Shown: positions 1 through 64,000 of the stretch, one piece after another
Position numbering within the stretch: position 1 is the first letter of the stretch
Layout of the letters: each line of letters starts with the position of its first letter
From: Candidatus Sumerlaeota bacterium
GTDB taxonomy: Bacteria; Sumerlaeota; Sumerlaeia; SLMS01
Assembly (NCBI GenBank): GCA_020848155.1
Contig: JADLAR010000003.1
Coordinates: forward strand, 3,089 to 67,088
DNA: 64,000 nt
Direction: 5' to 3'
Program-made: the position numbers and the translations under genes
Notes under the pieces: generated by a model
Seen by the model: the letters and a program-made list of their open reading frames with translations, nothing else
Told to the model about the DNA's origin: nothing
The model's database searches: none

Positions 1-2352
1 ATCCAGAATCGCCTTGGCTTTCAGCATCTTGGGCAGGTGAGGCAATTGTGCGAAGGCGCCGGAGAGATCCTTAACTCGCCGTGAGGTCTCCCCCTCTCGC
101 CACAAGTCGTATGGCCCATCGGGCAATAAAGCTTCTGCGGATATGGACGAATCTTGAACCCGCGACCGATCATCATTCTTGATGATCATGAAGTGGGCTT
201 CTTCGGTCACATTGATCTTGAAAGCCTGAGCCTCATTCTTCTCGGAAACTGTCACCACCGTGCAGTAAGCCTGTCTAACGGCTTCAGGGATTTTTTTTCT
301 CGCCTTGTCTATATTCATGCCAAGCGTGCTCATACGTGCAACGTCCAGCTGCCCGTCCTTCTGTTGCTGTTTCAGATCCACTTCAACCTGTTCCCAAGCC
401 AGATACTCACGAACCGCTGCCGAGGCGACCTCGACGCCGTCCCTGGATGGTGCGAGCAGGATCAAGGCATTGCGGTAGACACGGGGCTTGTCGGAACTCG
501 TTGTTTCATCGAGGTAGCGCTTCGCCTCCGCGCTCGGCTTTCCGGAATCGCTCGCTGCGTTCGGCCCAAGCACCGCGTAATGAAACAAACCATCGTCTTC
601 GATATCTTTGGGCTTCGTGGGGAGCATATGAACCCGCACACCAAGCGCATTTGCACCTTCGGAAAGCTTCTTCGTTCTCTGGATTTCGTCCAGGAGTCGT
701 ACTTTCACAACATCGTCGTTGATACGCGATGCCGCGACGGCGTGCATCTGCGTCAGGTTCGGACGATTGCCAAGCCGCCAGGTCTCTGGCACTTGATTGC
801 CCTCTCCTGAAGTATATTGATCATCCAGCCAAAAACTCACCTGCGCCCATTGTGAGAGTCCCTTCTCCAACTCGATCTTGTCCGGTCGGCTGGGAGCGAT
901 CAGCACCGTCAGATCGCGCAGCTTCGCACTCTGGCCGATGGGTTGGGAGTGCAGGAAAGTCGCCGCGATAGCTTGTTCGATCTCGCGGAACTTCAGGCCG
1001 ACAGAATCACGCTGTATATCTCGCCCGCGCTGCAGTTCTCCCTCGATGACGCCCGTCCATGCCTGACGTTTTCCCTCATGCTCTTCTGTATCTGCCACCG
1101 TCACCAACTCGCGCATCGCCTCGGAAAGCCCATCCTTGCCTTTTTGCGTTAGAAAAACGCACGGCCCCACCAGCGGGCTCTCGTCCCACTTCGCCGCCTC
1201 CCGCAACGCCAGCGCGAAGGTCCGCAACACGCCACGCGTTCGCTGAAAGCGATCAAGCTGCGTCCATTTCGCATAGAACACTTCGGTCAGGTCGGGATGG
1301 AACGGATAACTCTTGAGGAAGCGCTCCTCCGCATCAGCGCCTTGCTTTCGTGTTTGCTCGTCCAGGTCACAAACACCCTTGAGAGCAGCCTGCACATGCG
1401 AACGGAACGCATCGCGATCTTTGATCGACTCGGGAGTAAAAAACCGCCGGCGCAGAACTTCCGCCACATCTTCCTTCACTACCGGCTCCACAGCCTCTTC
1501 GCGTTGGCGCTGGAAAATATCGTAGAGCGCGCCTTGCAACTCCCGGCCAAAGGAATCGCTCTTTGACGGGTCGCTGGCGAGCAACGAGGCAACGATGCAG
1601 CATCGATCGACTTTCGTGGCAGCCTGCGTCAGGTACTGGAAGAAATTGATCATCCGATCCTTCCACTTCGCATCGGCCGCGACCTTCTCCCGCACGTACA
1701 TCAGCACTTCGTCGATCAGGATCAGAACGCCCAGTCCCTGCTTCTGCGGCATCTCCAGCAACGCCGTCAGAAGGTTCTCCGCTGGCGCCGAATCCCGCTC
1801 CTCCGCTTTGCCATCTGCGTGCAGCAGTTTGAGCCCGTCTTCTCCGGCTATCTGCCATGCGAGAACGCTCCAGGGCTGCTTCAATGTTCTGACGGCCCCG
1901 CTTGGATCGCGGACCTCCATGCCTTTCTCGACATCAAGCTTGTCGAAGCAAAGACCCGCCACGCGCGCTGCCGGCGGTTCCTGTCCGATTGCCTGCTCAA
2001 ACTCGGCCACGGATGGCAGCTTGGGAAGATTCGCCGGATTGGTGACCAAATGCCGGAGCGTAATCAGCGTGTGCGTCTTGCCGCCGCCGTAGGTCAACTC
2101 CAGCTGGCGCACCGCCTTGTCGTTCTTCCCCGCCAGGCGCCGCATCACGTCGCGCACAAGTTGCCGCAGGTTGTAGGTCGGAAAGGTCAGAGCGAAGAAC
2201 TTCTCCGGATCCTCGTAAATCGGCCGCTTCCCCCCCTGCATCAGGACCTCGTACAGATCGGCCGCGAACATGTGCATCGGCAGCTCGCCCGACTTCAGGT
2301 CGTCGCGCAGCCCGACCACTTCGTGCCATGGTTTCCAAGGTGTCTTCGCCAT
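1..2352 (-). CDS. DUF499-family ATPase (BrxC/PglY-like; 'anti-phage-associated DUF499'). Only the N-terminal ~784 aa are in the window; the gene runs off the window start.
   Basis: Uninterrupted minus-strand frame from ATG at 2352 to position 1. It is absent from the ORF track because there is no stop in the window. N-terminus MAKTPWKPWHEVVGLRDDL..FAADLYEV..EDPEKFF..TYNLRQL and Walker A LTYGGGKTHTLITL match the DUF499 hallmark. The start overlaps the SIR2 stop as TAATG. Confidence 0.7.
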   Translation of the reverse strand, partial: MAKTPWKPWHEVVGLRDDLKSGELPMHMFAADLYEVLMQGGKRPIYEDPEKFFALTFPTYNLRQLVRDVMRRLAGKNDKAVRQLELTYGGGKTHTLITLRHLVTNPANLPKLPSVAEFEQAIGQEPPAARVAGLCFDKLDVEKGMEVRDPSGAVRTLKQPWSVLAWQIAGEDGLKLLHADGKAEERDSAPAENLLTALLEMPQKQGLGVLILIDEVLMYVREKVAADAKWKDRMINFFQYLTQAATKVDRCCIVASLLASDPSKSDSFGRELQGALYDIFQRQREEAVEPVVKEDVAEVLRRRFFTPESIKDRDAFRSHVQAALKGVCDLDEQTRKQGADAEERFLKSYPFHPDLTEVFYAKWTQLDRFQRTRGVLRTFALALREAAKWDESPLVGPCVFLTQKGKDGLSEAMRELVTVADTEEHEGKRQAWTGVIEGELQRGRDIQRDSVGLKFREIEQAIAATFLHSQPIGQSAKLRDLTVLIAPSRPDKIELEKGLSQWAQVSFWLDDQYTSGEGNQVPETWRLGNRPNLTQMHAVAASRINDDVVKVRLLDEIQRTKKLSEGANALGVRVHMLPTKPKDIEDDGLFHYAVLGPNAASDSGKPSAEAKRYLDETTSSDKPRVYRNALILLAPSRDGVEVASAAVREYLAWEQVEVDLKQQQKDGQLDVARMSTLGMNIDKARKKIPEAVRQAYCTVVTVSEKNEAQAFKINVTEEAHFMIIKNDDRSRVQDSSISAEALLPDGPYDLWREGETSRRVKDLSGAFAQLPHLPKMLKAKAILD

Positions 2353-3455
2353 TACAGGACCTTTCCAGTTTCTTGCGGGGATTCGATTTCTTCAAATGGA
2401 GATACGTCGCTGGGAAATACTTTAGCGAGCTCGATGATCGTGAGGTGATGCGTCAAAAATTCTTTTGCTCCCAGTGGCATGCATGCGACTCGACTCGAAT
2501 CTGAAAGGCCGAGCACACGGAGGATACGATTCGTCTCCTCCGCTTTCCGCTCTTCATTCACCGGACCAATAACGGCAAGTACCCTCATGGTTGGATTGTT
2601 CTTAAGAGCCTGAGCCATGATCCCGTTAATATGATCGTCATAGAACCCATACCCAATTGCTACAATGAGCCGAGCCGAATCCAAAGTCCATCGGCGGAAT
2701 TGGTACGCCAGGAACAGAAAAGGATCCACGTACTGGAGTTTGTATGTGGTTCCGAATATGATCGAAAGCTGGTCATGGTGGATGTTGTTGTAGCCATCCC
2801 TGTAGGTTACTCTTCCGTCTGTGCCCTTCTCCCAATCAACGGAGCCATGAAGCTTGTACAGGAATATGGCAGGCTCTTCGACAGGCTCGAACATGCGCCA
2901 GTCCCAACATTTGTCGCCATCAAAGCCCCTTCCGATGGCAGAGTGAGCGCAGGCAATTTCCACACACCGATCGTAGTTCAGGGAGAAAACACGTAGCGGA
3001 TGTTCATACTCTTTCGCAAAATCCGTTAGTCGCGCGTAATACTGCGCGTCTTCATTATGGTTAAGTGTCACCCATTCACGAAGCTTCTTGACGATCAACT
3101 CCCGAAACAAATGGACGCGGGCAAGGTTTGGCCCGGCTACCTCTGTGAGCTTAGGCGACCAGGCACCAATGAACGGATAGAGCGGATGGTCGTCGCCCTT
3201 TCGCAGGTCGTCCAAAGTGGATACTAGGCGCTCAATGTTGAAGCCACTGACAAAATGCCCCCGTATTCCATCTGAGTAAATAATCGCACTCTTCACATAG
3301 TTGTAGAGATGAAGAAAGTCCTTCCACTCTTTATCATTCTGGAGCAGGCACTCCAACTTCTGGACCATTGAAACAGAATGTGGAATGCCCGCGTCTACGC
3401 TAGCCCCGGCGCCGAGGAGGATCAGAATCTCGTCTCTCTTGAACACAGTCGCCAT
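2352..3455 (-). CDS. SIR2-family protein (defence-type NADase-like effector), stand-alone, no APAZ
   Basis: Rossmann motif ILLGAGASVDAGIP, FSLNYD and LYKLHGS motifs of defence SIR2 (ThsA/DSR/pAgo-associated type). The track ORF is 2352..3515. The internal ATG at 3455 (MATVFKRDE) is preferred: it is preceded by AGGAG and lies 10 nt after the pAgo stop. Confidence 0.75.
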   Translation of the reverse strand: MATVFKRDEILILLGAGASVDAGIPHSVSMVQKLECLLQNDKEWKDFLHLYNYVKSAIIYSDGIRGHFVSGFNIERLVSTLDDLRKGDDHPLYPFIGAWSPKLTEVAGPNLARVHLFRELIVKKLREWVTLNHNEDAQYYARLTDFAKEYEHPLRVFSLNYDRCVEIACAHSAIGRGFDGDKCWDWRMFEPVEEPAIFLYKLHGSVDWEKGTDGRVTYRDGYNNIHHDQLSIIFGTTYKLQYVDPFLFLAYQFRRWTLDSARLIVAIGYGFYDDHINGIMAQALKNNPTMRVLAVIGPVNEERKAEETNRILRVLGLSDSSRVACMPLGAKEFLTHHLTIIELAKVFPSDVSPFEEIESPQETGKVL

Positions 3456-3465
3456 TTTCGCGCTC

Positions 3466-5424
3466 CTATAGGAACCAGGGGGGCATATTTTCGATCTCAA
3501 TCTCGGACAAACCAAGCTGATCGAAATGGCCTATGTACCTGGAAATAAGCTGGGCATAGTAGACGGAAACTGGTGCAGACTTCGCATTGAAGCCACGCCA
3601 ATTAGCTCCGGACAAGTTTACGGCGTCTTGCAAAAAACCGACCTCATCATCCTTCTCCAAACCGCTATTGGAATAGGTGAATTCAACATGCATCGGTCGC
3701 GCGATACGGCGAGTGACTTTGGGGTTATGATACTGGAGTCCTTCGAACCAGACCAAGTACTCGCCGCGCCCCAAGCGAACGAACGTGCTCTCAAAGGGCG
3801 TTTTGCTATTGTTCCAAAGGGCAAACCCTAGGTACTTATCCGTGTCATTAAACTTCATCGCAACCAGTCGTTTTCCGTTGGCAGAGCCTTCAGAAAACTT
3901 AGCTAGAGCACGATGGACTTGATCTAGCTCGTCTCGGCGCAATGCGAATGGGGTATGGATGACGAAGGTGCGGTAGGCTTCCTCGTGCTCATGGAGCACC
4001 CCTAGAACCCCATCAAGCAATGTTTTTAGATACTCGCCTCTATTCTCACTATGTGCGACGACCCTGATCGTTTCATAGAGACCACTTGAGTCCGTAAGCA
4101 CGGAATAGGCGAAATATTTCGAAATCTTCCCCTCCCCATCCTTTCGATGCGCCTGACCTAGACCTACAATTAGGCAGGACTCATTCCTCGGTTCCACTTT
4201 CCAAGGCTTACCTCCAAGTTTTCCGAATGCAGCCAGAGCAATGTTCGCAACCGACCACTTGAAGGTATTGGCGTTCTTCAGCTTCTCGACGCTCACCAAC
4301 TGCGTCGGTAAGCGATTCTTCAGGTAGGTATGCTTGAGTCTGAAATAGGCTTTCTGGCCTTCGGGATCTTCGCTTTCACGGCTCCATGGAAAGAGAACTA
4401 TCGGCAAAACGGTCTCGCTTCCCGCCTCCTCCTTCAGCCTGCCCAGATCGTGCTGGAGAGCCTGAATAGAGAAGCCGGAGACGGCGAGACCTTTAACGTT
4501 TTCTTTTTCCAGCTTCAGACCAAACATCCGTTCCATTCCCGGGAAGGTATGGTATTTCTCGCCTCTCAGCGCGAAATAGAGATCGTGTGCCAGCGGCTTG
4601 TCCTCCGGCCGGTACAGGAAGCAGATGCTAGAAGCTCCCTCGGGGGCTTGGAAAGGTCCAGAAGTTTTCAGTCCCTGAAACTGAGAGGTTGACCGCTTCC
4701 CATTCCCGAGGACGTATGTCTTGGATTCGAGATGCCTCGAAGAAAGGCCCTCCGAGGGCCATTGTACGTCAAGGCTGAGGAATTCACTAACTTCGAGAGG
4801 AAAAAGTTTGGGCTTGTATATACGTAGAAATGACTCGCATTTAAGAAGATGGTCAGCATAGAAGTCGGTATTCTCCCTCCCCTCCCTGTTCAGACTCAGG
4901 CTTCGTTTGAGGGTCTCGCGAGAAACAACATCCATCTTGTTTCGGAAATGGAACCCCATCAAGAAACCGAACTGCTGCTTGGAGCTAAGGTAGAAGGGTT
5001 CAAGCCAGACCTGATCAACCCCCAATTCATCGTCTCGCATCACGAAGTCAATTGTGCGTCGAAAGCACTTGGGATCGGTCCGATACTCATCGGCATTCAG
5101 GACCGCTTGAACTCGCTTGAGCAGGAGGTTGAATAAGAACTGGATAGTAAGCTGAATCTTTGTCCGTGGCGCAGCATCGAAGGGCTCGAATCCCTTCATT
5201 GGGTCGAAGGAGATATCGAAGTCAACTCTTCCAGCCTCCTCTTCGCCGAGCCCGACAGGTAAGGAGTATCTCCTCAATCCCTCTCTCCGCATAGCATCAA
5301 GGGCGCTTCCCGGCTCGCTTCGCCGACGATACACCCGGACAGCGAATTCCTGCGGATCGCACGCGAGGAAATTCAGCGTGATTGGTTTATCCCGGTTCGC
5401 GTTTGTGGGCGGTTCGCTGATCAT
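3466..5424 (-). CDS. Prokaryotic Argonaute, long-B-like (MID-PIWI core with ~250-aa N-terminal region), catalytically inactive
   Basis: MID 5'-phosphate pocket pattern Y-x3-K..Q (AYFRLKHTYLKNRLPTQ). PIWI G-x-D-V slot reads LIVGLGQAHRK, so the Asp is absent. C-terminal PVSVYYAQLISRYIGHF is the PIWI tail signature. The track ORF starts at 5481 inside the upstream gene. The ATG at 5424 (MISEPP) with GAAGGG 9 nt upstream is preferred; 5433 is also possible. Confidence 0.7.
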   Translation of the reverse strand: MISEPPTNANRDKPITLNFLACDPQEFAVRVYRRRSEPGSALDAMRREGLRRYSLPVGLGEEEAGRVDFDISFDPMKGFEPFDAAPRTKIQLTIQFLFNLLLKRVQAVLNADEYRTDPKCFRRTIDFVMRDDELGVDQVWLEPFYLSSKQQFGFLMGFHFRNKMDVVSRETLKRSLSLNREGRENTDFYADHLLKCESFLRIYKPKLFPLEVSEFLSLDVQWPSEGLSSRHLESKTYVLGNGKRSTSQFQGLKTSGPFQAPEGASSICFLYRPEDKPLAHDLYFALRGEKYHTFPGMERMFGLKLEKENVKGLAVSGFSIQALQHDLGRLKEEAGSETVLPIVLFPWSRESEDPEGQKAYFRLKHTYLKNRLPTQLVSVEKLKNANTFKWSVANIALAAFGKLGGKPWKVEPRNESCLIVGLGQAHRKDGEGKISKYFAYSVLTDSSGLYETIRVVAHSENRGEYLKTLLDGVLGVLHEHEEAYRTFVIHTPFALRRDELDQVHRALAKFSEGSANGKRLVAMKFNDTDKYLGFALWNNSKTPFESTFVRLGRGEYLVWFEGLQYHNPKVTRRIARPMHVEFTYSNSGLEKDDEVGFLQDAVNLSGANWRGFNAKSAPVSVYYAQLISRYIGHFDQLGLSEIEIENMPPWFL

Positions 5425-5440
5425 CGTCCGCATCCCTTCA

Positions 5441-8400
5441 TTACTCGTCTCCCTTCTCTTCCTTCGGCAAAAAACTCGCATCCTGCACTGTCGCGCCCTT
5501 GGCGCGCACGTGGTTGCTGAGGCTTTCCAGGAGCGCGCGTTCCTCGCTGCCGGCGTCGGCCAACTCGATCAGCGACTGCACCAGCCGAATGAATAGCTCC
5601 TGGCGGCGGAGGCCGTGTTCGTCCAGGTATTCGTCCACCTTATGCACGTCCCCGGCACGCCATAAATGCATCAATCGGTGTATGCGGTCAATCAGGGGGA
5701 TCGGGCGGCCGCTGGGAGCCTCGTAACCCATCGAGGAACGCTTGCGCTGGGCCCAGGTCTTCAGCTTGAGCTTCCCGCCCGAATCCCCGCTATCGTCGGG
5801 ATCCGCCTCGGCATCCGGATCGGCGTCGTCCTCATCGTCATCATCCGCGGCGGCCTTGCTTCCCGTGTGCGAGACCAGGTCCCAAGCCGAGTCAAGGTCG
5901 CGATCTGACAAACCGCACGCTGTGGCATAGAGAATACACGCGCCGGCAGGAGCCTCTGCCAATCCGAAGTCGTGACGATGCAGAAGGTAATAGGCCGTCG
6001 GGGAATCCATGCGATCCGCCGCCGCCAGGTCTGATCCTTCGCCCTCGCCCGTCAGCACTTGGCCCACCACGAAGTCCACCACCATGCGCCGCACGAGGGA
6101 GAGAAACTCGCCCACACCGAGAACTTCGTTCGGCGTGTTCGCCTTTTTCACAATGGGGTGCTTGCTGTACGCTTCCAGCGCAGGACCCGTCGCCGACCAG
6201 ACAAAGTCCGGCCCGCGAATACCTGCATCCCAGAACTCGCGCAACCGATCACCGATCTTTGCCCGCATCTCTTCCAGTACCTTGTTGTCCCAGCCGGGAC
6301 GAGCAGTCGCAGGGCGTTTCTTGCAGACGAGCCAGACGGAGGAAGAGAGAGCGGCGGAGTTCATCCCTCGCATGCGATTCCCCATCTCCGTCTGAATAGG
6401 CCAACTTCCATCAACAATAAACCCCGCGCGGATGATCGCCGAAACCAGCGTCTCCCAAGCATTGGGGTGCTTGTGTGCGAAAACGATGACAAGGCGCCCA
6501 TCGGTCGTGAGAGACTTTTCGCAAGCTATGAAGGCCCTCGCCATGCCGTCTTCATAGGATTGCTTGGACGCCTTGGAATCGCCGCCATGACGACTGTCAT
6601 CGTCAATTAGTTCGCCGTCATTCGCATCATGATCCCATTTGGGAGAGGTCTCGCCCAATAGGAAGGCACCGTTCTCCAGCGGGGTCCTGCTGACGAATCG
6701 CTTGATCCAGACATAGAAAAAGTCCATGAGGTCAGAGTATGGGATCGCATCGTAATAGGGCGGGTCGGTGACAATACAGTCATACTGATGGTCGCTCATT
6801 TTGATAGCACTGTGATTTAGCGCTTTGGGAGTGGGTGAGGCTATCGAAGCTTGCATAATGTGCTCCCATGCTTCGCACAACCACTCAAGGTTTGAAAGGT
6901 AGTTTCCGGTAGTTTGGGAGATGGGATTTCCTTCACAGTAGTCCCAAATGATTGGTAGGGCAAACCTCGTAAATGTTCCTTGAAGGTTATCCCGCGTATT
7001 ATCCCATCGGCAAATTGAAGATTGCCTATCAGCGATTCGGTCCATTCCCACTGCAAGACCAGCATAGATTGCTTCTGTCCATGTGTGATCATAGCCTCTG
7101 GAAGTCAGTTCGCCCAGCGACGTCCTGCTGGATCGCAAGACCATTCCCAGCGTCTGTAACTGCCTATCTGTGAAAACATCGCGCCACTTCATCAAACCAT
7201 ACCCTTGGATTGAAAACGCCCGCGCAGCACCTCTACCTCCACCAGCCGGGGTCGGTTCCTCTGGACGACCGAACGGAATACTTGAGTAGACGTGATCTAT
7301 TGTCTTCTTGGCTCTGAGAGCGCACTTGACTTCGTGTTCAGTGGCTACCCGATACCCTTTACCAGAAGGACCTTCGACCACAACGGCTGTGGCAACCGCA
7401 GATAAATGGCCGCTTTTGCCCTCTACGCGAATATCTTCCATCGTCATAATGGTCTGGCAGCACGGGCACTGCACGCCTGCACGGGACATCGTTCCAGCCG
7501 ATATACGTTTATCATGCTCTCGTTTCTGCGCAGCGTTGCCTCCCTGCGCAGGGACGTTGTCCTGGATGCCGAACTCGACGCCGGTGCCATCGGCTTTGGG
7601 CTTCATGATCAGCAGGACGCGCTTGTTGTCCTTCTTGCAGAGCCAGCGCGTCTTGAGCAGCGGCACCTCGGCGCGGCAATTCTTGCACTTGACCGTCCGC
7701 GCCCACAAATAGGCCACCGTCGGTTTCGCCACCCATCGCGGGTTGCGTTTGGACTTCAGATATTCTGCTGTGAACTCGCCGTTGAGGGCCTCGATATCCG
7801 GTGTGCCATTCTCCTTCAGAGGGACCAGCCGCATCTCCTGCCGCTCGTAGGGCGATTTGTCTTTGAGATCAAGCCGCTCGAAATCCGCATAGGTGGGGTA
7901 ATAAGGGGCCAGTTCCTTGCGGGCCTCGTTGAGCACCCACCGCCCCCAGGCGCGCACATGCCAGGCGAGGTCCGCCCGGGGCGCGCGGCCTGCGTCTATA
8001 CGTTCCTTCTCAAAGAGATCGCCGGTGGCCTCCTCCTCCTGCTTTTTCGTGCGCTTAGTGCGACCGACCAGATGCGGGTGCGCCTTGTAGAAAGACTCCA
8101 TAAACTCCTCGTCCTCCAGAATGAAGTCGGGGAGCGGGTGCGTCTTGCCGGCGAGTTTCTGAGGATACTCCAGCGTGCATTTGAGGATGAACCAGGCGAC
8201 CGGGTTGATGTCCACCGCGGTGGCTTCGCAGCCAAGGCGCATGGCCTCCAGCGGAATCGCCCCACCGCCGGCAAAGGGATCAAGCACGCGCGGGGCGCGT
8301 CCGCCGTAGGCCTTGCGAATCTCCTCGCGAAAGAAGGCCAACTCCTTCTCGCGCTGGGCGACGGCGGCCTGGTGCTCCGCGATCTTCTTTTTCCCGCCAG

Positions 8401-9823
8401 ACTTCGGCTCCGTGCCGATCCAGCCCAGGATGCCGCCCTCGACCTCTTCCTTCACGCGCTCGACGATGCGCCCGTTGGGCATCTTCTTGCGCTCGACTGA
8501 CTGAACGACCTTCCCGCCAATGCGCTCGCAGAGTTCCTTGCGCGCCTCCGGCGTCCCCGGATCCGGCAGCAGCGTGGCGAGCAACGCCGCCCGACAAGCC
8601 GCCAACGGCCGCCGCGCCGGCCAGATGTGAAGAGTCGATATATGCCCATGGCGCACATTCTTCTCATGCACGGATGTAAGCGATGCCTGCTTGAGAGGGA
8701 AGGCACGTTCGATCAGGCGGGGGGTGTCGGGGGCTTGCTTTGTCAATTCTCGGGGCTCCGATTCTACTGATCGTTTGTTTGTTCGCTCTTCCGGTTTTTT
8801 CTCAATCTGCGACACTTCTTGGTGTTTTTGTTCAATGCCTTCTGGCTCTCTAATGGGACGCAAGGGTACTCCCAATGCTTCCCAGTTCAATTCCATCGTC
8901 TCCTTGTTCAGGCCGATGGGCTCTGCACCCGCACTTCTCAGAGCAGAGAATATCCCATTGGAAAGTTCTGAAAATCGTAGAAAGTGTACATCTCGTCTCG
9001 GGATCTCAAACAAATCTCCAGCGAATCTATCCAAAATCTTATCGTCCCGGCAAACAACGAGGCTTCGTATCCTTTCTCCCATCGTGTCGTTGATATGGGA
9101 TTTCAATCTTGGAGCGAAGCTCCTGGCATCTGACTTCTCAAGACGAACTCCGAAGCTTTCTAGCTGCCGCAGGAGACCCGATGTCGCTGAGGCTAGTTTT
9201 CTTGAAGGTGTTGTATAGACAAGATCGATTTGAGAAGGGATTTCGCTCCCGAGCCGTTTTAGAAGCGAATGGAGGGTATCGTGTTCTTTGTTTCCATCTA
9301 TACGGTAAACGAAGAGCGTCAATGCCCACGCTTTCTCATTCTGGCTGCGATCGAATTCATGCACACCGACAGAATGAGGTGGAAAAACAAGAACTGTGGT
9401 CTCCAGATCTCCGAGCCATTCTTCGATAAGTTTGCTTACCACATTCCAATCAAGCCCGCCGTTGCCGCAACCGAGAGCTGGAACTGTGATGGACTTGATA
9501 TTCTCATTAAGAAGAAAGCTTCTTAGCCAGCGAAGTCCCTTCAGTATATACGAATAAGTTGAGGGGCGTTTCCAGTCTGTTTTTGTCGGCAGATTGACGA
9601 TGATCGGTGTATCGGATAGCAGGTCATCGGACTTCCAGACGTGGGCTCGACCCGGCCGCACCTCGTCAGCCTTGCAGGCTTCAGCATAGCTCTTGTACAT
9701 CTCCGGGTATCGCTTCTTGAACAACAAGGCGATTCCCTTCCCCATGACGCCAACACAGTTCACGGTGTTCACGCGGGCCTGAGCCTCATGCTCGAACATG
9801 TCGCCGGTGACGTACTTGATCAT
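5441..9823 (-). CDS. DarG-like macro domain protein fused to DUF1156 N6-adenine DNA methyltransferase (1460 aa)
   Basis: N-terminus has VNTVNCVGVMGKGIALLFKKRYPEMY and PALGCGNGGLDW, a DarG/TARG1-type macro domain, plus ~200 aa more. From ~aa 365, TPRLIERAFPLKQ..RHGHISTLHIWPARRP is the DUF1156 N-terminal hallmark. MTase motif I DPFAGGGAIPLEA and motif IV TDPPYYDAIPY are present. Confidence 0.8.
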   Translation of the reverse strand: MIKYVTGDMFEHEAQARVNTVNCVGVMGKGIALLFKKRYPEMYKSYAEACKADEVRPGRAHVWKSDDLLSDTPIIVNLPTKTDWKRPSTYSYILKGLRWLRSFLLNENIKSITVPALGCGNGGLDWNVVSKLIEEWLGDLETTVLVFPPHSVGVHEFDRSQNEKAWALTLFVYRIDGNKEHDTLHSLLKRLGSEIPSQIDLVYTTPSRKLASATSGLLRQLESFGVRLEKSDARSFAPRLKSHINDTMGERIRSLVVCRDDKILDRFAGDLFEIPRRDVHFLRFSELSNGIFSALRSAGAEPIGLNKETMELNWEALGVPLRPIREPEGIEQKHQEVSQIEKKPEERTNKRSVESEPRELTKQAPDTPRLIERAFPLKQASLTSVHEKNVRHGHISTLHIWPARRPLAACRAALLATLLPDPGTPEARKELCERIGGKVVQSVERKKMPNGRIVERVKEEVEGGILGWIGTEPKSGGKKKIAEHQAAVAQREKELAFFREEIRKAYGGRAPRVLDPFAGGGAIPLEAMRLGCEATAVDINPVAWFILKCTLEYPQKLAGKTHPLPDFILEDEEFMESFYKAHPHLVGRTKRTKKQEEEATGDLFEKERIDAGRAPRADLAWHVRAWGRWVLNEARKELAPYYPTYADFERLDLKDKSPYERQEMRLVPLKENGTPDIEALNGEFTAEYLKSKRNPRWVAKPTVAYLWARTVKCKNCRAEVPLLKTRWLCKKDNKRVLLIMKPKADGTGVEFGIQDNVPAQGGNAAQKREHDKRISAGTMSRAGVQCPCCQTIMTMEDIRVEGKSGHLSAVATAVVVEGPSGKGYRVATEHEVKCALRAKKTIDHVYSSIPFGRPEEPTPAGGGRGAARAFSIQGYGLMKWRDVFTDRQLQTLGMVLRSSRTSLGELTSRGYDHTWTEAIYAGLAVGMDRIADRQSSICRWDNTRDNLQGTFTRFALPIIWDYCEGNPISQTTGNYLSNLEWLCEAWEHIMQASIASPTPKALNHSAIKMSDHQYDCIVTDPPYYDAIPYSDLMDFFYVWIKRFVSRTPLENGAFLLGETSPKWDHDANDGELIDDDSRHGGDSKASKQSYEDGMARAFIACEKSLTTDGRLVIVFAHKHPNAWETLVSAIIRAGFIVDGSWPIQTEMGNRMRGMNSAALSSSVWLVCKKRPATARPGWDNKVLEEMRAKIGDRLREFWDAGIRGPDFVWSATGPALEAYSKHPIVKKANTPNEVLGVGEFLSLVRRMVVDFVVGQVLTGEGEGSDLAAADRMDSPTAYYLLHRHDFGLAEAPAGACILYATACGLSDRDLDSAWDLVSHTGSKAAADDDDEDDADPDAEADPDDSGDSGGKLKLKTWAQRKRSSMGYEAPSGRPIPLIDRIHRLMHLWRAGDVHKVDEYLDEHGLRRQELFIRLVQSLIELADAGSEERALLESLSNHVRAKGATVQDASFLPKEEKGDE
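8640..8736 (-). repeat. Direct repeat copy 1 (fusion junction inside the macro-DUF1156 gene)
   Basis: See copy 2. The junction sits where QAPD-TPRLIERAFP in the fusion corresponds to M-TD-TPRLIERAFP in the relic. Confidence 0.6.
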
Positions 9824-9826
9824 CGT

Positions 9827-11140
9827 CTATACTCCATCATGGCCACGCGCGAGCTGGAGGATACTCTCGATTCTAGCGTGATCGTACCATAGTGGATTGA
9901 CTGCAAGGATATCGGCTTCGGAGAGAGCTGCCAGCATTTGGAGAGTGTTCTCGTTTCGGGCAATAGGTGCGAGTTCTTGGACACGTCGACCACCTCCGCA
10001 AAGATCTCCAATCAGATCATGATAGCAAACCAAGGTCAGAACTGCGACAGCCTCGTCCCGGGTTATATCGGGTAGGTTGTTTAGCAACTCAACGCAGCTG
10101 GGAAGGGCCTGTATCGGATGATCCGTGTCTTTCTTGTATTTCCCATCCTTCCTATTTCTACCGTTCGGAATCCCTTTGCCTACGTCGTGAAGGTACGCCG
10201 CAAGTTTGGTGAGTTTCTTTTCTCTTGCTGATAGAGCCACGTAGCGAGGGCGCTTCTTGAGCTGTTCAACTACCTGAAGCGTGTGTTGACCTACATCTCC
10301 ATGAATTTCATCCTGTAGCCCACATAAGGCCCCTGTAAGTGGATGGTTAGCTAGATCAGCCTTCAATTGCTTTAGCAAGTCGTCCAACGGAGATAGTGTG
10401 CAGCCTGTTCCCTTGCTGGCAGCTATTTGGCGAACCGCCTTGGTTAGTTCCAACTGTATTGCCTTAGGACCACTTACTATAGATCGCTTTGCCCCTTCGG
10501 AGGCGTAAAATGGTGTTATGAAATGGTGTGAATCATACTCTGTTTTTATGTTGATGTTCTGAGCCGCGAGATACCGTTGCACCTGGTCCGCGATCGCTTT
10601 GTTCCAGACTACTATGCTATCAATGGTTGCAAGAGGTACGGAGCCGTGAATGAGGAACTCTGCCATCCTTTTATGCCTTTGAACCTCATTCTTTAGCGAC
10701 CACTTTTGAAGCTCTATGCATTCCCAGTCCAAATTCGCCAGCGAATGTGGGGAATTGTAGAAGGTAGGGGGTATATTCGTATTTGCCGAGGCATCCGAGA
10801 AAACATAGGGATAACTAATCGCATCGCGCAGTTTGACGCGCAGGAAAATAAGGAGCTGCTGATCTGCCACCCTCCTAAACACCACTCCTGTAAACATGTC
10901 TGTGAGCTTCGCAAAATAAAAGGGAACGTAATTATGCACCACTCCACCTGGGCCACAAGTCACCCTCGTATTGGCCCTCCTCGCCTGAATTCCTTCGTAC
11001 GCTACGTCGTAATGGATGAGCCCACGGCTGAGCTTTTGTTGTGTTGAGAGCAAACCGCCTTGGGACAGGATCGATGGCAGATTATCCAAATGAGTAAAGT
11101 GGTACACCATTCTGTCTTGGTGTATAGCAGGCAGTGTCAT
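9827..11140 (-). CDS. darT: DarT (DUF4433) ssDNA thymidine ADP-ribosyltransferase fused to C-terminal HD phosphohydrolase domain
   Basis: MVYHFTHLDNLPSILSQGGLLS, VVHNYVPFYF and RMAEFLIHGSVPLATIDSIVVWN match the DarT catalytic core. The C-terminal half has H..(30)..YLHDVGKG..DHP..CYHDLIGD, an HD motif set. The stop lies 3 nt before the macro-MTase start. Confidence 0.72.
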   Translation of the reverse strand: MTLPAIHQDRMVYHFTHLDNLPSILSQGGLLSTQQKLSRGLIHYDVAYEGIQARRANTRVTCGPGGVVHNYVPFYFAKLTDMFTGVVFRRVADQQLLIFLRVKLRDAISYPYVFSDASANTNIPPTFYNSPHSLANLDWECIELQKWSLKNEVQRHKRMAEFLIHGSVPLATIDSIVVWNKAIADQVQRYLAAQNINIKTEYDSHHFITPFYASEGAKRSIVSGPKAIQLELTKAVRQIAASKGTGCTLSPLDDLLKQLKADLANHPLTGALCGLQDEIHGDVGQHTLQVVEQLKKRPRYVALSAREKKLTKLAAYLHDVGKGIPNGRNRKDGKYKKDTDHPIQALPSCVELLNNLPDITRDEAVAVLTLVCYHDLIGDLCGGGRRVQELAPIARNENTLQMLAALSEADILAVNPLWYDHARIESILQLARGHDGV

Positions 11141-11973
11141 GATGGCATCCTTTCCTGGAGCTTGCGTAGCAGCAAGTCCCCGACAATTCCCATTACCTGT
11201 GTAGCGTGCCTCGCTTCTTCCGAGGTTACACTAGGAAGCCACGGATGGCCATGCCCGGTCCCTTGCTTATTGCGCAAGGTGTTGATCGCGCATGCCGCCT
11301 CATAGAGCGCGCGTTGCAATCGCTGTTGAGGTGTGCCGGAGGTTGCCGGATTGTCGGCCGATGTCTTCAGATCCAGCGCTGCGAAGGCTTGACCAAGGAG
11401 CGTGGGGAAGTTGTGGGGCGGATTGTTGTTATTCCATACTTCCACAAGGACATGCGCCGCGATTGCCTCAAGGAGATCCTTACCTGTGCCAACCACCAAT
11501 GCGGCATCCTCAGACCCCCTCTGGGCTCTTCGCACGTAGGCGCCTAGTGCCTCAGTCAACTCCGTTCCGACGAGACTATCCAAAACGGCGGGCTGAATAT
11601 GACCATCTGGAGACAGGATGAATCCTTCTGCAGAAAGGACGTCGCGGAACGCCTGAATCTCTTCGCTTCCCACATAGTGCGCAGATTCCGGGCGGAACCC
11701 ACCGCATGACCGAACCATCGCGATCAGACGATCGACAAAGTCGCGGCCCCCTTCGAAGGAGTTCTCAATTGCCCACGAAAGGATAAGCCGAACGCGCTTC
11801 GCTTTGCCGACGGTCTGACCGCTCTGCTTCGGATCGCCGCGCTCAAGCCCTGAGGAGGTGACGCAGAACTCAATGTCCGAATGGCTTGGATCACGTCGCT
11901 CCTTTTGTGCGTCGTCAACTAATCGAGCCAATGCGTAAATGATAGCATCAGTCAGAGGTGGCTTGGTCCTCAT
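11137..11973 (-). CDS. Abi_C / HEPN-like abortive-infection-type protein (278 aa)
   Basis: C-terminal LRNKQGTGHGHPW is an R-N-x6-H motif of the HEPN/Abi_C type. ATGA overlaps at both ends. Confidence 0.5.
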   Translation of the reverse strand: MRTKPPLTDAIIYALARLVDDAQKERRDPSHSDIEFCVTSSGLERGDPKQSGQTVGKAKRVRLILSWAIENSFEGGRDFVDRLIAMVRSCGGFRPESAHYVGSEEIQAFRDVLSAEGFILSPDGHIQPAVLDSLVGTELTEALGAYVRRAQRGSEDAALVVGTGKDLLEAIAAHVLVEVWNNNNPPHNFPTLLGQAFAALDLKTSADNPATSGTPQQRLQRALYEAACAINTLRNKQGTGHGHPWLPSVTSEEARHATQVMGIVGDLLLRKLQERMPS

Positions 11974-12284
11974 GCTGCTCCTCCTAACTGAGCCATGACT
12001 TCATCGACAGACATGGACCTGCCATTTTGGAGCGTTCGGCCACCCTGCCATTCTCGACCTCGGGCTCGTTGGTTCGCGTCCCACTCTGAGTATTTCTGAA
12101 CAGTCGGACCAGAAACATGATAGAGACATCCTGCAACAATTTCGCCGGAGAAGCTGCCTCGCCGCGCGAGCCAGATATGCAGCGTCGAAATATGCCCATA
12201 CCGCACATTCCTCTCGTGCGCGGGGGTCAGTGATACCTGCTTGAGAGGAAAGGCGCGTTCGATAAGGCGGGGGGTGTCGGTCAT
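11970..12284 (-). pseudogene. Relic 5' end of a DUF1156 methyltransferase gene. First ~32 codons are conserved, the rest is unrelated. It may still be translated as a 104-aa peptide.
   Basis: MTDTPRLIERAFPLKQVSLTPAHERNVRYGHISTLHIW matches aa ~363-400 of the 1460-aa fusion protein. About 100 nt (12183..12280) is ~85% identical to 8640..8736. Confidence 0.6.
12183..12280 (-). repeat. Direct repeat copy 2 (ancestral DUF1156 start region)
   Basis: Aligned by eye to 8640..8736, ~85% identity over ~100 nt. Confidence 0.6.
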
Positions 12285-12292
12285 GAGCTATA

Positions 12293-13738
12293 TTACCTTT
12301 TCACAATTCGTTGGTATTCGGAGTCTGTACCTAGACGTCCCATCGCATTCGGTGGAAAGGAAATTATCTTATCCAAGCCCCGATTAATTTCTGTATTAAC
12401 TGCTTGGGTTTTTATGCGTGTAGCCAGCGCGGCGTATTCTTGACCGCACGAAGTGCTTTGCAATCGACTCAAAAATTCTCGGTCGTATGGCAATCGAGTG
12501 AAGATCCGAATGTGACGATCTTGCCACTTCGAGATCAATTCATCGTAAAAGGGGACGGCTGCATTTGACACCCCATATCCGTTTCCAATTCTGCAAAGCG
12601 TTAAAACCTTCACGTACTTTGCTTCGACGCTGTGGGGGACGGCGCCATTGGCTGGAATTAGGCGAGACAATGCTCTTGCTGGAGCAACTTCGCGAGAGAA
12701 GTTACTCCAGCCTTGGTGGGCCGAATAAAGGGAATCCACAGCGGTACCGATTTCGACGGCGAGGGTCTCTGCTGGCAGAAAGCTAAGGCCGTCAACAAGG
12801 TCCAGAAACTCCCGAATCAGTTTTGCGCGTGCCACATCTCCGTTAGCGGCGAGGGTCGCTTGCTTCAGCCCTGCTTCATACTTGGCATCATCTGGTGCTG
12901 CCCCCCAAAGCCCAGCTGCAATCAACTTTATGTTATTCCGTACGTGTGCATCCAAACTCGGGTCTCCGTACATTCCGGCGATCGCCCTCGACAACGAAAT
13001 CAGCAATTCATCCGGAAGGAGCTTTATCGCTTCAATTATCGCTGGAGTATCACTTGAACTGAAGGTGTTTTCTCGGATGTTCTTCAACAACCGCCGGACC
13101 TCAAGTGCGGGACCGACCGGGTCTTTCGCCAACACCTCCTTTACGCAGGTCTCCAGCCAACTCACCAATTGAAGTCCAGAGAGATCGTTTTGATTAGGGT
13201 GGGCCGCGCTCGCATGGTTTCGCATGGAGCGAATATAGTCCAGATGGCGGTAACCAATGTCCGTGATGATACCTGCTTCCATGGACCCTTTGATCAGCTC
13301 CCAGTCCTCGATCTTCGCCAAATCCTCAGGAGTTCGTAGTTTCGACCTTCGCGCTGGATCTGTGACAACCGTGCTGAAGAAGTAGTCGAGATCAAACCGC
13401 GTGACCTTGTCGCGTATACTCCGAACCGTTTCATCCCACAAATAGTTCAGAGCAGCATCGAAGAGACCGATGCCACATGCAGCGACGAACTTAGACAGAT
13501 ACATGGCACTCTGCTTCTGTTCGTCGTTCAGAAGAGCAACGACGTCAGGAAGGTTGTTGATCACCTTGCGGCGTTCCGATTGTTCCACGAGAACTGCTTC
13601 TGAGGGCACACCTAGATAATCCAGGTAAGTGGTAAGCCCCGAAGCAAACTGTGCCAAGGATTCAGAGACTGCATCTGGATTCGAAGGGATTATATCAGCC
13701 ATCGCTTGTTGTCGCTCCGTGAGAGGATATTCATGCAA
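12293..13738 (-). CDS. Hypothetical protein (481 aa) with HEPN-like R-x6-H motif
   Basis: DYIRSMRNHASAAHPN resembles the motif in the 278-aa Abi_C-like ORF. No other domain recognised. Tight coupling to neighbours. Confidence 0.4.
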   Translation of the reverse strand: MHEYPLTERQQAMADIIPSNPDAVSESLAQFASGLTTYLDYLGVPSEAVLVEQSERRKVINNLPDVVALLNDEQKQSAMYLSKFVAACGIGLFDAALNYLWDETVRSIRDKVTRFDLDYFFSTVVTDPARRSKLRTPEDLAKIEDWELIKGSMEAGIITDIGYRHLDYIRSMRNHASAAHPNQNDLSGLQLVSWLETCVKEVLAKDPVGPALEVRRLLKNIRENTFSSSDTPAIIEAIKLLPDELLISLSRAIAGMYGDPSLDAHVRNNIKLIAAGLWGAAPDDAKYEAGLKQATLAANGDVARAKLIREFLDLVDGLSFLPAETLAVEIGTAVDSLYSAHQGWSNFSREVAPARALSRLIPANGAVPHSVEAKYVKVLTLCRIGNGYGVSNAAVPFYDELISKWQDRHIRIFTRLPYDREFLSRLQSTSCGQEYAALATRIKTQAVNTEINRGLDKIISFPPNAMGRLGTDSEYQRIVKR

Positions 13739-14996
13739 AATACTCCTGATCTAAAGGCAGGAACCCAAACACGAGCCCGCCGGTAGTATAGAAAAGGTGG
13801 CCCTGAAGCGTGAAATGCGTGTATCCGCCACGCTCTGTTCTTCTGAAGGAGGGGTTTACGTTTTTCTTGAACTCCTTCTGAAAGCGACCATTTGGAACAA
13901 CGCATCGAACTTTCTGAAAAACTCTGCGACGTTTCATGATGAAGGAGGCTATCGGATCGAAATCTTGCTTGGCGAGCATGGGCAGTAAGCCACCATTAAT
14001 ACCAATGAACAAACACGCCTCTTTACTTAGGGCGAAAACCTGCCCTCCGGCACTATCGTCGTCTGTATGCGACTTATTTGCGAACCACGCCAGCCCACCC
14101 GATGCTCCGCGGATGTCGAAACCCTCTCCATCCCCTCTCAATAATCCAACGCTATCCAACTGAAAAGGGTCTGAAAGTTCCTGGAGCGCAGAGACACGAG
14201 TTTGCAGCGATGCTGAAAAAGGGGATCGAGGGCTGATGAAAGAAATCAGGTCTCTCAGGTTCTCAAGTCGAGCTAAGAGCCTAAAGTCTTCGGGGTTCGT
14301 ATCTTCGGTGAGCGGTGGGTCGAGGAGCCAGCATTTCGGCCTTGTGCCCTTGCGTCCGTCTAGCGCGACGATTGTTCCATACCTAACACCATTAGCGGGG
14401 GCAGGGTTAGCTTTCTTTTTTTTGCGGATATCAGAAGCGTGAGAATATACACTCCCACGGTCCTTCTTCCTATTATCAGCGCACGACGTACCTTTATTTT
14501 CAACTTCAATGATAAATTCGCCCGAACTAGCTGCAAGAGAGTAGCTATAGTCTAGGGTCTTCGTCTTTCGTTCTTCTATTGGGCTCCAGTCGACCGATGT
14601 AAGCCGGTGAATTTTTGAAATCAGGGCCAGACCTATTGCTTCACCGAGTCTTTCGGAGGTTCCTCTATCTGTCCCTCTGGGAGCGATGACTCGAAGAGCT
14701 CCTTCTTCAATTTCAATTAGCCCGTCCCAGTCGAAGAGCGTATGTTTTGCCTTTTTCTCTAGTATTTCAGCGAAGCTGAGGTAACCCGGAGCGCCTTGCT
14801 TCCGCTTGAGAAACTGTGAATAGACAAGAACTTCATCCGTTGGAACCTCAATCTGTCCCGGGATCTGAATCTTGTCTAAGTACTCTTTAGCAGCAGAGAC
14901 CTTCAGGGCGTCTTGATCTGCCCTATTGTAGTAATCAACGTATACTTTGAGGGTGTCAGGTAGGGTTCCAGTAAATAGAGCTTCGGCTAGAGCCAT
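13731..14996 (-). CDS. Hypothetical protein (421 aa), no recognisable domain
   Basis: Long ORF in operon context, AT-rich. Only a weak D..(E)xK-like FIIEVENKG motif. An 8-nt overlap with the next gene, and 1 nt after the helicase stop. Confidence 0.4.
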   Translation of the reverse strand: MALAEALFTGTLPDTLKVYVDYYNRADQDALKVSAAKEYLDKIQIPGQIEVPTDEVLVYSQFLKRKQGAPGYLSFAEILEKKAKHTLFDWDGLIEIEEGALRVIAPRGTDRGTSERLGEAIGLALISKIHRLTSVDWSPIEERKTKTLDYSYSLAASSGEFIIEVENKGTSCADNRKKDRGSVYSHASDIRKKKKANPAPANGVRYGTIVALDGRKGTRPKCWLLDPPLTEDTNPEDFRLLARLENLRDLISFISPRSPFSASLQTRVSALQELSDPFQLDSVGLLRGDGEGFDIRGASGGLAWFANKSHTDDDSAGGQVFALSKEACLFIGINGGLLPMLAKQDFDPIASFIMKRRRVFQKVRCVVPNGRFQKEFKKNVNPSFRRTERGGYTHFTLQGHLFYTTGGLVFGFLPLDQEYFA

Positions 14997-14997
14997 A

Positions 14998-17900
14998 TCA
15001 GCTTTCCCCCGCTTCCAATACTTGGTTCTGCCCGATCCTCACCCCGCCCGTCTCCACCATAGCGTTAATGGTCCTCACCACGTTCTGCGTCTTCTTGAAC
15101 GGCCGGACTAGCAGCTTAGCAAACGGGTCCTGAACGCGCACGAGCTGGGGCGTCGGTGTGCCGCAGTGATAGACAACGTAGAGCCAGTATTTGTCGCGAA
15201 GGTTGCATGCCTTGGCCCATTCGTTGTCTGTGATTTCGATCTCGCTGACACCAATGCACCCCTTCACCTCGATACAACGTTGGTTATTGCCGGGACGGGT
15301 ACTGAGCATGTCGAAGCCGGGATGATCCGGCATGCTGGCGGCGCGGGCGAGCGCCCGAGTGTGGACGTATCTGACGGTGGCGCCTTCAGCTTCCTCGTGG
15401 GCTTTTGCCAGGTCCATGGCGATTTGCTCGACATTGGCATCACGCCATTCCAGTTGGGCAGGATCGGTGGCGGGGATGACAAGGGCATGGGCAAAGAAAT
15501 TGACCTGACCGGGGACGAGCAATTCGGGTTCGCGGCGGAGCATCGTCAAGGCGCGGGTGCGACGCGTATCCAGATCGCGCTGCTGGTTCTTAATGTGGGT
15601 TAGTTCGGCGGCGGCGCCCTTGCTTCCAGTCCGGGACTTTTGCGACATCTTGGTGCGCGCCGCGGCCAACTCGGCCTCCTGGAAATCGAATCCGCGCTTT
15701 ACGAAGGACTCCCTTTCGGGAAGAGAGGCCACGCGACGTTCGCGGCATTCGACTGCGAGAGAGCGGCAAATGCGTTCAGCAAGATAGGCCTGCGCATGGT
15801 CGATGAGTTTGGATGCTTCGACGGCGAGCCGCTGCGCAAGCGGCGGCAGGCCTTGTCCGCCCCGGAGGAGAAGGAGGTGCTCGACAGGACATATCCTTAT
15901 ATCGCCGGATTCCGACTGACGGAGCCCAACGAGCCGGCACTCGACAGTTTCTTCACGGGAGAGTTCTGAGAATTCCGGATCGCCTTTTCGAATCACGGAC
16001 AGACGTGCGAGGTGAAAGAGATAGGGGGCCTCCGCGGTGGGATCGACGAAGATTGCCCCCTTGAGGGCTTCTTTGCCGAGCTTCTGGCGAACAAGCTCGC
16101 GAAACCGTTCGAACACCGGTTCGCCGGGATGGACCCAGATGCAGGACTGACGATCACCGGGACGATAGATCGAGAGCTTCTGGTTTTGTGGGTGGGGATA
16201 ACTTTCGATCGCTGAGAGCATCGGGTCGAGGGCCCCGTCTTTGGCGGGGACGAAATTAAAGAGAGTGCCGGGATCTCCGTCGATCTCAATGCCGACCATG
16301 GGCGCCGTCGAGGTAACGAATTTCCTGACATAACCAGGCATGAGACGAAAGTAGGTCTCTTGTTCGATGCTTTCGCGGAGACGGGGCAGCTCTCGTTTCA
16401 CATCACCGCCATCGCCGTATAGAACCTTCTCCTGATCCTGAATCGCTTTTACCTGCTCCTTGGAGAGGCGTCCGTCCAGTTCATGCGCGATAATTTCTGG
16501 GTCATCACCGGCTGCAATGCGCTGCATATATACCTTGATAGACACATCGCTGAAAATGCGGCCGATGCTGTCGAAGACCTTGTCGGACTTGAGCTGTTTG
16601 CGGATTTTTTCTAGTTTGTCGAGCAAGGTCTTGAGCACCCGGCCTTCCCGCGTCGCCGGTGCGACGAGGTTGAGGATGACAACGGGATCGTGCTGCTGAC
16701 CGTAACGATGGATGCGACCCATGCGTTGTTCGAGACGCGCTGGATTCCAAGGGACGTCGTAATTGATCATGATCCAGCAGAACTGAAGATTTACGCCCTC
16801 AGCGGCGGCGTCAGTGCAGATCATGAACCGCGCGCCGCCATCGACGGCTGGCAGGCGGAAACGATCGATCTGCTCTTGCCGCTCGGTGAAGTGCATGCCG
16901 CCGTGGATCTGAGCGATCTGGTCCGTATATCCCATTCCGCTTAAGCGGCGCACGAGGAACTCCAGGGTGTCTTTGTGCTCTGTAAAGACGATCAGCTTTT
17001 CCTGCGCGAACTGATCGTCCTGAAGTACGGTTCGGAGTTTGTCGTATTTTGACTCTGTGCCAGACTCGTAGACTCTGGAAGCGATCTCTCGAAGGGCCAC
17101 AACCTGCTGGCGCTCGGCCACCAAATCGCCGAGTGAAGATGCGATGATGCCCTGCAGCAGCCTGTCCTCAGCCAGTTCGTTTTCTTCCGTTCCTTCTTCA
17201 CAGCTTTCCTCGTCAGCCGATTTTGATTCGAGTACGTCGTCGTCATCCTTGATGCTTCTCTGATAAGCAAGCAACTGCTCGAATGTGATTCGACCGGACT
17301 GTATATCGTCGATAATATTATCAAGTTTGACGATGCGCCGCTCAAAGGAACAGAGAAGCGCAAAAGTGGAACTGGCCAGTCTACGCTGAAAGACTGACAT
17401 GGCAAGCTGGGCCGCGGATTGATTCAGCACCCTGGCTTTGTTGTAGACGTGACGGAGATACTCAGTGGTCTGATCATAGAGATCCTGTTCGCTGCCAGCG
17501 CCGCTGCCCAGACTGTATCCGAGTGTATTGCAGACACGCGTCGGGTAGAGCGGCTGACCATCCAGGCGAACCATTTCTTCCTTGGTGCGTCGGATGAAAT
17601 AGGTTCGACGATTCTCGGCGGGAAACTGGTCAAAGGAATCGGGAGTGGAGAGGACCTCCGGCTCAAGAAGGCGCCAAAGTGCGTAGTACGGGTAATCCTT
17701 GCCCATGTGAGGCGTCGCAGTGAGGAGCAAGAGATGGTGTGACTTCCACGGAAGCTTCCAGCCGCGGTCACCTGTATCTACCCCCGCGATGGCTTCTGCT
17801 AACTTGTAACGGTCGGTTTTGGTGACTCGGAAATCGGATCCCCGGCTAGAGGAAAGCTTGTGCGCTTCGTCGAAAACGATCAGGTCATATGGTTCAACGT

Positions 17901-18606
17901 CATCTGCTGCGAGTCGCGAGAACATCTTTTCACCGGCAAGGGTATCGACGCTCACGATTGCCTGATCACTTGTCCTTCCCACGAAGGGGTTCCCGGACTT
18001 CGCATCCTTCCCACTGATGATCTGGAAGGATAGGCTGAAGAGAAGTTGGAGCTCGCTCCTCCAGTTTCCAACGAGTCCAGCAGGTGGAACGATCAAGACG
18101 CGACGGAGCAAACGACGTGAGAGCATTTCTCGTATATACAACCCCGTCATGATCGTCTTCCCGGCCCCGGCATCGTCAGCCAGGAGAAACCGTAACCGGG
18201 ACTGCTTGAGCATGTGATCATAGACCGCGATTCTCTGATGAGGAAGCGGATCGATACTGGCGATCTCTGTAGCGAACGCTGGATTTGCCAAGTGCCCGAA
18301 TGATAGCCGCTCCCCCTCAACAAGAGAACGGACAAGCTCTGGGCGTGACGTAAAATCCGCAAGTGGAGCAACCGCGCCGTAGGGAGGAGGTTCGGGTTCG
18401 GATACAACACCAGCACCGTCATCTTCAGCCAGTTCCAAGAGACGATTCCAAGAGAGCTGCGAGGGCCGAGATTTCCCATTCTCCCACCTGTTAACGGTGG
18501 GAAATGATACACCAAGTAGCCCTGCTAAATGGACCTGGGTCAGACTCAGTCGAGCCCGCAGCTCCTTGATTTCATTTGGGTAATTTTCTGTTGGCCTGCG
18601 ATCCAT
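14998..18606 (-). CDS. XRE-type HTH + SNF2-family helicase + DUF3883-like C-terminal domain (1202 aa)
   Basis: HTH LSLTQVHLAGLLGVSFPTVNRWENGKS. Walker A LADDAGAGKT, DExH LIVFDEAHKL, LLLTATP. Helicase-C motif VI LEQRMGRIHRYGQ. C-terminal IEVKGCIGVSEIEITDNEWAKA..YWLYVV is a DUF3883 (PD-D/ExK-like) pattern. Confidence 0.8.
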   Translation of the reverse strand: MDRRPTENYPNEIKELRARLSLTQVHLAGLLGVSFPTVNRWENGKSRPSQLSWNRLLELAEDDGAGVVSEPEPPPYGAVAPLADFTSRPELVRSLVEGERLSFGHLANPAFATEIASIDPLPHQRIAVYDHMLKQSRLRFLLADDAGAGKTIMTGLYIREMLSRRLLRRVLIVPPAGLVGNWRSELQLLFSLSFQIISGKDAKSGNPFVGRTSDQAIVSVDTLAGEKMFSRLAADDVEPYDLIVFDEAHKLSSSRGSDFRVTKTDRYKLAEAIAGVDTGDRGWKLPWKSHHLLLLTATPHMGKDYPYYALWRLLEPEVLSTPDSFDQFPAENRRTYFIRRTKEEMVRLDGQPLYPTRVCNTLGYSLGSGAGSEQDLYDQTTEYLRHVYNKARVLNQSAAQLAMSVFQRRLASSTFALLCSFERRIVKLDNIIDDIQSGRITFEQLLAYQRSIKDDDDVLESKSADEESCEEGTEENELAEDRLLQGIIASSLGDLVAERQQVVALREIASRVYESGTESKYDKLRTVLQDDQFAQEKLIVFTEHKDTLEFLVRRLSGMGYTDQIAQIHGGMHFTERQEQIDRFRLPAVDGGARFMICTDAAAEGVNLQFCWIMINYDVPWNPARLEQRMGRIHRYGQQHDPVVILNLVAPATREGRVLKTLLDKLEKIRKQLKSDKVFDSIGRIFSDVSIKVYMQRIAAGDDPEIIAHELDGRLSKEQVKAIQDQEKVLYGDGGDVKRELPRLRESIEQETYFRLMPGYVRKFVTSTAPMVGIEIDGDPGTLFNFVPAKDGALDPMLSAIESYPHPQNQKLSIYRPGDRQSCIWVHPGEPVFERFRELVRQKLGKEALKGAIFVDPTAEAPYLFHLARLSVIRKGDPEFSELSREETVECRLVGLRQSESGDIRICPVEHLLLLRGGQGLPPLAQRLAVEASKLIDHAQAYLAERICRSLAVECRERRVASLPERESFVKRGFDFQEAELAAARTKMSQKSRTGSKGAAAELTHIKNQQRDLDTRRTRALTMLRREPELLVPGQVNFFAHALVIPATDPAQLEWRDANVEQIAMDLAKAHEEAEGATVRYVHTRALARAASMPDHPGFDMLSTRPGNNQRCIEVKGCIGVSEIEITDNEWAKACNLRDKYWLYVVYHCGTPTPQLVRVQDPFAKLLVRPFKKTQNVVRTINAMVETGGVRIGQNQVLEAGES

Positions 18607-18647
18607 AGCCAGTGCGTTGCTCCCGGCGTTTCAGTCTTGCGAGAGTG

Positions 18648-18676
18648 GATATAGCGTTTGTTATACCATGCGTCAA
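18648..18676 (-). promoter_or_regulatory. Candidate sigma70-type promoter for the defence operon
   Basis: Minus strand TTGACG, 17-nt spacer, TATATC, ~38 nt upstream of the helicase ATG. By eye only. Confidence 0.25.
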
Positions 18677-18976
18677 GTCCCCACGCGATTAGCCGCGGCA
18701 AACGTCCAATCCCCTTATTCGGATGCCGGTTCAGCATCGCCTTCCGCAGGAATGTGCACCGAGTTCATTTTGGAGCCTCCTTGGAGTCCAGCCAAGACAC
18801 GATAGCCTGAGGCCGATCACCTGCTCCGCCCTAAATCGTGCCCCACATATGCCCCACGGAGGGCGGGAAATGGGGTGAAAACGCGGGAAATCAGCCAGCG
18901 AAGTAAAGACGTAAGATGAGCATTATGAGCACTATAGGGAAATGGCGGGAAGGCCCTGAGCCGATTGCCAAGGTGG

Positions 18977-19009
18977 AGGTCGCGAGTTCGAGCCTCGTGT
19001 CCCGCTCCA
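18977..19009 (+). other. tRNA 3'-end fragment (T-arm + acceptor 3' strand + CCA), probable integration-site (att) remnant
   Basis: GCGAG-TTCGAGC-CTCGT forms a 5-bp T-stem with a canonical TPsiC-like loop. It is followed by GTCCCGC-T-CCA. Upstream sequence cannot form D or anticodon arms, so this is not a complete tRNA. Confidence 0.35.
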
Positions 19010-19219
19010 TTCAAGTTTAGCGGAATCAGGATTCTGGCCCCGGCTTCGGTCGGGGCCTTCTTCTTGTTCGCCGCTTCGGTCAACTACGGGTCAACAAAAC
19101 AACCGGCTCTCTCCTACTCTTTCGCGAGGGTGTTCGGCGGATACGAAGAAACCCCCGGAGGTTGTTCCGGGGGTGAACGTGGTTCGGGGGTGACTGAAGG
19201 GGCCAACGTGGTTGGCGGG

Positions 19220-19735
19220 TCATTCTGTCGTGATGAACGGCCCCCACGCGGCAAGGTCTTGTTGGAAGAGGCGGGGATTCACTTGTCCCGCTGGAACGGG
19301 GTCCACAGGAGGGAGCCCGTCCGCCGCACGCCAACGGTTCCGCGCTTCAGCCCGCTCGATGAAGTCCCGCCGATAGGCGATGCTTGCCTGAAGGGCGCCT
19401 TTGGCGATGTAGGAAAGCGGGGAAGTGCCGTCCTTGGCGACATACAAAACCCGCTCACAAATATGCCTGCCGACGTGTTCCCGCATCCACACCGCCAGCA
19501 AGAAGCAACGCGCGAGGTCCGACGCCAGGTCTTCATCGCCGCGCGTTGGAGGTTTCAGATCGTTGTACGCCACAAGCAGACCGCAAATGGCTTCGCTCAT
19601 TGAAACCGCTCCCGATTGCAGACTGGCCACCAGCGCCAGGGCGAACGAGCGTTCATGCGCCTCATTCGCCGTCTTCCTGAGAAGGAAGTAGCGGAGCCGC
19701 TCAATTTGGGTTTCCATCATCGGGTTGCGTTCCAT
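19220..19735 (-). CDS. Hypothetical protein (~171 aa from MERNPMMETQ; track ORF extends to 19906)
   Basis: ORF only, no domain recognised. Start choice uncertain. Confidence 0.3.
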   Translation of the reverse strand: MERNPMMETQIERLRYFLLRKTANEAHERSFALALVASLQSGAVSMSEAICGLLVAYNDLKPPTRGDEDLASDLARCFLLAVWMREHVGRHICERVLYVAKDGTSPLSYIAKGALQASIAYRRDFIERAEARNRWRAADGLPPVDPVPAGQVNPRLFQQDLAAWGPFITTE

Positions 19736-19794
19736 CGGTTTGCATCCTTTCGGGCCTCTGTCGGCCCCAGATTTTTTTTTCTTTGGCGGTTCAC

Positions 19795-20187
19795 TCACTT
19801 TTCCGTGTGCGAGACGAGGCCGGCCCTCTCGGGCGGGAGCGTTTCCAGCCCCCCACCCCCCGGTGTCGGGTCCATCAGAACGAACCGTGCGTGCCATTGC
19901 TTCCACCGCCGGGCTTCGTTGTGCATTTTATGATGCATGATTGACCGAAGGTAAGAGTAAGCGTTTCGCGCGGGATTGACCCGGTGCATGTATAGCCAGG
20001 CGTGAAGGACTGCTTCCTGGATCATGTCGGCCTTGGTGTCTTCGTCGAAATGCAGATGCAGGCCCCTACTCATGAATTCGGCTTCGGCCATCGGGAAGAG
20101 AAACTCGCGGGCCAAGCGGTTGCGTTCTTCCTGTGATCCAGCCTGGGCGGCTGCCAGGCATTCGGCAAGTGCGGCGGCGTCGATCAT
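19795..20187 (-). CDS. Hypothetical protein with sigma-70 region-2-like segment (~130 aa)
   Basis: IQEAVLHAWLYMHRVNPARNAYSYLRSIMHHKMHNEARR resembles sigma70_r2. No region 4. Track ORF 19795..20241. Confidence 0.3.
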   Translation of the reverse strand: MIDAAALAECLAAAQAGSQEERNRLAREFLFPMAEAEFMSRGLHLHFDEDTKADMIQEAVLHAWLYMHRVNPARNAYSYLRSIMHHKMHNEARRWKQWHARFVLMDPTPGGGGLETLPPERAGLVSHTEK

Positions 20188-20405
20188 GCGAGGAACTCCC
20201 GAATGCGATTCAGCGCCGCGAGGATGCGCCTCTGTCCCCAATGAAGCTGCCGCCCCACCACCGCGAGATTCACGGCGAAGCGGCCCTGCTTCACGTTGCG
20301 GTGGGCCGCCTCTTCCGCAAGGAGTAGATCAATCACCGCGCGTTCATCGTCGCCAAGCTGGCGCGCCTTCTCCAGCGCATCCCGCGCGGCAATTGGGGCG
20401 CTCAT
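20184..20405 (-). CDS. Small hypothetical protein (73 aa), possibly ribbon-helix-helix-like
   Basis: MSAPIAARDALEKARQLGDDERAVIDLLLAEE has a beta-alpha pattern. It is the C-terminal part of track ORF 20184..20906, whose upstream part is Arg-rich and likely spurious. Confidence 0.2.
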   Translation of the reverse strand: MSAPIAARDALEKARQLGDDERAVIDLLLAEEAAHRNVKQGRFAVNLAVVGRQLHWGQRRILAALNRIREFLA

Positions 20406-20489
20406 GCGCGAACCTCTTCGGGCGTCACTCCGCCAGGCGAGGTCTGGGCGTGGGACTTCTTCCACGACCGGCTCGCCGACGGCCGCGCG

Positions 20490-21020
20490 GTGAAGTGGCG
20501 GGCTTGCATCGACGAGTTTACGCGCCAGTGCCTGCTGCTGGAACCGCGCCGCTCGATCAAGGCGAAGGACGCGGCGGCGATGCTGGCGCGGGTGATCGCG
20601 GAGCGCGGCGCTCCCAAGCACCTGCGGAGCGACAACGGCCCAGAGTTCATCGCCCAAGCGCTGCGCGGATTCCTCAAGGAGTCGAACATCGGGACGCTGT
20701 ACATCGAACCGGGCTCTCCGTGGCAGAACGGCTTTGCGGAGAGCTTCAACGCGCGCGTGAAGGACGAACTGATCGGCGTGGAGCTCTTCACGTCGATGAA
20801 GGAGGCCGAGGTGGTGGGGGGCGACTGGCGCGAGGCGTACAACAATCGCCGGCCGCACTCGGCGCTCGGCTACTTGACTCCGGCGGCGTTTGCTGCCACA
20901 CAACACATGCCCAACACGAGCGGAAGGGAGGCCGGCCCGGCCACCCGCAAGGCCCCTCCTTTTCGTTCAAATGTTGGGGTGGATTCGAACCGGGAAACTC
21001 TCATAGCGAGTGGCACATAA
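20490..21020 (+). mobile_element. IS3-family transposase (OrfB DDE/rve core) C-terminal fragment; degraded
   Basis: HLRSDNGPEFIAQALRGFLKE..GSPWQNGFAESFNARVKDEL..YNNRRPHSALGYLTPAAF is a classic IS3 OrfB C-terminus. No N-terminal HTH/OrfA or upstream DDE residues remain in frame. Confidence 0.7.
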
Positions 21021-21092
21021 AATGGGGGCAGGTCACAAGCGCTGGTTGGCTTCTGTGGCTCTACTGCCAATTCTGATATAGGAGGAGGTGGT

Positions 21093-23174
21093 GTGATGGC
21101 GTACAATCAGAAGCGTGCTTTAGAGTTGCTGCGCCTTGGAAGTGGGCAGCCAGAGGCGCAATTCCGCGATCAACAGGAGGATGCGATTCGGCATGTGGTC
21201 GAAGGCAAGGGGCGCCTTCTCGTTGTGCAGAAGACGGGCTGGGGGAAGAGCTTCGTTTACTTCATCGCTACCAAGCTGCTTCGTGAAGGTGGCAGCGGAC
21301 CCGCGCTGCTTGTTTCTCCCTTGCTTGCGCTCATGCGCAACCAGATCGCCGCCGCGGAACGCATGGGGGTCCGCGCCAGCAAGATCACTTCCGACGATCT
21401 GGACGATTGGAGTTCGGTCGAAGCCTCAATCGCCCGGGACGAAGTGGACATCCTGTTGATTTCACCAGAACGCTTCGCCAACGAGCATTTCAAGACTGAT
21501 GTTTTGGCGAGGATTGCCGGGAAGGTGTCCCTGCTAGTGATCGACGAGGCTCATTGTATTTCCGATTGGGGCCACGACTTTCGCCCCCATTATCGCCTGC
21601 TTGAGCGAATCGTTCGGTCCTTGCCGCCGAATCTTCGCACCTTGGCGACGACTGCCACCGCCAACAACCGGGTTATGGAGGACCTTAAGACCGTTCTGGG
21701 TCCCAACATCGACGTGTCCCGGGGTGATCTGAACCGACCATCTCTCTTGCTTCAGACCATCCGATTGAAGAGCCAAGCCGAGCGCCTCGCGTGGCTGGCG
21801 GAGCAACTTCCCAGTATGCCAGGCAATGGGATCATCTACACGCTAACTGTGCGCGATGCCGAACAGGTTGCCGAGTGGCTGAAGTCCCGCGGGTTGGCTG
21901 TCGTGGCGTACACGGGAGAGTCCGGTGACGCACGCCCTGAACTCGAGCAGAGTTTGCTCGATAACAAGATAAGGGCGCTGGTGGCTACGACCGCCCTTGG
22001 CATGGGCTACGACAAGCCCGACTTGGCATTTGTCATCCACTATCAGATGCCGGGGTCTGTTGTGGCCTACTACCAGCAGGTAGGGCGTGCGGGACGTGCA
22101 CTGGCGGCAGCCTACGGTGTTCTCCTGAGTGGTGACGAAGAAACAGACATCAACGACTACTTCATCGAGAGTGCTTTCCCCGCGCGCGCTGAGGTGGAGG
22201 CGATCCTGAAAGCTCTTGAGGCATCATCAGCAGGATTATCGGTTCCGGAATTGCTTGCTTGCGTGAACGTCAGCAAGGGCCGGATGGAGAAGGCCATCAC
22301 GCTGTTGTCGCTGGAGTCTCCGGCGCCAATCGCTAAGCGCGGGAGCAAGTGGCAACTGACCGCGGCCGCGTTGAGCAAGGCGTTCTGGGAGCGAGCGGAT
22401 CGCTTGACGACTCTTCGCCGTGCTGAGCAGCAGCAGATGCGAGAGTATGTAAAGTTGAAGAGCGGCCACATGGAGTACCTCATCCGCGCACTCGACGGCG
22501 AGCCCGGTCCGGTGACATCGCCGAAAATCCCCAGCCTGCCATCGACTGTGAAAAGTGCTCTGGTAACGGAGGCGATCAGATTTCTTCGGCGAGCCAGCCT
22601 GCCATTCGAGCCTCGGAAGAAGTGGCCAGATGCTGGCGGCCTCCCCAAGTACAGCCTAAAGGGCAGAATTGCAGAGCAGCATCAGTCGGAGTCTGGCAGA
22701 GCGCTCTGCTATTGGGGCGACGCGGGCTGGGGAGCCCAGGTGAAGAAGGGCAAGTACCAGGATGGACGGTTCAGCGACGAGTTGGTCAACGCTTGCGCAG
22801 AGATGGTCCGCGAGTGGGGACCTACTCCAAGGCCTGAGTGGGTTACCTTCATACCGTCGATTCGGCACCCCGATCTTGTGCCCGACTTTGCCGCTCGGCT
22901 GGCGAAGGCCCTTGGTCTGCCATTCCGCCAGTCGCTCGAAAAGTCCGATGGCCGCCTTCCGCAGAAAGACATGGCAAACAGTACCCAGCAAGCTCGAAAC
23001 ATTGATGGTTCGCTGGAGCTACGTGACGCAGAAGTCTTGTCAGGGCCTGTTTTGCTCGTCGACGACATGGTGGACTCCCGCTGGACGTTGACGGTCGCTG
23101 CCTGGCTTCTGAGAAGCAAAGGCACCGGTGAGGTCTTTCCACTGGTACTCGCGAAGACCGGGAAAGGAGACTAG
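21093..23174 (+). CDS. RecQ-family DNA helicase fused to C-terminal phosphoribosyltransferase (PRTase)-like domain (693 aa)
   Basis: Walker [30 protein letters not shown] is the RecQ DEAH box. Helicase-C [11 protein letters not shown]-terminal [16 protein letters not shown] is a PRPP-binding-type PRTase motif. Confidence 0.75.
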
Positions 23175-23175
23175 C

Positions 23176-24474
23176 ATGCGAATGTCACCGAACACTCAGG
23201 CGATCCTGCTTCTCGCTGCTCCCTTGCTGGTCGGAAAAAGCGCGGGGAGCGAGACGATCTTGAGCCCTCGCGAGTACAAGCTGCTTGCGCGGCGATTGAG
23301 AGAACTAGGGCGCGAACCTGCGGACCTCCTCGGATCAGATGCAGCAAATCTGATGGAGGGATTGCAGCCTGTCGTGGCCGGGGATCGTCTCCGGCGCCTG
23401 CTCGACCGCGGATTCCAACTGAGCCAGGCCATGGAGCGCTGGGCATCGCGGGCGATCTGGGTGCTGAGTCGGGCCGACGAGGGCTACCCGAAACGGCTCA
23501 AGGCAAGATGTAAGGAAGATGCGCCCGCCGTCCTCTACGGCTGCGGCGATGACGAACTGCTGGACGCCGGCGGACTGGCCATTGTCGGGTCGCGGGATGT
23601 CGATGAGGAGAATCTCCGATTCACGCGCCAGATTGCTGGTCTCGCTGCCGAGGCTGGACGCGCCATAGTTTCTGGCGGTGCCCGAGGCGTTGATCAGGCC
23701 GCAATGGGTGCGGCGCTACAGGCGGGAGGGAGAGTGATCGGAGTCTTGGCGGATAGTCTCGAGCGCGCGGCGCTAAACCGCGAGAATCGAGAATACTTGA
23801 TGGACGGGCGGTTGCGACTCATCTCTCCCTTCGACCCATTCGCTGGGTTCAATGTCGGCAATGCAATGCAACGCAACAAGTACATCTATGCCCTTGCTGA
23901 TGCTGCTCTCGTTGTGAAGTCAGACTTTCAGAAGGGAGGCACATGGCAGGGCGCCCAGGAACAGCTTGAAAAGTACCGCTTCGTGCCGGTCTACGTTGGA
24001 GGTGATCCGAGCAAGGGCCTCCAAGCTCTCAGGCGCATGGGGGGCCGACCATGGCCCAATCCGGTGGACTCCGCAGGGCTCGACCTTTTGTTTTCGGATC
24101 AAGTTGCCCCCATCGAGAGCCTCGCCAGCGGCGAAGAGCTACCGCTCTTCGTCAGCGAAGGTGCAAGCACATCCCCGCACGAGAAGGAGTCGAAGGAAGA
24201 GCCTCTGAATGGCACCGGACCGGTCGCGGAGACGGTTCGGGTAGACAACGCCGAAGCACTGTTCTCGAAGGTTCGGGAGATTCTTCAGAGAATCGACCAC
24301 CCGATGACGGATTTGGAGATCGCCGAAGACCTTGGCGTCTCGCTCTTGCAGGTACGGAAGTGGCTGAAGCGCATGACCGCTGAAGGATCACTGCAAAAGA
24401 CGAAGCGCCCGGTTCGCTATCTTGGAGCGCAGACCGAGTCGGATTTGTTTACGAGCAGCGAAGGCTCTCCCTAA
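23176..24474 (+). CDS. DprA/Smf-like (SLOG superfamily) protein with C-terminal winged-helix
   Basis: [84 protein letters not shown] 6 nt upstream of the ATG at 23176, which is 1 nt after the upstream stop. Track ORF starts at 23128. Confidence 0.75.
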
Positions 24475-24544
24475 TGGGAACCTCTGACCGTACCCGTCTC
24501 ACGAGCCCCATGGTATTTGATCTTGCAGTTGTTTGTGGCGGGTG

Positions 24545-24772
24545 TCAGTTGGCTTGGGGTTCGGCGCTGGGTGTTGCCGAAGTGGTCCACCTGTCGGGCA
24601 GCAGTTCCTCGAGCCTGTTGACCGGGTGGTCGCCGATCCTGCGCAGGATGTCGGAGATGTACTCGAACGTGTTGTGGCCCGATCGCCTGCAGGAATCGAT
24701 GAGCGTGAAGAAGGTCGCTGCGGCCTCGCCTCCGCGGGGGCTGCCGGCGAAGAGCCAGTTCTTCCTTCCCAC
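24545..24772 (-). mobile_element. IS66-family transposase C-terminal fragment
   Basis: GRKNWLFAGSPRGGEAAATFFTLIDSCRRSGHNTFEYISDILRRI..LEELLPDRW matches the IS66 TnpC C-terminus. The N-terminal ~450 aa are missing. Confidence 0.65.
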
Positions 24773-25158
24773 GGCGACGGGTACTACTGAGTTTTCGTTT
24801 GAAACGGGATGAAATTGCCGGGGTTGGCGCCCCCTCTATCTCTCTGTCTCCGCTGCGGGTTATTTCGGTTGAAACAGGAGGCCGTCTGGAACACAAGAGA
24901 CTCATGCTTTGTAGGGGTATTATGGATTTATGGCTCCAAATATCCTAGAAAAGACGAGTGAATGTTCTTAAGTCGTTTGAATCCAGTTTTCGATGGGGTG
25001 ACAACCCTCGCATTCAGGCAGAGTGATGCAGTCCATCCGGGGACGGGATGGGTGTTTGCCAAGGCGGTTGGGCTTGGTCTGCGAACAGCGCAGCCTGCAT
25101 ACGGCATTCCCTCCGGCGGGTCGATCACTGACGTCGCCATCGCCAGGTTGTTCCGTGC

Positions 25159-26622
25159 ATGGATTGGAGAAGGACGATGCTGAAAGCGGGCGGTTTTCCC
25201 CAGATCATTCAGGGGGGGATGGGTGTTGCCGTTTCGGGATGGCGCCTTGCCAACGCTGTGGCGCGCCGCGGCCAGTTGGGCGTGGTGTCTGGCACGGGGC
25301 TCGATCAAGTGCTCGCGCGTCGGCTCCAATTGGGTGATTCCGATGGGGCGTTGCGCCGGGCTATTGCGGCATTCCCGTGTCGCGCAACGGCAGAGGCGGC
25401 GCTTTCGCGATATTTCATTCCAGGCGGGAAGGATCCCTGCAAGGGCTTCCTGACGCCCCCGATGTTCAATGTCAATCCATCGCGCGCGCATCTGCGATTT
25501 GCCGCGCTCTCGGCCTTCGTTGAAGTGTGGCTCGCGAAGGAAGGGCACGCTGGTCCGGTCGGGATCAACCTGCTCGAAAAGATAGCGCTTCCCAACCCTG
25601 CGATGATCTGCGGCGCCATGATCGCGGGTGTCGATTTTGTCCTCATGGGAGCAGGCATTCCATGGCAGATCCCCGGGCTGCTTGATGCCGTGTCGCGCAA
25701 TGAATCCTTCGACTTCACAGTGACGGTTGAAGGGGATCCGGCGGGTGTTGACGTTCACTTCGACGTTGCCGCCCTGTTTCCTGATCTGTCTCCGCTCAAG
25801 CGCCCCGCATTCCTCGCCATTGTCTCGTCCGCGACCTTGGCGCAGGCGCTGCTCAAGAGGGCGAACGGAAGGATTGACGGCTTTGTGGTCGAGTCCCCTG
25901 TCGCTGGCGGACACAATGCCCCGCCACGCGGGGCGGTCAGGCTCAATGAACGGGGTGAACCCATTTACGGTGAGCGCGATCAGGTGGATCCGACGCGCAT
26001 GGTGGCCCTTGGCCTTCCCTTCTGGCTGGCGGGGGGCGAAGGCACGCACATCTCGCTCGCACGAGCGAGGAGCCTTGGTGCGCATGGTGTCCAAGTGGGG
26101 ACCGCATTTGCGTTTTGTCAGGAGTCGGGCCTCGATCCGGTGTTGCGCGCCAACGTCCTTGGGCGGGTTGCCGAAGGACGCGTCGATGTGTTCACTGATC
26201 CCGAAGCTTCGCCGACTGGTTTCCCCTTCAAGGTCGTTCGCTACGAGGGCACCTTGTCGGAGGAGGACATCTACGCCGGGCGTGAGCGCGTGTGCGATGC
26301 CGGCTATCTCCGCCGTGTCTTCCGCTATCCCGACGGACGCATCGGCTATCGTTGTCCGGGCGAGCCTGAGGCGGACTATGTCGCCAAAGGGGGCGACATA
26401 GAGGACACGCAAGGATGCAAGTGCCTGTGCAACGCCCTTCTTGCGGACATCGGCCTTGGCCAGATTCGGGACGGGGTTGCCGAGCTCCCGCTACTCACCG
26501 CCGGCGATGCTCTTAAAGAGTTACCCGCACTTGTTGGCGAGGCTCTCCTGAGGTATACGGCAAGCGACGTCATCGATGCTCTTTTCAGGGAATCCATCGC
26601 GGCGTCGGAAGATGCAATATGA
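25159..26622 (+). CDS. Nitronate monooxygenase / 2-nitropropane dioxygenase-like (NMO family) FMN oxidoreductase
   Basis: PQIIQGGMGVAVSGWRLANAVARRGQLGVVSG N-terminal motif, TIM-barrel length. Stop overlaps the next start (ATGA). Confidence 0.65.
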   Translation: MDWRRTMLKAGGFPQIIQGGMGVAVSGWRLANAVARRGQLGVVSGTGLDQVLARRLQLGDSDGALRRAIAAFPCRATAEAALSRYFIPGGKDPCKGFLTPPMFNVNPSRAHLRFAALSAFVEVWLAKEGHAGPVGINLLEKIALPNPAMICGAMIAGVDFVLMGAGIPWQIPGLLDAVSRNESFDFTVTVEGDPAGVDVHFDVAALFPDLSPLKRPAFLAIVSSATLAQALLKRANGRIDGFVVESPVAGGHNAPPRGAVRLNERGEPIYGERDQVDPTRMVALGLPFWLAGGEGTHISLARARSLGAHGVQVGTAFAFCQESGLDPVLRANVLGRVAEGRVDVFTDPEASPTGFPFKVVRYEGTLSEEDIYAGRERVCDAGYLRRVFRYPDGRIGYRCPGEPEADYVAKGGDIEDTQGCKCLCNALLADIGLGQIRDGVAELPLLTAGDALKELPALVGEALLRYTASDVIDALFRESIAASEDAI

Positions 26623-28307
26623 GGTCCCTCTTCTCCCGTCGCCTCCTTGTTCTGGCTGTTTTCGCATTTCTTACCGTCGTGGGATGGGCGGCAGTGCAAC
26701 TCGTCCCGACGACCCGTCGTGACTTTCAGGTTCCCGGCTCCCATACCAGCGACCTGAACCCGGACAATTACTTTACCGGCTCGTACTGTAGCACCTGCCA
26801 CGGCGACTTTGACACCGCCAATTCCCCCTACGATACGTGGAGCGGCAGCCTGATGGCGGTTGGGGGGCGCGACCCACTTTTTCTGGCACAAATGACCCTC
26901 GCGGAGCAGGATGCTCCCGGTTCGTCGTACTACTGCATGCGTTGCCACATGCCCGGTTCCATCGCGACGGGACGGGCGGAACTCGGCACCGCTGCGCCCT
27001 ATGGGGAGTTTGACCTCGAGGGCGTAAGTTGTCACCTTTGTCATACCATGGTTGATCCCTTGCAGGCGCCGGGAAATGCGGCGCCGGGGGATGATGAGAT
27101 ACTTGCCGGCCTCGATCAAGTGCCGGAGCATTATGGCAATGCGATGTTTGTACTCGATCCGCAGGCACAGCGGCGCGGCCCCCGGCCCGATGCGCAACCG
27201 CGGCATCCGCTCCTCCATTCCCAGTTTTTCAAGAAGGGGGATTTCTGCGGCACCTGCCACGATGTCGGGAATGTCGCCACGACGCGGCAGTCCGATGGGA
27301 CATGGCGCTACAATTCCCTCGATGAACCGGCGCCGGATTCAAATCCGCAGGCGCAGTTCCCCCTGGAACGGACGTACACCGAGTGGAAGCTCAGCGCCTT
27401 CGCCAACGGCGGCGTCGATATGGGTGGTCGCTTTGGCGGTGAGGGCGTGTCCGTCGTCTCGACGTGCCAGGATTGCCATATGCCGAAGGCTTCGGCACAC
27501 GCGGCCATTGGTGCCCCGCTCCGTCCTGATGTTGCCCGGCACGAATTTGCCGGCGCGACGGCGTGGGTCCTTCAGATCACAGCGCTGGCCTATCAGAACG
27601 ATCCGTCCGTGAATCAGGCCGCCCTCCTGCGCGGCCAGCAGGCAGCCGGTGACATGCTGGCCCGCGCCGCATCCCTCCGCGTGTGGCGTGATGAGGATTC
27701 CGTCAGCGTCCGGGTGATCAATCAAACCGGGCACAAGCTGCCCAGTGGCCACATTGAAGGGCGGCGCGCCTGGGTTGAGACGATTTTCAAGGACAGTGAT
27801 GGCGCCACCGTGGCCCATTACGGCGCCTACGACACTGCGGAGGCGGAACTCGACACGAACGGGACAACCGTGTTCGAAATGCACATCGGCCTCAGCGAGG
27901 ATGCCGCCGCCATCACGGGACTTCCCGCGGGGGTCACGTCACACATGGCGCTCGCCGACACCATTGAGAAGGACAACCGCATCCCGCCCCGTGGTTTCTC
28001 CAACGCGGCGTTCGAAGCCGGTGGTGCACCCGCCGTCGGCACGACCTTCGCCGACGGGCAGTACTGGCATGACACCCCGTTCCAGATCCCGGCAAATGCG
28101 GCCACCGTCACCGTGAACCTTTGGTACCAAACGGTCACGCGGGAGTACATCGAAGGGCTGCGGGACAACAACGTCACCGACAATCGAGGTCAGGAACTGT
28201 ACGATCTTTGGGTCGCAACCGACAAGTGCGCTCCGATCCTGATGGCGTCCAAGACCGCGAACCTGGCCAACCTGACCTATTCCGTCACAGGCTGGATCGC
28301 TCAGTAA
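26619..28307 (+). CDS. Secreted/anchored multiheme c-type cytochrome (5 CxxCH)
   Basis: N-terminal hydrophobic segment. CSTCH, CMRCH, CHLCH, CGTCH, CQDCH. Confidence 0.7.
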   Translation: MRSLFSRRLLVLAVFAFLTVVGWAAVQLVPTTRRDFQVPGSHTSDLNPDNYFTGSYCSTCHGDFDTANSPYDTWSGSLMAVGGRDPLFLAQMTLAEQDAPGSSYYCMRCHMPGSIATGRAELGTAAPYGEFDLEGVSCHLCHTMVDPLQAPGNAAPGDDEILAGLDQVPEHYGNAMFVLDPQAQRRGPRPDAQPRHPLLHSQFFKKGDFCGTCHDVGNVATTRQSDGTWRYNSLDEPAPDSNPQAQFPLERTYTEWKLSAFANGGVDMGGRFGGEGVSVVSTCQDCHMPKASAHAAIGAPLRPDVARHEFAGATAWVLQITALAYQNDPSVNQAALLRGQQAAGDMLARAASLRVWRDEDSVSVRVINQTGHKLPSGHIEGRRAWVETIFKDSDGATVAHYGAYDTAEAELDTNGTTVFEMHIGLSEDAAAITGLPAGVTSHMALADTIEKDNRIPPRGFSNAAFEAGGAPAVGTTFADGQYWHDTPFQIPANAATVTVNLWYQTVTREYIEGLRDNNVTDNRGQELYDLWVATDKCAPILMASKTANLANLTYSVTGWIAQ

Positions 28308-28433
28308 TCAACAAACGGCCGAGCCTGTTCATCGCATGAAAGGCTTTCTGGTGTTGTGCCTCCGCGGCACCGAATCCGTTCTGCTTTGGCAATTCATTCT
28401 CCGGGGCGGCCTGGGATACAATGAGGTGTCGCA

Positions 28434-28754
28434 ATGAACTGGGTTCTTCTAATCCTTGCTGGAATCTTCGAGATCGGTTGGGCCATCGGGCTTAAGTACA
28501 CGGAAGGCTTTACGCGTTTCTGGCCATCGGTCGGCACTGCGCTCGCAATGGTGGTGAGCATGGGATTGCTGAGCTTTGCGATGAAGTCTCTGCCGGCGGG
28601 CACCGCCTACGCCGTGTGGGTGGGGGTGGGCGCCGTTGGTACGGCGATTCTGGGTATCATGCTGTTGGGTGAAGCGGCGAATGCGGGGCGCTTGCTGAGC
28701 CTCGGACTCATTGTTGCGGGGATCGTTGGTTTGAAGCTGACCACACCTGCCTGA
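28434..28754 (+). CDS. sugE: SMR-family guanidinium/quaternary-ammonium exporter SugE/Gdx
   Basis: 106 aa, 4 TM. Near-colinear match to E. coli SugE as recalled from memory ([63 protein letters not shown]). Confidence 0.88.
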
Positions 28755-28957
28755 TGGCGGGTCGCGACGGTTTTCCCGTGACTTTGGCGCGCGGGTTGTT
28801 CAGATGGAAAAACACAACGGACGTGAACAAGGTTGAAATCCGACGACCCAACGGGTGGTTGGAGGGATATGCCGTGCGGGGGATGGGAAACATTTTTCCG
28901 CCGGCGTTCTCACAAGAGTTGATGGTGCTGTGCGATGCGTGGAAACACCTGCCATAA

Positions 28958-31900
28958 TTGAAGAGATCGGGTGGAATCATGATGGTGCCAAGCTTCTCCA
29001 AAAGAAGGACCACAAGTTCACTTTTATCAATTTGCTGCTGCATGGTTTTCCTGCTTGGCGCTCCGTGCCTGCTGGAAGCGGCGGGCAGTGTCGACCTCCT
29101 CGTCACCTTCGTCCAGCCTGTTTCCGCAGAGCATTCCGGGAGTGGTCATGGTTACAAGTTTCAATCGGGATCAGCTGGCAGCCAGTCCGCCGATGCCATG
29201 AAGTGGCTGGCAGGTCGCAAGGTGCTGGGCGTGGAACCTGTCCTCGATTCCGTGAAGGCAGTCAATTCGCTGAAGTCGAATGCGCCAGTCGCTGAATCAA
29301 CGACCTCTCGCATCATCGTGGAATCGAAGCAGGGCACTGCCGATGTGATCAGGGAAGTGTCCGCGTTGCGGGGCGTCGTACATGTTGAGGAGAACCAGCG
29401 GGGACACCTGTTGTTCGAACCGCCGGATCCGCTCTATCCCCAGCAGAAGCCGGATTTCCAACCCATCAATCTGGAAACGGCGTGGGGCCTGCAATCAACT
29501 CCCGGTGCATCGTCATCGGTCAGGGTGGCTGTCATTGATTCTGGCATTGAGGCGGTTCACGGGGATTTTGCGGGTGCCATTGATCCCGCCTCCCACAACG
29601 TGGCGGAAGGGAACGCTTCCCTCTACGATGATATGGGACATGGTTCGCGGGTTGCAGGAATCATCGGCGCGCGGAGTGACAGCCAGACGGGAATTGCCGG
29701 TGTCGCTTTTGGCTGCACGCTGGTGATCTATGATGTCCGGCGCCCTGCAACGGCCCCGGAAGGAAGCGTCATTCTCCTGTCAGACGTTGTTTCCGCGATC
29801 AATCGCGCTGCGGCACCGGGGCCCACCGGCGGTGATGCAGACATCATCAACATCAGCCTCGCGTTCAATGCGGAGTCGGTGCTGCTCGAAAAGGCCTGCA
29901 AGGATGCCGATGAGGCGGGCGCGCTGATTGTCGCTGCGGCGGGGAATGACAATCAGGGCGATCACGCCGTGTATCCGGCATCCTACGAATGTGTCCTTGG
30001 CGTTGGCGGCCTTGATGAGGCGGGAACAAATCGCGCGGAGTTTTCCAACTTCAATGGAGCCACGAAGAAGCTGTCGGACATTTTTGCGCCCGCCAGCACG
30101 ATCTTCTCCACCATTCCGGGGGCGCAGCACAACGGAACCTCCGGTGCATCGGGAACGAGTTTCGCCGCGCCGATGGTGGCGGGTGCCGCAGCGCTCCTGA
30201 AGACGGAACATCCCGAACAATCCGGCAGGGCAATCCGCGCGCACCTGCTGGCGACGGCCTCGCCCATCCTCTCCTTCACTCCCTCTGGGGGCGGTGGCTT
30301 TGGCCGGCTGGACGTCGCTGCAGCGCTGGCCACGCCCATGAATTCGCAAATCGAAATCGCGGGGACAAAATTGACAGATACCACGGACATCAATCCCAGC
30401 GACGACGATGGCGTGCTTGATGAAGGCGAGAAGGGGGACCTGTTCGTGAGTTTGACACCCGCCGCCGTTGGACTGCTCTCCGGTTCCGCGGGTGATGCCA
30501 TCAACGTGACGGGCGTGCTTTCGACGGCGTCATCGGACATCCAGCCAATCGCCACCTCCGTGGCGTCCTTCGGGAATATTGTTCATGGCGAATCCGCCAC
30601 GAACCTCGTGGCCTTTGGTCCCATCAAGCCTGTGGCCGGCGCGCCTGCGCAGAAGGTGGAGTTCCAACTCGCGCTCACGGGGGATAATGGCTTCTCCGCC
30701 AATCTTCTTTTCGAACTCCCCTTGGAAAAGGAATTCGATACGCCCCCCGTGATGATGAACTACGCTTTTTCCGCAGGCACAACGTATCACGTGGATGGCG
30801 ACCTGAGCTTTCTGGGGACGACCACGATTCCCGCCGGAACGATCTTCAAGGTCGATCCGGGCATCGACATCCGCGTCCACACCGGAGGCGTGCTGACGGC
30901 CATTGGCACAGGCCAGGATCCAATTGTTTTCACCTCTTCACGCCCCGCGCAGGACCTCAGCGTCCTTCCCCCCTTTGGAACAGCAAACTCGATTGGTCCG
31001 AGAACGGAGCCGGTGGACCTGTCTTTCTACGTGGATGGTATCATCTACGTCGATGCCAACAACGGCAGCGACGTGATTCGCCCCAACATTGGGACGAAGG
31101 CCGCGCCCTACAAGAGCCTGACGATGGCCCTGCAAAGTTTGCCGCAAGGTCGATCGTTCTCCTCTGCGAAGAAAGCCGTGCTCGTTGCCGAAGGACGATA
31201 CACAGGCGTGGGCGCCAACCCCGTCTTTGCAACGCACTTCTATCAGATATTCGGAGGCTACAATCCCCAGGATTGGACGAGGGATATCTACCGGCACCCT
31301 TCAATCATTGATGGGGAAAACCTGCGCCTGGCCTTGAGGGCAGATGGCGTGGACGGCGGACTTGATGGCTTTGTCATCACGAGGGGTACTGAAGGAGGAG
31401 TCGTAAACAAGAATGGCCTGCCGGCTCCCGGGTTCGTGCTGAGCAATTGCATCATCATCAACAATCAATCGGCAAATGGTGCGGGTTTGAATGTGGACGG
31501 CAATTTCATTGTGCGGAATTGCATTTTTGCGAACAACATGGCGTCGATTGGTGGTGGCGCCATTTCCACTTCCACCGCCGGGAGTGGAAGCATCATCAGC
31601 GTGTCGAATACTTTCTTTCTCAACAACGCCGCGCCCTACGCCACCGCCTGTGATTTTTGGATAGGAACCTTCTTTGAGAACAATTTCGTGAGTGGGCATT
31701 CCGGTGTGGCACTCTCATGCGTCGGCACTGGTGCCGTGCTGGTCGACAATACGGTTTTCCAGAATAACGCCGGAACCGCTGTGAAGGTGGAGTCCACCTC
31801 GGGGGTCAATACGCGGATTTTCAACAATACGTTCTCAGGAAACGGAATGGGAATCGACGCTGCCCGGCCCACACGCATCATCAACAATATCCTTTGGGAG

Positions 31901-34294
31901 AACGGCACGGAACTGTCCGCATCATCCAGCACCATTCAATACAACTTGATAGAGGATGGGTACGGGGGATCCACCAACACGGTGACCGCCGACCCCGAAT
32001 TTCCGGGTGTCTCGGCGCGCGGCCTGATACAGTCGCTTTCCTTCGACGCGGTTTCCAACCTGTCGCAGGCAACACTGTCGGAAGGCTCGCCTTTCCAGGA
32101 AGGCGGGAATGCCATCATACAAATCGATGGGATCGACTTCATGCTGTCGGGCCATGGCAATGACGTGGCAACCATCGTGGGTGATCCAACCGCAGGTGGC
32201 ACGAAGCCGCTGCCCCTGCGCTGGTCGATGTCACTGCTGCGAATTGGTTCCGGTTCCCCAGCCGTGGATGCGGGGATTGCTGCCAGCCCAACCAACCCGG
32301 CGATTCCGTCCACCGATCTGGATGGCGAGGCACGCACGGGCCTCCCTGACCTGGGCGCCGATGAATCCGCGCCGTCCATCGACTTCGAGGCGTTCCATTG
32401 GGGAACGTTCACCTTCTCAATCTCCTCGACGTCTTCAGTCCTGAAGCACGTCATCATTGAAAACGGCAGTGGGGTTGTCGCGCAGTCTCCCAACGTGCAG
32501 ATTGAAGATACCCTGTTCCAGAACCACGATGGAACGGGGTTTTCCACCGCGCTCGCGCTTGGCAGCGCGATCCTCTCCTCCGAGTCCCGAAACAATTCGG
32601 GCGGGGGATTTGACACCCCGCTGACAGATGTTTCCTCCAGCAGGGCCATCGGGAATTTCGGCATCGGAATCAATGGTGATGGAGTGGATGGCAGTGAGGC
32701 AGCCGACAACGGGTTGGGAGGCATTGTCGCCACCACGGCCACGAATTCCCTGGCGACGGGGAACGGTGGCGAAGGCTTTTTGCTGGATTCGGGAGGGTCG
32801 ATGTTGGTGGCCAGGGCCAATACCTTGGGAATTGTTTCGCAGTCGGGTGACATTTCCAATTCCGAAGCGCGCACCAATTTCCTGGATGGCATTACGGCGG
32901 TGGGAAATGTCCTGGGATGCATTTCCAGCCAAAATGGAAGGGATGGAATTGTTGCGTTGGGCGCGACGATTTCCAACAGCACCACGGATGCCAACGCGGG
33001 GTTTGGAATCACGGGATCGGGCACCGCCGTGCTGGAGGATTCGAGGGTCACAAACAACGCGGGAGGATCAGTGCGGGGAGTCACCTCCATTGATCGAACC
33101 GCCATCGCGGGCAATGGTTCCGGAATCGCCGGTGTTGGCCAGATCGATGAGTCCTATGTGGCATACAATGCCACCACGGGCGTTGATGCGGACCAGATCA
33201 GCAACAGTTCGATCGTGGGAAACAAGGAGGACGGAACAAGGGGCTTCACCACCCTGACAAATAGCTGGGTCGTGGGGAATGAACGTCATGGCGCCCATGG
33301 GACATCGGGCGTTGGCACCATCACCAATTCCTCGATCCTTCGCAATGGGGGTTCGGGAACCAGGAACATCCTGTCCGCAACGGCGTCCAACATTTTCGGC
33401 AACGGCGGCTTTGATGCGGAGGATGACGTTGCCACCGGGTTCGGGGTGGATCGCGACCTCCATGGAAATTACTGGGGGGTGGCCAATACGGCAGAGGTCC
33501 TGGCAAGCCCCGCGGAATATTCGGATTACTCATTCATCAGGGACGACCTGGATGACGCGGGAAATCCGGGGATCTACTTCATCCACATTTGGGATCCGGG
33601 ATCGCCACCCGTGGCAACAGCCCCCGTCCCCAATGCGCCCACGCAGGCGCCACCGGGATTCGTCCTGGCGGTGACTCCCAACATGGACAACCCCGTGAAT
33701 GTTGGCCCCACGGAATTCCTGGTTGAATTCAGCAGGGCCATGGATGTTGCCACCACCATTTCCGTCACGTTCGACCTTCAGGCACCCTACAGCCAGCATG
33801 TGGTCGATCCGTCACCGGGTTGGGTGAACGCAACGACCTGGCGCGGGGAGTTTTGGATTGAAAGCGACACCGGCGACACCACCAACACGCTGCGGATTGC
33901 GTCCGCGCGGGATTCCTCCGGGTTCCTGATTCCTGACGATACCGGCCACCAGTTCGTAATCGATACAACGGACCCCGATACTGCGAACAACGGGCAGGCA
34001 ACGGCCACGGGATCGGACATGTTCCTGTTCGGCTGGCCCACGGCCAATCCCCTTGAATATCAGGGCTTCCATGTCCGACGGAGCGTGGGGGGCGCCGACA
34101 GGTTCGAAAGGATCAACACGGCGCTTATTCCCGGTGGCGTGAGCACCTATCTCGATCCGGGCCTGCTTCCAAACACCCGATATGATTATATCGTTGATGT
34201 GGTGGACCTGGTGGGCAATTCCACCCAATGGACTGTGGTATTTGGAAATACGACAAATGTCGGTAGCCGCATTGTTGAATGGAATGTATATTGA
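28958..34294 (+). CDS. Giant secreted subtilisin-like (S8) peptidase with extended right-handed beta-helix repeat region (1778 aa)
   Basis: Signal-like N-terminus. Asp VAVIDSGIEAVHGDF, His HGSRVAGIIGA, Ser GTSFAAPMVAGAAALL. Then >1000 aa of G/N/T/S-rich NNxxxxGxG-type beta-helix repeats. Confidence 0.75.
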   Translation: MKRSGGIMMVPSFSKRRTTSSLLSICCCMVFLLGAPCLLEAAGSVDLLVTFVQPVSAEHSGSGHGYKFQSGSAGSQSADAMKWLAGRKVLGVEPVLDSVKAVNSLKSNAPVAESTTSRIIVESKQGTADVIREVSALRGVVHVEENQRGHLLFEPPDPLYPQQKPDFQPINLETAWGLQSTPGASSSVRVAVIDSGIEAVHGDFAGAIDPASHNVAEGNASLYDDMGHGSRVAGIIGARSDSQTGIAGVAFGCTLVIYDVRRPATAPEGSVILLSDVVSAINRAAAPGPTGGDADIINISLAFNAESVLLEKACKDADEAGALIVAAAGNDNQGDHAVYPASYECVLGVGGLDEAGTNRAEFSNFNGATKKLSDIFAPASTIFSTIPGAQHNGTSGASGTSFAAPMVAGAAALLKTEHPEQSGRAIRAHLLATASPILSFTPSGGGGFGRLDVAAALATPMNSQIEIAGTKLTDTTDINPSDDDGVLDEGEKGDLFVSLTPAAVGLLSGSAGDAINVTGVLSTASSDIQPIATSVASFGNIVHGESATNLVAFGPIKPVAGAPAQKVEFQLALTGDNGFSANLLFELPLEKEFDTPPVMMNYAFSAGTTYHVDGDLSFLGTTTIPAGTIFKVDPGIDIRVHTGGVLTAIGTGQDPIVFTSSRPAQDLSVLPPFGTANSIGPRTEPVDLSFYVDGIIYVDANNGSDVIRPNIGTKAAPYKSLTMALQSLPQGRSFSSAKKAVLVAEGRYTGVGANPVFATHFYQIFGGYNPQDWTRDIYRHPSIIDGENLRLALRADGVDGGLDGFVITRGTEGGVVNKNGLPAPGFVLSNCIIINNQSANGAGLNVDGNFIVRNCIFANNMASIGGGAISTSTAGSGSIISVSNTFFLNNAAPYATACDFWIGTFFENNFVSGHSGVALSCVGTGAVLVDNTVFQNNAGTAVKVESTSGVNTRIFNNTFSGNGMGIDAARPTRIINNILWENGTELSASSSTIQYNLIEDGYGGSTNTVTADPEFPGVSARGLIQSLSFDAVSNLSQATLSEGSPFQEGGNAIIQIDGIDFMLSGHGNDVATIVGDPTAGGTKPLPLRWSMSLLRIGSGSPAVDAGIAASPTNPAIPSTDLDGEARTGLPDLGADESAPSIDFEAFHWGTFTFSISSTSSVLKHVIIENGSGVVAQSPNVQIEDTLFQNHDGTGFSTALALGSAILSSESRNNSGGGFDTPLTDVSSSRAIGNFGIGINGDGVDGSEAADNGLGGIVATTATNSLATGNGGEGFLLDSGGSMLVARANTLGIVSQSGDISNSEARTNFLDGITAVGNVLGCISSQNGRDGIVALGATISNSTTDANAGFGITGSGTAVLEDSRVTNNAGGSVRGVTSIDRTAIAGNGSGIAGVGQIDESYVAYNATTGVDADQISNSSIVGNKEDGTRGFTTLTNSWVVGNERHGAHGTSGVGTITNSSILRNGGSGTRNILSATASNIFGNGGFDAEDDVATGFGVDRDLHGNYWGVANTAEVLASPAEYSDYSFIRDDLDDAGNPGIYFIHIWDPGSPPVATAPVPNAPTQAPPGFVLAVTPNMDNPVNVGPTEFLVEFSRAMDVATTISVTFDLQAPYSQHVVDPSPGWVNATTWRGEFWIESDTGDTTNTLRIASARDSSGFLIPDDTGHQFVIDTTDPDTANNGQATATGSDMFLFGWPTANPLEYQGFHVRRSVGGADRFERINTALIPGGVSTYLDPGLLPNTRYDYIVDVVDLVGNSTQWTVVFGNTTNVGSRIVEWNVY

Positions 34295-34365
34295 TCGATC
34301 GGAGCCGTTGCGCCTGCCGGCCCGGGGCTGTGATTACAGGAATTCCTTCCCCACAAAATAAGAAT

Positions 34366-34389
34366 CCCGCTGGCGTTTCCGCCAGCGGG
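34366..34389. terminator. Bidirectional hairpin between convergent genes
   Basis: CCCGCTGGCG-TTTC-CGCCAGCGGG, a perfect 10-bp stem. T-rich tract on the minus-strand side. Confidence 0.45.
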
Positions 34390-34409
34390 AGGAAGAACGG
34401 GAATCCTTC

Positions 34410-35528
34410 TTACTCGTACTGCAGGATGCTCATGGAACCGTTTTTGAACGTGACATCATGGTTCTCGCACGACACCTGAAACTTGATCCAGTCCCCCTTC
34501 TTTAGATCCCGCTTTTTTTCTATCCCTTCCCGCACGGTCAAAGTGGGTTTCTCTTTGTTCGTTACTTTGTAATCCTTATAAAAAAAACTTCCGAATTTAA
34601 GATCCTTGGGATCCATTCCGGTGCTATCATTGGCCCTGAGGGCCTCCACACGCAGCAGATAGGTTTCCTTGGGATCATAGCCCGGGCCAAAATCAACATC
34701 GAAGCGGCATTCCCATTCGAGGTCGGAAAGGTCTTTGTCTGAACGCAGGTAGATGGAAGGCTTGTCGTTCTTCAACAAGTCCTTGGTGTCAGAATCGTGA
34801 GTGCCAGTAAGGCACCATTCCAAGCTCGCTGCTTGCTTTGCCGCCACAGCAGAAGGGGACGAGGCAATGTCGAGAATGTACTGACCCTGTCTTGATACGT
34901 TGTTGCCGGGGGGAGGTTCAATAGCGGGGGCTGTTGCGACTTTGTATAGCTGGAAAAGTGAAGCTGTGCCATTGAGGGTGTCCTCAAATTTCACGCAATC
35001 ATGGGTGCAGCCTCCAGGGTTTGAACCCGAAGGATCAATGAAGTCGAGTTGGAAGGTAATCCATGAATCACCCTCGATTTGCACGGTGGATGATTTCACT
35101 TTGAAATCATCCACCGTGTAGTTGGAATCTCCGGAGAGCGTCCATGTCCTTATCTTCCAGCGGCTGCTCGCTGGGAGGGGTGGTGCGCTTTCACCGCTCA
35201 GGCGCTTGGCATGCTTTTCCTTGAGTACGAATGTGTGAGTGTCGTTTTGAACCGAATGGAGGTCTGGTCTCAAGATGAAAGTCCAATAATATAACATAGA
35301 ATAATTTGGGTGTTGTATCAGAAGCCTGTCATTGTTACTGGCAGACCAAATGCCATCGGGGTTCGTAACTTCATTAGCAGGCCCCCAAGGAATCAATACT
35401 GGATCACCTTCTCCCAAATAGACACAATCAAAGTCCACATTCTTGGATTCAAATATGGGGCTTGCGGGGGAGGAGACGCTTGCGGAAACACCAAAACCAA
35501 TCAACGTTGCCAACACGAGTTTTTTCAT
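34410..35528 (-). CDS. Secreted hypothetical protein
   Basis: Signal peptide MKKLVLATLIGFGVSASVSS from the internal ATG at 35528. Track ORF extends to 35666. Confidence 0.5.
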   Translation of the reverse strand: MKKLVLATLIGFGVSASVSSPASPIFESKNVDFDCVYLGEGDPVLIPWGPANEVTNPDGIWSASNNDRLLIQHPNYSMLYYWTFILRPDLHSVQNDTHTFVLKEKHAKRLSGESAPPLPASSRWKIRTWTLSGDSNYTVDDFKVKSSTVQIEGDSWITFQLDFIDPSGSNPGGCTHDCVKFEDTLNGTASLFQLYKVATAPAIEPPPGNNVSRQGQYILDIASSPSAVAAKQAASLEWCLTGTHDSDTKDLLKNDKPSIYLRSDKDLSDLEWECRFDVDFGPGYDPKETYLLRVEALRANDSTGMDPKDLKFGSFFYKDYKVTNKEKPTLTVREGIEKKRDLKKGDWIKFQVSCENHDVTFKNGSMSILQYE

Positions 35529-35921
35529 ATTATACTCCATGAGGGTGGTTTGGGGGGATGAGTCCCCGAGTTTCTGAAAATCGGTTTTCGATTCCGGGAG
35601 ACGCGCAACGCTCCATTCCGACAGGTCTGCGGCGCTGGAGCCGTCCTGTCCAAGAATTATCATCAATAGTTATTTTGTTTCAGTCATCACGCGGAAGCTC
35701 GGTGAGCAATCAAAATCACTGGGAAGGGCTTATGGAGAAGACGCGGCGGCATCCCTGGCGCCGCGTCTCCCTGTTCAGCGGATATTGCTACAATAAGGAT
35801 GACTAATGGCAAATCCGCCCAAATGGGCCTGCAATTTGCCTTTGGCTCCCAACAAGCCGAACTGATTGCCTGCACCCATTGAGTGAGTGCCCGCCCCGTG
35901 CGCGTTACAGGGGAATGGAAA

Positions 35922-37286
35922 TTATTTTTGGCTGATAGCCTGTGCGAGGCGGAAGGCCAGGGATTTGAGCAGACGGATTGCGACGGGGGGATAGCGGCAG
36001 AGGAGATCCTCGAATTCCGCCGCATTGATGATTGCAATCCAGACGTCCCCGCGTGCGATGAGGTCGCCGGTGCGGACCTCGCCGGTCAGGGTTGAAACTT
36101 CGCCGAGCACGGTGCCCTCGCGCGATTCGACTGCGACTTCCTGCTTGTTGCGGCGGACGATGACGGCACCTTGCAGGAGGATGTAGGTGTGGTAGCTGCG
36201 TTCACCCTGGCGGCAGATGTACTTGCCATGGGAGTAATAGACGACGTGACGGCAGAACTCCGGCGATTGCGTGAACACGGAATGCCACAGGGGGTCGATC
36301 AGGCGCTCCAGGATGCGCGCCACGTGTACGTTATCGTGGATGATGGCGCCGTTCGTGGCGGTGGAGCAGGCTCCCGCGTCGCCGTTGAGGGCCTTGATTT
36401 GTGCAAGGACTTCCGCTGCGGAGCCGGGCCTGTGGCGTGGTTCCATCTGCAAGAGGTTGTGAAGGATTTTTTCCAATTCGCGGGAGCAGTCGGGCCGATA
36501 CTGTGACAGCAGGGGAAGCCCGCCGCCGCAGGGAATCGGTGAGCGCAGGTCGGGCCTCATGCCAAGTTCCAGACGTGTGAGGGCCGACCAAACGGTGGCG
36601 GCAGCGCTCCACAGGTCTGTCCGCGCGTCGAGTTCCCGAAAGTACATGAAGTGCTGCTCGGGTGCGCGGTATCCGGGGGAGCCGAGGCCCGCGGGCAGGA
36701 TGGCTTCGGGGACGCGGTTGCCCTGTGCCACGCTGAAATCAACGAGCACGAAGCCGCCCGCATCATCGACCAGCACATTTGCAGGTTTGACGTCAAGATG
36801 CAGAAGGCTGGTGCCGTGGGCGGCACGAAGGGCGTTCAGCAGGTCGGTGAGCAGGCACCATCCCTGCGCTTCCGTGAGCTCATCGGGGCCGCGCATGAGA
36901 TCAAGAAGGCTTCCTTTGCCGAAGTAGGAGAGGACAATGAAGCAGGATTCGGAGTTGGCCATCCAGTCGATGACGCGGGGGATTCGATCCGATCGCACAG
37001 CCACAAGGGCGGAAATTTCGCGACGGATGATTCCCTGCTCCGCATCGTCGCTGGGTGGTTTGAAGACCTTGATGGCAACGGAGCCATTGGCTTGCAACTG
37101 GGAGTCGGTGGACAGGACATCGGCTTGGAAGACCACGCCATAGGCGCCGCTGCCAAGGTGATGGCGCAGCAGGTAACTGCCGGCGTTTCCCGTGAGGACG
37201 GTGCCGATGGCAAGGTTTGACCAGGTTGCCGGCTTGTGTCCCTTGAGGGGGCGGGTGAGATCAAACTGATCCACCATGTCAGTCAA
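35922..37286 (-). CDS. Ser/Thr protein kinase fused to cyclic-nucleotide-binding (Crp-like) domain
   Basis: LGSGAYGVVFQA Gly-loop, AIKVFK, HLDVKPANVLV catalytic loop, DFS. The C-terminal cNMP-binding beta-roll ends RIVASARDVHVI. Confidence 0.72.
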   Translation of the reverse strand: MTDMVDQFDLTRPLKGHKPATWSNLAIGTVLTGNAGSYLLRHHLGSGAYGVVFQADVLSTDSQLQANGSVAIKVFKPPSDDAEQGIIRREISALVAVRSDRIPRVIDWMANSESCFIVLSYFGKGSLLDLMRGPDELTEAQGWCLLTDLLNALRAAHGTSLLHLDVKPANVLVDDAGGFVLVDFSVAQGNRVPEAILPAGLGSPGYRAPEQHFMYFRELDARTDLWSAAATVWSALTRLELGMRPDLRSPIPCGGGLPLLSQYRPDCSRELEKILHNLLQMEPRHRPGSAAEVLAQIKALNGDAGACSTATNGAIIHDNVHVARILERLIDPLWHSVFTQSPEFCRHVVYYSHGKYICRQGERSYHTYILLQGAVIVRRNKQEVAVESREGTVLGEVSTLTGEVRTGDLIARGDVWIAIINAAEFEDLLCRYPPVAIRLLKSLAFRLAQAISQK

Positions 37287-38187
37287 TTTCCCGTGTCACA
37301 CCTTGGGTCCTGCGCTTTTCCACCGCGTCCATCAGGGTGTCCAGAAGCGGAGGGGGAATGTGGTCTGAAACGGCGTGGCCGCGTACGTCTCTTTCCTTTT
37401 CCATAGCCCGTTCGGTCAGTGCACGCAACAGGCGAAATGTGGAGTCTTCCTCGAGCCTGCGTTCAAGCTGCTCGCGTTGCGGGTGTGCGAGGGAGTCGGC
37501 GTCGAGGATCCAATCCTCCAACAAGTTGCGGTCCTCCGGGGTGGCCTGTGGGCATGATGAGGGAAGGGCGATGGAGCGGAGTGCGTGGCCGATGTTGGCG
37601 AAGGGGAGCGGCTCGGCGAGCTTGTTTTCGAGGCTGACGCGCAGGCGTGCCAGGGCGCGGTGGACGGCGACGCGTATGCCGCCGGAACTGCTGCCGCAGA
37701 TGTAGGCGATCTCCTCGTAGGAGAGGTCCTCGCCGTAGTGGAGAAGGAGTTGGTTCCGCACTGGCTCAGGGATGGAGGAAAGGGCCTGCAGGAGGACGTC
37801 ACGAATCTGGCCCGACAGGACCAGCTTCTGCTGGCGGGGATCGTTGGAGGCAATGTCTTGCGGGCCGTCTGTCATGAGATCATCAACCAGAAATTCGCGC
37901 GAGGCGATTCGCCCCCGTACCTTTCGTTGCCGCAGGGCGGCAAAATAGGCGGATGCAGCGAGATACGAAATGACATCACGTGCCTCCAGAAATTCCTGCG
38001 GGGATGTGACCAGGGACAGAAGGATTTCGCCGACGCTGTCGTCAACGTCCTCATCGCGAAGCCCTGCCCGGATCGCCTGGGATTTGAGGAGCCCGTAAAG
38101 CCCGTCAAAGAGCGACCTCCACGCAGTTTCATCATTTGACAGCGCACGGCGAAGCAGATGTTTCACTTGTTCGTCAGTAAATCTCAT
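37279..38187 (-). CDS. ECF-type RNA polymerase sigma factor with ~120-aa C-terminal extension
   Basis: Region 2 and region 4 (LSYEEIAYICGSSSGGIRVAVHRALARLR) patterns. An 8-nt overlap with the kinase gene. Confidence 0.6.
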   Translation of the reverse strand: MRFTDEQVKHLLRRALSNDETAWRSLFDGLYGLLKSQAIRAGLRDEDVDDSVGEILLSLVTSPQEFLEARDVISYLAASAYFAALRQRKVRGRIASREFLVDDLMTDGPQDIASNDPRQQKLVLSGQIRDVLLQALSSIPEPVRNQLLLHYGEDLSYEEIAYICGSSSGGIRVAVHRALARLRVSLENKLAEPLPFANIGHALRSIALPSSCPQATPEDRNLLEDWILDADSLAHPQREQLERRLEEDSTFRLLRALTERAMEKERDVRGHAVSDHIPPPLLDTLMDAVEKRRTQGVTREID

Positions 38188-38277
38188 GAACGGCGTGACT
38201 TGCTTGGTTTGATTTGACTATGTAAGCGCAATGAGAAGAGCTTGTAGTTCCAAGCACAAGAGTAACCTGATCGCTTT

Positions 38278-38802
38278 GTGAGCCTTATGCATGATAGCCG
38301 TACATTTTGGAAGCTTGTCCACGGAACACCGTCCGTCCGTGAATTAATCCGCCATTATCGGAGTGAACTGGAAGCCGAGAGCGCATCGATCCTGATTGTT
38401 GGAGCGGAGGAGATGCGCTTCTGCGTTGTGGAGGGGCTGAATGCGGAGCGGCTGGAGGGGGGTGGCGGGTGGGATGGTGCGATGGGAATTCCGCTTTCAG
38501 AAAGCCGGGGGATCAATTCCATCGCGGCCTTGATGGGAAAGACCCTGTGTTTTCAGGAAATGGACGAACGTCATAACCGCGACGCCGATGAGGCGTTGGG
38601 GCAGAAGACCCACAGCATCCTGGTTGTTCCCGTGGTTGGTGAACAGGGTGTGATCGGAACGCTGAGCGCCATCAATCCTCATGCGGGCGGCGCCGCTGGC
38701 GTTCGTTATCGTTTCCTGGAGGAGGATATTGCCATCGGTGAGGTGGCCGCCCAACAGATTTCCACGATCCTTCATGAACTGTTGCGAAGCGCGGGCGCAT
38801 GA
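38278..38802 (+). CDS. GAF domain protein
   Basis: ILVVPVVGEQGVIGTLSAINPHAGG is GAF-like. Stop overlaps the next start. Confidence 0.5.
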   Translation: MSLMHDSRTFWKLVHGTPSVRELIRHYRSELEAESASILIVGAEEMRFCVVEGLNAERLEGGGGWDGAMGIPLSESRGINSIAALMGKTLCFQEMDERHNRDADEALGQKTHSILVVPVVGEQGVIGTLSAINPHAGGAAGVRYRFLEEDIAIGEVAAQQISTILHELLRSAGA

Positions 38803-39557
38803 CCGGGGGGCTGCAATCACTTCTTGATGACTGGCACCTCTCCCGCGGCAAGGGAACGACGATTGCCCTGGTGGACTCGGGGGTGGATGCAAGCCATCCC
38901 GGCCTGTCTGCGGCGAGTGTTGAGGGGGTGGTCCTTCACACGGTTGCAGGCAACATCATCGCGGAGCGGGACGCTGTTGGGGATCTGGCGGGGCATGGAA
39001 CCGCTTGTGCAGGCCGCATCCTCACGCTTGCGCCCGAATCCCGGATCCTTTCGTGCCGGGTGCTTTCAAGTTCCCTCGCCTCCACTTCCCGCCTTCTGCT
39101 GGGTGCGTTGGAGTGGTTGTTGACGCGGGACGACGTGGATGTGGTCAACCTGTCATTGGGCACGCCGAATCGTGCCTTTGGGTTGGAGATTGCGCATGCC
39201 GTGGATCAATTCTACGCGCGCGGTATTTGCGTTGTTGCCTCTGCGGGGCCTGCCGAACGGCCTGACTATCCGGCGATGTTCTCCGGCCCGGTCTCCGTCG
39301 AGGCTGCCGCCTGCTCCGACGATGAGGAGCTTGTTTATCGACGCGGGAGCATCATCGAGTTTGGTGCGAGGGGAATTGATGTTCCGGTGCTATGGTCGGG
39401 CGGCAGGCGGGCGAGCGTCAGCGGGAGCAGCTTTGCCGCGCCGCTGGTCGCGGGGCGCCTTGCGCGCTTCAAGGCGTTGAGGCGCAACCTAAGCGTCTGG
39501 GAGCAGAAAACCTTGCTGCAATATCAGGCGTTGACGGGGCGTCCGGAAATCCGTTGA
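38799..39557 (+). CDS. Small subtilisin-like S8 peptidase
   Basis: IALVDSGVDASHPGL, HGTACAGRI, GSSFAAPLVAGRLARF. Confidence 0.68.
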   Translation: MTGGLQSLLDDWHLSRGKGTTIALVDSGVDASHPGLSAASVEGVVLHTVAGNIIAERDAVGDLAGHGTACAGRILTLAPESRILSCRVLSSSLASTSRLLLGALEWLLTRDDVDVVNLSLGTPNRAFGLEIAHAVDQFYARGICVVASAGPAERPDYPAMFSGPVSVEAAACSDDEELVYRRGSIIEFGARGIDVPVLWSGGRRASVSGSSFAAPLVAGRLARFKALRRNLSVWEQKTLLQYQALTGRPEIR

Positions 39558-39618
39558 TTGGCTTATTCACGCGGTTTTTGTAACTTCCTTTCGACGGGAT
39601 AACTCCAATATCCTGTCG

Positions 39619-40320
39619 ATGGCTTGCATGCCGGATGACAGTGGTCATGGAAAGGTAGAAAGGCGGATGATGGTCCGTCATCACATTCCCACTGCTGCTT
39701 TCACCCTGATCGAGTTGCTGGTCGCTGTCCTGATCATTGCGATCCTGAGCGCCATCGCGGTCCCAAATTTTCTGGAGGCACAAACGCGTTCAAAGGTTTC
39801 GCGTACCCGCGCCGATCACAGGACGCTCGCCGTGGGCTTGGAAGCCTATGCGGCGGATCACAATCGCTATCCCTTGAACAACCAGGATTACAATGTTCCG
39901 CCGGTGGAATTATCGACGCCAATTGCGTACATGACAAGTTCCTACCTGGTTGATCCCTTCAGCGACAAGGAGCGGCATGCGTTCTATGGGGAGCTTGCGC
40001 GGTTGTACACCTACACAATGATTTGCGAACCCGGTGATATTGCGCGATTCACGGCTGTTGGGCACACGCCTCCGCCGGAAGCCGTGGACGGCGGGGGATA
40101 CAATCCGGGTGCACGAAGGCGCTACGGGGATTGGCGACTTGTTGGGAACGGGCCTGATCGAAAATATTCCTTCACTCCGGGACTGGTCGATGCCTTCAAT
40201 CCCAATCCTCCCGCCCTTCGCCAGGCCGACATACCCTACGATCCCACCAATGGAAGTGCAAGTTATGGAAACATACTGCGCTGCCAGAAGTACGTTGATC
40301 CCGTTGGATACAAATTCTGA
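39619..40320 (+). CDS. Prepilin-type N-terminal cleavage/methylation domain protein (DUF1559-like)
   Basis: AFTLIELLVAVLIIAILSAIAVPNF after a short leader. Confidence 0.6.
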   Translation: MACMPDDSGHGKVERRMMVRHHIPTAAFTLIELLVAVLIIAILSAIAVPNFLEAQTRSKVSRTRADHRTLAVGLEAYAADHNRYPLNNQDYNVPPVELSTPIAYMTSSYLVDPFSDKERHAFYGELARLYTYTMICEPGDIARFTAVGHTPPPEAVDGGGYNPGARRRYGDWRLVGNGPDRKYSFTPGLVDAFNPNPPALRQADIPYDPTNGSASYGNILRCQKYVDPVGYKF

Positions 40321-40347
40321 GCGAGAAGCTGCCAAGGCTGAGGTGAA

Positions 40348-43300
40348 ATGACGACAGAGGGATTCAAAGAGTGTCCGGGGTGTGCGGAATGGGTTCGTGA
40401 GAACGCGAATATCTGCCGCTTTTGTGGCGCCATCCTTACGGACAAACCGCTTCCCGAGTTCGCGATGAAGGGTTTCGTCGCCGCGGAGAATGAGCTGGAT
40501 GCGAGCGTTGAGGAGCGATTCGGGGAGCTTGGGTTGCAGCTTTCCCGTGGACAGAAGCGCCGAGTCGTCGAGTTTCTGAAATCCTCCGAGGATCAATATC
40601 GCTCAGGAACCGTGATGTTTGCGGACATCACGGGCTACACCACGCTCAACCAGGAGTTGAAACCGGAATATGTGCACGAAATTGTGCGTGCCTATTACGG
40701 GATCTTTTCCACGACCGTGGAACTGTACAACGGATTCGTGGTTGAGTTCGCCGGGGATGGAGCGCTTGCGGTCTTCGGCGCGCCGATGGCATTCGAGCGC
40801 GATGCGGAAAGCGCCGTCCTTGCGGCAATGGACATCCGGCAACGGGTCAGGTTGCTGCCGGAATACCAAGGGCGGAAAATCCGGATCTCCGTCGGGATTG
40901 CGACGGGGGAGATCCTGTCAGCAATCGTGCGCGAAAAGTTTCCGCCTCACTACAAGATCGTCGGGCAGGCGGTGAACCTTGCCGCCCGCGTTCAATCCTC
41001 AGCGGAGAGTGACACCATCGTCATCGACGATGAAACGATGGCGCTGGTGGGCGATCGCTTCCAACTGGAAAAGCGGGAGCGCCGCAGTTTCAAGAACGTC
41101 CAACACGCCGTTGATACTTATCAAGTCCTGGAGGCGCATCTGGAGAAGGCGGTGCGCCATCACGGTTCCGCCGTGTTCATCGGGCGGCGTGGCGAGCTGA
41201 ATGCGCTTCTGGAAAAATGGAAGGCATGGGAAGAGGGCGGAGGGGGATTTGCCGTTTGTGTTCATGGTGAGGCGGGGATCGGAAAGACAAGGTTTGTGCG
41301 CGAGTTTGCGGATCGCCTGGGCGGAGGGCTGAGGGTCGCGAGGGGCGAGAGCTCCCTCTTCCAGCAGAAGGTGCCTTACGGGGTGATGCGCTCCGCCCTG
41401 TTGGAGCTCGTGGCTGACGATGCAACTGGGGGGGCGGGGGCTTCCATTGCGGAGCGCGCGGAAACGTGGCTTCGCGCAAGGGGCTTCGATGGTTCCGAGG
41501 CTGACCCCCTCAAGCTGATCTTTGGGTTGAAGGATGCAATCACCGGGCCCCTGTCATCGCTCCCGGCCCCAACGGTTTTCAAACTTGTTTGCGCCGATCT
41601 GAAACGGCTCCTGGAGGTTGTCGGGAAAGAGTCCGGAGGGAAACTGCTCCTCATCCTGGATGATCTCCAGTGGTCTGATCGCACAAGCTTGGAAGTGTTG
41701 TCGTGGTTCCTGGAGCATGGCGCTCCGCAGGGGGTTTTCATGGTGCTCTGTCGGCGGTCGGACTTCGTGCCGCCGACACAAGGGCTGTTGGGGATCCCGT
41801 CGATAGCGCTTCCCCCCCTGGAGAAGGAGGAACGCGCGGCCGTATTCAATCTTCTGGCGGATGGCAGGTCCATTGCGCCGGAGCTTCGCGACCGGATTCT
41901 CCAGCAGGCAGAGGGGAATCCGCTCTTCCTGATCGAGTTTTTCGCGGCGCTCGGGCGCGGCATGGCGCAATCCAGGACTGATGGATTGACGCAGGGGGGC
42001 GATTGGATTCCGCCATCGTTGCGGCAATTGATTCAGGCGCGCATCGATGCGCTTGAGGACCAGAGAAAGAGCGTCCTTCAAGCGGCTTCCGTGGTTGGGC
42101 GGCGATTCGCGGCGGGGCTGTTGGAGGTCTTCTCCCACATCAAGGAAGACCTGCTGGCCCGGCTCTATGCCCTCAAGTCCGCGGAGTTCCTGAATGACGA
42201 TTCCATCGGCGCGGAATTGTTTTTTTACTTCACCCAGAACCTTGCGCGCGAGGTTGCGTACACTTCCCTGCTCGAAAGGAGGCGCCGCGAATTTCACCAT
42301 ACGATTGCAGAATATCTTGAGGAGAAGTTACAGGACGGGGACGAGGATCTGCTCCCAATCCTTGCCTACCATTATCGCCACGCGCAACACGATGCCAAGG
42401 CAGCGCAGTATTTGGAAATGGCTGGCGATCGCGCCAAGACAATCGGCGCTATTTCTGATGCCCGCGACGACTATGAGGCTGCGGCCGCCATCCTCGCGGG
42501 AATGAAACCCACCGTTGACGTGAAGACAAGTCGATATCGCGTCCTTCGATCACTGGGAATCCTTCATCGCTATGCGGGCGAAATGGAGCAGGCAAAACAG
42601 CGAAACCAGGATGCGCTTGAAATTTCCGCGTCACTCAGGAACAAGGCGCTTGAATTGGAGATTCGCCATCAGGATGCGTTGATTGACATCAATTCGAATC
42701 GTGCCCGCGAGGCGGAGGCCACGGTGAAGAAGCTGTTGCGCGAGGCGCGAAGGCTGAAGCTTGAGGAATTGGAGACCAAGCTCCTGAACGTGCTGGGAAT
42801 CGCATGCTGGAGTCGCGGGGATTTCAAGAAGGCAAAGGCTTCGTACCTGCGATGCCTGGCACGCATCAAGTCCGGGGGAAGCATTCACACGCGTTCCGAC
42901 ATTATCAACAATCTTGGCCTCATCGCATGGAAGCAGAACGACCTTGAGACGGCTTCAAGGTTGCAGGCGAAGTGCATCGCCCTGCGGCGCAAGTCTGGAA
43001 ATCGATTGGGCATGGCGAGTGCTCTGATGAACGCCGGCATCGTGCGCGAGCAGCAGGGCAGGGATGCCCAGGCACGCAGGCTCTACTTGGAGGCGATCAA
43101 CCTCGCGCGTGGCCTTCGCCTGATGCAGATCGAGGGGGCAGCCCTTGCCAATCTGGCAAACATGGCGCTTTCCAAGGATGATTTTCAGGAGGCAGCCGTC
43201 CTGTCGGGGCAGTCCCTCCAACTCGCGATGAAGTGTTCCGACGCGCGAAGCGAGGCTATTTCGCGTGAGAACCTGGCGCAGGCATGTATTGGGCTAAGGG

Positions 43301-43665
43301 AATTCGCAGCGGCCAGGGAGGAGGTGGAACTTGCGACGAAGCTTTCCGGTTCACTCGGTGATCATGAGCGTGAGCTGACGTTGCGAATACTGGATTCGGA
43401 GTTGAGGCTTCGGACCGGCGACCACTCGCTTGAGGAGCAGGTTTTCGCCAACATGCAGCGTGACCTGAAGTCGCACAGGCTTGGCGCCGAGATTCCAAGG
43501 GTGATGAGGTTGTGCGGCGAAATGCTGGTCATGGCGGGCCACAGGGAAGAGGCCCGGAGAAAACTGACGTCGGCGCTAAGGGAGGCCCGCAAGCAATCAA
43601 GCCGCCCGGAAGAGCGAAGAATTTCCGCACTGCTTGCGCGCTTGGATGACGGAAATCTTCGTTAG
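40348..43665 (+). CDS. Zn-ribbon + class III adenylate/guanylate cyclase + AAA/NB-ARC ATPase + TPR signal-transduction protein (1105 aa)
   Basis: CPGCAEWV..CRFCG. TVMFADITGYTTL..FAGDGALAVFGAP. Walker A GEAGIGKTRF. C-terminal TPR-like repeats. Confidence 0.7.
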   Translation: MTTEGFKECPGCAEWVRENANICRFCGAILTDKPLPEFAMKGFVAAENELDASVEERFGELGLQLSRGQKRRVVEFLKSSEDQYRSGTVMFADITGYTTLNQELKPEYVHEIVRAYYGIFSTTVELYNGFVVEFAGDGALAVFGAPMAFERDAESAVLAAMDIRQRVRLLPEYQGRKIRISVGIATGEILSAIVREKFPPHYKIVGQAVNLAARVQSSAESDTIVIDDETMALVGDRFQLEKRERRSFKNVQHAVDTYQVLEAHLEKAVRHHGSAVFIGRRGELNALLEKWKAWEEGGGGFAVCVHGEAGIGKTRFVREFADRLGGGLRVARGESSLFQQKVPYGVMRSALLELVADDATGGAGASIAERAETWLRARGFDGSEADPLKLIFGLKDAITGPLSSLPAPTVFKLVCADLKRLLEVVGKESGGKLLLILDDLQWSDRTSLEVLSWFLEHGAPQGVFMVLCRRSDFVPPTQGLLGIPSIALPPLEKEERAAVFNLLADGRSIAPELRDRILQQAEGNPLFLIEFFAALGRGMAQSRTDGLTQGGDWIPPSLRQLIQARIDALEDQRKSVLQAASVVGRRFAAGLLEVFSHIKEDLLARLYALKSAEFLNDDSIGAELFFYFTQNLAREVAYTSLLERRRREFHHTIAEYLEEKLQDGDEDLLPILAYHYRHAQHDAKAAQYLEMAGDRAKTIGAISDARDDYEAAAAILAGMKPTVDVKTSRYRVLRSLGILHRYAGEMEQAKQRNQDALEISASLRNKALELEIRHQDALIDINSNRAREAEATVKKLLREARRLKLEELETKLLNVLGIACWSRGDFKKAKASYLRCLARIKSGGSIHTRSDIINNLGLIAWKQNDLETASRLQAKCIALRRKSGNRLGMASALMNAGIVREQQGRDAQARRLYLEAINLARGLRLMQIEGAALANLANMALSKDDFQEAAVLSGQSLQLAMKCSDARSEAISRENLAQACIGLREFAAAREEVELATKLSGSLGDHERELTLRILDSELRLRTGDHSLEEQVFANMQRDLKSHRLGAEIPRVMRLCGEMLVMAGHREEARRKLTSALREARKQSSRPEERRISALLARLDDGNLR

Positions 43666-43850
43666 CATGAGCTTCTACTCACCAGCAGGAAAATGTTGGA
43701 AATCTGATCACAATCCGGGAACATCCTCCCGCATTTTGTTGTCTCCACCCCTTCCGCTCTTTTGCGGAGGGAAACCGGATTGGCAAAATCCCCTTTCCAC
43801 GTGTCCCATATTTTCCACCATGGGGATTCCCCATTGTGAGGATCAGGTGA

Positions 43851-45392
43851 ATGAAGAAACGATTTGTAGTATCTATTCTGGCAGGCCTTTCAGCGGTCGC
43901 AGGCGCGGTACCAACGGTCATCAACTCCACGGACCGAACATTGGAAATTCACGGCCCCGCAACGGGCGAGTACTACGGCCGCCCGCAGCTCTTCATCGAT
44001 CTCGACAACGACGGGTTTCAGGACCTGGTGACGGGTGCTGATCGCAGTAATTTCTCCGGAGGTGAGCGCCGCACGCTTCGCATCTTCAAGGGGAGCGTGA
44101 ACATGGCCAACCAAGGCCTGGTGGATTTGGCGAACGCGTCCCCCGATTCGGTGGTTATTGCAGAAACCGATGGGCTGGCTCTGGCAACCGCGCTTGCGAA
44201 GGGCGATGTGAACGACGATGGCATCGAAGACCTCATCATGGCCGATCCGCGCACGGCACCGAATGGGCGCACGGCAGCAGGCACAGTCTACATTCTCTTT
44301 GGCGCAGCGAATTTCTTTGCAACGCCCTCGCGCGATTTCGCCAGTGGCGATTGGGATGTGAAGATATCCGGCGCCGCGGCGGGCGACAACACCGGCGGTT
44401 CCACGATTTTTGGCGGTGGAATCAGCCAGGCGCTTGCCAGTGGTGATTTCGACAATGATGGCATCGACGACATCGCCATTGGCGCGCACCTTTCCAACGG
44501 CGCGGGTCCCGAAACCTCCGGTGCCGTCCGCATCGTGAAGGGGCGCACACCCTTCGCGCATGGCACGACGATCGATCTCCTGTCGCAGGCGAACTATAGC
44601 ATCTTCGGCGACGACACGGACGATCAGTTGGGCACCACCATCGCCGCGGGCGACATCAACGGGGATGGCATTGATGACCTGGCGATTTCCGTGCCGTACG
44701 CCAGCGTTGGCACCTTCACCAATGAAGGCTATGTGTATGTGATGTTTGGAAGGACACCCTTCCCGGTAACGACGAACCTGGGCTCGACGGCGCCAAGCGT
44801 GCAGATTCGTGGTGCGGAGGCCGGCGAGGAGGTCGGTGAGTCGCTCGCGATCGCAGACGTCAACAACGACACCATTGGCGACATCATTTTTGGTGCGCCC
44901 GGTTGGGACGGCGCGGCTTCCAACAATGCGTTCGGGTCTGTCTATGTGTTTCTGGGCCGCACGACCTGGACGGCGAGCATGACAACGGCCAGTGCGAGTT
45001 CCGTCGTGCGCGGATACGCCAGTTCCATTCCGATCGGGAAGACAGTGGCGGCCGGGGATGTGAACGAGGACGGGTTTGCCGACTTCCTTTTCGCTTCGCG
45101 CGACACGGGCCGCGCTGGCGCTCCGACCGAGGGCCGCACGTTTGGAATCTTCGGCGCCGCAACACTCGCCGCGACCTATTCCCTGCAAGCAGAGCAAGTG
45201 GACCTCATCATCAATGGGAACTTGTCCGGCCTGCAATTGGGCGACTTCATTAGCACGGGTGATCCCGATGGCGACGGTGCGGACGAGATTCTGCTCGCGG
45301 CTCCATTCGTTGAATCCTCCACCGGTCGCGTGTATCTTTTCGACCTGACATCCTCGGCGCTTGGAACCACTGGGTGGGTGCTTTACGAGTAG
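43851..45392 (+). CDS. Secreted FG-GAP repeat protein
   Basis: Signal peptide. Seven DxDxDG-type repeats (DLDNDGFQDLV, GDVNDDGIEDLI, GDFDNDGIDDIAIGA, GDINGDGIDDLAIS and others). Confidence 0.7.
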   Translation: MKKRFVVSILAGLSAVAGAVPTVINSTDRTLEIHGPATGEYYGRPQLFIDLDNDGFQDLVTGADRSNFSGGERRTLRIFKGSVNMANQGLVDLANASPDSVVIAETDGLALATALAKGDVNDDGIEDLIMADPRTAPNGRTAAGTVYILFGAANFFATPSRDFASGDWDVKISGAAAGDNTGGSTIFGGGISQALASGDFDNDGIDDIAIGAHLSNGAGPETSGAVRIVKGRTPFAHGTTIDLLSQANYSIFGDDTDDQLGTTIAAGDINGDGIDDLAISVPYASVGTFTNEGYVYVMFGRTPFPVTTNLGSTAPSVQIRGAEAGEEVGESLAIADVNNDTIGDIIFGAPGWDGAASNNAFGSVYVFLGRTTWTASMTTASASSVVRGYASSIPIGKTVAAGDVNEDGFADFLFASRDTGRAGAPTEGRTFGIFGAATLAATYSLQAEQVDLIINGNLSGLQLGDFISTGDPDGDGADEILLAAPFVESSTGRVYLFDLTSSALGTTGWVLYE

Positions 45393-45449
45393 TGCATCAT
45401 CCTGAATGATTGCGGCGAGGGCGCTGGTATCCATCCGGCGCCCTTACTT

Positions 45450-46976
45450 TTACTGTGCAGGCAACCGAACGACAAACGTGGTGTGCTCGGGTGCCCCGTC
45501 CACCAACGCCACCTCACCGTCGTGGGCCTTGGCAATTTCGCGCGCCAGGGAAAGACCCAGTCCGGCGCCCCCAAACGAGCGGGTGCGTGCCTTGTCGAAG
45601 CGATAGAATCGGTCGAAAATCCTGTCGCGATTCTCCTTGCTGATACCCGGTCCCTCGTTTGTCACCGTGATGGCAACATGTTCTTCCTTCATCGCGCCCA
45701 TGATCTTGCTTACGCTGGAATGAAGCCGTGCGGGGCCTTTCACCCGCGCAATTCTCATCGTCACGGGGGTTCCTGGCGAGCCGTGATTGATCGCATTGAT
45801 CAGGAGATTATGCAAGACCTGCGAAAGAAGCACGCGATCGCCGCTGATGGTCTGTCGCCTGCCAATGATCTGGCAGGAAATTTCGCGTTTCGCATCCAGC
45901 ATTCGAACATCCTCGCAAACCTCCTCTGCAAGCTCTGTCAGGTCCAACTGTTCCGCCTGTACAGGAAGATTTTGCTCATCGCTTTGCGATAGCAGCAAAA
46001 GCTTCTCAAGAATCGACTTAAGGTGGGTCATCTCCTCCAACTGGGCCGTCAGGAAATCACGTTGTTCATCGGAAAGATTCATGTCCTGAAGGCTTTGCTC
46101 CAAACGCCCCTGCAAGACCGCAAGGGGCGTCCGAAGCTCATGCGCTGCATCCGCGGTGAAGCGGCGCGTCACATGGAAGCTATTCTCCAGCCGATCCATC
46201 ATCGCATTGAATTCGGTGATGAGTTCCTGAAATTCCGAGGCTTCATTCTGTCGTTGAACGCGGTGCTCCAATCCGCGTTCGCGCACGCGGGCCACTGTCT
46301 TTGTAAGCGCTGTTATCGGTTTCAGCGTCTGCCGAGCGGTGATCAGCCCTCCGGTGATGCTCAAGACCAACGCCAGGGAAAAGGCGACCAACAGCGCCTC
46401 CCGCAATCGATTCATCTCCCCTGCGGCCGCATTCGCGTCGAAGGATCCAAGGAGAAAAAAATCGTCCGTTGCCACAAGGGCAACTCGCCAGTCCTCGTCT
46501 CCGTCGGAAAATGGGAAGAAGATTGGAGTCGATGCGTCCAGAAACTCCCGTTCAACACGCGGACGTGGCAGGTCTGCGGGCTTGCCGAATGAGGGATTCC
46601 TGACTTTGTCGATGCGCAAGGAAGCCTCGTGCAATTGCTTCTGGGCGATCATGTCTGGATGAAGCGCCGCGGGCCAATCCTTCGATTGGAAATAGATTTC
46701 GTGCTTCGCGCGGTCGAGTACCAGAAGGCCCATGTGTGCACGCCACGGGCTGAAATAGTTCGGGTCTGGCCGCGAGTCAAAATCTTCAATGCGAGGGTTC
46801 ATGGGGTCGCGTAGGATCCGATACAACGCATTCTCCAGGGCATGATCAAGCTGCTGGAGAGTTTGGTCCCTGACGATGTGATAGACCGCCGCCAGTGCAC
46901 CAAGCACTGCGATCATCGTGGCGAGAACGGAGAACATGATCAGGCGTCCGCGCAGTGATCGCAGTGGATTTGTCAC
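45450..46976 (-). CDS. Sensor histidine kinase (TM-HAMP-HisKA-HATPase)
   Basis: H-box FTADAAHELRTPLAVL. N/G boxes at the C-terminus. 4-nt overlap with the response regulator. Confidence 0.8.
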   Translation of the reverse strand: MTNPLRSLRGRLIMFSVLATMIAVLGALAAVYHIVRDQTLQQLDHALENALYRILRDPMNPRIEDFDSRPDPNYFSPWRAHMGLLVLDRAKHEIYFQSKDWPAALHPDMIAQKQLHEASLRIDKVRNPSFGKPADLPRPRVEREFLDASTPIFFPFSDGDEDWRVALVATDDFFLLGSFDANAAAGEMNRLREALLVAFSLALVLSITGGLITARQTLKPITALTKTVARVRERGLEHRVQRQNEASEFQELITEFNAMMDRLENSFHVTRRFTADAAHELRTPLAVLQGRLEQSLQDMNLSDEQRDFLTAQLEEMTHLKSILEKLLLLSQSDEQNLPVQAEQLDLTELAEEVCEDVRMLDAKREISCQIIGRRQTISGDRVLLSQVLHNLLINAINHGSPGTPVTMRIARVKGPARLHSSVSKIMGAMKEEHVAITVTNEGPGISKENRDRIFDRFYRFDKARTRSFGGAGLGLSLAREIAKAHDGEVALVDGAPEHTTFVVRLPAQ

Positions 46977-47674
46977 GTTCCCGCCTGTGACTCCGAGTCG
47001 CTGGCGACTATGCGATAGCCGACGCCACGGACGGTCTTGATGATGGCCTCACGATCTTCGCCTTCATTTGCAAGGTGCGTTCGCAACCGCTGGACATGCA
47101 CATCGATCACGTTGGTCTTTGGATCGAAATAATATCCCCACACATGCTCCAGGATCTGTGTGCGTGTATAAATGCGTCCAGCGGTGCGAGTCAGATACTC
47201 AAGCAGGTTGTACTCGCGCGATGTCAGTTCAATCAGGCGATCGCCGCGATGAACTTCGCGCTTCATCAGGTTCATGCGGAGATTCCCGACCACCCGCAGG
47301 GACAGGCGTTCGCCCGTGTGGCGACGATGGATCGCGCGAAGCCGCGCGATCAACTCCTCCATGTAAAACGGCTTCGTGATATAGTCATCCGCACCCAGAT
47401 CAAGACCCGTCAACCTGTCATCAAGGGCGGCGCGTGCCGTCGCCAGGATCACGGGAGTCAGGATTTGTGCTGCACGAAGCTCGCGCAGCACATGCAGGCC
47501 GTCCTTTCCCGGGAGCATGATGTCCAGAATGATCACGTCGTAGGCCTGCGTTGTTGCAAGGTGCAGGGCATCCTCCCCATCCGATGACAGGTCCACCGTG
47601 AAACCCTGCTCCTCAAGTCCCTTGCGGACGAACTCGGCTATGCGGGTCTCATCTTCGGCCAGAAGGATTCTCAT
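46973..47674 (-). CDS. OmpR-family response regulator
   Basis: MRILLAEDE..DVIILDIMLPGKDG receiver and winged-helix output. Start chosen at the internal ATG at 47674 for a typical 233-aa length. Track ORF runs to 47779. Confidence 0.78.
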   Translation of the reverse strand: MRILLAEDETRIAEFVRKGLEEQGFTVDLSSDGEDALHLATTQAYDVIILDIMLPGKDGLHVLRELRAAQILTPVILATARAALDDRLTGLDLGADDYITKPFYMEELIARLRAIHRRHTGERLSLRVVGNLRMNLMKREVHRGDRLIELTSREYNLLEYLTRTAGRIYTRTQILEHVWGYYFDPKTNVIDVHVQRLRTHLANEGEDREAIIKTVRGVGYRIVASDSESQAGT

Positions 47675-47791
47675 GATGGGTGATGATTGAATTGTTGGAT
47701 TGGGCAGGGAAGAGGAAAGTGTCTTTGTCATGCGAATCTCTCGCGTGGAAAAGGATGGCGAAAGTGTGCATGACTCCACGCCGAAAGCATA

Positions 47792-47807
47792 ATTAACAAT
47801 TGTTAAT
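47792..47807. promoter_or_regulatory. 16-bp perfect palindrome ATTAACAATTGTTAAT in divergent intergenic region
   Basis: Read directly from the sequence. Lies between the two-component operon (-) and the YHYH/MbnP-like/peroxidase cluster (+). Confidence 0.35.
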
Positions 47808-47875
47808 GGTCAAGCACATGCTGGGTTTAAAGTCATGCCGTATAGGAACCTCCAAAAGTCAGGGGGTATCCACTC

Positions 47876-49117
47876 ATGAAAGACACATTCAGCAAGGCCG
47901 CCCTTGCATTCACCTTGGCAGGCGCGGGCATGGCGATGGCGCAGGGCCCTGAGGTGACGGGCTGGTACACCGTCAACGCAAGTGAGTTTGCGGAGGTCGT
48001 TGAGGTCACAGGTGGTACGCCCATCACGACATGGCCAACCTTGGGGCGGCCCAACAACGGCGGAGGAGTTTCCTCGCCAACCCTGTCCGACATCCAGCAG
48101 ATTCGTTACTCCAGCAACTGGGTCTACGTGAACGCCAGTGGCCTCGCCAGCTACACAATGGGACCATGGTATCTCGATCTGGCAGATACCCAGATCTTCG
48201 GCAACTGGCCGGCAGACAAGAACGTCCTTGCGCGCATACCGCGTAGTCCAACGCCTGCCACCGGGACGCACACCGCCGTCGGCCTTGGTACTGTGGGGCT
48301 GATGGTGAATGGTGTCGCCCTCTTCAATAACCTGGATTCCTTCAGCTACAAAAATTCGTCCGCGCAGGACCTGCCCGGCATGGGTGGCGATGGCTATTGG
48401 CATCGCCTCGCGATTGAGGAGGCGCCCAGCTTTGATCCAGCCAACGCGCACCAGCCCACCGACGGCACCTACCACTATCACACCAATCCCTACGGTCTTC
48501 GATATCAACTCGGAGACAACATCAACTTTGATGGAAATGCATACACAGAGGACACAGTCGGCCCCACGCATTCGCCGATTCTTGGTTTCGCGTTCGACGG
48601 CTATCCCGTGTATGGACCCTATGGTTATGGCACAGCCAACGATTCGGGCAGCGGTGTTCGCCGCATGGTGAGCGGCTACACGGTGCGCAATGGATCAAAC
48701 GGGACGACGAACCTGACTTCCACGGGGCGTCACACCATTCCGCAATGGTCTTCAACGACGTATGGCCATTCCGTGACGCTCACACCCGGCCAGTATGGGC
48801 CGAACGTCAATGGCGCATTTCCCCTGGGGCGGTATGCGGAGGACTATGCCTACCTGGGCGATCTCGGCTTCACGCAGGGAACGATCTTCGACCTCGACCA
48901 GTACAACGGTCGTACCTGCGTCACGCCTGAATATCCCGGCGGCACCTACGCCTATTTCGTTGCAATGAATGCTGACGGATCGCCGGCGTACCCATACATG
49001 CTTGGCGGGCAATACTATGGTGTAAAATCGGGCGGCTCCGTCGGCAGCGTCGGCGAATCCACGACCACGTTCTTCCCTGTGCCAAGCGCGGTGGAGGACT
49101 GGTTCATAGTCGACTGA
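47876..49117 (+). CDS. Secreted YHYH-motif protein
   Basis: Signal peptide. GTYHYHTNPYG motif. Confidence 0.45.
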   Translation: MKDTFSKAALAFTLAGAGMAMAQGPEVTGWYTVNASEFAEVVEVTGGTPITTWPTLGRPNNGGGVSSPTLSDIQQIRYSSNWVYVNASGLASYTMGPWYLDLADTQIFGNWPADKNVLARIPRSPTPATGTHTAVGLGTVGLMVNGVALFNNLDSFSYKNSSAQDLPGMGGDGYWHRLAIEEAPSFDPANAHQPTDGTYHYHTNPYGLRYQLGDNINFDGNAYTEDTVGPTHSPILGFAFDGYPVYGPYGYGTANDSGSGVRRMVSGYTVRNGSNGTTNLTSTGRHTIPQWSSTTYGHSVTLTPGQYGPNVNGAFPLGRYAEDYAYLGDLGFTQGTIFDLDQYNGRTCVTPEYPGGTYAYFVAMNADGSPAYPYMLGGQYYGVKSGGSVGSVGESTTTFFPVPSAVEDWFIVD

Positions 49118-49121
49118 TCAG

Positions 49122-49880
49122 ATGCCACAAGACACGGGCCACATGATTACGCTGAAAAACGCGGCCGCGGTGGGGGTGCTACTCTTGTCAGGCGCTGTGG
49201 CGGTTTCGATGGGCGAGCCACCAAGCGTGAGTGTTCCGCTCCGCCATGTGTTTCGCGATGAGGTGTTGGAGCTTCACGAGCCGCACTATGCACTCGCGGA
49301 TGGCACGGAAATTCAGATCACGCGCCTTGAATACCTCATCAGCAATGTGCGCGTGCAACGCGCCGGTGGGGAAATGGTCACGTTTCCCGGCCAGTATTTT
49401 CACATCGATGCGAAGGATCCTTGCAACATCACGCTTTCAGGACTCGCACCCTTGGACAAGGTGAGCACAATCTCCTTCACCATTGGCCTTGATGCGAAAA
49501 CAAATCATGCCGATCCAAACCAGTGGCCTGCGGGCCATGCGCTCAGCCCGCTTGACAACAACCTGCTTTGGGACTGGCAGGGTGGATATGTATTCCTTGC
49601 GATCGAAGGGCGCGTGCATCCCTCTGATCCAAAGCGCCCCGCATTCCTCTATCACATTGGAAATGACGGGAATCGCATCGATGTGACATGCTCGCTTGCG
49701 CACGCCATCGCCGCCGAAGACCTGCAGATCGACTTTGACGTGGATCGGCTGTGGGACGGCGACCTCCATGTTTCACTGACGCAGGACAGCAATTTCACGC
49801 ATTCCCGGGCAGGGGATGAATTGGCGCAGAAACTCGTGAAGAACGCGAAAAGTGCATTCAAGGCTGGGGAAAAGAAGTGA
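49122..49880 (+). CDS. MbnP-like periplasmic (putative copper-binding) protein
   Basis: ~250 aa, signal peptide. Precedes and overlaps a diheme peroxidase gene as in MbnP/MbnH pairs. Assignment rests on context and size, not a motif. Confidence 0.3.
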   Translation: MPQDTGHMITLKNAAAVGVLLLSGAVAVSMGEPPSVSVPLRHVFRDEVLELHEPHYALADGTEIQITRLEYLISNVRVQRAGGEMVTFPGQYFHIDAKDPCNITLSGLAPLDKVSTISFTIGLDAKTNHADPNQWPAGHALSPLDNNLLWDWQGGYVFLAIEGRVHPSDPKRPAFLYHIGNDGNRIDVTCSLAHAIAAEDLQIDFDVDRLWDGDLHVSLTQDSNFTHSRAGDELAQKLVKNAKSAFKAGEKK

Positions 49881-51019
49881 ATTGGGGCCGTGGATTTCGT
49901 GTCGTTGCGTTTCTCGCGCTGTGCGCGGCGGCGGCGGCAACAGCAACCTATCAACCGAAGCCCTACAAAATGGGGATTCGCGCGTTCTTTCCCAAGCCCA
50001 CGTTCCCTGCGGACAACCCCCTCACACAGGAGGGAGTCGCCCTCGGTGAGCGGCTTTTCTTTGAAACAGCGCTGTCGGAAACCGACAATATTTCCTGCGC
50101 GCACTGCCACATTCCCAGCGAATCGTTTTCCGATCCGCGGCGGGAAAGCATTGGGGTTCACCGTCGCCGCGGCCGACGCAATGCACAGCCCCTGTTCAAC
50201 CTCGTCTGGCGCCGCAATTTTTTCTGGGATGGTCGTGCGAAGACACTTCGCGAGCAAGTTCTTCAGCCCATTGCCGATCACAAGGAGATGAACCTCGATC
50301 CGGAGGAGGCTGCGGCCCGGCTGGGGGAAGATCCCGAATACAGTAGAGCGTTCGCCGCCGCGTTCAATGAAGCGCCCTCGCCGCGGACGATCTCCCTGGC
50401 GCTGGAACAGTTCCTTCTCACACAGATTTCCCAGGATTCGCGTTTTGACAAGATTCTACGCGGCGAGGCGAAAGCCACTCCGCAGGAGGAAAGGGGGCGC
50501 GCGCTCTTTTTCTCGGAGTATGATCCCGCCCATGGCATTCGCGGGGCGGATTGCTTCCATTGCCATGGCACCGCCGTCTTCACCAACGAGCGTTTTGCCA
50601 ACAATGGCCTTGAAACCCGCAATGGTGATGAGGGCCGTTTTGAAGTGACCGGCAAGGAGTACGACAAGGGATTGTTCAAGGTACCCTCGCTTCGCAACGT
50701 CGCGCTCACCGGGCCATACATGCACGATGGTCGTTTCCGTTCGCTGCGCGAGGTTATTGAGCACTACTCGAATGGCATGGTTCTGACCGCCAACCTGGAT
50801 CCCAACCTCGCCAAGCACGGCGGGCAGATTGGACTCTCCGAAGCGGACAAGGAAGCGCTCGTCGCATTCCTCGAAACACTCACGGACGAGTCCTTCGTCG
50901 ACCGTGCAAAAGCGCTGGAAAGGAAGCACGGCTTTCAGCTTCCGCCCGGCCCGCCCCGTGGGCTTCTCGATTTTGACTCGCCGCCGCCGCCCCCGCCTCC
51001 ACCACCGCGACGACGATAA
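49877..51019 (+). CDS. Diheme cytochrome c peroxidase family (CCP/MauG/MbnH-like)
   Basis: CAHCH and CFHCH heme sites. PSLRNVALTGPYMHDG motif. Poly-Pro C-terminal tail. Confidence 0.8.
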   Translation: MNWGRGFRVVAFLALCAAAAATATYQPKPYKMGIRAFFPKPTFPADNPLTQEGVALGERLFFETALSETDNISCAHCHIPSESFSDPRRESIGVHRRRGRRNAQPLFNLVWRRNFFWDGRAKTLREQVLQPIADHKEMNLDPEEAAARLGEDPEYSRAFAAAFNEAPSPRTISLALEQFLLTQISQDSRFDKILRGEAKATPQEERGRALFFSEYDPAHGIRGADCFHCHGTAVFTNERFANNGLETRNGDEGRFEVTGKEYDKGLFKVPSLRNVALTGPYMHDGRFRSLREVIEHYSNGMVLTANLDPNLAKHGGQIGLSEADKEALVAFLETLTDESFVDRAKALERKHGFQLPPGPPRGLLDFDSPPPPPPPPPRRR

Positions 51020-51096
51020 GTCCAGCGCAAGATACAGGCGCGTGAACGCATCCCCTTGCTTGACGCACCAGCTTTCCTCTTCCTTGATTTCATACA

Positions 51097-52026
51097 ATGT
51101 CAGCGTCCAAGCCAAGAGTGCTCATTACCGGCGGTGCGGGCTTCATCGGAAGCCACCTCGCCCGCGCATGGTCGAACGACGGTGCGGAGGTCGTTGTCTT
51201 CGACTCCCTTCGTACCGGAAGGCTGGAAAACCTTCAGGGCATCCGCCATCACTTCATCGAGGGCACTGTGGAGGACCTTCGGGCGCTTTCCCGCGCGGCG
51301 GAGAACGTGGAGGTCATTCATCACCTCGCCGCGATGGTGTCCGTTCCTGAATCAGTTGCAATGCCGGACCTGTGCGATGCCATCAATGTTGCCGGCACCG
51401 CGAATGTGATCGCCGCAGCCCGGCTCCATCAGGTGAAACGCATTGTGTTCTCATCCACCTGCGCGGTGTATGGGATGGTTGATCGACCGATCCATTGCGA
51501 GTCGGACGAGCCTGCACCCGCCAGTCCCTACGCGGCCTCGAAGCTTGCGGGCGAGCAGCTTCTGGCGGAATTTCCCGGCGCCGTCAGCCTTCGCTACTTC
51601 AATGTCTACGGCCCCGGACAGGACCCAAACGGGGCGTACGCCGCCGCCATTGCGGCCTTCGCCGCCCGCGCCCGTTCCGATGCGCCAATCACGGTGTACG
51701 GCGATGGAGAGCAGACGCGCGATTTCATCCATGTGGATGACGTCGTGCGGGCGAACCTGCTCGCGGCCACCACCGGCAGTGGCGTCTATAACGTCAGCAC
51801 GGGTGAACGGATCACGATCAATGAGCTGGCTCGCAACGTCATCAGCGCTGCCGATTCGAAGTCGACCATCCAGCATGCTCCCGCCCGCGCGGGTGATGTC
51901 AGGAATTCCAGGGGCGATGCAACCCGTCTGAAGGCGCTCGGTTGGAGCGCGCGTGTTCCACTCGCCCGTGGCATTGCGGGCGTCATCAATATTGTCCCAT
52001 CCCCAATTGATCGAGGCCATCCGTGA
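51097..52026 (+). CDS. NAD-dependent epimerase/dehydratase (UDP-sugar 4-epimerase-like)
   Basis: LITGGAGFIGSHL Rossmann motif. YAASK catalytic pattern. Confidence 0.82.
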   Translation: MSASKPRVLITGGAGFIGSHLARAWSNDGAEVVVFDSLRTGRLENLQGIRHHFIEGTVEDLRALSRAAENVEVIHHLAAMVSVPESVAMPDLCDAINVAGTANVIAAARLHQVKRIVFSSTCAVYGMVDRPIHCESDEPAPASPYAASKLAGEQLLAEFPGAVSLRYFNVYGPGQDPNGAYAAAIAAFAARARSDAPITVYGDGEQTRDFIHVDDVVRANLLAATTGSGVYNVSTGERITINELARNVISAADSKSTIQHAPARAGDVRNSRGDATRLKALGWSARVPLARGIAGVINIVPSPIDRGHP

Positions 52027-53708
52027 CGATTTTCCGAACAGCCAGGCAATCACTGACCGCTACTCTGGCGGGATGGATGCTTCTCTTTTCCGGGCAGATT
52101 TTCGCCAGCCCGGGCGAGGTCTCCAATGTGCATGTTGTTCCGGCCCCCCTGCTGTTGGAGTACGGCAGCGGAAGATTTGGTGTCGAACAGGGACTCAATA
52201 TCTTCGTAAAGGACAAATCCGGCCCCGCATTCACGGCTGCGGAACTCCTTCGCGAGAAGATTGCAACCTCGACGGGACTCGACGTGGAGATAAAACATTC
52301 CATCCCATCGAAGGCTATTCCAAACTCCATCCAACTTCTTGCAACGGACACTGATGATTCGCTGGGTGATGAGGGATACACCATCAACGTCACCAGCAGG
52401 GGCATCATCGCGCGCGCACCGAAGGCCGCAGGGTTGCTTTATGCGGCGGAAACGATCCGCCAATTGTTTCCGGCGGAATTGGAATCAAAAGCACAGGTGC
52501 CCGGCCTCAAGCTTTCAATCCCTGCGCTGACGATCATCGACAAGCCGCGCTTCAAGTGGCGTGGCTGCATGCTTGATTGCAGCCGGCATTTCATGGAGAA
52601 GGAATTCATCTTCCACTACCTCCAGGTACTCGCGTACTACAAGATCAACGTATTCCACTGGCACCTGACCGATGACCAGGGATGGCGCCTTGAGATCAGG
52701 AAGTATCCGCGGCTCACGGAATTTGGCGCGTGGCGCAAAGGCGAAAACGGGGCGCCTTTCGAGGATGGAAAAACCTACGGTGGGTTCTACACGCAGGAGG
52801 ACGTGCGCGATGTCATCGCGTTTGCCCGGAAGTTGAACATTCGCGTCATTCCCGAAATCGAGATGCCCGGCCATTCCTCGGCCGCGATCGCCAGCTATCC
52901 CTACCTGTCCTGCAATGAGGACATGACCGAGGTGCGAACCGAATGGGGAATCGAAAAGACGATCCTTTGTGCCGGGAAGGAATCGGTCTTTGAATTTGAG
53001 GAGAATGTCCTCGCGGAAGTCGCCGAGCTTTTTCCCGACGAGTATGTGCACATCGGTGGTGACGAGGCGCTGAAGGACAAGTGGAAGCAATGTCCCCGCT
53101 GCCAGGCACGCATCAAGGAGGAGGGCCTGAAGGACGAGCAGGAGCTTCAGTCCTACTTCGTCAAGCGCATCGAAAAGATCCTCAACAAGCATGGCAAAAA
53201 GATGATCGGCTGGGACGAGATTTATCAGGGCGGGCTTTCGTCGACGGCCGTCGTGCAGTACTGGAACCACGACGACTATTTTCGGGGAGCCATTGCAAAC
53301 GGGAACCACGTCGTCACATCACCCACAAAGTTCGCGTACTTCGATTATCCTGAATCGGAAAACACAGACAAGCCGAAGTGGATGCGGGTGACCCCCCTCT
53401 CAAAGGTCTATTCCTTCGATCCAATCATTGAAGGCGTGGAGCCATGGCAGGAGCATCTCGTCCTCGGCGGTGAGGCGCCGCTTTGGACGGAGCATGCTCC
53501 GCAGGAGCGCGTTGAGTTTCAGATTCTTCCGCGCCTTGCGGCTTTCAGCGAAGTGCTCTGGTCCCGCCGCGGGCCGAAGGACTACGAGGATTTCCTGAAT
53601 CGGCTCGACGCCAACTACCTGCGGCTTGACGTGATGGGCATCAAGTACAACCCGTTTGAGAAGGAAAATCGCGGCAAACCGGAAACAGCGGTCACGCCTG
53701 CTCCATGA
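52023..53708 (+). CDS. Beta-N-acetylhexosaminidase, GH20
   Basis: HWHLTDDQGWRLEI. HIGGDEA catalytic region. Signal peptide. Confidence 0.8.
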   Translation: MTIFRTARQSLTATLAGWMLLFSGQIFASPGEVSNVHVVPAPLLLEYGSGRFGVEQGLNIFVKDKSGPAFTAAELLREKIATSTGLDVEIKHSIPSKAIPNSIQLLATDTDDSLGDEGYTINVTSRGIIARAPKAAGLLYAAETIRQLFPAELESKAQVPGLKLSIPALTIIDKPRFKWRGCMLDCSRHFMEKEFIFHYLQVLAYYKINVFHWHLTDDQGWRLEIRKYPRLTEFGAWRKGENGAPFEDGKTYGGFYTQEDVRDVIAFARKLNIRVIPEIEMPGHSSAAIASYPYLSCNEDMTEVRTEWGIEKTILCAGKESVFEFEENVLAEVAELFPDEYVHIGGDEALKDKWKQCPRCQARIKEEGLKDEQELQSYFVKRIEKILNKHGKKMIGWDEIYQGGLSSTAVVQYWNHDDYFRGAIANGNHVVTSPTKFAYFDYPESENTDKPKWMRVTPLSKVYSFDPIIEGVEPWQEHLVLGGEAPLWTEHAPQERVEFQILPRLAAFSEVLWSRRGPKDYEDFLNRLDANYLRLDVMGIKYNPFEKENRGKPETAVTPAP

Positions 53709-53757
53709 GCAATATTACCAGCGCAGCAGAGAGCCTTGTCGTGCGCGGCGGGCGCGA

Positions 53758-54231
53758 TCATGTTGCCCGGGAGGGGCTCAGGCGCTTCTTCATCATGCGG
53801 TGGGGGATTCCCGCGTCATCATAGGCGTCACCGTAGGCTGAGAATCCGTGGCGCTCGTAAAACGGGATCGCATGCAATTGCGCTGACAATGCAAGCTCCC
53901 CGTAATCGCGCCGGACCGCCTCCTCCATCAGTGCACGAATGATGGTGCTCCCCGCGCCGGAGCCGCGGTGTGATTTCAGAACCGCCATCCGGCCAATCTT
54001 TCCAAGTTTCTTTTCGGCGTCGCCGTCAAACAAGCGGCCTGTTGCCACAGGTTCGTCGCCATCGAAGGCAATCACATGGTAGGCAATGTCATCGATGGCA
54101 TCGATTTCCTCCTCCGCCGGCACGCGTTGCTCATCAACGAACACGGCGAAGCGAATTGCCACCGCCTGTTTCGCTGCATCCGAACCCCATGCGAATGGTA
54201 CAACGCGGTACGGTGTGGCTTTTCCGTTCAC
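53758..54231 (-). CDS. GNAT-family N-acetyltransferase
   Basis: RGSGAGSTIIRALMEEA is an acetyl-CoA-binding motif. 157 aa. Confidence 0.68.
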   Translation of the reverse strand: MNGKATPYRVVPFAWGSDAAKQAVAIRFAVFVDEQRVPAEEEIDAIDDIAYHVIAFDGDEPVATGRLFDGDAEKKLGKIGRMAVLKSHRGSGAGSTIIRALMEEAVRRDYGELALSAQLHAIPFYERHGFSAYGDAYDDAGIPHRMMKKRLSPSRAT

Positions 54232-55094
54232 AAGGTATTGCGTATATACGTCGCGAGAAGGAAGCTGTAGATGTTGGCCGTGCGGATGTCGCGCTTTGCG
54301 TAGGGCGAAAGGATCATGCCCGGCGGGGGGGTAAATTCACCCGGAACCGATGCGAAGTCGCGCGCCACCTCCTCCAGGTGCGCACAACTGTCCTGGAAGC
54401 GTCGGTCCACGGACACTTTTGCGTGCGCCTCCAGTTCTACCAGGAAGTCCTCCACCGTTGCGCCCGGCTTTGCAATCAGCGTTTCAAAGCTGAACAGGGC
54501 GGCATCCAACCGCGGTGTGATGTTTGTGGAGCGGCGATGGATGTCGATCAGCAGGGCGCTTTTTCCATCCTCACACTGGACGGGAAGCAATGCGATCCCG
54601 CCAATGTCCTCGAAGGGGCAATACAGCGGCTTGTCATTGAAATCGCGAAACGCGATGCCGCCTGCACCGCGGTTTGCCGCCGCCGCGGAGAGCATCAAGT
54701 GGCTGCGCACGTCCTGGTCGCTGACCAGGAGTGATGTGATTCCAAAGGCGCGAAGCTGCCCCTGAAGGCCCTCGGCGTTGGCTTTTTTTGCGTATCGTTG
54801 CAGGACCTCGAACGTCGTCGTCAGCAGCTTCCGGCGCACGGTTTCCTCGTCCAGCTTCAACAGGCGCGAAAGGGGACGCAGCGAATCCCCGGTATCGGGC
54901 CGCTGCGGTGGAATCACGATGTAGTAGGTGACTTGTGGGGGTGTCATGGCGGCATCCATCGCAAAGCCGGCGACGGCGGGCAAGGGTGGAAAGGCCCGAA
55001 GCTCTTCCCCCTTGAGCAAAAATGCCTGATCCATGACCATCGCTTCACACAATTCCCCGCTGGCGCAACACCTTGGAACTCTCGCTCGTACCAA
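54228..55094 (-). CDS. Hypothetical protein
   Basis: 288-aa ORF overlapping the GNAT start by 4 nt. No domain recognised. Confidence 0.35.
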   Translation of the reverse strand: MVRARVPRCCASGELCEAMVMDQAFLLKGEELRAFPPLPAVAGFAMDAAMTPPQVTYYIVIPPQRPDTGDSLRPLSRLLKLDEETVRRKLLTTTFEVLQRYAKKANAEGLQGQLRAFGITSLLVSDQDVRSHLMLSAAAANRGAGGIAFRDFNDKPLYCPFEDIGGIALLPVQCEDGKSALLIDIHRRSTNITPRLDAALFSFETLIAKPGATVEDFLVELEAHAKVSVDRRFQDSCAHLEEVARDFASVPGEFTPPPGMILSPYAKRDIRTANIYSFLLATYIRNTL

Positions 55095-56794
55095 TCATCG
55101 CCCTCGTCTTCATCAACCTGTGCGTTGTTGCCTATGTTGTGCGGCAGAGCGACCGCAGCCGGTCCGGTTTTTTCCTCTTCCTGAACGCACTTTCGCTCAT
55201 CATGTGGTCCTTCGGGAAAATCATGGCCAAATCCATTCCCAATGCGGGCATCTGGTTCAACGCGCTTCCCTACCTCTCCGGGGTGATCATCCCCGGCAAC
55301 ATGCTCTACTATGCGCTCACGCGGCCCCGCTCCATGGGCGCATTCTGGTCCAGGCCGGCTGGTGGAATCCTGATCTTCGCACCCGGCCTCATCATCACCC
55401 TCTTTCAGGACTACACGACGCCCGGTTCGATGCTGTTCGACTACAACTTTTGGTCGGACACACTGCCGTTGGGAGACCCCATGCGTCGCGCCGCAATGCT
55501 CTACATGATTGCGTTGCTGGTCACATCCGTCGCGGTGCTCGGCATTCGGTACCACACTGCCAACGGACCGGAAAAGAACATCAGCAAGCACCTGATCGCG
55601 ACAATATTGGGTCCCCTTTTCTTTGCCAGCTCGTTCTGGATTTCATCGCGCGAACCCGGCCCCGCGCTGATTCCATCGCCCAGCATGGTTGTCGCGTTCA
55701 TGGCGCAACTGAGCCTGATCGCGGTCCTACGGCAGGAGGAAATCGACAATCCGCGCCTCCTCAGCCGCATCGTGTTTTATGGTGCTCTGGTCCTCGTCGC
55801 GTTCATCGTCATCAACCTTGCCTCAGAGGTTTACATCTATGTGAAGGGGGGCATCGTCCTGGATCGTGTCGTCACCTGGATGCTCATCGGGGCGATCCTG
55901 ATCTTTTTCCTGGCAGCGCGCCTGAGCCTCGCGGAGCGCACCTTCGACGAACTGATGTTCCGCCGCGCATCCGAGTATCGCAAGTTGATCGAGGACACGC
56001 GCACTGAATTGCGCGATGCGCGCGAGCGCCTGCTGCGCTCTGAGAAACTGTCAGCTGTGGGCGAACTTGCCGCGCGTGTGGCCCATGAAATCAAGAATCC
56101 GCTGGGTCCCATCAAGGGCTACACGCAAATGATGCGTGAGAAGCTTGAGGCGGACACGGAGTTTCGCCACCGCGACGAGTTTCTCCGCCACCTTGACGTC
56201 ATTGCGGAGGAGGTGGAGAACATCGACCGCCGCATCCACCAGTTCCTGAACGCGTCGCGCCAGCCGCAGTTGATGATCGAACCAACCAACATCAACCGCA
56301 TCGTTGACAGGTGTGGTCGCATCCTGAACCTGGAGATTGCGGCGGCGGGGGATCCACCCAGCGGTTACACTCCCGTGGCGGTGCGTGTGCAACTGGACGA
56401 AAACGCGACAGAAATCGACGTTGACAGTGGAAGAATCGAGGAGGCGATTTTCAACCTCGCGCGAAATGCCCTCGAGGCGGTGAACAACGAAAGCGGTGGC
56501 TACATCCGCATGAAGACGACGCGCTATTTTCGCAATGGCGAGGAAGGAATTCTTGTCACCGTCCAGGATTCGGGGCCTGGCTTTTCAACCGAAAGCATCG
56601 AGCGGCTCTTCGAGCCGTTCTATACAAGCAAGCGCGCTGGAACGGGCCTTGGGCTTGCCATCGTCAGGAGCACCATCGAGGCCCACGGGGGAACCATTGA
56701 ACTTGGAAATCGAAAAGAGGGAGGTGGAGAGGCGCTCATCTGGCTGCCATACCACCCGGTTCGCAATCCGGGCGCCCTCCTTCCGAAGGCATGA
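55073..56794 (+). CDS. Membrane sensor histidine kinase (multi-TM N-terminus, HisKA, HATPase)
   Basis: AARVAHEIKNPL H-box. GTGLGLAIV G2 box. Confidence 0.72.
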   Translation: MELSLVPIIALVFINLCVVAYVVRQSDRSRSGFFLFLNALSLIMWSFGKIMAKSIPNAGIWFNALPYLSGVIIPGNMLYYALTRPRSMGAFWSRPAGGILIFAPGLIITLFQDYTTPGSMLFDYNFWSDTLPLGDPMRRAAMLYMIALLVTSVAVLGIRYHTANGPEKNISKHLIATILGPLFFASSFWISSREPGPALIPSPSMVVAFMAQLSLIAVLRQEEIDNPRLLSRIVFYGALVLVAFIVINLASEVYIYVKGGIVLDRVVTWMLIGAILIFFLAARLSLAERTFDELMFRRASEYRKLIEDTRTELRDARERLLRSEKLSAVGELAARVAHEIKNPLGPIKGYTQMMREKLEADTEFRHRDEFLRHLDVIAEEVENIDRRIHQFLNASRQPQLMIEPTNINRIVDRCGRILNLEIAAAGDPPSGYTPVAVRVQLDENATEIDVDSGRIEEAIFNLARNALEAVNNESGGYIRMKTTRYFRNGEEGILVTVQDSGPGFSTESIERLFEPFYTSKRAGTGLGLAIVRSTIEAHGGTIELGNRKEGGGEALIWLPYHPVRNPGALLPKA

Positions 56795-56805
56795 CACGCA
56801 GCCCC

Positions 56806-58101
56806 TTACTTGGCGGCTTCCATCACGGTATAGACAACGTCGCTTTCCTTCCCGTTCCGCCACAACTTCAGCTTCACCTGATCGCCCACCTGGCGACTGG
56901 CAAAAAGAAGGTAGAACTCCTCGCGGCTGGTAACCGTGCGGCCTTCAGCGGTGACGATGACATCGCCCACATTGATGCCGGCCTGTTCGGCGGGCCCGCC
57001 AGAGCGCACATCCATCACCTGCACGCCGGAAACACGCGGCGTCCTCAGCGTCCTGAACGCAAAGTCCAACAGCAGCGGGCGCAACCTCCCGTACTTCTTG
57101 ATCTCATCCACGACTCCTCTCACGCGGTTCGCGGGAATGGCAAAGCTGACGCCCGTGCTTCCACCTGACGGTGAGAAAATGAATGTGTTCACGCCGACAA
57201 CGTCCCCGTTCACGTCCACCAGCGGGCCGCCACTGTTTCCCGGATTGATGGACGCGTCTGTCTGGATCATGTCCTGGTAGACGCGCATGATGTTGCTATC
57301 GGGACGAATGGTGCGATGCAGCGCGCTGATGTATCCGGCTGTCACCGTTGGTCGTGAATCTTCCATCAGGTTTCCGAAGGGATTTCCGAACGCCACCACC
57401 TGCTCGCCAATCTGAAGCTCGTCGGACTCTGCAAACTCCAGGGGTTCGGGCAGCGTCGTTCCATCATCCGCCTTGATTTGGAGCACGGCGATGTCCGCGT
57501 AACGATCCGCATCAACAAGTGATGCTTCAAACTCCCGACCATCGGGCAGTGTCACAAAGAAGGAAAGCGAATCATCGATCACGTGGAAGTTGGTGACCAC
57601 ATGCCCTTCCTTATCAATGATGAAGCCGCTTCCCATGTAGGGGAGGCGCTGCTTTTCCAGTCGCAATCGGGAGCCGATGAAAAACTCCGTCACCCAGGGT
57701 TGCTCCACATATTGGCGTTTCACGGCGCCGACCGTCACCACGGAATCGCTGACCTTCTTCACGATGCGCGTGACAGTCGTTTCGGGTTTGGGTGCCCGCT
57801 TTACGGGAAGTGGATCGCTGCTGGCGGGTTGCTTTGACACGGCTGCCTGTGCTGGAGCCGCCGCGAGTTCAGCCAATCGTTCTTCAGGGCGGGAGACAAA
57901 GATTCCAACCGTCAAACCAAGCAAAATCAATGCGCCAGCCCCAACCAGCTTCGCCAACCCGCGACTTTTCATGAAGCACTCCACACAAGTGTGACCACTG
58001 ACTTCACGGGATAAGATTGCAAAACTCCTGCCGAGGTTTGGAGTGGCGTAGGAGGGCGCTTCCGTCCCAAGTCCGATTGTAAAAAGAGACCTTCGCGGCA
58101 T
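56806..58101 (-). CDS. HtrA/DegP-family periplasmic serine protease with PDZ domain
   Basis: GSGFIIDKEGHVVTNFHV, DASINPGNSGGPLVD. C-terminal PDZ. Confidence 0.85.
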   Translation of the reverse strand: MPRRSLFTIGLGTEAPSYATPNLGRSFAILSREVSGHTCVECFMKSRGLAKLVGAGALILLGLTVGIFVSRPEERLAELAAAPAQAAVSKQPASSDPLPVKRAPKPETTVTRIVKKVSDSVVTVGAVKRQYVEQPWVTEFFIGSRLRLEKQRLPYMGSGFIIDKEGHVVTNFHVIDDSLSFFVTLPDGREFEASLVDADRYADIAVLQIKADDGTTLPEPLEFAESDELQIGEQVVAFGNPFGNLMEDSRPTVTAGYISALHRTIRPDSNIMRVYQDMIQTDASINPGNSGGPLVDVNGDVVGVNTFIFSPSGGSTGVSFAIPANRVRGVVDEIKKYGRLRPLLLDFAFRTLRTPRVSGVQVMDVRSGGPAEQAGINVGDVIVTAEGRTVTSREEFYLLFASRQVGDQVKLKLWRNGKESDVVYTVMEAAK

Positions 58102-58143
58102 GATGACATGCCGCGAAGAGTCATCGCCTGCCTGAGACGCTAT

Positions 58144-58539
58144 CTATTCCATTCTGTTGGCGCGAACATCCAGATCGCTGGAATCGATGCGATAATCTGT
58201 ATTGAGATCAGACCCCACCAAACTTTGCCTTTGAAATTTCTGGGTGTTTGTCAGGTGACCCAGGTACTCCGTCACACTTGGAAGGGAGCGTCCCTCAATC
58301 TCGACCGCCGGCCCGATCTCAAAAGGAGCGCCGCTGCCCAGTGTCACATTGATCAAAGATCGATTGCCTGTCGCGATATCGACTTTCATGAATTTGGTGT
58401 TGGTGGTCAGATACAAGCTCGAATTGTCCGGACTCATCTTCAGGAAGCTCGGATTGAAAAGTGCAGGGCTGGTCCCTTTCACTTTGGGATCAAGCACTGT
58501 TCCGAAGGTCGCTGACAACTCGTGCTCCGTCATGCTCAA
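58144..58539 (-). CDS. Hypothetical protein
   Basis: ORF only. Confidence 0.25.
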   Translation of the reverse strand: MSMTEHELSATFGTVLDPKVKGTSPALFNPSFLKMSPDNSSLYLTTNTKFMKVDIATGNRSLINVTLGSGAPFEIGPAVEIEGRSLPSVTEYLGHLTNTQKFQRQSLVGSDLNTDYRIDSSDLDVRANRME

Positions 58540-58821
58540 GGATGTGTCATAGACCTTCGCAGTAATCTCTTCCTTGTGCAGGGTGTCAGTAATTGCCGTG
58601 GCGAATGGACCTTGGTAGACGACAAACCCTCCATTGTATCGGGATCGGTTGTGCTCCCAAGCAGTGAGTAATCGGTCAGGCTGTGTCGGTTAATGAGCAT
58701 CTTGGTTTACTTTCTTTGATAACCCAGACAGACGAGAGCGGATCTAACAATGGCCCGGAGCGCTGATGTCGCTTGGCTTGAGTCTCTTGCCCGGCTCGCT
58801 TTTTTTGCGATCCATTGGTTT

Positions 58822-60522
58822 TCACTTTGGCTTCGCCTCCCGATCTAACAAAGACCCCAGTATCCATCGAGGAGCACCACGGGAGCCTTCGTTCCGGACC
58901 TTGTCGGCGCGACGGAGCGCGCTCAGGAGGTTGTGGATCTTGTGTTGCTTCTGCTTCTCGTCCAATACGTCTGGCAATTTGTCCAGCAACAGTCTGTCGA
59001 TGTCCTGCCTGCTGGCATGGCCGAACTTCTTGAGGTATTCGGTGACCAGCCCTTCGTAGTAGGTCGAGTCCAGCCCCCGGGACTTGATGTAGTCAGATTT
59101 GGCGTCCACCGTGGCGGCGACTTTTGCGGCTACATGATACGCTCCCCAACGCCCCTCGACCAGCTTCTGCTTCTTCAGAAGGTCGTATTGCTTTCGGAAA
59201 AGATTCTGGCCTCGCTGTACTCGGTCGAGCAAGATGGCCGTCTCCAATTCCAAATCAGGATTCTCGATGAGGAGTCGCGTGTAGCGGGCGTCGAACAGCT
59301 TGCCTGGCACCCGAACACGTACCTCTCCAGCACGGGTAAGGTCGAACTTCGGCATCGGGAAGCAGCGTTTCTTCTGTTCCACAAACATGCGTCGAATACC
59401 ACCACCCTGCGTGTCGATCATCCCCAGGCTCACCATCGCCTGGCATAGGAAAGGATTCCGATACAGCCTCGGCGGCACATCCTCTCTGATCACATGCTCC
59501 ACACTGCCAGGGATGAAGTCGCCAAGGTTGCTGAACACCAGTTCGTCCGGGTTCTCCACCACCAGCACGCGCCCCTTCGTCGCGTAGTCCTGATGCGCGA
59601 TGGCATTGTGTAGTGCCTCGCGGATGACCCAGGCGTCGTACTGGTCTGTTTCCACAGGGAACAGGGTGCCGTCGGGCAGATACCGTACCTTCAGGTTCCG
59701 GACCTTTGAAAAGAGTCGATCCACCGCCAGCAGCACCGGCGTTCGGAAGTCCTCGTAGTTCTCGTCTCCACCGTCGGCCTTCTTGAGACTCCAGCGGAGC
59801 CAGACCACCGCTGGTTGCAGAAGTGGCTCGGCCTCCTCCTTGCCCAGCAGAAGGATCGCTGTATTCGTCAACTCGCCCTCGATCGCGACCTTTGCTTTCG
59901 TCAGGAACTTTTCATCATCCCAACCGTCCATCTCGGCGGCGAGCCTTGGGTTCTTCCCCTTGAAGAGCATCCGTGCCTTCGCCATCGCCTCTGGGTCGAG
60001 GTGATCGTAGGTCGCGCGGGTGCAGACTTGAGCCGACCAGTCGTCGCGCATCCCCCACAGCTTCCGCTCCTTTTCTGGATGCTCGCGGAGTTTCTTCTTC
60101 GCCGAGCCCACACGCACCCATGCCTCCCGCTTGAACTCCACCGGTCGTTCGGGTGCTGGATCGACGACGAACAAGACAACGTATTTCCCTTGGTAGAGCC
60201 CTTCGTGGATCTCGAAGCCAATACGAGGTTCCAGATTGTGAGCCAGCCAGTTTTCCAGTGGCCCGTTGTCCACCCGCTCCGTCCGTGGGCGCAGCTTCGT
60301 GCCGACAACTTCGTGCGTTCCGTCCTTGATGCCGAACACAAGGAAGCCGTTCGGCTTCCCGCAGAGACGCGCCGAGTTGGCCATCGCGCACAAGTATTGG
60401 CCCGTGGCCGTCGGCTCGAAGTAGTCGTGCTTGAACTCCACCCACTCCGTCTCGGCAGGCAACGCTCGAAGCTGGTCCAACAGGCGGCACTTCTCAGGGG
60501 GAAGATCAACCTCCACGGGCAT
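58822..60522 (-). CDS. AlbA_2 (Schlafen-like putative DNA-binding) + HATPase_c_4 domain protein
   Basis: EWVEFKHDYFEP..GFLVFGIKDGTHEVVGT is an AlbA_2 pattern. Start chosen at the internal ATG at 60522 with GAGAGGAGG upstream. Track ORF extends to 60876. Confidence 0.55.
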   Translation of the reverse strand: MPVEVDLPPEKCRLLDQLRALPAETEWVEFKHDYFEPTATGQYLCAMANSARLCGKPNGFLVFGIKDGTHEVVGTKLRPRTERVDNGPLENWLAHNLEPRIGFEIHEGLYQGKYVVLFVVDPAPERPVEFKREAWVRVGSAKKKLREHPEKERKLWGMRDDWSAQVCTRATYDHLDPEAMAKARMLFKGKNPRLAAEMDGWDDEKFLTKAKVAIEGELTNTAILLLGKEEAEPLLQPAVVWLRWSLKKADGGDENYEDFRTPVLLAVDRLFSKVRNLKVRYLPDGTLFPVETDQYDAWVIREALHNAIAHQDYATKGRVLVVENPDELVFSNLGDFIPGSVEHVIREDVPPRLYRNPFLCQAMVSLGMIDTQGGGIRRMFVEQKKRCFPMPKFDLTRAGEVRVRVPGKLFDARYTRLLIENPDLELETAILLDRVQRGQNLFRKQYDLLKKQKLVEGRWGAYHVAAKVAATVDAKSDYIKSRGLDSTYYEGLVTEYLKKFGHASRQDIDRLLLDKLPDVLDEKQKQHKIHNLLSALRRADKVRNEGSRGAPRWILGSLLDREAKPK

Positions 60523-60874
60523 CACACGCCTCCTCTCAGACTGGCCGCGTTGCGACCCTTCTCTTGCGACCGCGACAAGCGCATGTACAGCGATAACGTA
60601 GGCATTGTTTCGCGCATTTGGTGTTGGGGTGTGGTCCCCGCTTTGGGAGATTGGGTTTGCGAGCTTATTCTCCTGAAAGAACGGAGCCACGCTGATGAAA
60701 GGCTCATGCAACGACGCGGTGAAGGCAACCTGTCTCTGGGGGATCATCGAACTGAAGGAGAAGCGGGTGTGCTCGTGCCTCTCGCAGGTGCTGGCGAGGC
60801 GGCGGAGGTGGGAATTGTTTTGCCAAAGAGTTTCCATTCGACTCCCGATGGCCCGCCGTGACTGGATTGAGGGC

Positions 60875-61951
60875 ATGAAGGTTGTCCAGCTAACAAGCCC
60901 TGAAAAAATCGAAGTGCGCGATGTGCCCTCCCGCAGTGAGGCGGGGCCGGGTGAAGCGTTGCTTCAGCCCATTCTTGTCGGCCTCACGGGCACGGATGCC
61001 ATGCGTTATCGCAAGGGCGCTCCAACGAAGGATGGTTTCCGTTCGCCCCACGTTCCCGGTGCGGAGTTTGTCGCGCGCGTTGTGCGTGTGGGTCGCGGTG
61101 TCGATCCCACGCTGGTGGGGAAGCGTGTCGTGGCCAACCCACTCGCTCCGTGCCTGAAGTGCCCTTGGTGTTTCGAGGGGAATCACCATCTGTGTCCCGA
61201 CATGCGCGTCCTCGGCACGCCGCCCGTTGCGGGCGCACTGCAACAGTTGTTCGCATGGCCCGCGAATCTTTGCATTCCGCTGCCTGATTCCGTGCGCGAT
61301 GAGGAGGCGGTGCTCCTTATTCCCCTCAGCATGGCGATCCACATCGCGGACCTTACGAACATGCCCCTGATGGCGAGCGTCGCCGTGATTGGGTGTGGCA
61401 GCCTGGGCCTTTTGCTGATCGAGGCGCTTCGCAAATCGGGGGCGGGGGAAATCCTTGCCGTGGACCTTGTTGCCTTTCGCCGCGACATCGCGTACCGTCA
61501 TGGAGCCACGCTGGCCTATGATCCCATCACGGCCATGGACGCCGTTTCGCGGTGGCCGCGGCGCGGCGTGGACATCGCCATCGATGTCAGCAATGCCAGC
61601 GAAGGTTCACGCGCTGCCGTTCAAATTGTTCGCACCGGCGGGCGTGTCGTCATCGCGGGGATTCCTGAGGACAACCGCATTCTCTTCAACGCCCGCGACG
61701 CGCGTCACAAGGAGTTGACGGTTCAATTTGTCCGTCGCCCCCATGATACGCTCGCGCGAGCGGTGCAGTTGTTGCAGAGCGGGTCGCTCCGGCGCATCCA
61801 CGAACTCGTCACGCATCGCTTCCCGCTCGATCAGGTTGCCGATGCCTACCGGCTCATGCGGGGGATGAACGAGGACCTCATCAAGGTCGTCATTGAGATG
61901 GAGGAGCCTGCCGCCGACGATTCGGAAGCGGCGCTGGATCCCAAGGTTTAA
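60875..61951 (+). CDS. Zinc-binding alcohol dehydrogenase (MDR family)
   Basis: Catalytic-Zn and structural-Zn Cys pattern (CLKCPWCFEGNHHLC). GCGSLGLL Rossmann. Start at the internal ATG MKVVQL. Confidence 0.72.
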   Translation: MKVVQLTSPEKIEVRDVPSRSEAGPGEALLQPILVGLTGTDAMRYRKGAPTKDGFRSPHVPGAEFVARVVRVGRGVDPTLVGKRVVANPLAPCLKCPWCFEGNHHLCPDMRVLGTPPVAGALQQLFAWPANLCIPLPDSVRDEEAVLLIPLSMAIHIADLTNMPLMASVAVIGCGSLGLLLIEALRKSGAGEILAVDLVAFRRDIAYRHGATLAYDPITAMDAVSRWPRRGVDIAIDVSNASEGSRAAVQIVRTGGRVVIAGIPEDNRILFNARDARHKELTVQFVRRPHDTLARAVQLLQSGSLRRIHELVTHRFPLDQVADAYRLMRGMNEDLIKVVIEMEEPAADDSEAALDPKV

Positions 61952-63078
61952 TTTCGCGGCACCGCTACGCGCTCGTAGCATCGCGCCACCTGCTCTGCGC
62001 AACTCCGCCAGGTGAATTGGCGCGCATGTTCGATCCACGCGGCGCGCTGCGCCTCGTGCGGGGGATGATCCAGCACGGAGCCAAGCGCCTTGGCGAATCC
62101 TTCGGGTGTGTCCTCGTCCGCGTAGGATGCACAGCCGCCTCCGATTTCCGCCAGCGAACTGTTTCTTCCGCAGATCACGGGCGTTCCGCTCGCCAGCGCC
62201 TCCAGCACAGGGAAGCCAAATCCTTCCTCCCGTGTTGTCAGTAGCACGGCGGATGCGGATGCGTACAGGGCAGCCAGCGTGCCGTCATCAACGTCGCGCA
62301 GCGAAACAAGCCGCGAGTCGCTCAACCCTTCCGGCATTCCCACTGTCACGAATTGAACATCAGTCCTTGCACAGGAGGCCGCGACTTTCGCGATCCAATC
62401 AGCGCGCTTTCTTGGTTGGTGCGCCGTGATGGCAAGGACGAATCGCCGCGTGATTCCCAACGCGGCCAGTTGATCCGTCCTCATCCCTCCTTGTGGCGAG
62501 AAGAGGTCGCCGTTGATGCCCGAGTGGATGGCGTCGATGTTTTGGCGATCGATGTGATAGGTTCCCGCCACTTCATCAGCAACGAACCTTGAGGGGGTGA
62601 TGATCCGCGCGACGTGGGGCAATTGCCTCGGGAAGGCCGCACGGAAGTACTTCCCCGCCAGCGGCGCAAGTTGCGCCTCATCATCGCGGAGGAAGCCAAG
62701 ATCGTGCACAGTTACAACCACAGGCGATCGCGATGGTGGAATGTAGTTCGCGGGTCCGTGCACCACGTCGCACGTCCTTCCCGCGAGTTGCTCCCAGGTT
62801 GGCCTTCGGGCCAGCCGCCACCCGTGCACCACCACCGGCCCCGGAAGGTTTCTCCGGACCAGGCTCACCCGCGGGTCATCCAGCAAAAAATTGTGCTGCG
62901 GCCCGGCTTCATGCCGCAGTGAATTGAGCAGCACCACGAACCGCAGGTCCGTTCGCGGCAGCGCCAGCAGTGCTCGCAGCAACTCCAGGGCGTAACGGGC
63001 GATGCCACGCGGCGAGGGCGCCAGCGTTACGGAAGCATCGTACCCGATTGTCAGCATGCCGTTGACGCTTTCCGTCAT
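61948..63078 (-). CDS. Glycosyltransferase family 4 (GT-B, group 1)
   Basis: C-terminal EGFGFPVLEALASGTPVI motif. Confidence 0.7.
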   Translation of the reverse strand: MTESVNGMLTIGYDASVTLAPSPRGIARYALELLRALLALPRTDLRFVVLLNSLRHEAGPQHNFLLDDPRVSLVRRNLPGPVVVHGWRLARRPTWEQLAGRTCDVVHGPANYIPPSRSPVVVTVHDLGFLRDDEAQLAPLAGKYFRAAFPRQLPHVARIITPSRFVADEVAGTYHIDRQNIDAIHSGINGDLFSPQGGMRTDQLAALGITRRFVLAITAHQPRKRADWIAKVAASCARTDVQFVTVGMPEGLSDSRLVSLRDVDDGTLAALYASASAVLLTTREEGFGFPVLEALASGTPVICGRNSSLAEIGGGCASYADEDTPEGFAKALGSVLDHPPHEAQRAAWIEHARQFTWRSCAEQVARCYERVAVPRN

Positions 63079-63120
63079 CCCGATCTAAATGCACATTGAT
63101 CAAATCGAAAGGCCTCGCTG

Positions 63121-64000
63121 ATGAACACACCGGAATTGATTCGCCGCAAGCGGGAAGGGATCGAAATTCCCGCCGCCGAATTGAAGGAATTTATCGACGG
63201 CTATGTGGCCGGAAAGGTTGAGGAATACCAGGTCTCCGCATTCCTCATGGCGGTCTTCTTCAAGGGGATGACGCCGAAGGAAGCCGCAGCCCTTACGCGT
63301 TCGATGCTGGAGTCCGGCGATCAGTATGATCTTTCCGGCATCGACGGACCGAAGGTGGACAAGCACTCCACGGGAGGTGTTGGCGACAAAGTGTCATTGG
63401 TCCTCGCGCCGCTCGTTGCCGCGGCGGGTGGCATCGTGCCAATGGTGAGCGGGCGCGGACTCGGCCATAGCGGCGGCACGCTTGACAAGCTGGACAGCAT
63501 TCCGGGTTACAAATGGAAGCTTGACGAGAAAAAGTTCCGCAAGCAGCTCGCGAAGATCGGATGCGGCATCATTGGCCAGACGGAAAAATTTGTTCCCGCT
63601 GATCGAAAACTTTACGCGCTGCGCGACGTCACCGCAACCGTGGAATGTGTTCCGCTCATCTGCGGATCCATCCTTTCGAAGAAGAAGGCTGCAGGGACCG
63701 ATTACCTGGTCATGGATGTGAAGTGCGGCAGTGGCGCGTTCATGGAGAACCTGGAGAAGGCGCGTGAACTGTCCCGGGGGCTGATTTCCATCGGCACGGC
63801 GCTGGGTATGAAGGTGACCGCGATGCTCACGCAGATGAGCCAGCCGATGGGGGTGGCTGTGGGCAACGCGCTGGAGGTTCGCGAGTCGATTGAGTTGCTG
63901 AAGGGTGGCGGTCCCGGGGATGCGCGTGAAATCACCCTGCAATTGTGTGCGGAAATGCTCGTGCTCGCGAAAATTTCACCGAATCACAAGAAGGCTCGCG
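63121..64000 (+). CDS. deoA: Thymidine/pyrimidine-nucleoside phosphorylase, 3'-truncated by window end
   Basis: DKHSTGGVGDKVSL. SGRGLGHSGGTLDKLD. Frame is open to the window end. Confidence 0.8.
   Translation, partial: MNTPELIRRKREGIEIPAAELKEFIDGYVAGKVEEYQVSAFLMAVFFKGMTPKEAAALTRSMLESGDQYDLSGIDGPKVDKHSTGGVGDKVSLVLAPLVAAAGGIVPMVSGRGLGHSGGTLDKLDSIPGYKWKLDEKKFRKQLAKIGCGIIGQTEKFVPADRKLYALRDVTATVECVPLICGSILSKKKAAGTDYLVMDVKCGSGAFMENLEKARELSRGLISIGTALGMKVTAMLTQMSQPMGVAVGNALEVRESIELLKGGGPGDAREITLQLCAEMLVLAKISPNHKKAR

Follow-up and report, generated by a model that had tools for sequence, protein, structure and literature searches.

An Hma operon from a Candidatus Sumerlaeota genome with nested immune modules and a DarG::HmaB fusion

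Organization of the locus

The locus comes from a metagenome-assembled genome of Candidatus Sumerlaeota, from which a window of 64,000 nucleotides was analysed. As listed in Table 1, the ORF map gave ten co-directional genes on the minus strand, running from position 18606 to the window edge with hmaA as the first gene of the operon. The strand, the extent and the gene order agree with the first-pass annotation, whose domain calls were also nearly all right by Pfam and PADLOC profiles. Because the window edge cuts the gene, hmaC is incomplete. The 3' end of the operon falls beyond the window.

Table 1. Features of the operon, in order along the minus strand.
Feature	Coordinates	Strand	Description
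upstream leader	18607..18700	-	candidate sigma-70-like promoter
hmaA	14998..18606	-	1202 aa; N-terminal XRE-type HTH, SNF2/DEAD helicase core, C-terminal NOV_C/DUF3883 PD-(D/E)XK nuclease
u421	13731..14996	-	421-aa cargo protein of a rare family
u481	12293..13738	-	481-aa all-alpha HEPN-domain protein
hmaB' relic	11970..12284	-	104-aa ORF, DUF1156 fragment
Abi_C protein	11137..11973	-	278 aa, Pfam Abi_C 8.4e-12
DarT-HD	9827..11140	-	437 aa; DarT aa 1-205, C-terminal HD phosphohydrolase domain aa about 280-380
DarG::HmaB	5441..9823	-	1460-aa in-frame fusion
pAgo	3466..5424	-	652 aa, probably long-B-type, catalytically inactive by motif
SIR2	2352..3455	-	367 aa, bAgaS-type SIR2_2 NADase effector by homology
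hmaC	1..2352	-	DUF499 ORC/Cdc6-like AAA+ ATPase, first 784 of about 1110 codons

The table gives the intervals of the ORF map for all genes except pAgo and SIR2, whose ORFs extend at their maximum over 3466-5481 and 2352-3515. The pAgo start is most likely the ATG at 5424, because 652 aa is the length in the NCBI record and among homologues. SIR2 most likely starts at the ATG at 3455, which is preceded by AGGAG and yields 367 aa, the length of all homologues. With these starts, pAgo is separated from DarG::HmaB by a gap of 16 nt with no overlap, and SIR2 from pAgo by a gap of 10 nt. The remaining junctions are +1 nt (hmaA/u421), -8 nt (u421/u481, with a TTG start at 13738 and AGGAG upstream), +8 nt (u481/relic) and +3 nt (DarT-HD/DarG), together with ATGA overlaps of 4 nt at 11973 (relic/Abi_C) and 11140 (Abi_C/DarT) and a TAATG overlap of 1 nt at 2352 (SIR2/hmaC). 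The junctions at 2352, 11140, 11973, 13738, 14997 and 9824 read as had been claimed at first pass, while the span across all ten genes is -8 to +16 nt instead of an upper limit of +10 nt.

Inside the region, promoter- and terminator-like consensus matches did not exceed the frequency seen in shuffled sequence, and the consensus scan placed none at any minus-strand gene junction. The first-pass annotation had named separate promoters or terminators between the modules as evidence that would count against a single operon; the scan gave no candidate for either at these junctions. A candidate sigma-70-like promoter (TTGACG at 18676-18671, a 17-nt spacer and TATATC at 18653-18648) was found by eye in the leader of hmaA; the consensus scan did not call it.

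The Hma backbone and its cargo

Judged from the profile matches to HmaA, HmaB and HmaC, the backbone is Hma, alias the Type-1 BREX-related (BR) DUF499-centred RM-like system. HmaA combines the SNF2 helicase with the C-terminal NOV_C/DUF3883 nuclease that defines this component (Pfam HTH_3, SNF2-rel_dom, Helicase_C and NOV_C; PADLOC HmaA 2.1e-153, residues 88-1162), and it carries Walker A GAGKT, DEAH and the nuclease motif FDM...IEVKG. The HmaB part is a DUF1156 N6-adenine methyltransferase (Pfam DUF1156 5.7e-18; PADLOC HmaB 6.6e-116, residues 369-1253) with the SAM-binding motif I DPFAGGG at residue 515 and motif IV DPPY at residue 1020, and it shares 75-78% identity with standalone HmaB proteins. 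The 784 N-terminal residues of HmaC within the window identify the DUF499 AAA+ ATPase (Pfam DUF499 3.3e-18; PADLOC HmaC 1.7e-78) with Walker A GGGKT and Walker B LILIDE; its homologues measure 1107-1113 aa. The three genes follow the co-directional A-B-C order of Hma, in which insertions are tolerated, and the same order with insertions was found in the related loci L001-L003, L007, L008, L014 and L088.

The slot between hmaA and hmaB (slot 1) holds u421, u481, the hmaB' relic, the Abi_C/HEPN protein and DarT-HD. The u421 product is probably a PD-(D/E)XK-type nuclease from a rare, unannotated family of 18 proteins. The u481 product shows the all-alpha fold and the conserved Rx4-6H motif of HEPN proteins, belongs to an unannotated PHROG family and is predicted to be an RNase effector of the abortive-infection type. 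An HEPN-type Rx6H motif (RNKQGTGH at residue 234) is also found in the Abi_C protein, and L014 has a homologue of this protein (69% identity) immediately upstream of hmaB.

The relic opens with the start codon plus 42 codons from a standalone hmaB and continues with 62 codons of unrelated sequence. It matches DUF1156 positions 1-33 (Pfam), and its residues 3-42 are 85% identical to residues 366-405 of DarG::HmaB, after which the similarity stops; no homologue of its 3' part was found among the fetched loci. On this pattern the relic is a recombination scar of a second, diverged hmaB. As it preserves the native N-terminus of a different hmaB, the present gene combination would have arisen by recent recombination.

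DarT-HD is a DarT ADP-ribosyltransferase (Pfam DarT 2.6e-42; NCBIfam toxin_DarT equivalog 151.6 bits, cutoff 150) joined to an HD domain (Pfam HD 2.5e-4). It aligns with Thermus DarT 7OMV (1e-24) and keeps the catalytic Glu, its 'MAEFL' matching the E160A position of 7OMV; the H...HD...D residues of the HD domain are invariant between the window and L001. The DarTG order of toxin followed by antitoxin is also kept. Neither protein is a free-standing DarTG component, since DarT bears the HD domain and DarG continues in frame into HmaB. The fusion comprises a macrodomain (aa 1-150), a DarG middle region (aa 151-330), a non-conserved linker (aa 331-365) and the methyltransferase (aa 366-1460). 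Its DarG part (PADLOC DarG 2.6e-64, residues 1-163) matches the macrodomains of M. tuberculosis 5M3I (6.5e-36) and T. aquaticus 5M31 (8.7e-32), and retains the catalytic PTK Lys and the ADP-ribose loop GCGNGGL. The window has lost the internal Met at which hmaB formerly started, so HmaB would be made only as the fusion.

In the slot between hmaB and hmaC lies an inactive pAgo followed directly by its SIR2_2 partner, a pair proposed at first pass and upheld by the PADLOC matches and the residues at the catalytic position. The pAgo matched pAgo_II (5.2e-194, residues 32-671 of the 671-aa ORF-maximum translation), and its nearest solved structures, AfAgo, EcAgo (BPAN) and RsAgo, are all inactive. 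At the position of GxDV(T/S)H, the motif holding the first catalytic Asp of Argonautes, the protein reads GLGQAH, the Gly being invariant in 12 relatives; at the motif level, therefore, the DEDX tetrad is absent, as in BPAS. About 340 aa precede the MID-PIWI match in the 652-aa protein, the stretch in which a long, as opposed to a short, pAgo would have its N/PAZ-like half. SIR2 (PADLOC Aga_SIR2 1e-120) keeps the NYD and LHGS motifs. Across the operon, catalytic motifs are intact in every module bar the relic.

Modular loading and possible coupling

The cargo of slot 1 differs in every relative examined: type II CBASS in L008, UvrD+M78 in L003, DUF4062+Schlafen in L002, PDC-M48B-like in L007, UvrD+Abi_C in L014 and a u421 homologue, with none of the other modules, in L088. 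The HmaB tree is incongruent with cargo content. L014 contains frameshifted Hma genes. The SIR2 homologue lies immediately downstream of pAgo in 80/80 related loci, but only 2/80 of the species-level BPAS loci are inside Hma and 78/80 stand alone. In a neighbour-joining tree without support values, one clade groups the pAgo-SIR2 pairs embedded between hmaB and hmaC in the window, L002, L003, L007 and L008, which have diverged to 54-61% identity, while L014, the sixth embedded locus, sits on a separate branch. The DarG::HmaB fusion recurs in L001 (67% identity overall, 51% in the DarG part), where the order is hmaA > DarT-HD > DarG::HmaB > hmaC without pAgo-SIR2. In this second locus, the synteny of a DUF1156-macrodomain fusion with pAgo-SIR2, for which a search had been suggested at first pass, is not kept.

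Since pAgo and SIR2 are always paired but seldom within Hma, the cargo is variable and L001 lacks the pair, the related loci point to modular loading and not to one dedicated ten-gene machine. Our preferred reading, to which we assign a probability of roughly 0.7, is an Hma operon whose two known hotspots are loaded with immune modules that could each work alone and would act in parallel. One promoter upstream of the HTH-bearing hmaA would drive all ten genes, with translation coupled by the tight or overlapping junctions. Hma methylation would mark self DNA and the helicase-nuclease would restrict unmarked DNA, with the HmaC ATPase serving as sensor or loader. Meanwhile, BPAS might sense invader nucleic acid via guides and then deplete NAD+, DarT would ADP-ribosylate ssDNA once DarG falls behind, and the HEPN proteins would provide RNase backups. 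Such layers would amount to a portable defence island packed into one operon and not to an interdependent machine. Recombination between diverged Hma loci, anchored in the conserved hmaA and hmaB ends, would have assembled the cargo.

The first-pass annotation had rightly described the modules as nested inside the DUF1156/DUF499/helicase unit and partly fused, beyond mere adjacency, and had gone on to propose a cooperative layered mechanism. Full interdependence of the ten products, for instance with Hma helicase-nuclease products feeding pAgo guides or HmaB/HmaC sensing gating the abortive effectors, would fit the co-direction and tight spacing of the genes, the retention of the pAgo-SIR2 clade in five loci of different lineages with a sixth (L014) elsewhere in the tree, and the covalent joining of DarG to HmaB in two loci. 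We nevertheless consider it unlikely, as cooperation finds no support in the comparative data: each module is found without the others (78/80 BPAS loci have no Hma nearby, L001 has no pAgo-SIR2 and L088 has u421 alone), slot 1 cargo is swapped wholesale among close relatives, a complete CBASS included, the relic points to recent recombination behind the present combination, and hma hotspots in Halomonas carry unrelated systems. At the other extreme, the nested genes might be inactive remnants brought together by chance in a defence island, in keeping with one clear pseudogene fragment, the relic, and with the frameshifts of L014. This is very improbable given nine other full-length ORFs with intact catalytic motifs, preserved ATGA and TAATG overlaps, and sub-architectures that recur in independent assemblies.

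A coupling confined to DarTG, the other modules being independent, likewise has a low probability. With DarG attached to HmaB in this way, a phage factor able to bind, inhibit or degrade the methyltransferase, which on this account would be the component that phage anti-restriction factors most likely target, would also disable the antidote and free DarT-HD, with ssDNA ADP-ribosylation as abortive infection and possibly HD-domain activity too. DarTG in RM operons is an established pairing, the fusion occurs in two diverged loci with macrodomain and methyltransferase motifs intact, and the lost start Met would leave HmaB no free form in the window. Yet these were the only two instances among the best 120 HmaB relatives listed, two metagenome scans for DarT-HD returned no such fusion, and a neutral origin by stop-codon loss between neighbours is possible, L001 still keeping the 'MTD' of the old hmaB start. 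In a weaker companion reading, the embedded pAgo-SIR2 clade would take guides from Hma helicase-nuclease products.

While modular loading is preferred, the fusion and the retained clade leave room for coupling between modules, and the fusion appears to be the sole argument in favour of cooperation. The clade has stayed between hmaB and hmaC despite its divergence, possibly a sign of selected linkage or of shared function, and the fusion ties DarG and HmaB together physically, which pure modularity would not call for. At stake is whether nested defence systems merely co-travel or cooperate. For this question the locus is a clean handle, with a known RM-like scaffold, DarG covalently fused to a core enzyme, and BPAS retained in one internal slot across deep divergence. 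If functional, the fusion would link first-line methylation-based defence directly, at the molecular level, to an abortive toxin; otherwise, the locus remains a well-resolved case of Hma operons carrying defence cargo and shuffling it by recombination. A DarT-HD variant, an HEPN family and a rare nuclease-like family are also added to the Hma-associated genes.

Comparison with known systems

The Hma, or Type-1 BREX-related, system is already published (PMC8565338, PMC12839542). The locus has the same three proteins in the same A-B-C order (Payne et al. 2021; BR in NAR 2026; Liu et al. 2024) and, like the Hma of Liu et al. 2024, extra defence genes in the hmaA/hmaB and hmaB/hmaC slots. These hotspots were reported in 2024 for Halomonas (PMC11232893, section 18), with insertions in about 66.5% of hma loci, Septu, PARIS, Ppl and GmrSD-like genes among them (PMC11232893). 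The published cargo lists (Septu, PARIS, Ppl, GmrSD-like genes, an AAA_21 pair and nucleases) include none of the present cargo, which is BPAS, DarT-HD/DarG, two HEPN proteins and u421; moreover, HmaB here has an N-terminal DarG fusion and HmaA a fused HTH. Nuclease and HEPN 'backup effectors' embedded in BREX/BR loci have also been published (PMC12839542). u481, Abi_C and the PD-(D/E)XK-like u421 occupy the same intra-locus position, but the u421 and u481 families differ from those effectors in being unannotated, and the former in being rare.

The pAgo and SIR2 genes share order and spacing with the two-gene BPAS system of long-B pAgo and bAgaS SIR2 (Song et al. 2023, PMC10620215). BPAS is described as a simple stand-alone operon of 2-3 genes, but the present pair, like those of five further loci, lacks an operon of its own and is placed between hmaB and hmaC, at 16 nt from hmaB and -1 nt from hmaC in the window.

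The composition had been thought undescribed. In fact the backbone, both hotspots, DarTG within an RM operon and BPAS are all published, whereas no description was found elsewhere of the in-frame DarG::HmaB fusion (two loci), the DarT-HD fusion or the monophyletic pAgo-SIR2 clade between hmaB and hmaC (five loci). The one unusual feature is the DarG antidote fused to the Hma methyltransferase, the pattern being otherwise described. For DarTG, the closest parallel is the RRDM island of EPEC, published in 2025, in which DarTG2 lies inside a type I RM operon under a single upstream promoter controlled by an HTH repressor (PMC12255303). Both loci nest DarT and DarG in a restriction operon that relies on methylation and opens with a gene for an HTH protein. 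In RRDM, however, DarT and DarG are free and lie between hsdS and hsdR, while here DarT has an HD domain, DarG is fused to the methyltransferase and the operon around them is Hma instead of type I RM.

Gene chain, domain content and transcription signals

The operon is built on the Hma (Type-1 BREX-related, BR) backbone genes hmaA, hmaB and hmaC; its source is a 131,717-bp contig of a Candidatus Sumerlaeota MAG. In the ORF map, its minus-strand ORFs follow one another without interruption from 18606 to the window edge; together with the junction reading, this confirmed the co-directional arrangement claimed in the first-pass annotation. The tight junctions it reported were each read from the sequence and stand. 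Two overlaps in the ORF list, at pAgo and SIR2, were the product of taking the most upstream start codon. Because the identical NCBI protein is annotated with 652 aa and homologues range from 630 to 660 aa, the pAgo start was placed at ATG 5424, leaving a gap of +16 nt. Similarly, SIR2 homologues have 367 aa, and the SIR2 start was therefore placed at ATG 3455 behind an AGGAG, leaving a gap of +10 nt.

Domains were called with Pfam, PADLOC and NCBIfam, and the identities first proposed were borne out. The motifs of the known modules are intact, with the exception of the putatively inactive pAgo. The catalytic Glu of DarT (aligned with the E160A position of 7OMV), the PTK Lys and GNGGL loop of DarG, NYD and LHGS of SIR2, DPFAGGG and DPPY of HmaB, GAGKT, DEAH and D...EVK of HmaA, and Walker A and Walker B of HmaC are all kept. 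In the pAgo, GLGQAH occupies the place of the GxDV(T/S)H motif, with a Gly that is invariant across the family, and the nearest solved structures are AfAgo, EcAgo (BPAN) and RsAgo. From this motif position and these solved relatives, the pAgo is predicted to be catalytically inactive.

Consensus promoter and terminator matches within the operon region were no more frequent than in shuffled sequence, and the same scan gave no coding-strand match at the gene junctions. A candidate promoter, TTGACG-N17-TATATC, which the consensus scan missed, ends ~42 nt before the start codon of hmaA; the overlapping TGgTATAAC could serve as an extended -10 element. A repeat search returned no convincing operator upstream of hmaA. 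A single promoter upstream of the HTH-bearing hmaA would drive the entire unit.

Features of the operon, its surroundings and related loci (window positions, or locus positions for the fetched relative loci, L, and listed HmaB relatives, P)
Feature	Position	Strand	Content or evidence
HmaA		minus	HTH + SNF2 + NOV_C helicase-nuclease; HmaA 2e-153
hmaA-u421 junction		minus	+1 nt; sequence reading
u421 (421-aa ORF)	13731-14996	minus	
u421-u481 junction	13738	minus	-8 nt; TTG at 13738, AGGAG before TTG
u481 (481-aa HEPN ORF)	12293-13738	minus	
u481-relic junction		minus	+8 nt; sequence reading
Relic (hmaB')	11970-12284	minus	104 aa; DUF1156 N-terminal fragment
relic-Abi_C junction	11973	minus	ATGA overlap
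Abi_C protein		minus	profile search
Abi_C-DarT junction	11140	minus	ATGA overlap
DarT-HD	9827-11140	minus	DarT + HD domains
DarT-HD-DarG junction		minus	+3 nt; sequence reading
DarG::HmaB	5441-9823	minus	Macro/DarG fused to DUF1156 methyltransferase; HmaB 7e-116
pAgo		minus	class-II pAgo; 5e-194
SIR2		minus	Aga_SIR2 protein; 1e-120
SIR2-hmaC junction	2352	minus	TAATG
HmaC		minus	DUF499 ATPase; HmaC 2e-78; window edge truncates at residue 784
Candidate promoter	18676-18648	minus	TTGACG-N17-TATATC
tRNA-like 31-mer	18979-19009	plus	
Terminator-like hairpin	19036-19057	plus	
Terminator-like hairpin	19174-19151	minus	
PsyrT, RecQ-like	within 21093-24474	plus	PADLOC 3e-273
PsyrA, DprA-like	within 21093-24474	plus	PADLOC 2e-132
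Subtilase with beta-helix, 1778 aa	28958-34294		PADLOC subtilase 3.5e-26
Ser/Thr kinase	35922-37286		cNMP-binding domain
Adenylate/guanylate cyclase-STAND(AAA_16)-TPR protein	40348-43665		
HmaB relatives with PF01541 or PF01797	L002 5280-8921		P0003/P0015/P0037, P0026/P0034/P0071/P0104
L002 hmaA-hmaB slot			DUF4062 + Schlafen/HATPase
L003 hmaA-hmaB slot			UvrD + M78 peptidase + one unknown gene
L007 hmaA-hmaB slot			PDC-M48B-like genes
L008 hmaA-hmaB slot			complete type II CBASS: SAVED-nuclease, cyclase, E1-E2, JAB
L014 hmaA-hmaB slot			UvrD + Abi_C
L088 hmaA-hmaB slot			u421 homologue, nothing else
L008 CBASS / pAgo-SIR2	1741-6742 / 9992-13064		
L014 Peptidase_C14	8405-9925		
L013 u481 homologue	5078-6277		
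L026 macrodomain gene	9346-9828		

Distribution of the modules among related loci

Among the matches listed, the DarG::HmaB fusion has one full-length relative (67% identity), in a locus (L001) with the order hmaA > DarT-HD > DarG::HmaB > hmaC. A continuous frame in two independent assemblies, at this identity, led us to reject an assembly or annotation artefact. The identical fusion protein is present in the protein database, and an exact search of the contig index gave no match. Synteny of such DUF1156-macro fusions with pAgo-SIR2 had been proposed as a search target; the fusion does recur in L001, but this locus is without pAgo and SIR2, and also without Abi_C, u421 and u481. At the fusion seam, 'MTD' is retained in L001 and that Met is gone in the window, and the fusion looks like the result of stop-codon loss between neighbouring darG and hmaB. 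No relative of DarT-HD was found in two metagenome scans, and Megablast gave no plasmid match to window 1-19000. Other HmaB relatives carry a GIY-YIG nuclease (PF01541) or an IS200-like Y1 transposase (PF01797) domain, and thus fusion to the methyltransferase seems to recur with partners besides DarG.

The closest relatives of the pAgo (54-61% identity; L002, L003, L007 and L008) are each encoded in the hmaB-hmaC interval, and L004-L006 are fragments of the L003 arrangement carrying the identical pAgo. When one genome per species was scanned, 80 loci of the pAgo family were obtained, with SIR2 directly downstream of pAgo in 80/80. Only two of them (L008 and L014) are inside an Hma operon; the other 78 are stand-alone, ruling out an Hma-specific family. 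An NJ tree of 84 pAgos without support values unites the embedded sequences from the window, L002, L003, L007 and L008 in a single clade, while that of L014, although embedded, occupies a separate branch amid stand-alone relatives. This topology implies long retention at the hmaB-hmaC position, possibly with two captures.

In L014 (Kiritimatiellae MAG FR_21), a caspase-like Peptidase_C14 gene lies between hmaB and pAgo, and hmaA, hmaB and hmaC are each broken up, with two or three ORFs per gene; either frameshifts or errors in the assembly could account for this. Two stand-alone pAgo-SIR2 pairs also have neighbours related to the present operon: a distant u481 homologue (25% identity) ~4 kb upstream in an uncultured Desulfobacterium, and, in a Pyrinomonadaceae MAG, a macrodomain gene directly upstream on the opposite strand, with 41% identity to the DarG portion of DarG::HmaB.

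The cargo of the hmaA-hmaB slot was different in each relative examined. Each module occurs without the others among the fetched loci, and precisely this set of ten genes was seen once, in the window. The L008 operon (Candidatus Hydrogenedentota AMX-MBFR-84) holds CBASS and pAgo-SIR2 together, with the latter pair in the hmaB-hmaC interval.

Assembly history and surroundings of the operon

The relic opens with the native start of standalone HmaB (MTDTPRLIERAF...) and shares 85% identity with fusion residues 366-405; similarity vanishes after codon 42, and its last 62 codons have no homologue in any fetched locus. The two hmaB copies have diverged too far to stem from a fresh duplication. The simplest reading of the sequence would be recombination between two different Hma loci, in which one donor would have supplied hmaA-u421-u481-hmaB' and the other Abi_C-DarT-HD-DarG::HmaB-pAgo-SIR2-hmaC. 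This reading is supported by L014, where Abi_C lies directly upstream of hmaB, and by the HmaB tree, in which L001 groups with L003 and L007 (86-87%) and the window with L002, not congruent with cargo content.

A PsyrTA toxin-antitoxin/defence pair adjoins the operon on the opposite strand; hence, the defence island reaches ~24.5 kb. A 31-nt sequence, unique in the window and flanked by terminator-like hairpins, resembles a tRNA T-arm and acceptor 3' end (GTCGCGAGTTCGAGCCTCGTGTCCCGCTCCA). As ARAGORN detected no tRNA in the window and Rfam gave no meaningful match in 18600-19300, it is a fragment only. Possibly it is what remains of an att site and delimits an integrated element to which the Hma operon belongs. 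Farther along the window are large signalling/defence-like genes encoding the subtilase, kinase and cyclase-STAND proteins.

Possible modes of action and relation to known systems

Computation shows the order of the genes and their junctions, the identity of the domains with their motifs intact, recurring sub-architectures and module independence across genomes, and we favour the reading that the modules are parallel layers within one carrier operon, at a probability of about 0.72. Hma would discriminate by methylation and restrict by its helicase-nuclease, BPAS (the long-B pAgo and SIR2 pair) would deplete NAD+ in a guide-dependent manner, DarT-HD/DarG would ADP-ribosylate ssDNA upon antidote failure, and the HEPN proteins and u421 would serve as backup nucleases. 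Full interdependence of modules that are each also found alone is improbable. Some linkage could nevertheless exceed hitch-hiking: the embedded pAgo clade has been retained at the hmaB-hmaC position (in the NJ tree without support values), and the DarG::HmaB fusion is the sole physical coupling between modules. That this fusion acts as a tripwire, attack on HmaB also disabling the tethered DarG antidote and freeing the DarT-HD toxin, is just as doubtful as full interdependence.

Several of the constituent parts have published counterparts. Long-B pAgo with SIR2 is the BPAS system (PMC10620215), and DarTG2 nested in a type I RM operon, downstream of an HTH repressor and under one promoter, has also been described (PMC12255303). 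In the papers and supplements found, an incomplete coverage of the literature, neither a pAgo, SIR2 or DarT within Hma/BR loci nor a DarT-HD fusion is mentioned; we could not find a description of the BPAS-in-Hma clade, the DarG::HmaB fusion or the DarT-HD fusion. The backbone itself is the published Hma system (PMC8565338), renamed in 2026 as the Type-1 BREX-related DUF499-centred system, whose loci harbour 'backup effectors' of the PD-(D/E)XK, HEPN, HNH and TOPRIM types (PMC12839542). Gene insertions are present in ~66.5% of hma loci, and in the 2024 experimental paper on Halomonas Hma, HmaA nickase activity is essential and the hmaA-hmaB interval carries Septu, PARIS, Ppl and GmrSD-like systems (PMC11232893). 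Since these Halomonas insertions, decisive for the question of novelty, are published, the operon architecture follows a described pattern, of which it is a variant; the earlier remark that no described system of this composition is known gives way to one more case of Hma insertion (PMC11232893, PMC12839542).

What the first reader, a model, noticed from the sequence alone, without database searches (positions are those of the whole stretch)
2352..5481. Catalytically dead long-B-like pAgo followed by a stand-alone SIR2, wedged between the methyltransferase and the DUF499 ATPase
The pAgo has an intact MID 5'-phosphate pocket pattern but LGQAH in place of the catalytic G-x-D-V-x-H. It is ~650 aa, so not a ~450-aa short pAgo.

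The downstream SIR2 is only ~368 aa and so carries no APAZ. Classical SPARSA-type systems have SIR2-APAZ upstream of a short pAgo.

The arrangement resembles recently reported long-B pAgo + SIR2 effector pairs (recalled from literature, not verified). Here the pair sits inside another system's operon, coupled on both sides (stop-start gaps of 7-16 nt upstream and a 1-nt TAATG overlap downstream). This raises the question of whether pAgo-guided target recognition feeds the DUF499/DUF1156 machinery or vice versa.
Basis: partly seen in the sequence, partly recalled or inferred. Interest (0 to 1): 0.75.

Follow-up and report, generated by a model that had tools for sequence, protein, structure and literature searches.

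The report
Argonaute–SIR2 defence pair inside Hma operon
The two genes are an ordinary member of a known abortive-infection system (BPAS: a nuclease-dead Argonaute that switches on an NAD+-destroying SIR2 enzyme), sitting as one of many interchangeable cargo modules in a known cargo slot of another defence operon (Hma).

Summary
On the minus strand, a 652-aa pAgo (5424..3466) is followed after 10 nt by a 367-aa SIR2 (3455..2352). They lie between a DUF1156 methyltransferase and a DUF499 ATPase, with tight junctions.

The pair is a BPAS system (long-B pAgo + Sir2_2 effector, Song et al. 2023). Both proteins align over the available length with the characterised GbAgo/GbbAgaS. PADLOC already holds full-length profiles for exactly this pair. 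The AlphaFold model best matches RsAgo. The MID 5'-phosphate pocket and the SIR2 N/H active site are conserved, no catalytic acidic residues remain, and PAZ is reduced to a ~30-aa remnant.

The surrounding operon is an Hma system (HmaA/B/C), which is known to carry embedded defence genes (Payne et al. 2024).
- All 80 genomic relatives of the pAgo have the SIR2 immediately downstream; only 2 of them are inside Hma.
- None of 80 close HmaC relatives carries BPAS.
- In those relatives the hmaB-hmaC junction is either empty or holds unrelated cargo (PD-(D/E)XK, Schlafen-like, ABC ATPase, GmrSD).

I therefore read BPAS here as autonomous cargo, not an input to Hma. The one new detail is a well-supported BPAS lineage stably co-inherited with Hma across several phyla. 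Interest is low to moderate.

The parts
3466..5424 (-). pAgo of the BPAS pair: long-B type, catalytically inactive, PAZ reduced to a remnant (652 aa; alternative start at 5433)
   Evidence: Pfam Piwi 2e-11 and PADLOC pAgo_II 4.8e-194. AF2 model pLDDT 88.7; best Foldseek match is RsAgo at 7.9e-29, TMq 0.70. PDB profile hits are AfAgo, EcAgo and RsAgo. 32% identity to GbAgo, E 1e-59. Y360/K364/Q375/K402 are conserved in 87 of 87 sequences, and no acidic residue sits at the catalytic positions.
2352..3455 (-). SIR2 (Sir2_2, bAgaS-type) NADase effector of the BPAS pair, 367 aa
   Evidence: Pfam SIR2_2 1.3e-10 and PADLOC Aga_SIR2 8.3e-121. 38% identity over the full length to GbbAgaS, E 2e-67, with N160 equivalent to the essential N155. 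G15-A-G-x-S19, N160-Y-D and H203-G-S are conserved in at least 95% of 83 homologues.
1..2352 (-). hmaC (DUF499 AAA+ ATPase), first 784 codons; the gene runs off the window start. Host-system gene downstream of the cargo
   Evidence: PADLOC HmaC 1.7e-78; Pfam DUF499 3.3e-18. TAATG stop/start overlap with SIR2.
5441..9823 (-). hmaB (DUF1156 DNA methyltransferase) with a DarG-like Macro domain fused to its N-terminus (1460 aa). Host-system gene upstream of the cargo
   Evidence: PADLOC HmaB 6.6e-116 (aa 369-1253) and DarG 2.6e-64 (aa 1-163); Pfam Macro and DUF1156.
14998..18606 (-). hmaA (HTH + SNF2 helicase + NOV_C/DUF3883), first gene of the Hma operon
   Evidence: PADLOC HmaA 2.1e-153; Pfam HTH_3, SNF2-rel_dom, Helicase_C, NOV_C.
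9827..14996 (-). Other cargo embedded between hmaA and hmaB: unk421, unk481, a 104-aa duplicate of the hmaB 5' end, Abi_C protein and DarT-HD fusion
   Evidence: Pfam/PADLOC DarT 2.6e-42 / 2.4e-47, HD, Abi_C 8.4e-12, DUF1156 fragment 2.6e-07; nothing for unk421 and unk481. The duplicate is 34/40 identical to HmaB aa 366-405.

Best explanation
The pAgo and SIR2 genes form a complete BPAS abortive-infection module (long-B prokaryotic Argonaute + Sir2_2 effector). This module has been inserted as self-sufficient cargo into the variable hmaB-hmaC junction of an Hma (helicase-methylase-ATPase) defence operon, and it is co-transcribed with that operon.

Proposed mechanism:
1. The nuclease-dead pAgo binds a 5'-phosphorylated small guide in its intact Y-K-Q-K MID pocket. 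The guide is most likely RNA, by analogy with characterised inactive pAgos.
2. The pAgo holds the SIR2 partner in an inactive complex.
3. Pairing of the guide with invader DNA releases or activates the SIR2 NADase.
4. NAD+ is depleted and the infected cell stops growing or dies.

Hma acts in parallel as a separate methylation-linked defence layer. The linkage gives co-expression and co-transfer, not a shared biochemical pathway.

Shown here: gene anatomy, family membership, conservation of the guide pocket and the NADase site, loss of catalytic residues, strict pAgo-SIR2 synteny, and the cargo-slot nature of the junction.

Inferred from homology to GbBPAS: complex formation, guide type, NAD+ depletion and abortive infection.
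For: Identity as BPAS:
- PADLOC full-length profiles pAgo_II (4.8e-194) and Aga_SIR2 (8.3e-121).
- BLASTP to the characterised GbbAgaS: 38% identity, 2e-67. To GbAgo: 32% identity, 1e-59, collinear.
- Gene order is pAgo upstream of Sir2, as described for BPAS.
- In 80 of 80 genomic relatives the SIR2 follows the pAgo on the same strand, within a few to about 30 nt in nearly all (one gap is about 170 nt).
- The pAgo and SIR2 trees are congruent.

Long-B, inactive pAgo:
- Best structural match is RsAgo; best sequence matches in the PDB are AfAgo, EcAgo (BPAN) and RsAgo.
- The catalytic positions are G/S, T/L/A and Q/K/R across 87 homologues, while the MID residues Y360, K364, Q375, K402 and the C-terminal PWFL are invariant.

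Active SIR2: the GAGxS loop, N160 (= GbbAgaS N155, essential for toxicity and NAD+ loss in PMC10620215) and H203 are conserved.

Cargo rather than an integrated part:
- The host genes hit HmaA/B/C at 1e-78 to 1e-153.
- 62.7% of 1,485 Hma systems carry embedded genes, many of them independent defence systems.
- Only 2 of 80 BPAS loci in species-representative genomes are inside Hma.
- 0 of 80 metagenomic loci with HmaC 53-85% identical carry pAgo or SIR2.
- In 57 of those loci the junction is resolvable. In 22 it is closed (gap up to 215 nt), including the two closest relatives: L091 (85% HmaC identity) with a 27-nt gap and L088 (82%) with a 3-nt gap. In 35 it holds 0.45-3.9 kb of other cargo: YhcG PD-(D/E)XK, SLFN_AlbA_2+HATPase_c_4, AAA_21 ABC ATPase, AAA_14/DUF4143, GmrSD.
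- The same operon in the window carries further unrelated cargo between hmaA and hmaB (DarT-HD, Abi_C, two unknown proteins).
- GbBPAS works on its own in E. coli.
Against: - The Hma-embedded BPAS copies are not scattered. Six of them (window, L001, L081, L084, L085, L086) form a clade with 100% (pAgo) and 96% (SIR2) NJ bootstrap support, always in the same slot. Their divergence tracks that of the Hma proteins. The composite has therefore been kept together through long divergence and across at least Sumerlaeota and Hydrogenedentota, plus a Kiritimatiellae locus (L007) whose placement is unresolved. This would also be expected if the two systems cooperate.
- Junctions are tight (1-nt overlap, 7-16 nt gap) and no internal promoter or terminator signal was found, so expression is coupled.
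- No experiment exists for this locus. For BPAS itself, guide chemistry and the activation mechanism are known only from one in vivo study of one homologue at 32-38% identity.
Confidence: 0.8

Rival explanations
1. Functionally integrated composite. In this lineage BPAS and Hma have become one system. For example, Hma (methylation-dependent self/non-self discrimination plus helicase/ATPase) could supply substrates or licensing for pAgo guide loading. Alternatively, BPAS could act as an obligatory abortive-infection back-up that fires when Hma is inhibited.
For: - The Hma-embedded BPAS clade is monophyletic and always in the same slot.
- Divergence of pAgo/SIR2 is congruent with that of HmaA/B/C, including the outlier L007.
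- There is translational-coupling-like geometry at both junctions and no internal transcription signals.
- The composite occurs in several phyla, so it moves as a unit.
Against: - BPAS is outside Hma in 78 of 80 genomic loci and is active alone in E. coli.
- Hma relatives just as close (82-85% HmaC identity) have no cargo or unrelated cargo at the junction.
- Hma proteins in BPAS-carrying loci are full length with no missing or extra domains tied to BPAS.
- Co-inheritance is equally explained by physical linkage inside an operon.
Confidence: 0.12
2. SPARSA-like short-pAgo system, or an active (long-A-like) nuclease pAgo with a cryptic catalytic tetrad, with the SIR2 merely adjacent.
For: A SIR2 next to a pAgo is also the hallmark of SPARSA. 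A PADLOC class I SIR2-APAZ profile gives a marginal hit (6.6e-4) to 27 N-terminal residues.
Against: - The pAgo has N-L1-L2 in the same chain and matches RsAgo over its full length.
- The SIR2 is 367 aa with no APAZ, and it lies downstream rather than upstream.
- No acidic residue is conserved at any of the three mapped catalytic positions in 87 homologues.
- The closest PDB sequences are all long-B.
Confidence: 0.02
3. Decaying passenger. The pair is an inactive remnant carried along in the operon.
For: GC content (0.50-0.52) is lower than in the flanking hma genes (0.58-0.59). A neighbouring hmaB 5' duplication shows the operon has been rearranged.
Against: - Both ORFs are intact and full length relative to family profiles.
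- All functional motifs are retained.
- All six clade members keep intact genes.
- The GC offset is a general property of BPAS genes in both embedded and free-standing loci.
Confidence: 0.04

Closest known systems
GbBPAS (GbAgo HAG96803 + GbbAgaS HAG96802), the long-B pAgo-Sir2 system of Song et al. 2023 (PMC10620215)
   Same: - Same two-gene architecture and order, with the pAgo upstream.
- Same protein families: 32% (pAgo) and 38% (SIR2) identity, collinear over the available length.
- Same essential Asn (N155/N160) and the same inactive PIWI.
   Different: - It is encoded inside an Hma operon rather than as a simple 2-3-gene operon.
- It comes from Ca. Sumerlaeota and is only about one-third identical, so trigger and guide preferences may differ.
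- Nothing has been tested for this copy.
RsAgo / EcAgo (BPAN) / AfAgo: structurally characterised long-B pAgos
   Same: - Best structural match is RsAgo (E 7.9e-29, TMq 0.70); best sequence matches are AfAgo 3e-27 and EcAgo 5e-22.
- Inactive PIWI, Y-K-Q-K MID pocket and the C-terminal PWFL/NPWFL carboxylate motif seen in AfAgo.
   Different: - PAZ is reduced to a ~30-aa linker with one short helix (model residues 163-187; 29-37 aa in all 87 homologues). This fits the 'PAZ remnant or absent' class of single-chain long-B pAgos described in PMC10954474, not the PAZ* of RsAgo.
- The effector is a Sir2 rather than a nuclease (BPAN), and AfAgo is a split protein.
Hma systems with embedded defence genes (Payne et al. 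2021, PMC8565338; Payne et al. 2024, 10.1101/2024.01.29.577857)
   Same: - HmaA/HmaB/HmaC on one strand with foreign defence genes nested between them.
- The junction holds alternative cargo in relatives, including the ABC-ATPase and GmrSD-like families highlighted in that work.
   Different: - pAgo/SIR2 cargo is not mentioned in the text or held supplements of that paper.
- No paper in the library combines DUF1156 with Argonaute.
SPARSA (short pAgo + SIR2-APAZ)
   Same: It works alike in outline: an inactive pAgo senses invader nucleic acid and unleashes a SIR2 NADase. N-L1-L2 plus MID-PIWI together equal a PAZ-less long pAgo.
   Different: - Here N-L1-L2 is fused to MID-PIWI instead of to the SIR2.
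- The SIR2 is of the Sir2_2/ThsA-like type, only distantly related to the SPARSA Sir2 (PMC10620215).
- The gene order is reversed.

Membership tests
BPAS (long-B pAgo + Sir2) | pAgo belongs to the long-B clade (single chain with an N-terminal lobe plus MID-PIWI; nearest relatives are long-B) | tested here: met
   Foldseek top hits are RsAgo over the full length. The PDB profile search gives AfAgo, EcAgo and RsAgo as best hits. The protein is collinear with GbAgo. No maximum-likelihood PIWI tree with long-A and short outgroups was built.
BPAS (long-B pAgo + Sir2) | Catalytically inactive PIWI (no DEDX tetrad) | tested here: met
   By motif register and model strands, the catalytic positions are G423/Q424, T491 and Q625. 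Across 87 homologues these columns are G/S, Q/S, T/L/A/S and Q/K/R, with no conserved Asp or Glu. The glutamate-finger position was not mapped.
BPAS (long-B pAgo + Sir2) | Sir2_2-domain protein (og_44 / bAgaS) encoded immediately downstream of the pAgo in the same operon | tested here: met
   10-nt spacer. Pfam SIR2_2 and PADLOC Aga_SIR2. 38% identity to GbbAgaS. The arrangement is conserved in 80 of 80 loci.
BPAS (long-B pAgo + Sir2) | Intact NAD-binding and catalytic residues of the Sir2 (the Asn equivalent to GbbAgaS N155 / ThsA N112, and the catalytic His) | tested here: met
   N160 aligns with N155. GAGxS, N160-Y-D and H203 are at least 95% conserved in 83 sequences.
BPAS (long-B pAgo + Sir2) | pAgo and Sir2 co-evolve | tested here: met
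   NJ trees of the two proteins show the same major groupings. The Hma-embedded clade has 100% and 96% bootstrap support in the two trees.
BPAS (long-B pAgo + Sir2) | pAgo-Sir2 complex, invader-triggered NAD+ depletion and cell death | not testable with these tools
   Known only for GbBPAS (PMC10620215). It requires expression, pull-down and NAD+ assays.
Hma defence system | HmaA (SNF2 helicase), HmaB (DUF1156 methylase) and HmaC (DUF499 ATPase) on one strand | tested here: met
   PADLOC HmaA 2.1e-153, HmaB 6.6e-116, HmaC 1.7e-78, all on the minus strand. HmaC is cut by the window edge. There is also an extra 104-aa hmaB 5' duplicate.
Hma defence system | Embedded genes are dispensable cargo rather than core components | tested here: met
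   0 of 80 close HmaC loci carry BPAS. Of the 57 with a resolvable junction, 22 have a closed junction and 35 carry other cargo.
SPARSA (short pAgo + SIR2-APAZ) | Short pAgo (MID-PIWI only), with SIR2 fused to APAZ and encoded upstream | tested here: not met
   The pAgo is 652 aa with N-L1-L2. The SIR2 is 367 aa and downstream. The class I SIR2-PNTD profile matches only 27 residues at 6.6e-4.
Long-A (active) pAgo | DEDX catalytic tetrad and canonical PAZ | tested here: not met
   No acidic residues at the mapped catalytic positions. Only 29-37 residues lie between L1 and L2.
Thoeris ThsA | SIR2 fused to a SLOG sensor domain, with a ThsB TIR partner | tested here: not met
   Only SIR2_2 is detected in the 367-aa protein, and there is no TIR gene in the operon. 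The SIR2 fold type is said to be ThsA-like (PMC10620215).

The most novel reading that the evidence does not exclude
In one lineage, BPAS and Hma may have become a single two-layer system. This lineage comprises the window, Hydrogenedentota L001, four metagenomic loci and possibly Kiritimatiellae L007. The Argonaute-SIR2 module, fixed in the hmaB-hmaC slot and co-diverging with HmaA/B/C, would depend on Hma or be regulated by it. Possible links are guide generation from Hma-processed DNA, or firing when Hma is blocked by a phage anti-defence protein. That would be the first case of a pAgo wired into a methylation-based defence system.
Probability: 0.1. Interest if true: 0.6.

Novelty: new member of a known kind. 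Interest (0 to 1): 0.3.

Why it matters
As it stands, this is a divergent, uncharacterised BPAS copy from a poorly sampled phylum, plus a clean natural example of defence genes nested in an Hma operon. It supports two existing ideas. First, inactive long-B pAgos are sensors for toxic effectors. Second, Hma junctions are hot spots where alternative defence cargo is exchanged.

The practical value is modest:
- The hmaB-hmaC slot could be mined for further cargo.
- The stably co-inherited Hma::BPAS lineage offers a defined pair of systems for testing whether embedding brings synergy or only co-expression and co-transfer.

Tried and rejected
- Foldseek against afdb50, intended to link the model to the published EbAgo AlphaFold entry, was unavailable.
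- A Biopython bootstrap timed out. I replaced it with a numpy Kimura-distance NJ bootstrap. These are distance trees only; no ML tree was possible.
- L007's position relative to the embedded clade stays unresolved (13% support). I cannot say whether there were one or two insertions, or later excisions.
- Residue-level superposition on RsAgo to delimit PAZ was not possible. The PAZ statement rests on the model's secondary structure, on segment length across the family, and on the ~100-residue offset in the RsAgo sequence alignment.
- The GbAgo sequence in the held supplement is cut at 393 aa, so only the N-terminal 60% could be compared.
- The supplements of the Hma-embedding preprint contain no mention of argonaute, pAgo, SIR2, Piwi or DarT. 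Its Figure 1 could not be inspected.
- The promoter and terminator scans gave nothing above shuffles.
- The GC offset of the cargo looked at first like evidence of recent acquisition. It is a general feature of BPAS genes everywhere, so I rejected it as evidence.
- The search for Macro-HmaB fusions found three shorter Macro+DUF1156 proteins but no full-length equivalent. I did not pursue this.
Full report
**1. What is in the sequence**

Everything from 18606 down to position 1 is one minus-strand gene array. In order it contains:
- an HTH-SNF2 helicase with a NOV_C domain (18606..14998);
- two proteins with no family hit (14996..13731 and 13738..12293);
- a 104-aa ORF (12284..11970);
- an Abi_C protein (11973..11137);
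- a DarT-HD fusion (11140..9827);
- a 1460-aa Macro + DUF1156 methyltransferase (9823..5441);
- the pAgo;
- the SIR2;
- a DUF499 ATPase that starts at 2352 and runs off the window.

The pAgo ORF as listed (5481..3466) overlaps the methyltransferase stop at 5443..5441. The realistic starts are ATG 5433 (7 nt after the stop) or ATG 5424 (16 nt after it, with GAAGGGA at a normal Shine-Dalgarno distance). ATG 5424 gives 652 aa and is the start used for NCBI protein IT570_00655 of a Candidatus Sumerlaeota MAG, which is 100% identical.

The SIR2 ATG (3455) lies 10 nt after the pAgo stop, with AGGAG overlapping that stop. The SIR2 stop and the DUF499 start overlap in TAATG. A consensus scan found no promoter-like or terminator-like signals above the shuffled expectation anywhere in 1-19500.

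**2. What the two proteins are**

*Family hits.* The pAgo matches Pfam Piwi (2e-11). It also matches, end to end, a 617-position PADLOC profile called pAgo_II (4.8e-194). The SIR2 matches Pfam SIR2_2 (1.3e-10) and, end to end, the PADLOC profile Aga_SIR2 'class II' (8.3e-121). A 2023 defence-system database therefore already holds paired models for exactly this two-gene unit.

*Structure.* A search of 5.8 billion proteins found at least 278 homologues, almost all 630-650 aa. An AlphaFold2 model built on 43 of them is confident (pLDDT 88.7, pTM 0.86). Its best PDB matches are the Rhodobacter sphaeroides Argonaute structures, the archetypal long-B pAgo, over the full length (E 7.9e-29, TMq 0.70-0.72). 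The MID-PIWI-only AfAgo follows (TMq 0.52-0.55). A profile search of PDB sequences gives AfAgo (3e-27), EcAgo of the BPAN system (5e-22) and RsAgo (2e-13) as the best hits, all long-B.

*Guide pocket and catalytic site.* In the AfAgo alignment, the 5'-phosphate pocket residues align with Y360, K364, Q375 and K402, and the C-terminal PWFL aligns with AfAgo's NPWFL. These four residues are invariant in 87 family members. The catalytic positions, mapped by motif register and model strands (inference from the known GxDVxH / RDG / YAHLV motifs), carry no conserved acidic residue in any column:
- G423/Q424 (GLGQAH);
- T491 (VIHTPF);
- Q625 (YYAQLI).

*PAZ.* Between the L1 strands (ending near residue 162) and the first L2 helix (188-207), the model has about 25 residues with one short helix. 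The equivalent segment is 29-37 residues in all 87 homologues. PAZ is therefore reduced to a remnant. Manakova et al. describe this state for single-chain long-B pAgos. One of their illustrated single-chain examples is from Epilithonimonas bovis, the organism of my locus L050, whose pAgo is 35% identical to this one. I did not verify that the accession is the same.

*SIR2.* It is 38% identical over its whole length to GbbAgaS (E 2e-67). N160 aligns with the N155 whose mutation abolishes toxicity and NAD+ depletion. The G15-A-G-x-S19 loop, N160-Y-D and H203-G-S are at least 95% conserved in 83 homologues. There is no APAZ: the protein is 367 aa, and the class I SIR2-PNTD profile touches only 27 residues at 6.6e-4.

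*Comparison with GbAgo.* The first 393 residues of GbAgo, all that the held supplement gives, align collinearly with residues 15-416 of the window pAgo (32% identity, 1e-59).

*Conclusion.* The pair is a member of the BPAS family (long-B pAgo + Sir2_2) defined by Song et al. 2023. In that family the pAgo lies upstream of the effector, the two proteins co-evolve and form a complex, and a CloDF13-origin plasmid triggers SIR2-dependent NAD+ depletion and cell death.

**3. How tightly the two genes belong together**

A scan of one genome per species returned 188 relatives, and I examined the best 80. In 80 of 80 a SIR2 homologue follows the pAgo on the same strand, within a few to about 30 nt in nearly all (one gap is about 170 nt). 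NJ trees of the two proteins show the same groupings. The pAgo-SIR2 coupling is therefore as strong as comparative genomics can show.

**4. What the surrounding operon is**

The flanking genes hit the PADLOC models HmaA (2.1e-153), HmaB (6.6e-116) and HmaC (1.7e-78). Hma is the helicase-methylase-ATPase candidate defence system of Payne et al. 2021. Payne et al. 2024 reported that 62.7% of 1,485 Hma systems have extra genes embedded between the hma genes. About a fifth of those genes belong to known defence systems, and several newly tested ones are active on their own. The window is thus an Hma operon with cargo in both gaps.

**5. Is BPAS wired into Hma or just carried by it?**

Three tests bear on this.

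(a) Only 2 of the 80 genomic BPAS loci are flanked by HmaB and HmaC: L001 (Hydrogenedentota) and L007 (Kiritimatiellae). The other 78 are elsewhere, including on a Methylomicrobium plasmid.

(b) A metagenome scan with HmaC returned 80 loci at 53-85% identity, and none contains pAgo or SIR2. In 57 of these loci the junction is resolvable, and it falls into two states:
- closed (gap up to 215 nt) in 22 loci, including the two closest relatives: L091 (85% HmaC identity) with a 27-nt gap and L088 (82%) with a 3-nt gap;
- occupied by 0.45-3.9 kb of other DNA in 35 loci.

(c) Sampling that other DNA gave unrelated cargo: YhcG/DUF1016 PD-(D/E)XK nucleases, SLFN_AlbA_2+HATPase_c_4 proteins, an AAA_21 ABC ATPase with a small partner, AAA_14/DUF4143 ATPases and a GmrSD_N protein. 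These are the kinds of cargo Payne et al. describe.

The hmaB-hmaC junction is therefore a variable cargo slot, and BPAS is one of its alternative occupants. Hma relatives as close as those that carry BPAS do without it. Together with the autonomous activity of GbBPAS in E. coli, this makes independent, co-expressed cargo the best reading.

**6. What argues the other way**

The closest relatives of the window pAgo (55-61% identity; P0003, P0004, P0007, P0009) all sit in the same DUF1156-pAgo-SIR2-DUF499 arrangement. In contrast, the hmaA-hmaB gap differs among them: UvrD + peptidase M78, DUF4062 + Schlafen-like, or unknown proteins.

These copies, the window and L001 form a clade with 100% (pAgo) and 96% (SIR2) bootstrap support. 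L007 is unresolved at 13%. Pairwise identities are congruent across all five proteins, with L007 the outlier for each. The Hma proteins are more conserved (HmaC 81-93%) than pAgo (55-81%).

So one insertion, or possibly two, has been stably co-inherited with Hma across phyla. Physical linkage explains this without any functional link, but it leaves room for cooperation. I give that reading about 10-12%.

The lower GC of pAgo and SIR2 (0.50-0.52, against 0.58-0.59 for hmaB and hmaC) is not informative. The same offset appears in every embedded locus and in most free-standing BPAS loci.

**7. Mechanism, with shown and inferred steps**

Shown by sequence and structure:
- an intact 5'-phosphate guide pocket;
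- a dead nuclease site;
- a PAZ-less long-B architecture;
- an intact SIR2 NADase site;
- obligate pAgo-SIR2 synteny;
- co-transcription geometry with Hma.

Inferred from GbBPAS and other inactive pAgos:
- the pAgo binds and restrains the SIR2;
- small 5'-P guides, probably RNA, direct recognition of invader DNA;
- that recognition activates the NADase, NAD+ falls, and the infected cell is sacrificed.

Hma presumably acts in parallel as a methylation-linked barrier. Its own mechanism is not established in the papers I read.

**8. Novelty and verdict**

The pair is a new, divergent member of a known system, and embedding in Hma is a known phenomenon. Two things are not in the literature I could search. 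One is BPAS as Hma cargo: there is no mention in the Payne 2024 text or held supplements, and no paper combines DUF1156 with Argonaute. The other is the existence of a stable Hma::BPAS lineage. I score interest at 0.3 and class the finding as a 'new member of a known kind'.

Noticed in passing
window 5441-12284 (-): The 104-aa ORF 12284..11970 is an 85%-identical (34/40) copy of HmaB residues 366-405, so the 5' end of hmaB is duplicated. Between the two copies lie an Abi_C gene, a DarT-HD gene and a DarG-like Macro domain fused in frame to the N-terminus of HmaB (1460 aa). This looks like a DarTG-type toxin-antitoxin cassette recombined into hmaB, with the antitoxin domain now part of the methyltransferase.
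   Followed up: partly
window 9827-11140 (-): The DarT ADP-ribosyltransferase (NCBIfam toxin_DarT 2.3e-44, just above its cutoff) carries a C-terminal HD/HDIG phosphohydrolase domain, giving 437 aa instead of the ~200 aa of canonical DarT.
   Followed up: no
P0122, P0136, P0164: Three proteins of 478-623 aa from other sources also combine Macro (PF01661) with the DUF1156 N-terminal motif (PF06634). Two of them also have a DprA/SLOG-like domain, so Macro-DUF1156 fusions recur. Most other top hits are ~380-aa Macro or Macro+DprA-like proteins.
   Followed up: partly
window 12293-14996 (-): Two embedded proteins of 421 and 481 aa between hmaA and the hmaB fragment have no Pfam, PADLOC or NCBIfam hit. 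The 481-aa protein has a 26%-identical relative 3.7 kb upstream of a free-standing BPAS in L006 (uncultured Desulfobacterium). By the guilt-by-embedding logic they are candidate defence genes.
   Followed up: no
L087-L166, hmaB-hmaC junction: Among close Hma relatives, the junction that holds BPAS here is either closed or holds YhcG PD-(D/E)XK, Schlafen-like+HATPase_c_4, AAA_21 ABC ATPase + partner, AAA_14/DUF4143, GmrSD-like or larger unknown inserts (up to 3.9 kb in L135 and L147). It is a rich cargo hot spot.
   Followed up: partly
window 20490-24474 (+): Just beyond the Hma operon lie an IS integrase fragment (rve_3/rve, 176 aa), a RecQ-family/DpdF-like helicase whose C-terminus looks like a phosphoribosyltransferase ([10 protein letters not shown] motif), and a DprA/SLOG-like protein with an HTH. 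This may be another defence or DNA-processing pair.
   Followed up: no
L084 5280-8921; L019 9346-9828: In L084 the HmaB of an Hma::BPAS locus carries an extra GIY-YIG nuclease domain. In L019 (Pyrinomonadaceae) a DarG-like Macro gene lies divergently, directly upstream of a free-standing BPAS.
   Followed up: no
window 1-18606 and loci L001, L007, L081-L086: BPAS genes are consistently 5-10 GC points below their flanking hma genes in every embedded locus, and below their flanks in 7 of 8 free-standing loci checked. The offset tracks host GC rather than marking recent transfer.
   Followed up: yes
window 35922-43665: A Ser/Thr kinase with a cNMP-binding domain (35922-37286, minus strand), a sigma-70 region 4 protein, and a 1105-aa adenylate/guanylate cyclase-AAA_16/NACHT-TPR (STAND-like) protein (40348-43665) lie nearby. 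Their relation to defence is unknown.
   Followed up: no

Follow-up and report, generated by a model that had tools for sequence, protein, structure and literature searches.

A DarG-type macro domain fused to the methyltransferase of an Hma system, downstream of a DarT-HD toxin gene

Since 2016 it has been asked for what reason restriction–modification (RM) operons harbour DarTG and other toxin–antidote modules, and what releases DarT on infection. In the locus described here, antidote and self-marking enzyme form one polypeptide, an arrangement that recurs with three antidote folds unrelated to each other. The window, which is the whole analysed stretch of 64,000 nucleotides, comes from a Candidatus Sumerlaeota metagenome-assembled genome, and the exact toxin and fusion proteins are found in NCBI as MCC6545648.1 and MCC6545649.1. 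An earlier note had described a DarT toxin welded to an HD domain, directly followed by a whole DarG antitoxin welded to the adenine methyltransferase of an RM/BREX-like system. The limits that it gave for both ORFs were confirmed (Table 1).

Table 1. Coordinates of the features of the locus in the window
Feature	Position	Strand	Description
HmaA	14998..18606	-	HTH_3-type N-terminus, SNF2 helicase, C-terminal NOV_C (PD-(D/E)XK) nuclease
orf421	13731..14996	-	Cargo gene between HmaA and the hmaB scar
orf481	12293..13738	-	Cargo gene; 8-nt overlap with orf421
104-aa ORF with hmaB scar	11970..12284	-	First 42 codons (12284..12159) match the 5' end of unfused hmaB
Abi_C-domain protein	11137..11973	-	278 aa; Pfam Abi_C 8.4e-12
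DarT-HD ORF	11140..9827	-	437 aa
DarT domain (aa 1-210 of DarT-HD)	10511..11140	-	Predicted ssDNA thymidine ADP-ribosyltransferase, DarT2 type
HD phosphohydrolase domain (about aa 270-437 of DarT-HD)	9827..10333	-	
Fusion ORF	9823..5441	-	1460 aa
DarG-type macro domain (aa 1-155 of fusion)	9359..9823	-	Predicted ADP-ribosyl-thymidine glycohydrolase, the antidote
Degenerate α/β domain (aa 156-330 of fusion)	8834..9358	-	Putative DprA/SLOG-like remnant
Charged disordered linker (aa 331-368 of fusion)	8720..8833	-	Antidote-to-methyltransferase joint
HmaB part (aa 369-1460 of fusion)	5441..8719	-	DUF1156 N-terminal domain and N6-adenine DNA methyltransferase
Prokaryotic Argonaute	3466..5481	-	671 aa; cargo between HmaB and HmaC
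SIR2 protein	2352..3515	-	387 aa; Argonaute-associated
HmaC, DUF499 ATPase	1..2352	-	N-terminal 783 aa present

DarT-HD and its relatives

DarT-HD can be assigned to the DarT family by profile scores above curated thresholds (Pfam DarT PF14487, E 2.6e-42, 145.3 bits with GA 22.5, aa 13-205; NCBIfam toxin_DarT NF048013, 151.6 bits with a cut-off of 150), along with the conserved catalytic glutamate and NAD-binding residues. It was also matched by the PADLOC DarT model (2.4e-47), and the DarT domain by Thermus DarT 7omv (E 1e-24). Alignment of 16 homologues revealed that Y13, H17, R55, H69, Y71 and E161 are invariant. E161 falls opposite residue 160 of 7omv, whose chain carries the E160A mutation, and so represents the catalytic E160 of the Thermus enzyme. 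The C-terminal part carries the metal-ligand motif set H…HD…H…HD…D together with an HD fold. Its ligands H286, H318-D319, H341, H374-D375 and D410 are invariant in 16 to 69 homologues, and the Pfam HD score of 21.7 bits lies slightly below the gathering score of 22.

This domain combination is not a one-off, and it is not undescribed, as had been supposed earlier. Homologues form 365 clusters at E ≤ 1e-5, and some sources already label them "DarT/HD proteins". The best 120 of the 365 are all full-length and include members from Klebsiella, Yersinia, Deinococcus and Desulfosarcina. In all eight scorable loci the partner of DarT-HD is a free antitoxin composed of a macro and a DprA/SLOG-like domain, and no mixing of this pairing with the canonical one was observed across 54 loci. 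Of ten DarT-HD genome loci, only one is part of an Hma system. As judged from these sequences, DarT-HD and its macro+DprA/SLOG partner make up a distinct and widespread DarTG subtype, normally with a free-standing antitoxin, which appears to be uncharacterised so far. The HD domain strictly co-varies with the second, DprA/SLOG-like domain in the partner antitoxin, which favours a predicted phosphodiesterase whose substrate would be the ADP-ribose adduct or a nucleotide. A second chemical step in DNA ADP-ribosylation may be supplied by the HD domain, which would bear on genome-editing tools built on DarT and on phages that counter the defence with macro-type mimics of the antitoxin.

Organization of the fusion and of the surrounding operon

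The fusion lies directly downstream of the toxin gene, and the junction reads TAG-ACG-ATG, which bears out the 3-nt coupling reported before. Its N-terminus matched Pfam Macro (5.7e-16, aa 18-132), PADLOC DarG (2.6e-64, aa 1-163), the NCBIfam DarG model NF048014 (1.3e-66, profile positions 1-154, with 225 bits under the cut-off of 250) and the macro domain of M. tuberculosis DarG (5m3i, E 7e-36). The lysine K81 of the PTK motif and both glycine loops are conserved, and the domain is predicted with pLDDT above 94. The motifs VNTVNCVGVMGKGIA, PALGCGNGGLDW, DPFAGGG and DPPY are all readable in the translation. The HmaB part is a complete methyltransferase and matched DUF1156 (PF06634, 5.7e-18, aa 374-424) and PADLOC HmaB (6.6e-116, aa 369-1253), with DPFAGGG as methyltransferase motif I and DPPY as motif IV. 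The profile E-values and ORF lengths of toxin and fusion place the predicted domains far beyond chance. All four domain calls of the earlier note (DarT, HD, DarG-type macro and DUF1156 methyltransferase) were correct.

The antidote part is not a whole DarG, as had been claimed, because the canonical C-terminal DarT-binding domain (profile positions about 160-338) was not found in the fusion. Of the two DarG profiles, one is matched only over its first 154 of 338 positions and the other only over 1-159 of 329.

It could be argued that the macro domain is no DarT antidote at all and shields the Hma complex from phage enzymes by clearing phage-added ADP-ribose from HmaB or its partners, as phages modify host proteins with ADP-ribosyltransferases and macro domains are able to take ADP-ribose off proteins again (PMC9503650). 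This is very improbable given the specific similarity to DarG in both the M. tuberculosis and the model comparison, the translationally coupled DarT-HD gene preceding the fusion in the window and in L001, L003 and L005, and the pairing of its free homologues with DarT-HD described above.

The earlier note had suspected an assembly-made fusion, in which macro and methyltransferase would be separate genes falsely joined near 8728, through mis-assembly or an overlooked frameshift. The window does come from a metagenome-assembled genome and other fused loci show frameshifts. However, L003, an independent assembly from another sample, has the order HmaA–DarT-HD–macro::HmaB–HmaC with an intact fusion of 1462 aa, collinear with that of the window, 67% identical and in frame across the divergent linker. 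Macro and DUF1156 also share one ORF in P0280 (1359 aa), P0391, P0018 and P0002, and frameshifts in the other fused loci lie downstream of the macro-HmaB junction, with none at the junction itself. Because of the intact orthologue and the further fused ORFs, an artefact can be dismissed with near certainty.

The region between macro domain and linker was predicted as alternating β/α with low confidence. Only aa ~253-313 align to the DprA/SLOG-like second domain (hhalign 66%, E 5.7e-5), and identity to the L003 counterpart is 23-50%. With low confidence, it is considered a decayed DprA/SLOG-like second domain of the antitoxins paired with DarT-HD. The pLDDT falls below 50 over aa 328-404, and the linker is only 21% identical to that of L003. 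The ancestral hmaB methionine is retained in the L003 linker (…PMTDKPRLIERAF) while the window reads …APDTPRLIERAF. As this start codon is lost, HmaB in the window would be made only as an obligate fusion.

The surrounding genes define the RM/BREX-like context noted earlier more specifically. PADLOC and Pfam matches to the core genes identify an Hma or Type-1 DUF499-centred BREX-related (BR) system with HmaA, HmaB and HmaC in canonical order, and the DarTG-type module occupies its hmaA-hmaB cargo slot. HmaA (PADLOC HmaA 2.1e-153; Pfam SNF2-rel_dom, Helicase_C, NOV_C 5.9e-17 and HTH_3 2e-8) is 75% identical to the L003 protein and represents the restriction effector of the system. HmaC is incomplete because the gene runs past the window edge; it shows 83% tblastn identity to aa 1-784 of L003 HmaC and matches Pfam DUF499 (PF04465, 3.3e-18). 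An RM-like model has been proposed for Type-1 BR systems (PMC12839542). Defence depends on the HmaA nuclease, with published data only for HmaA of Halomonas (PMC11232893).

The hma operon is known as a hotspot where further defence genes insert, and about two thirds of hma loci reportedly hold embedded defence cargo, of which Septu, PARIS and Ppl have been described (PMC11232893). The hmaA-hmaB slot carries CBASS in L067. In the window, the stop of the Abi_C gene and the start of DarT-HD share 4 nt, and Abi_C homologues lie between HmaA and HmaB in 8 of ~76 metagenome loci. For orf421, no Pfam, PADLOC or NCBIfam match was found at E ≤ 1, and for orf481 no family match in these collections; neither has a homologue among the fetched loci. 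The 104-aa ORF begins with M-TDTPRLIERAFPLKQ…HIWLARR and matches Pfam DUF1156 (2.6e-7) and PADLOC HmaB (9.5e-9). At the nucleotide level its hmaB-like stretch is 84% identical to the fusion at 8719..8599 and 82% identical to L003. The ORF is a recombination scar of unfused hmaB. Between HmaB and HmaC, the Argonaute (PADLOC pAgo_II 5.2e-194; Pfam Piwi 2.1e-11) is paired with the SIR2 protein (PADLOC Aga_SIR2 1e-120; Pfam SIR2_2 1.5e-10), and the same pair is found at this position in L125 and L127.

Recurrence of antidote fusions at the HmaB N-terminus

In L001 and L005 a DarT-HD gene immediately precedes macro-SLOG::HmaB, as it probably does in L070, where the upstream ORF is cut; the truncated L068/69 locus lacks an upstream DarT-HD gene. 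In every locus with an upstream toxin, the gap between toxin and fusion is −4 to +7 nt and the genes are translationally coupled. Two other antidotes were found in the same position. NADAR::HmaB follows a PRTase-CE gene in L004 and L007, and a PsyrA/ShosA-like::HmaB, whose antitoxin part matches PsyrA/ShosA with PADLOC 2.5e-60 / 2.4e-39, directly follows a PsyrT/ShosT-like gene in L006. DarG macro, NADAR and ShosA/PsyrA-like domains, which are antidotes from three toxin–antidote families, are each fused to the HmaB N-terminus with the cognate toxin gene just upstream, which is new. No description of an antidote–HmaB fusion wired as an abortive-infection backup was found in the literature, and PMC12839542 and PMC11232893 make no mention of DarT, macro, NADAR or ShosA-type fusions.

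At least two HmaB clades that are distant from each other contain fusions, and in both the fusions are surrounded by unfused HmaBs. The window HmaB is 64% identical to unfused P0241, its closest relatives being unfused, against 36% to fused P0280. Its macro domain is 58-60% identical to free DarGs against 47% to the macro domains of other fusions. None of the ~76 metagenome loci of the window's HmaB subclade carries a fusion. The arrangement is rare yet recurrent, with at least five independent lineages.

Since the hmaA-hmaB slot takes unrelated cargo and the antitoxin comes last in a toxin→antitoxin pair, the antitoxin would often come to stand beside hmaB, and a fusion is then possible by simple stop-codon loss. 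The DarT-HD/DarG pair may thus have landed beside hmaB and lost its stop neutrally, leaving an ordinary DarTG module and an ordinary Hma system as two uncoupled halves. The variety of cargo in the slot, from CBASS and Abi_C to SIR2 and pAgo-SIR2, the methionine still within the L003 linker and the rarity of the fusions fit such an origin. The long, predictedly disordered linker suggests that the two halves may act independently, and frameshifts or truncations in several fused loci (L001, L070 and L068/69) argue against strong selection everywhere. A purely neutral fusion is nevertheless rather unlikely. All of the independent lineages, with three unrelated folds, carry the antidote at the HmaB N-terminus with its own toxin upstream, HmaB of the window is obtainable solely as the fusion, and the catalytic residues are intact in every domain.

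Proposed role and comparison with known systems

With moderate confidence, we favour macro::HmaB as the antidote and DarT-HD as the toxin of an abortive-infection backup that is guarded by the methyltransferase of the Hma system; the mechanistic part is inferred. In the uninfected cell, DarT-HD and macro::HmaB would be co-translated and the macro domain would erase ADP-ribosyl-thymidine, while Hma would be the first line of defence by restricting unmethylated DNA. A phage may interfere by neutralising, sequestering or destabilising the methyltransferase or the complex it belongs to, or by shutting off expression in the host. Loss of HmaB would then be loss of the antidote at the same time, and DarT-HD would ADP-ribosylate ssDNA at replication forks and stop phage replication. 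The fusion may thus let the cell unleash the toxin upon phage attack on the methyltransferase. The decay of the second antitoxin domain in the window counts against this guarded-backup reading, as do the rarity of the fusion, the slot's openness to unrelated cargo, the long disordered linker and the damaged fused loci described above. A wider version, in which HmaB is a guarded hub for at least three antidote families whose disabling unleashes the cognate toxin, and in which the HD domain also trims the ADP-ribose adduct, e.g. to phosphoribosyl-thymidine resistant to phage macro-type erasers, is speculative and unlikely as a whole. The fusion offers a clean genetic handle on the question whether RM-like systems serve as guardees of abortive-infection toxins.

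The earlier proposal that the fusion couples control of ADP-ribosylation to the enzyme that marks self is plausible, and it gains strength because independent fusions recur. In one form of this reading the tie would work in cis. The tethered macro domain would preferentially clean host DNA scanned or marked by HmaB, and ADP-ribose would persist only on foreign unmethylated DNA as part of the restriction signal. In the fusion the antidote is indeed joined to a methyltransferase that scans DNA, and crosstalk with methylation, or operon stabilisation, was raised for DarTG in type I RM operons (PMC5179494). Still, this is improbable, as free DarG guards the genome untethered in most DarT-HD loci. 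Moreover, DarT modifies short motifs in ssDNA, whereas the sites of the methyltransferase are in dsDNA.

Compared with DarTG2 (Thermus, M. tuberculosis and E. coli DarT2 with macrodomain DarG), the guarded module proposed here shares the DarT catalytic residues, the DarG-type macro domain and the toxin-then-antidote order, and the same reversible thymidine ADP-ribosylation in ssDNA (PMC5179494) is expected. Unlike DarTG2, the toxin has an extra intact HD phosphohydrolase domain, and the antidote belongs to a 1460-aa methyltransferase and has no canonical C-terminal domain for DarT binding. The locus resembles Hma and Type-1 BR systems in its SNF2 helicase with NOV_C nuclease, DUF1156 N6-methyltransferase, DUF499 ATPase and embedded defence cargo (PMC12839542, PMC11232893). 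It differs in the 368-aa antidote extension of HmaB, which is absent from the closest HmaBs. Like DarTG in a type I RM operon (PMC5179494), the module is embedded within an RM-type operon. In those operons the genes are separate, whereas here the antidote is covalently part of a BREX-related methyltransferase.

The PrrC anticodon nuclease is embedded in the EcoprrI type Ic RM operon, silenced by the RM proteins and released by a phage anti-restriction factor. Its silencing occurs by protein–protein contact with no gene fusion, and its target is RNA. The logic proposed for the window is similar, but would use a product-reversing enzyme, a fusion and a DNA target. ShosTA and PsyrTA consist of a PRTase toxin with a DprA-like antitoxin. 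Fusion of this type in L006 has the same design as that of the window, which does not contain the system; the toxin chemistry differs. The DprA-like domain of ShosA/PsyrA resembles the second domain of the antitoxins paired with DarT-HD.

The host operon and its cargo

The window derives from a Candidatus Sumerlaeota MAG. Family scans and comparison with related loci resolved the Hma region into a single tightly packed gene array, with all genes on the minus strand. HmaA, HmaB and HmaC are the defining genes of the PADLOC "Hma" system. The RM/BREX-like setting which the earlier note had assigned to the fused methyltransferase was thereby identified as Hma, a BREX-related, RM-like system.

Genes of the Hma region in the window
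Gene	Coordinates	Strand	Remarks
HmaA	18606..14998	−	1202 aa; HTH_3 N-terminus, SNF2 helicase and NOV_C nuclease
Unknown ORF	14996..13731	−	421 aa
Unknown ORF	13738..12293	−	481 aa
DUF1156 fragment	12284..11970	−	104 aa
Abi_C protein	11973..11137	−	278 aa
DarT-HD	11140..9827	−	437 aa; NCBI MCC6545649.1 "DUF4433 domain-containing protein"
Macro::DUF1156 methyltransferase	9823..5441	−	1460 aa; NCBI MCC6545648.1 "DUF1156 domain-containing protein"
Argonaute	5481..3466	−	671 aa; PADLOC pAgo_II 5.2e-194
SIR2 protein	3515..2352	−	387 aa; PADLOC Aga_SIR2 1e-120
HmaC (DUF499)	2352..1	−	past window edge; recognised by tblastn and Pfam only

In a 2026 comparative study, Hma is placed as a Type-1 DUF499-centred BREX-related, RM-like system, with a model in which sensing falls to the ATPase, the marking of self DNA to the methyltransferase and restriction to the helicase-nuclease (PMC12839542). 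The nuclease of HmaA was demonstrated to be needed for defence in Halomonas, and about two thirds of hma operons were reported to carry inserted defence genes (PMC11232893). The loci compared here agree with this report, as CBASS, Abi_C and pAgo–SIR2 occupy their cargo slots. The locus of the closest unfused relative of the window HmaB (P0241, 64% identity) possesses a complete type II CBASS composed of SAVED effector, SMODS cyclase, Cap2 and Cap3 between hmaA and hmaB (L067, 2837..7820). Abi_C homologues were found in the same interval in 8 of about 76 metagenome loci from the HmaB subclade of the window (L084, L092, L104, L107, L123, L133, L134, L136), and the Abi_C protein encoded upstream of DarT-HD is a recurrent Hma accessory gene. 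Two of these about 76 loci (L125, L127) contain a pAgo–SIR2 pair between hmaB and hmaC, the slot which it occupies in the window. The Argonaute and SIR2 pair of the window resembles long-B pAgo–SIR2 systems. The 421-aa and 481-aa ORFs, which overlap (12293..14996), are cargo genes without family assignment, situated between HmaA and the DUF1156 fragment. Even with the limit set at E ≤ 1, neither gave a hit in Pfam, PADLOC or NCBIfam, and none of the roughly 150 loci fetched contains a homologue.

HmaA begins with an Xre/MqsA-antitoxin-like HTH (aa 9-59, 18430..18580, minus strand; HTH_3 2e-8), a sequence match which suggests autoregulation of the operon. Scanning of 1..19500 for promoters and terminators revealed nothing beyond shuffled expectation, and no tRNA gene was detected in the window by tRNA scan. 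Upstream of the island, the plus strand stretch 21093..24474 encodes a 693-aa helicase (DEAD/Helicase_C) and a bona fide DprA of 448 aa (PF02481 5.4e-37) that has an HTH at its C-terminus. Both are probably housekeeping genes with no relation to the fusion.

Domain composition of DarT-HD and the fused protein

The N-terminal part of DarT-HD (aa 13-205) matches DarT (PF14487 2.6e-42; NF048013 over cut-off; Thermus DarT 7omv 1e-24), and the catalytic glutamate E161 and all remaining invariant residues are present. In the C-terminal half, the Pfam HD score is slightly below threshold, while the H…HD…H…HD…D ligand set is complete and invariant in 69 homologues. A fold was predicted for this half with pLDDT 92.6, and weak NCBIfam matches to the HD region of GlnD agree with the HD assignment. 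The HD domain is probably an active phosphodiesterase. By analogy with the ART–PDE pair of SidE it may process the ADP-ribose adduct; it may also hydrolyse nucleotides or have a regulatory role.

The fusion starts 3 nt past the DarT-HD stop. Its aa 1-155 form a DarG-type macro domain (PADLOC DarG 2.6e-64; M. tuberculosis DarG 5m3i 7e-36) with the catalytic PTK lysine kept and pLDDT above 94, and its aa 369-1253 match HmaB (6.6e-116) with readable DPFAGGG and DPPY motifs. The DarT and HD motif sets, the adjoining macro domain and the methyltransferase read from the sequence in the earlier note were thus all recovered, and profile searches assigned the N-terminal domains to DarT and DarG-type macro folds and not to unrelated ones. 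The same note had seen a whole DarG antitoxin in the fusion, and this did not hold, as neither DarG profile matches beyond the macro half of the N-terminus. The canonical DarG C-terminal domain was not found in the fusion by PADLOC and NCBIfam profiles, PDB sequence search, hhalign or AlphaFold; the canonical DarT-binding domain of Thermus and M. tuberculosis DarG is missing. The nearest relatives of this N-terminus are proteins of about 380 aa which carry a macro domain and a DprA/SLOG-like Rossmann domain (PF02481, TIGR00732). In the window, this second domain is alignable only at aa ~253-313 (hhalign 66%, E 5.7e-5). AlphaFold modelled aa 154-330 as alternating β/α elements with low confidence and aa 328-404 as disordered. 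The short, weak match and the low-confidence model point to a decayed DprA/SLOG-like antitoxin domain.

Authenticity, frequency and history of the fusion

The suspicion that the fusion was made by assembly was removed by an orthologue from an unrelated sequencing run. Locus L003 has the order HmaA–DarT-HD (438 aa)–macro::HmaB (1462 aa)–HmaC, and its fused protein is 67% identical to that of the window, collinear, and in frame across a divergent linker. The start of the ancestral hmaB is still present in the L003 linker (…PMTDKPRLIERAF) but has been lost from that of the window (…APDTPRLIERAF), so the window HmaB can be made only as a fusion. Its origin looks like the loss of a stop codon between the antitoxin gene and hmaB. 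Macro-SLOG::HmaB is immediately preceded by DarT-HD in L001 and L005, and probably in L070 as well. A search of 5.8 billion proteins for fused proteins gave P0002, P0018, P0044 and P0391, of which P0018 and P0044 are additional ORFs uniting macro and DUF1156; these counts are lower bounds, as the search did not recover the fused protein of the window itself, L003 or P0280, all present in the collection. No fused HmaB was found among the 80 metagenome loci of the HmaB subclade retrieved with the linker plus DUF1156 region as query, and the fusion is therefore rare.

Several loci showed broken genes. The fused gene of L001 has a frameshift in a run of 8 G (11800..11815), exactly at the SAM-binding motif DPFAGGG, giving a 623-aa macro-SLOG-DUF1156 protein and a separate 745-aa methyltransferase ORF. 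The shift could mean that the methyltransferase is phase-variable, or it could be a sequencing error in the homopolymer; no comparable G run is present in the window. The L070 gene is likewise split at about 3606 (851+547 aa). L001 also encodes, just upstream of DarT-HD and beside an HD/HD_assoc_2 dGTPase-like gene, a free-standing 183-aa protein (7955..8506) whose match to the DarG profile (2.7e-8) is confined to the C-terminal half, the part that binds DarT. A 183-aa ORF lies in the same position in L068 (6081..6632) and L069 (5510..6061), two loci that lack a DarT gene and whose fusion is cut short at 478 aa.

The first 42 codons of the 104-aa DUF1156 fragment correspond to an unfused hmaB start (M-TDTPRLIERAF…) and share 84% nucleotide identity with 8719..8599 of the fusion. 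This remnant indicates that a resident hmaB was truncated on recombination of an incoming Abi_C–DarT-HD–macro::HmaB block, which perhaps also took in pAgo–SIR2–HmaC. When the window is compared with L003, conservation is highest in the DUF1156 N-terminus (94% identity, against 66% in the macro domain), which could have served as the recombination handle.

DarTG subtypes, fused antidotes and a possible guard function

The homologue search with DarT-HD gave 365 clusters at E ≤ 1e-5; the best 120 of them, distributed over many phyla, are all full length with about 440-460 aa. At least 10 DarT-HD loci were found by scanning species-representative genomes. Among the matches listed there, a free macro+SLOG antitoxin lies directly downstream in 8/8 DarT-HD loci with a scorable partner, whereas the partner of DarT without HD combines macro and canonical C-terminal domains in 39/44 (adjacent split ORFs included) and is of SLOG type in 0/44. 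The HD domain therefore co-varies strictly with the DprA/SLOG-like domain, and the two combinations (L008-L061) are separate DarTG2-like subtypes. In L022, L032 and L047, the canonical DarTG genes found beside Hma-like genes are divergently oriented neighbours and were rejected as embedded modules for that reason. Other variants named in recent work are DarTG1 with NADAR and DarHTG with DarG3. For the DarT-HD subtype no description was found in the literature, where an earlier mention may exist; the weld of DarT to HD, which the earlier note took as undescribed, is not a one-off and represents a common DarTG subtype.

Three kinds were found among the N-terminally extended HmaBs from an exhaustive representative search. 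Macro+SLOG::HmaB (P0280) has DarT-HD upstream. NADAR::HmaB (P0258, P0362) has a PRTase-CE gene (PF24390) directly upstream in each case, within Hma loci (L004 8956..13762; L007 2..3786). DprA-like::HmaB is represented by P0384 and P0385, and the P0384 N-terminus matches PsyrA/ShosA antitoxins (2.5e-60 / 2.4e-39). In its locus (L006, 9279..14092, GCA_007859755.1), an upstream 241-aa gene matching PsyrT/ShosT toxins overlaps the fused gene by 4 nt, and the pair is placed between HmaA and DUF499. Each antidote kind has its toxin translationally coupled upstream. In a rough neighbour-joining tree with identity values, macro fusions fall in two distant HmaB clades and NADAR fusions in two further clades, every one nested among unfused HmaBs; the window macro domain resembles free DarGs more than it does the macro domain of other fusions. 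The separate clades and three fusion kinds argue for independent joining of three unrelated antidote folds to the HmaB N-terminus. Neither Hma paper (PMC12839542, PMC11232893) mentions such fusions. The literature gave no description of them, an earlier mention being possible, and nothing on PRTase-CE or its pairing with NADAR; the claim that the antidote-to-methyltransferase weld is undescribed stands to this extent.

Neutral fusion is the main rival reading, and we consider it rather unlikely. It is favoured by the position adjoining hmaB that the antitoxin takes when a toxin→antitoxin pair lands in the slot, by the disordered linker, by the rarity of antidote::HmaB fusions, and by the frameshifted or truncated state of several fused loci. 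The convergent fusions lift macro::HmaB above a curiosity and make an open question directly accessible to experiment. For a guard function we judge the chances evenly balanced. By homology, the writer is of DarT2 type, the eraser of DarG type and the Hma core RM-like. In the uninfected cell, DarT-HD would be cancelled by the eraser half of macro::HmaB, and unmethylated DNA would be restricted by Hma. Phage attack on the methyltransferase or its complex, whether by inhibition, sequestration or destabilisation, or a phage-imposed stop to host expression, would cause loss of antidote and HmaB together; the released DarT-HD would then ADP-ribosylate ssDNA and block replication.

The observation of the earlier note was thus confirmed and its interpretation supported in part only. 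The new element is a DarTG in an Hma/BREX-related operon with its antidote fused to the methyltransferase, both systems being of known kinds, and the proposed guard function follows the same logic as PrrC held by EcoprrI.
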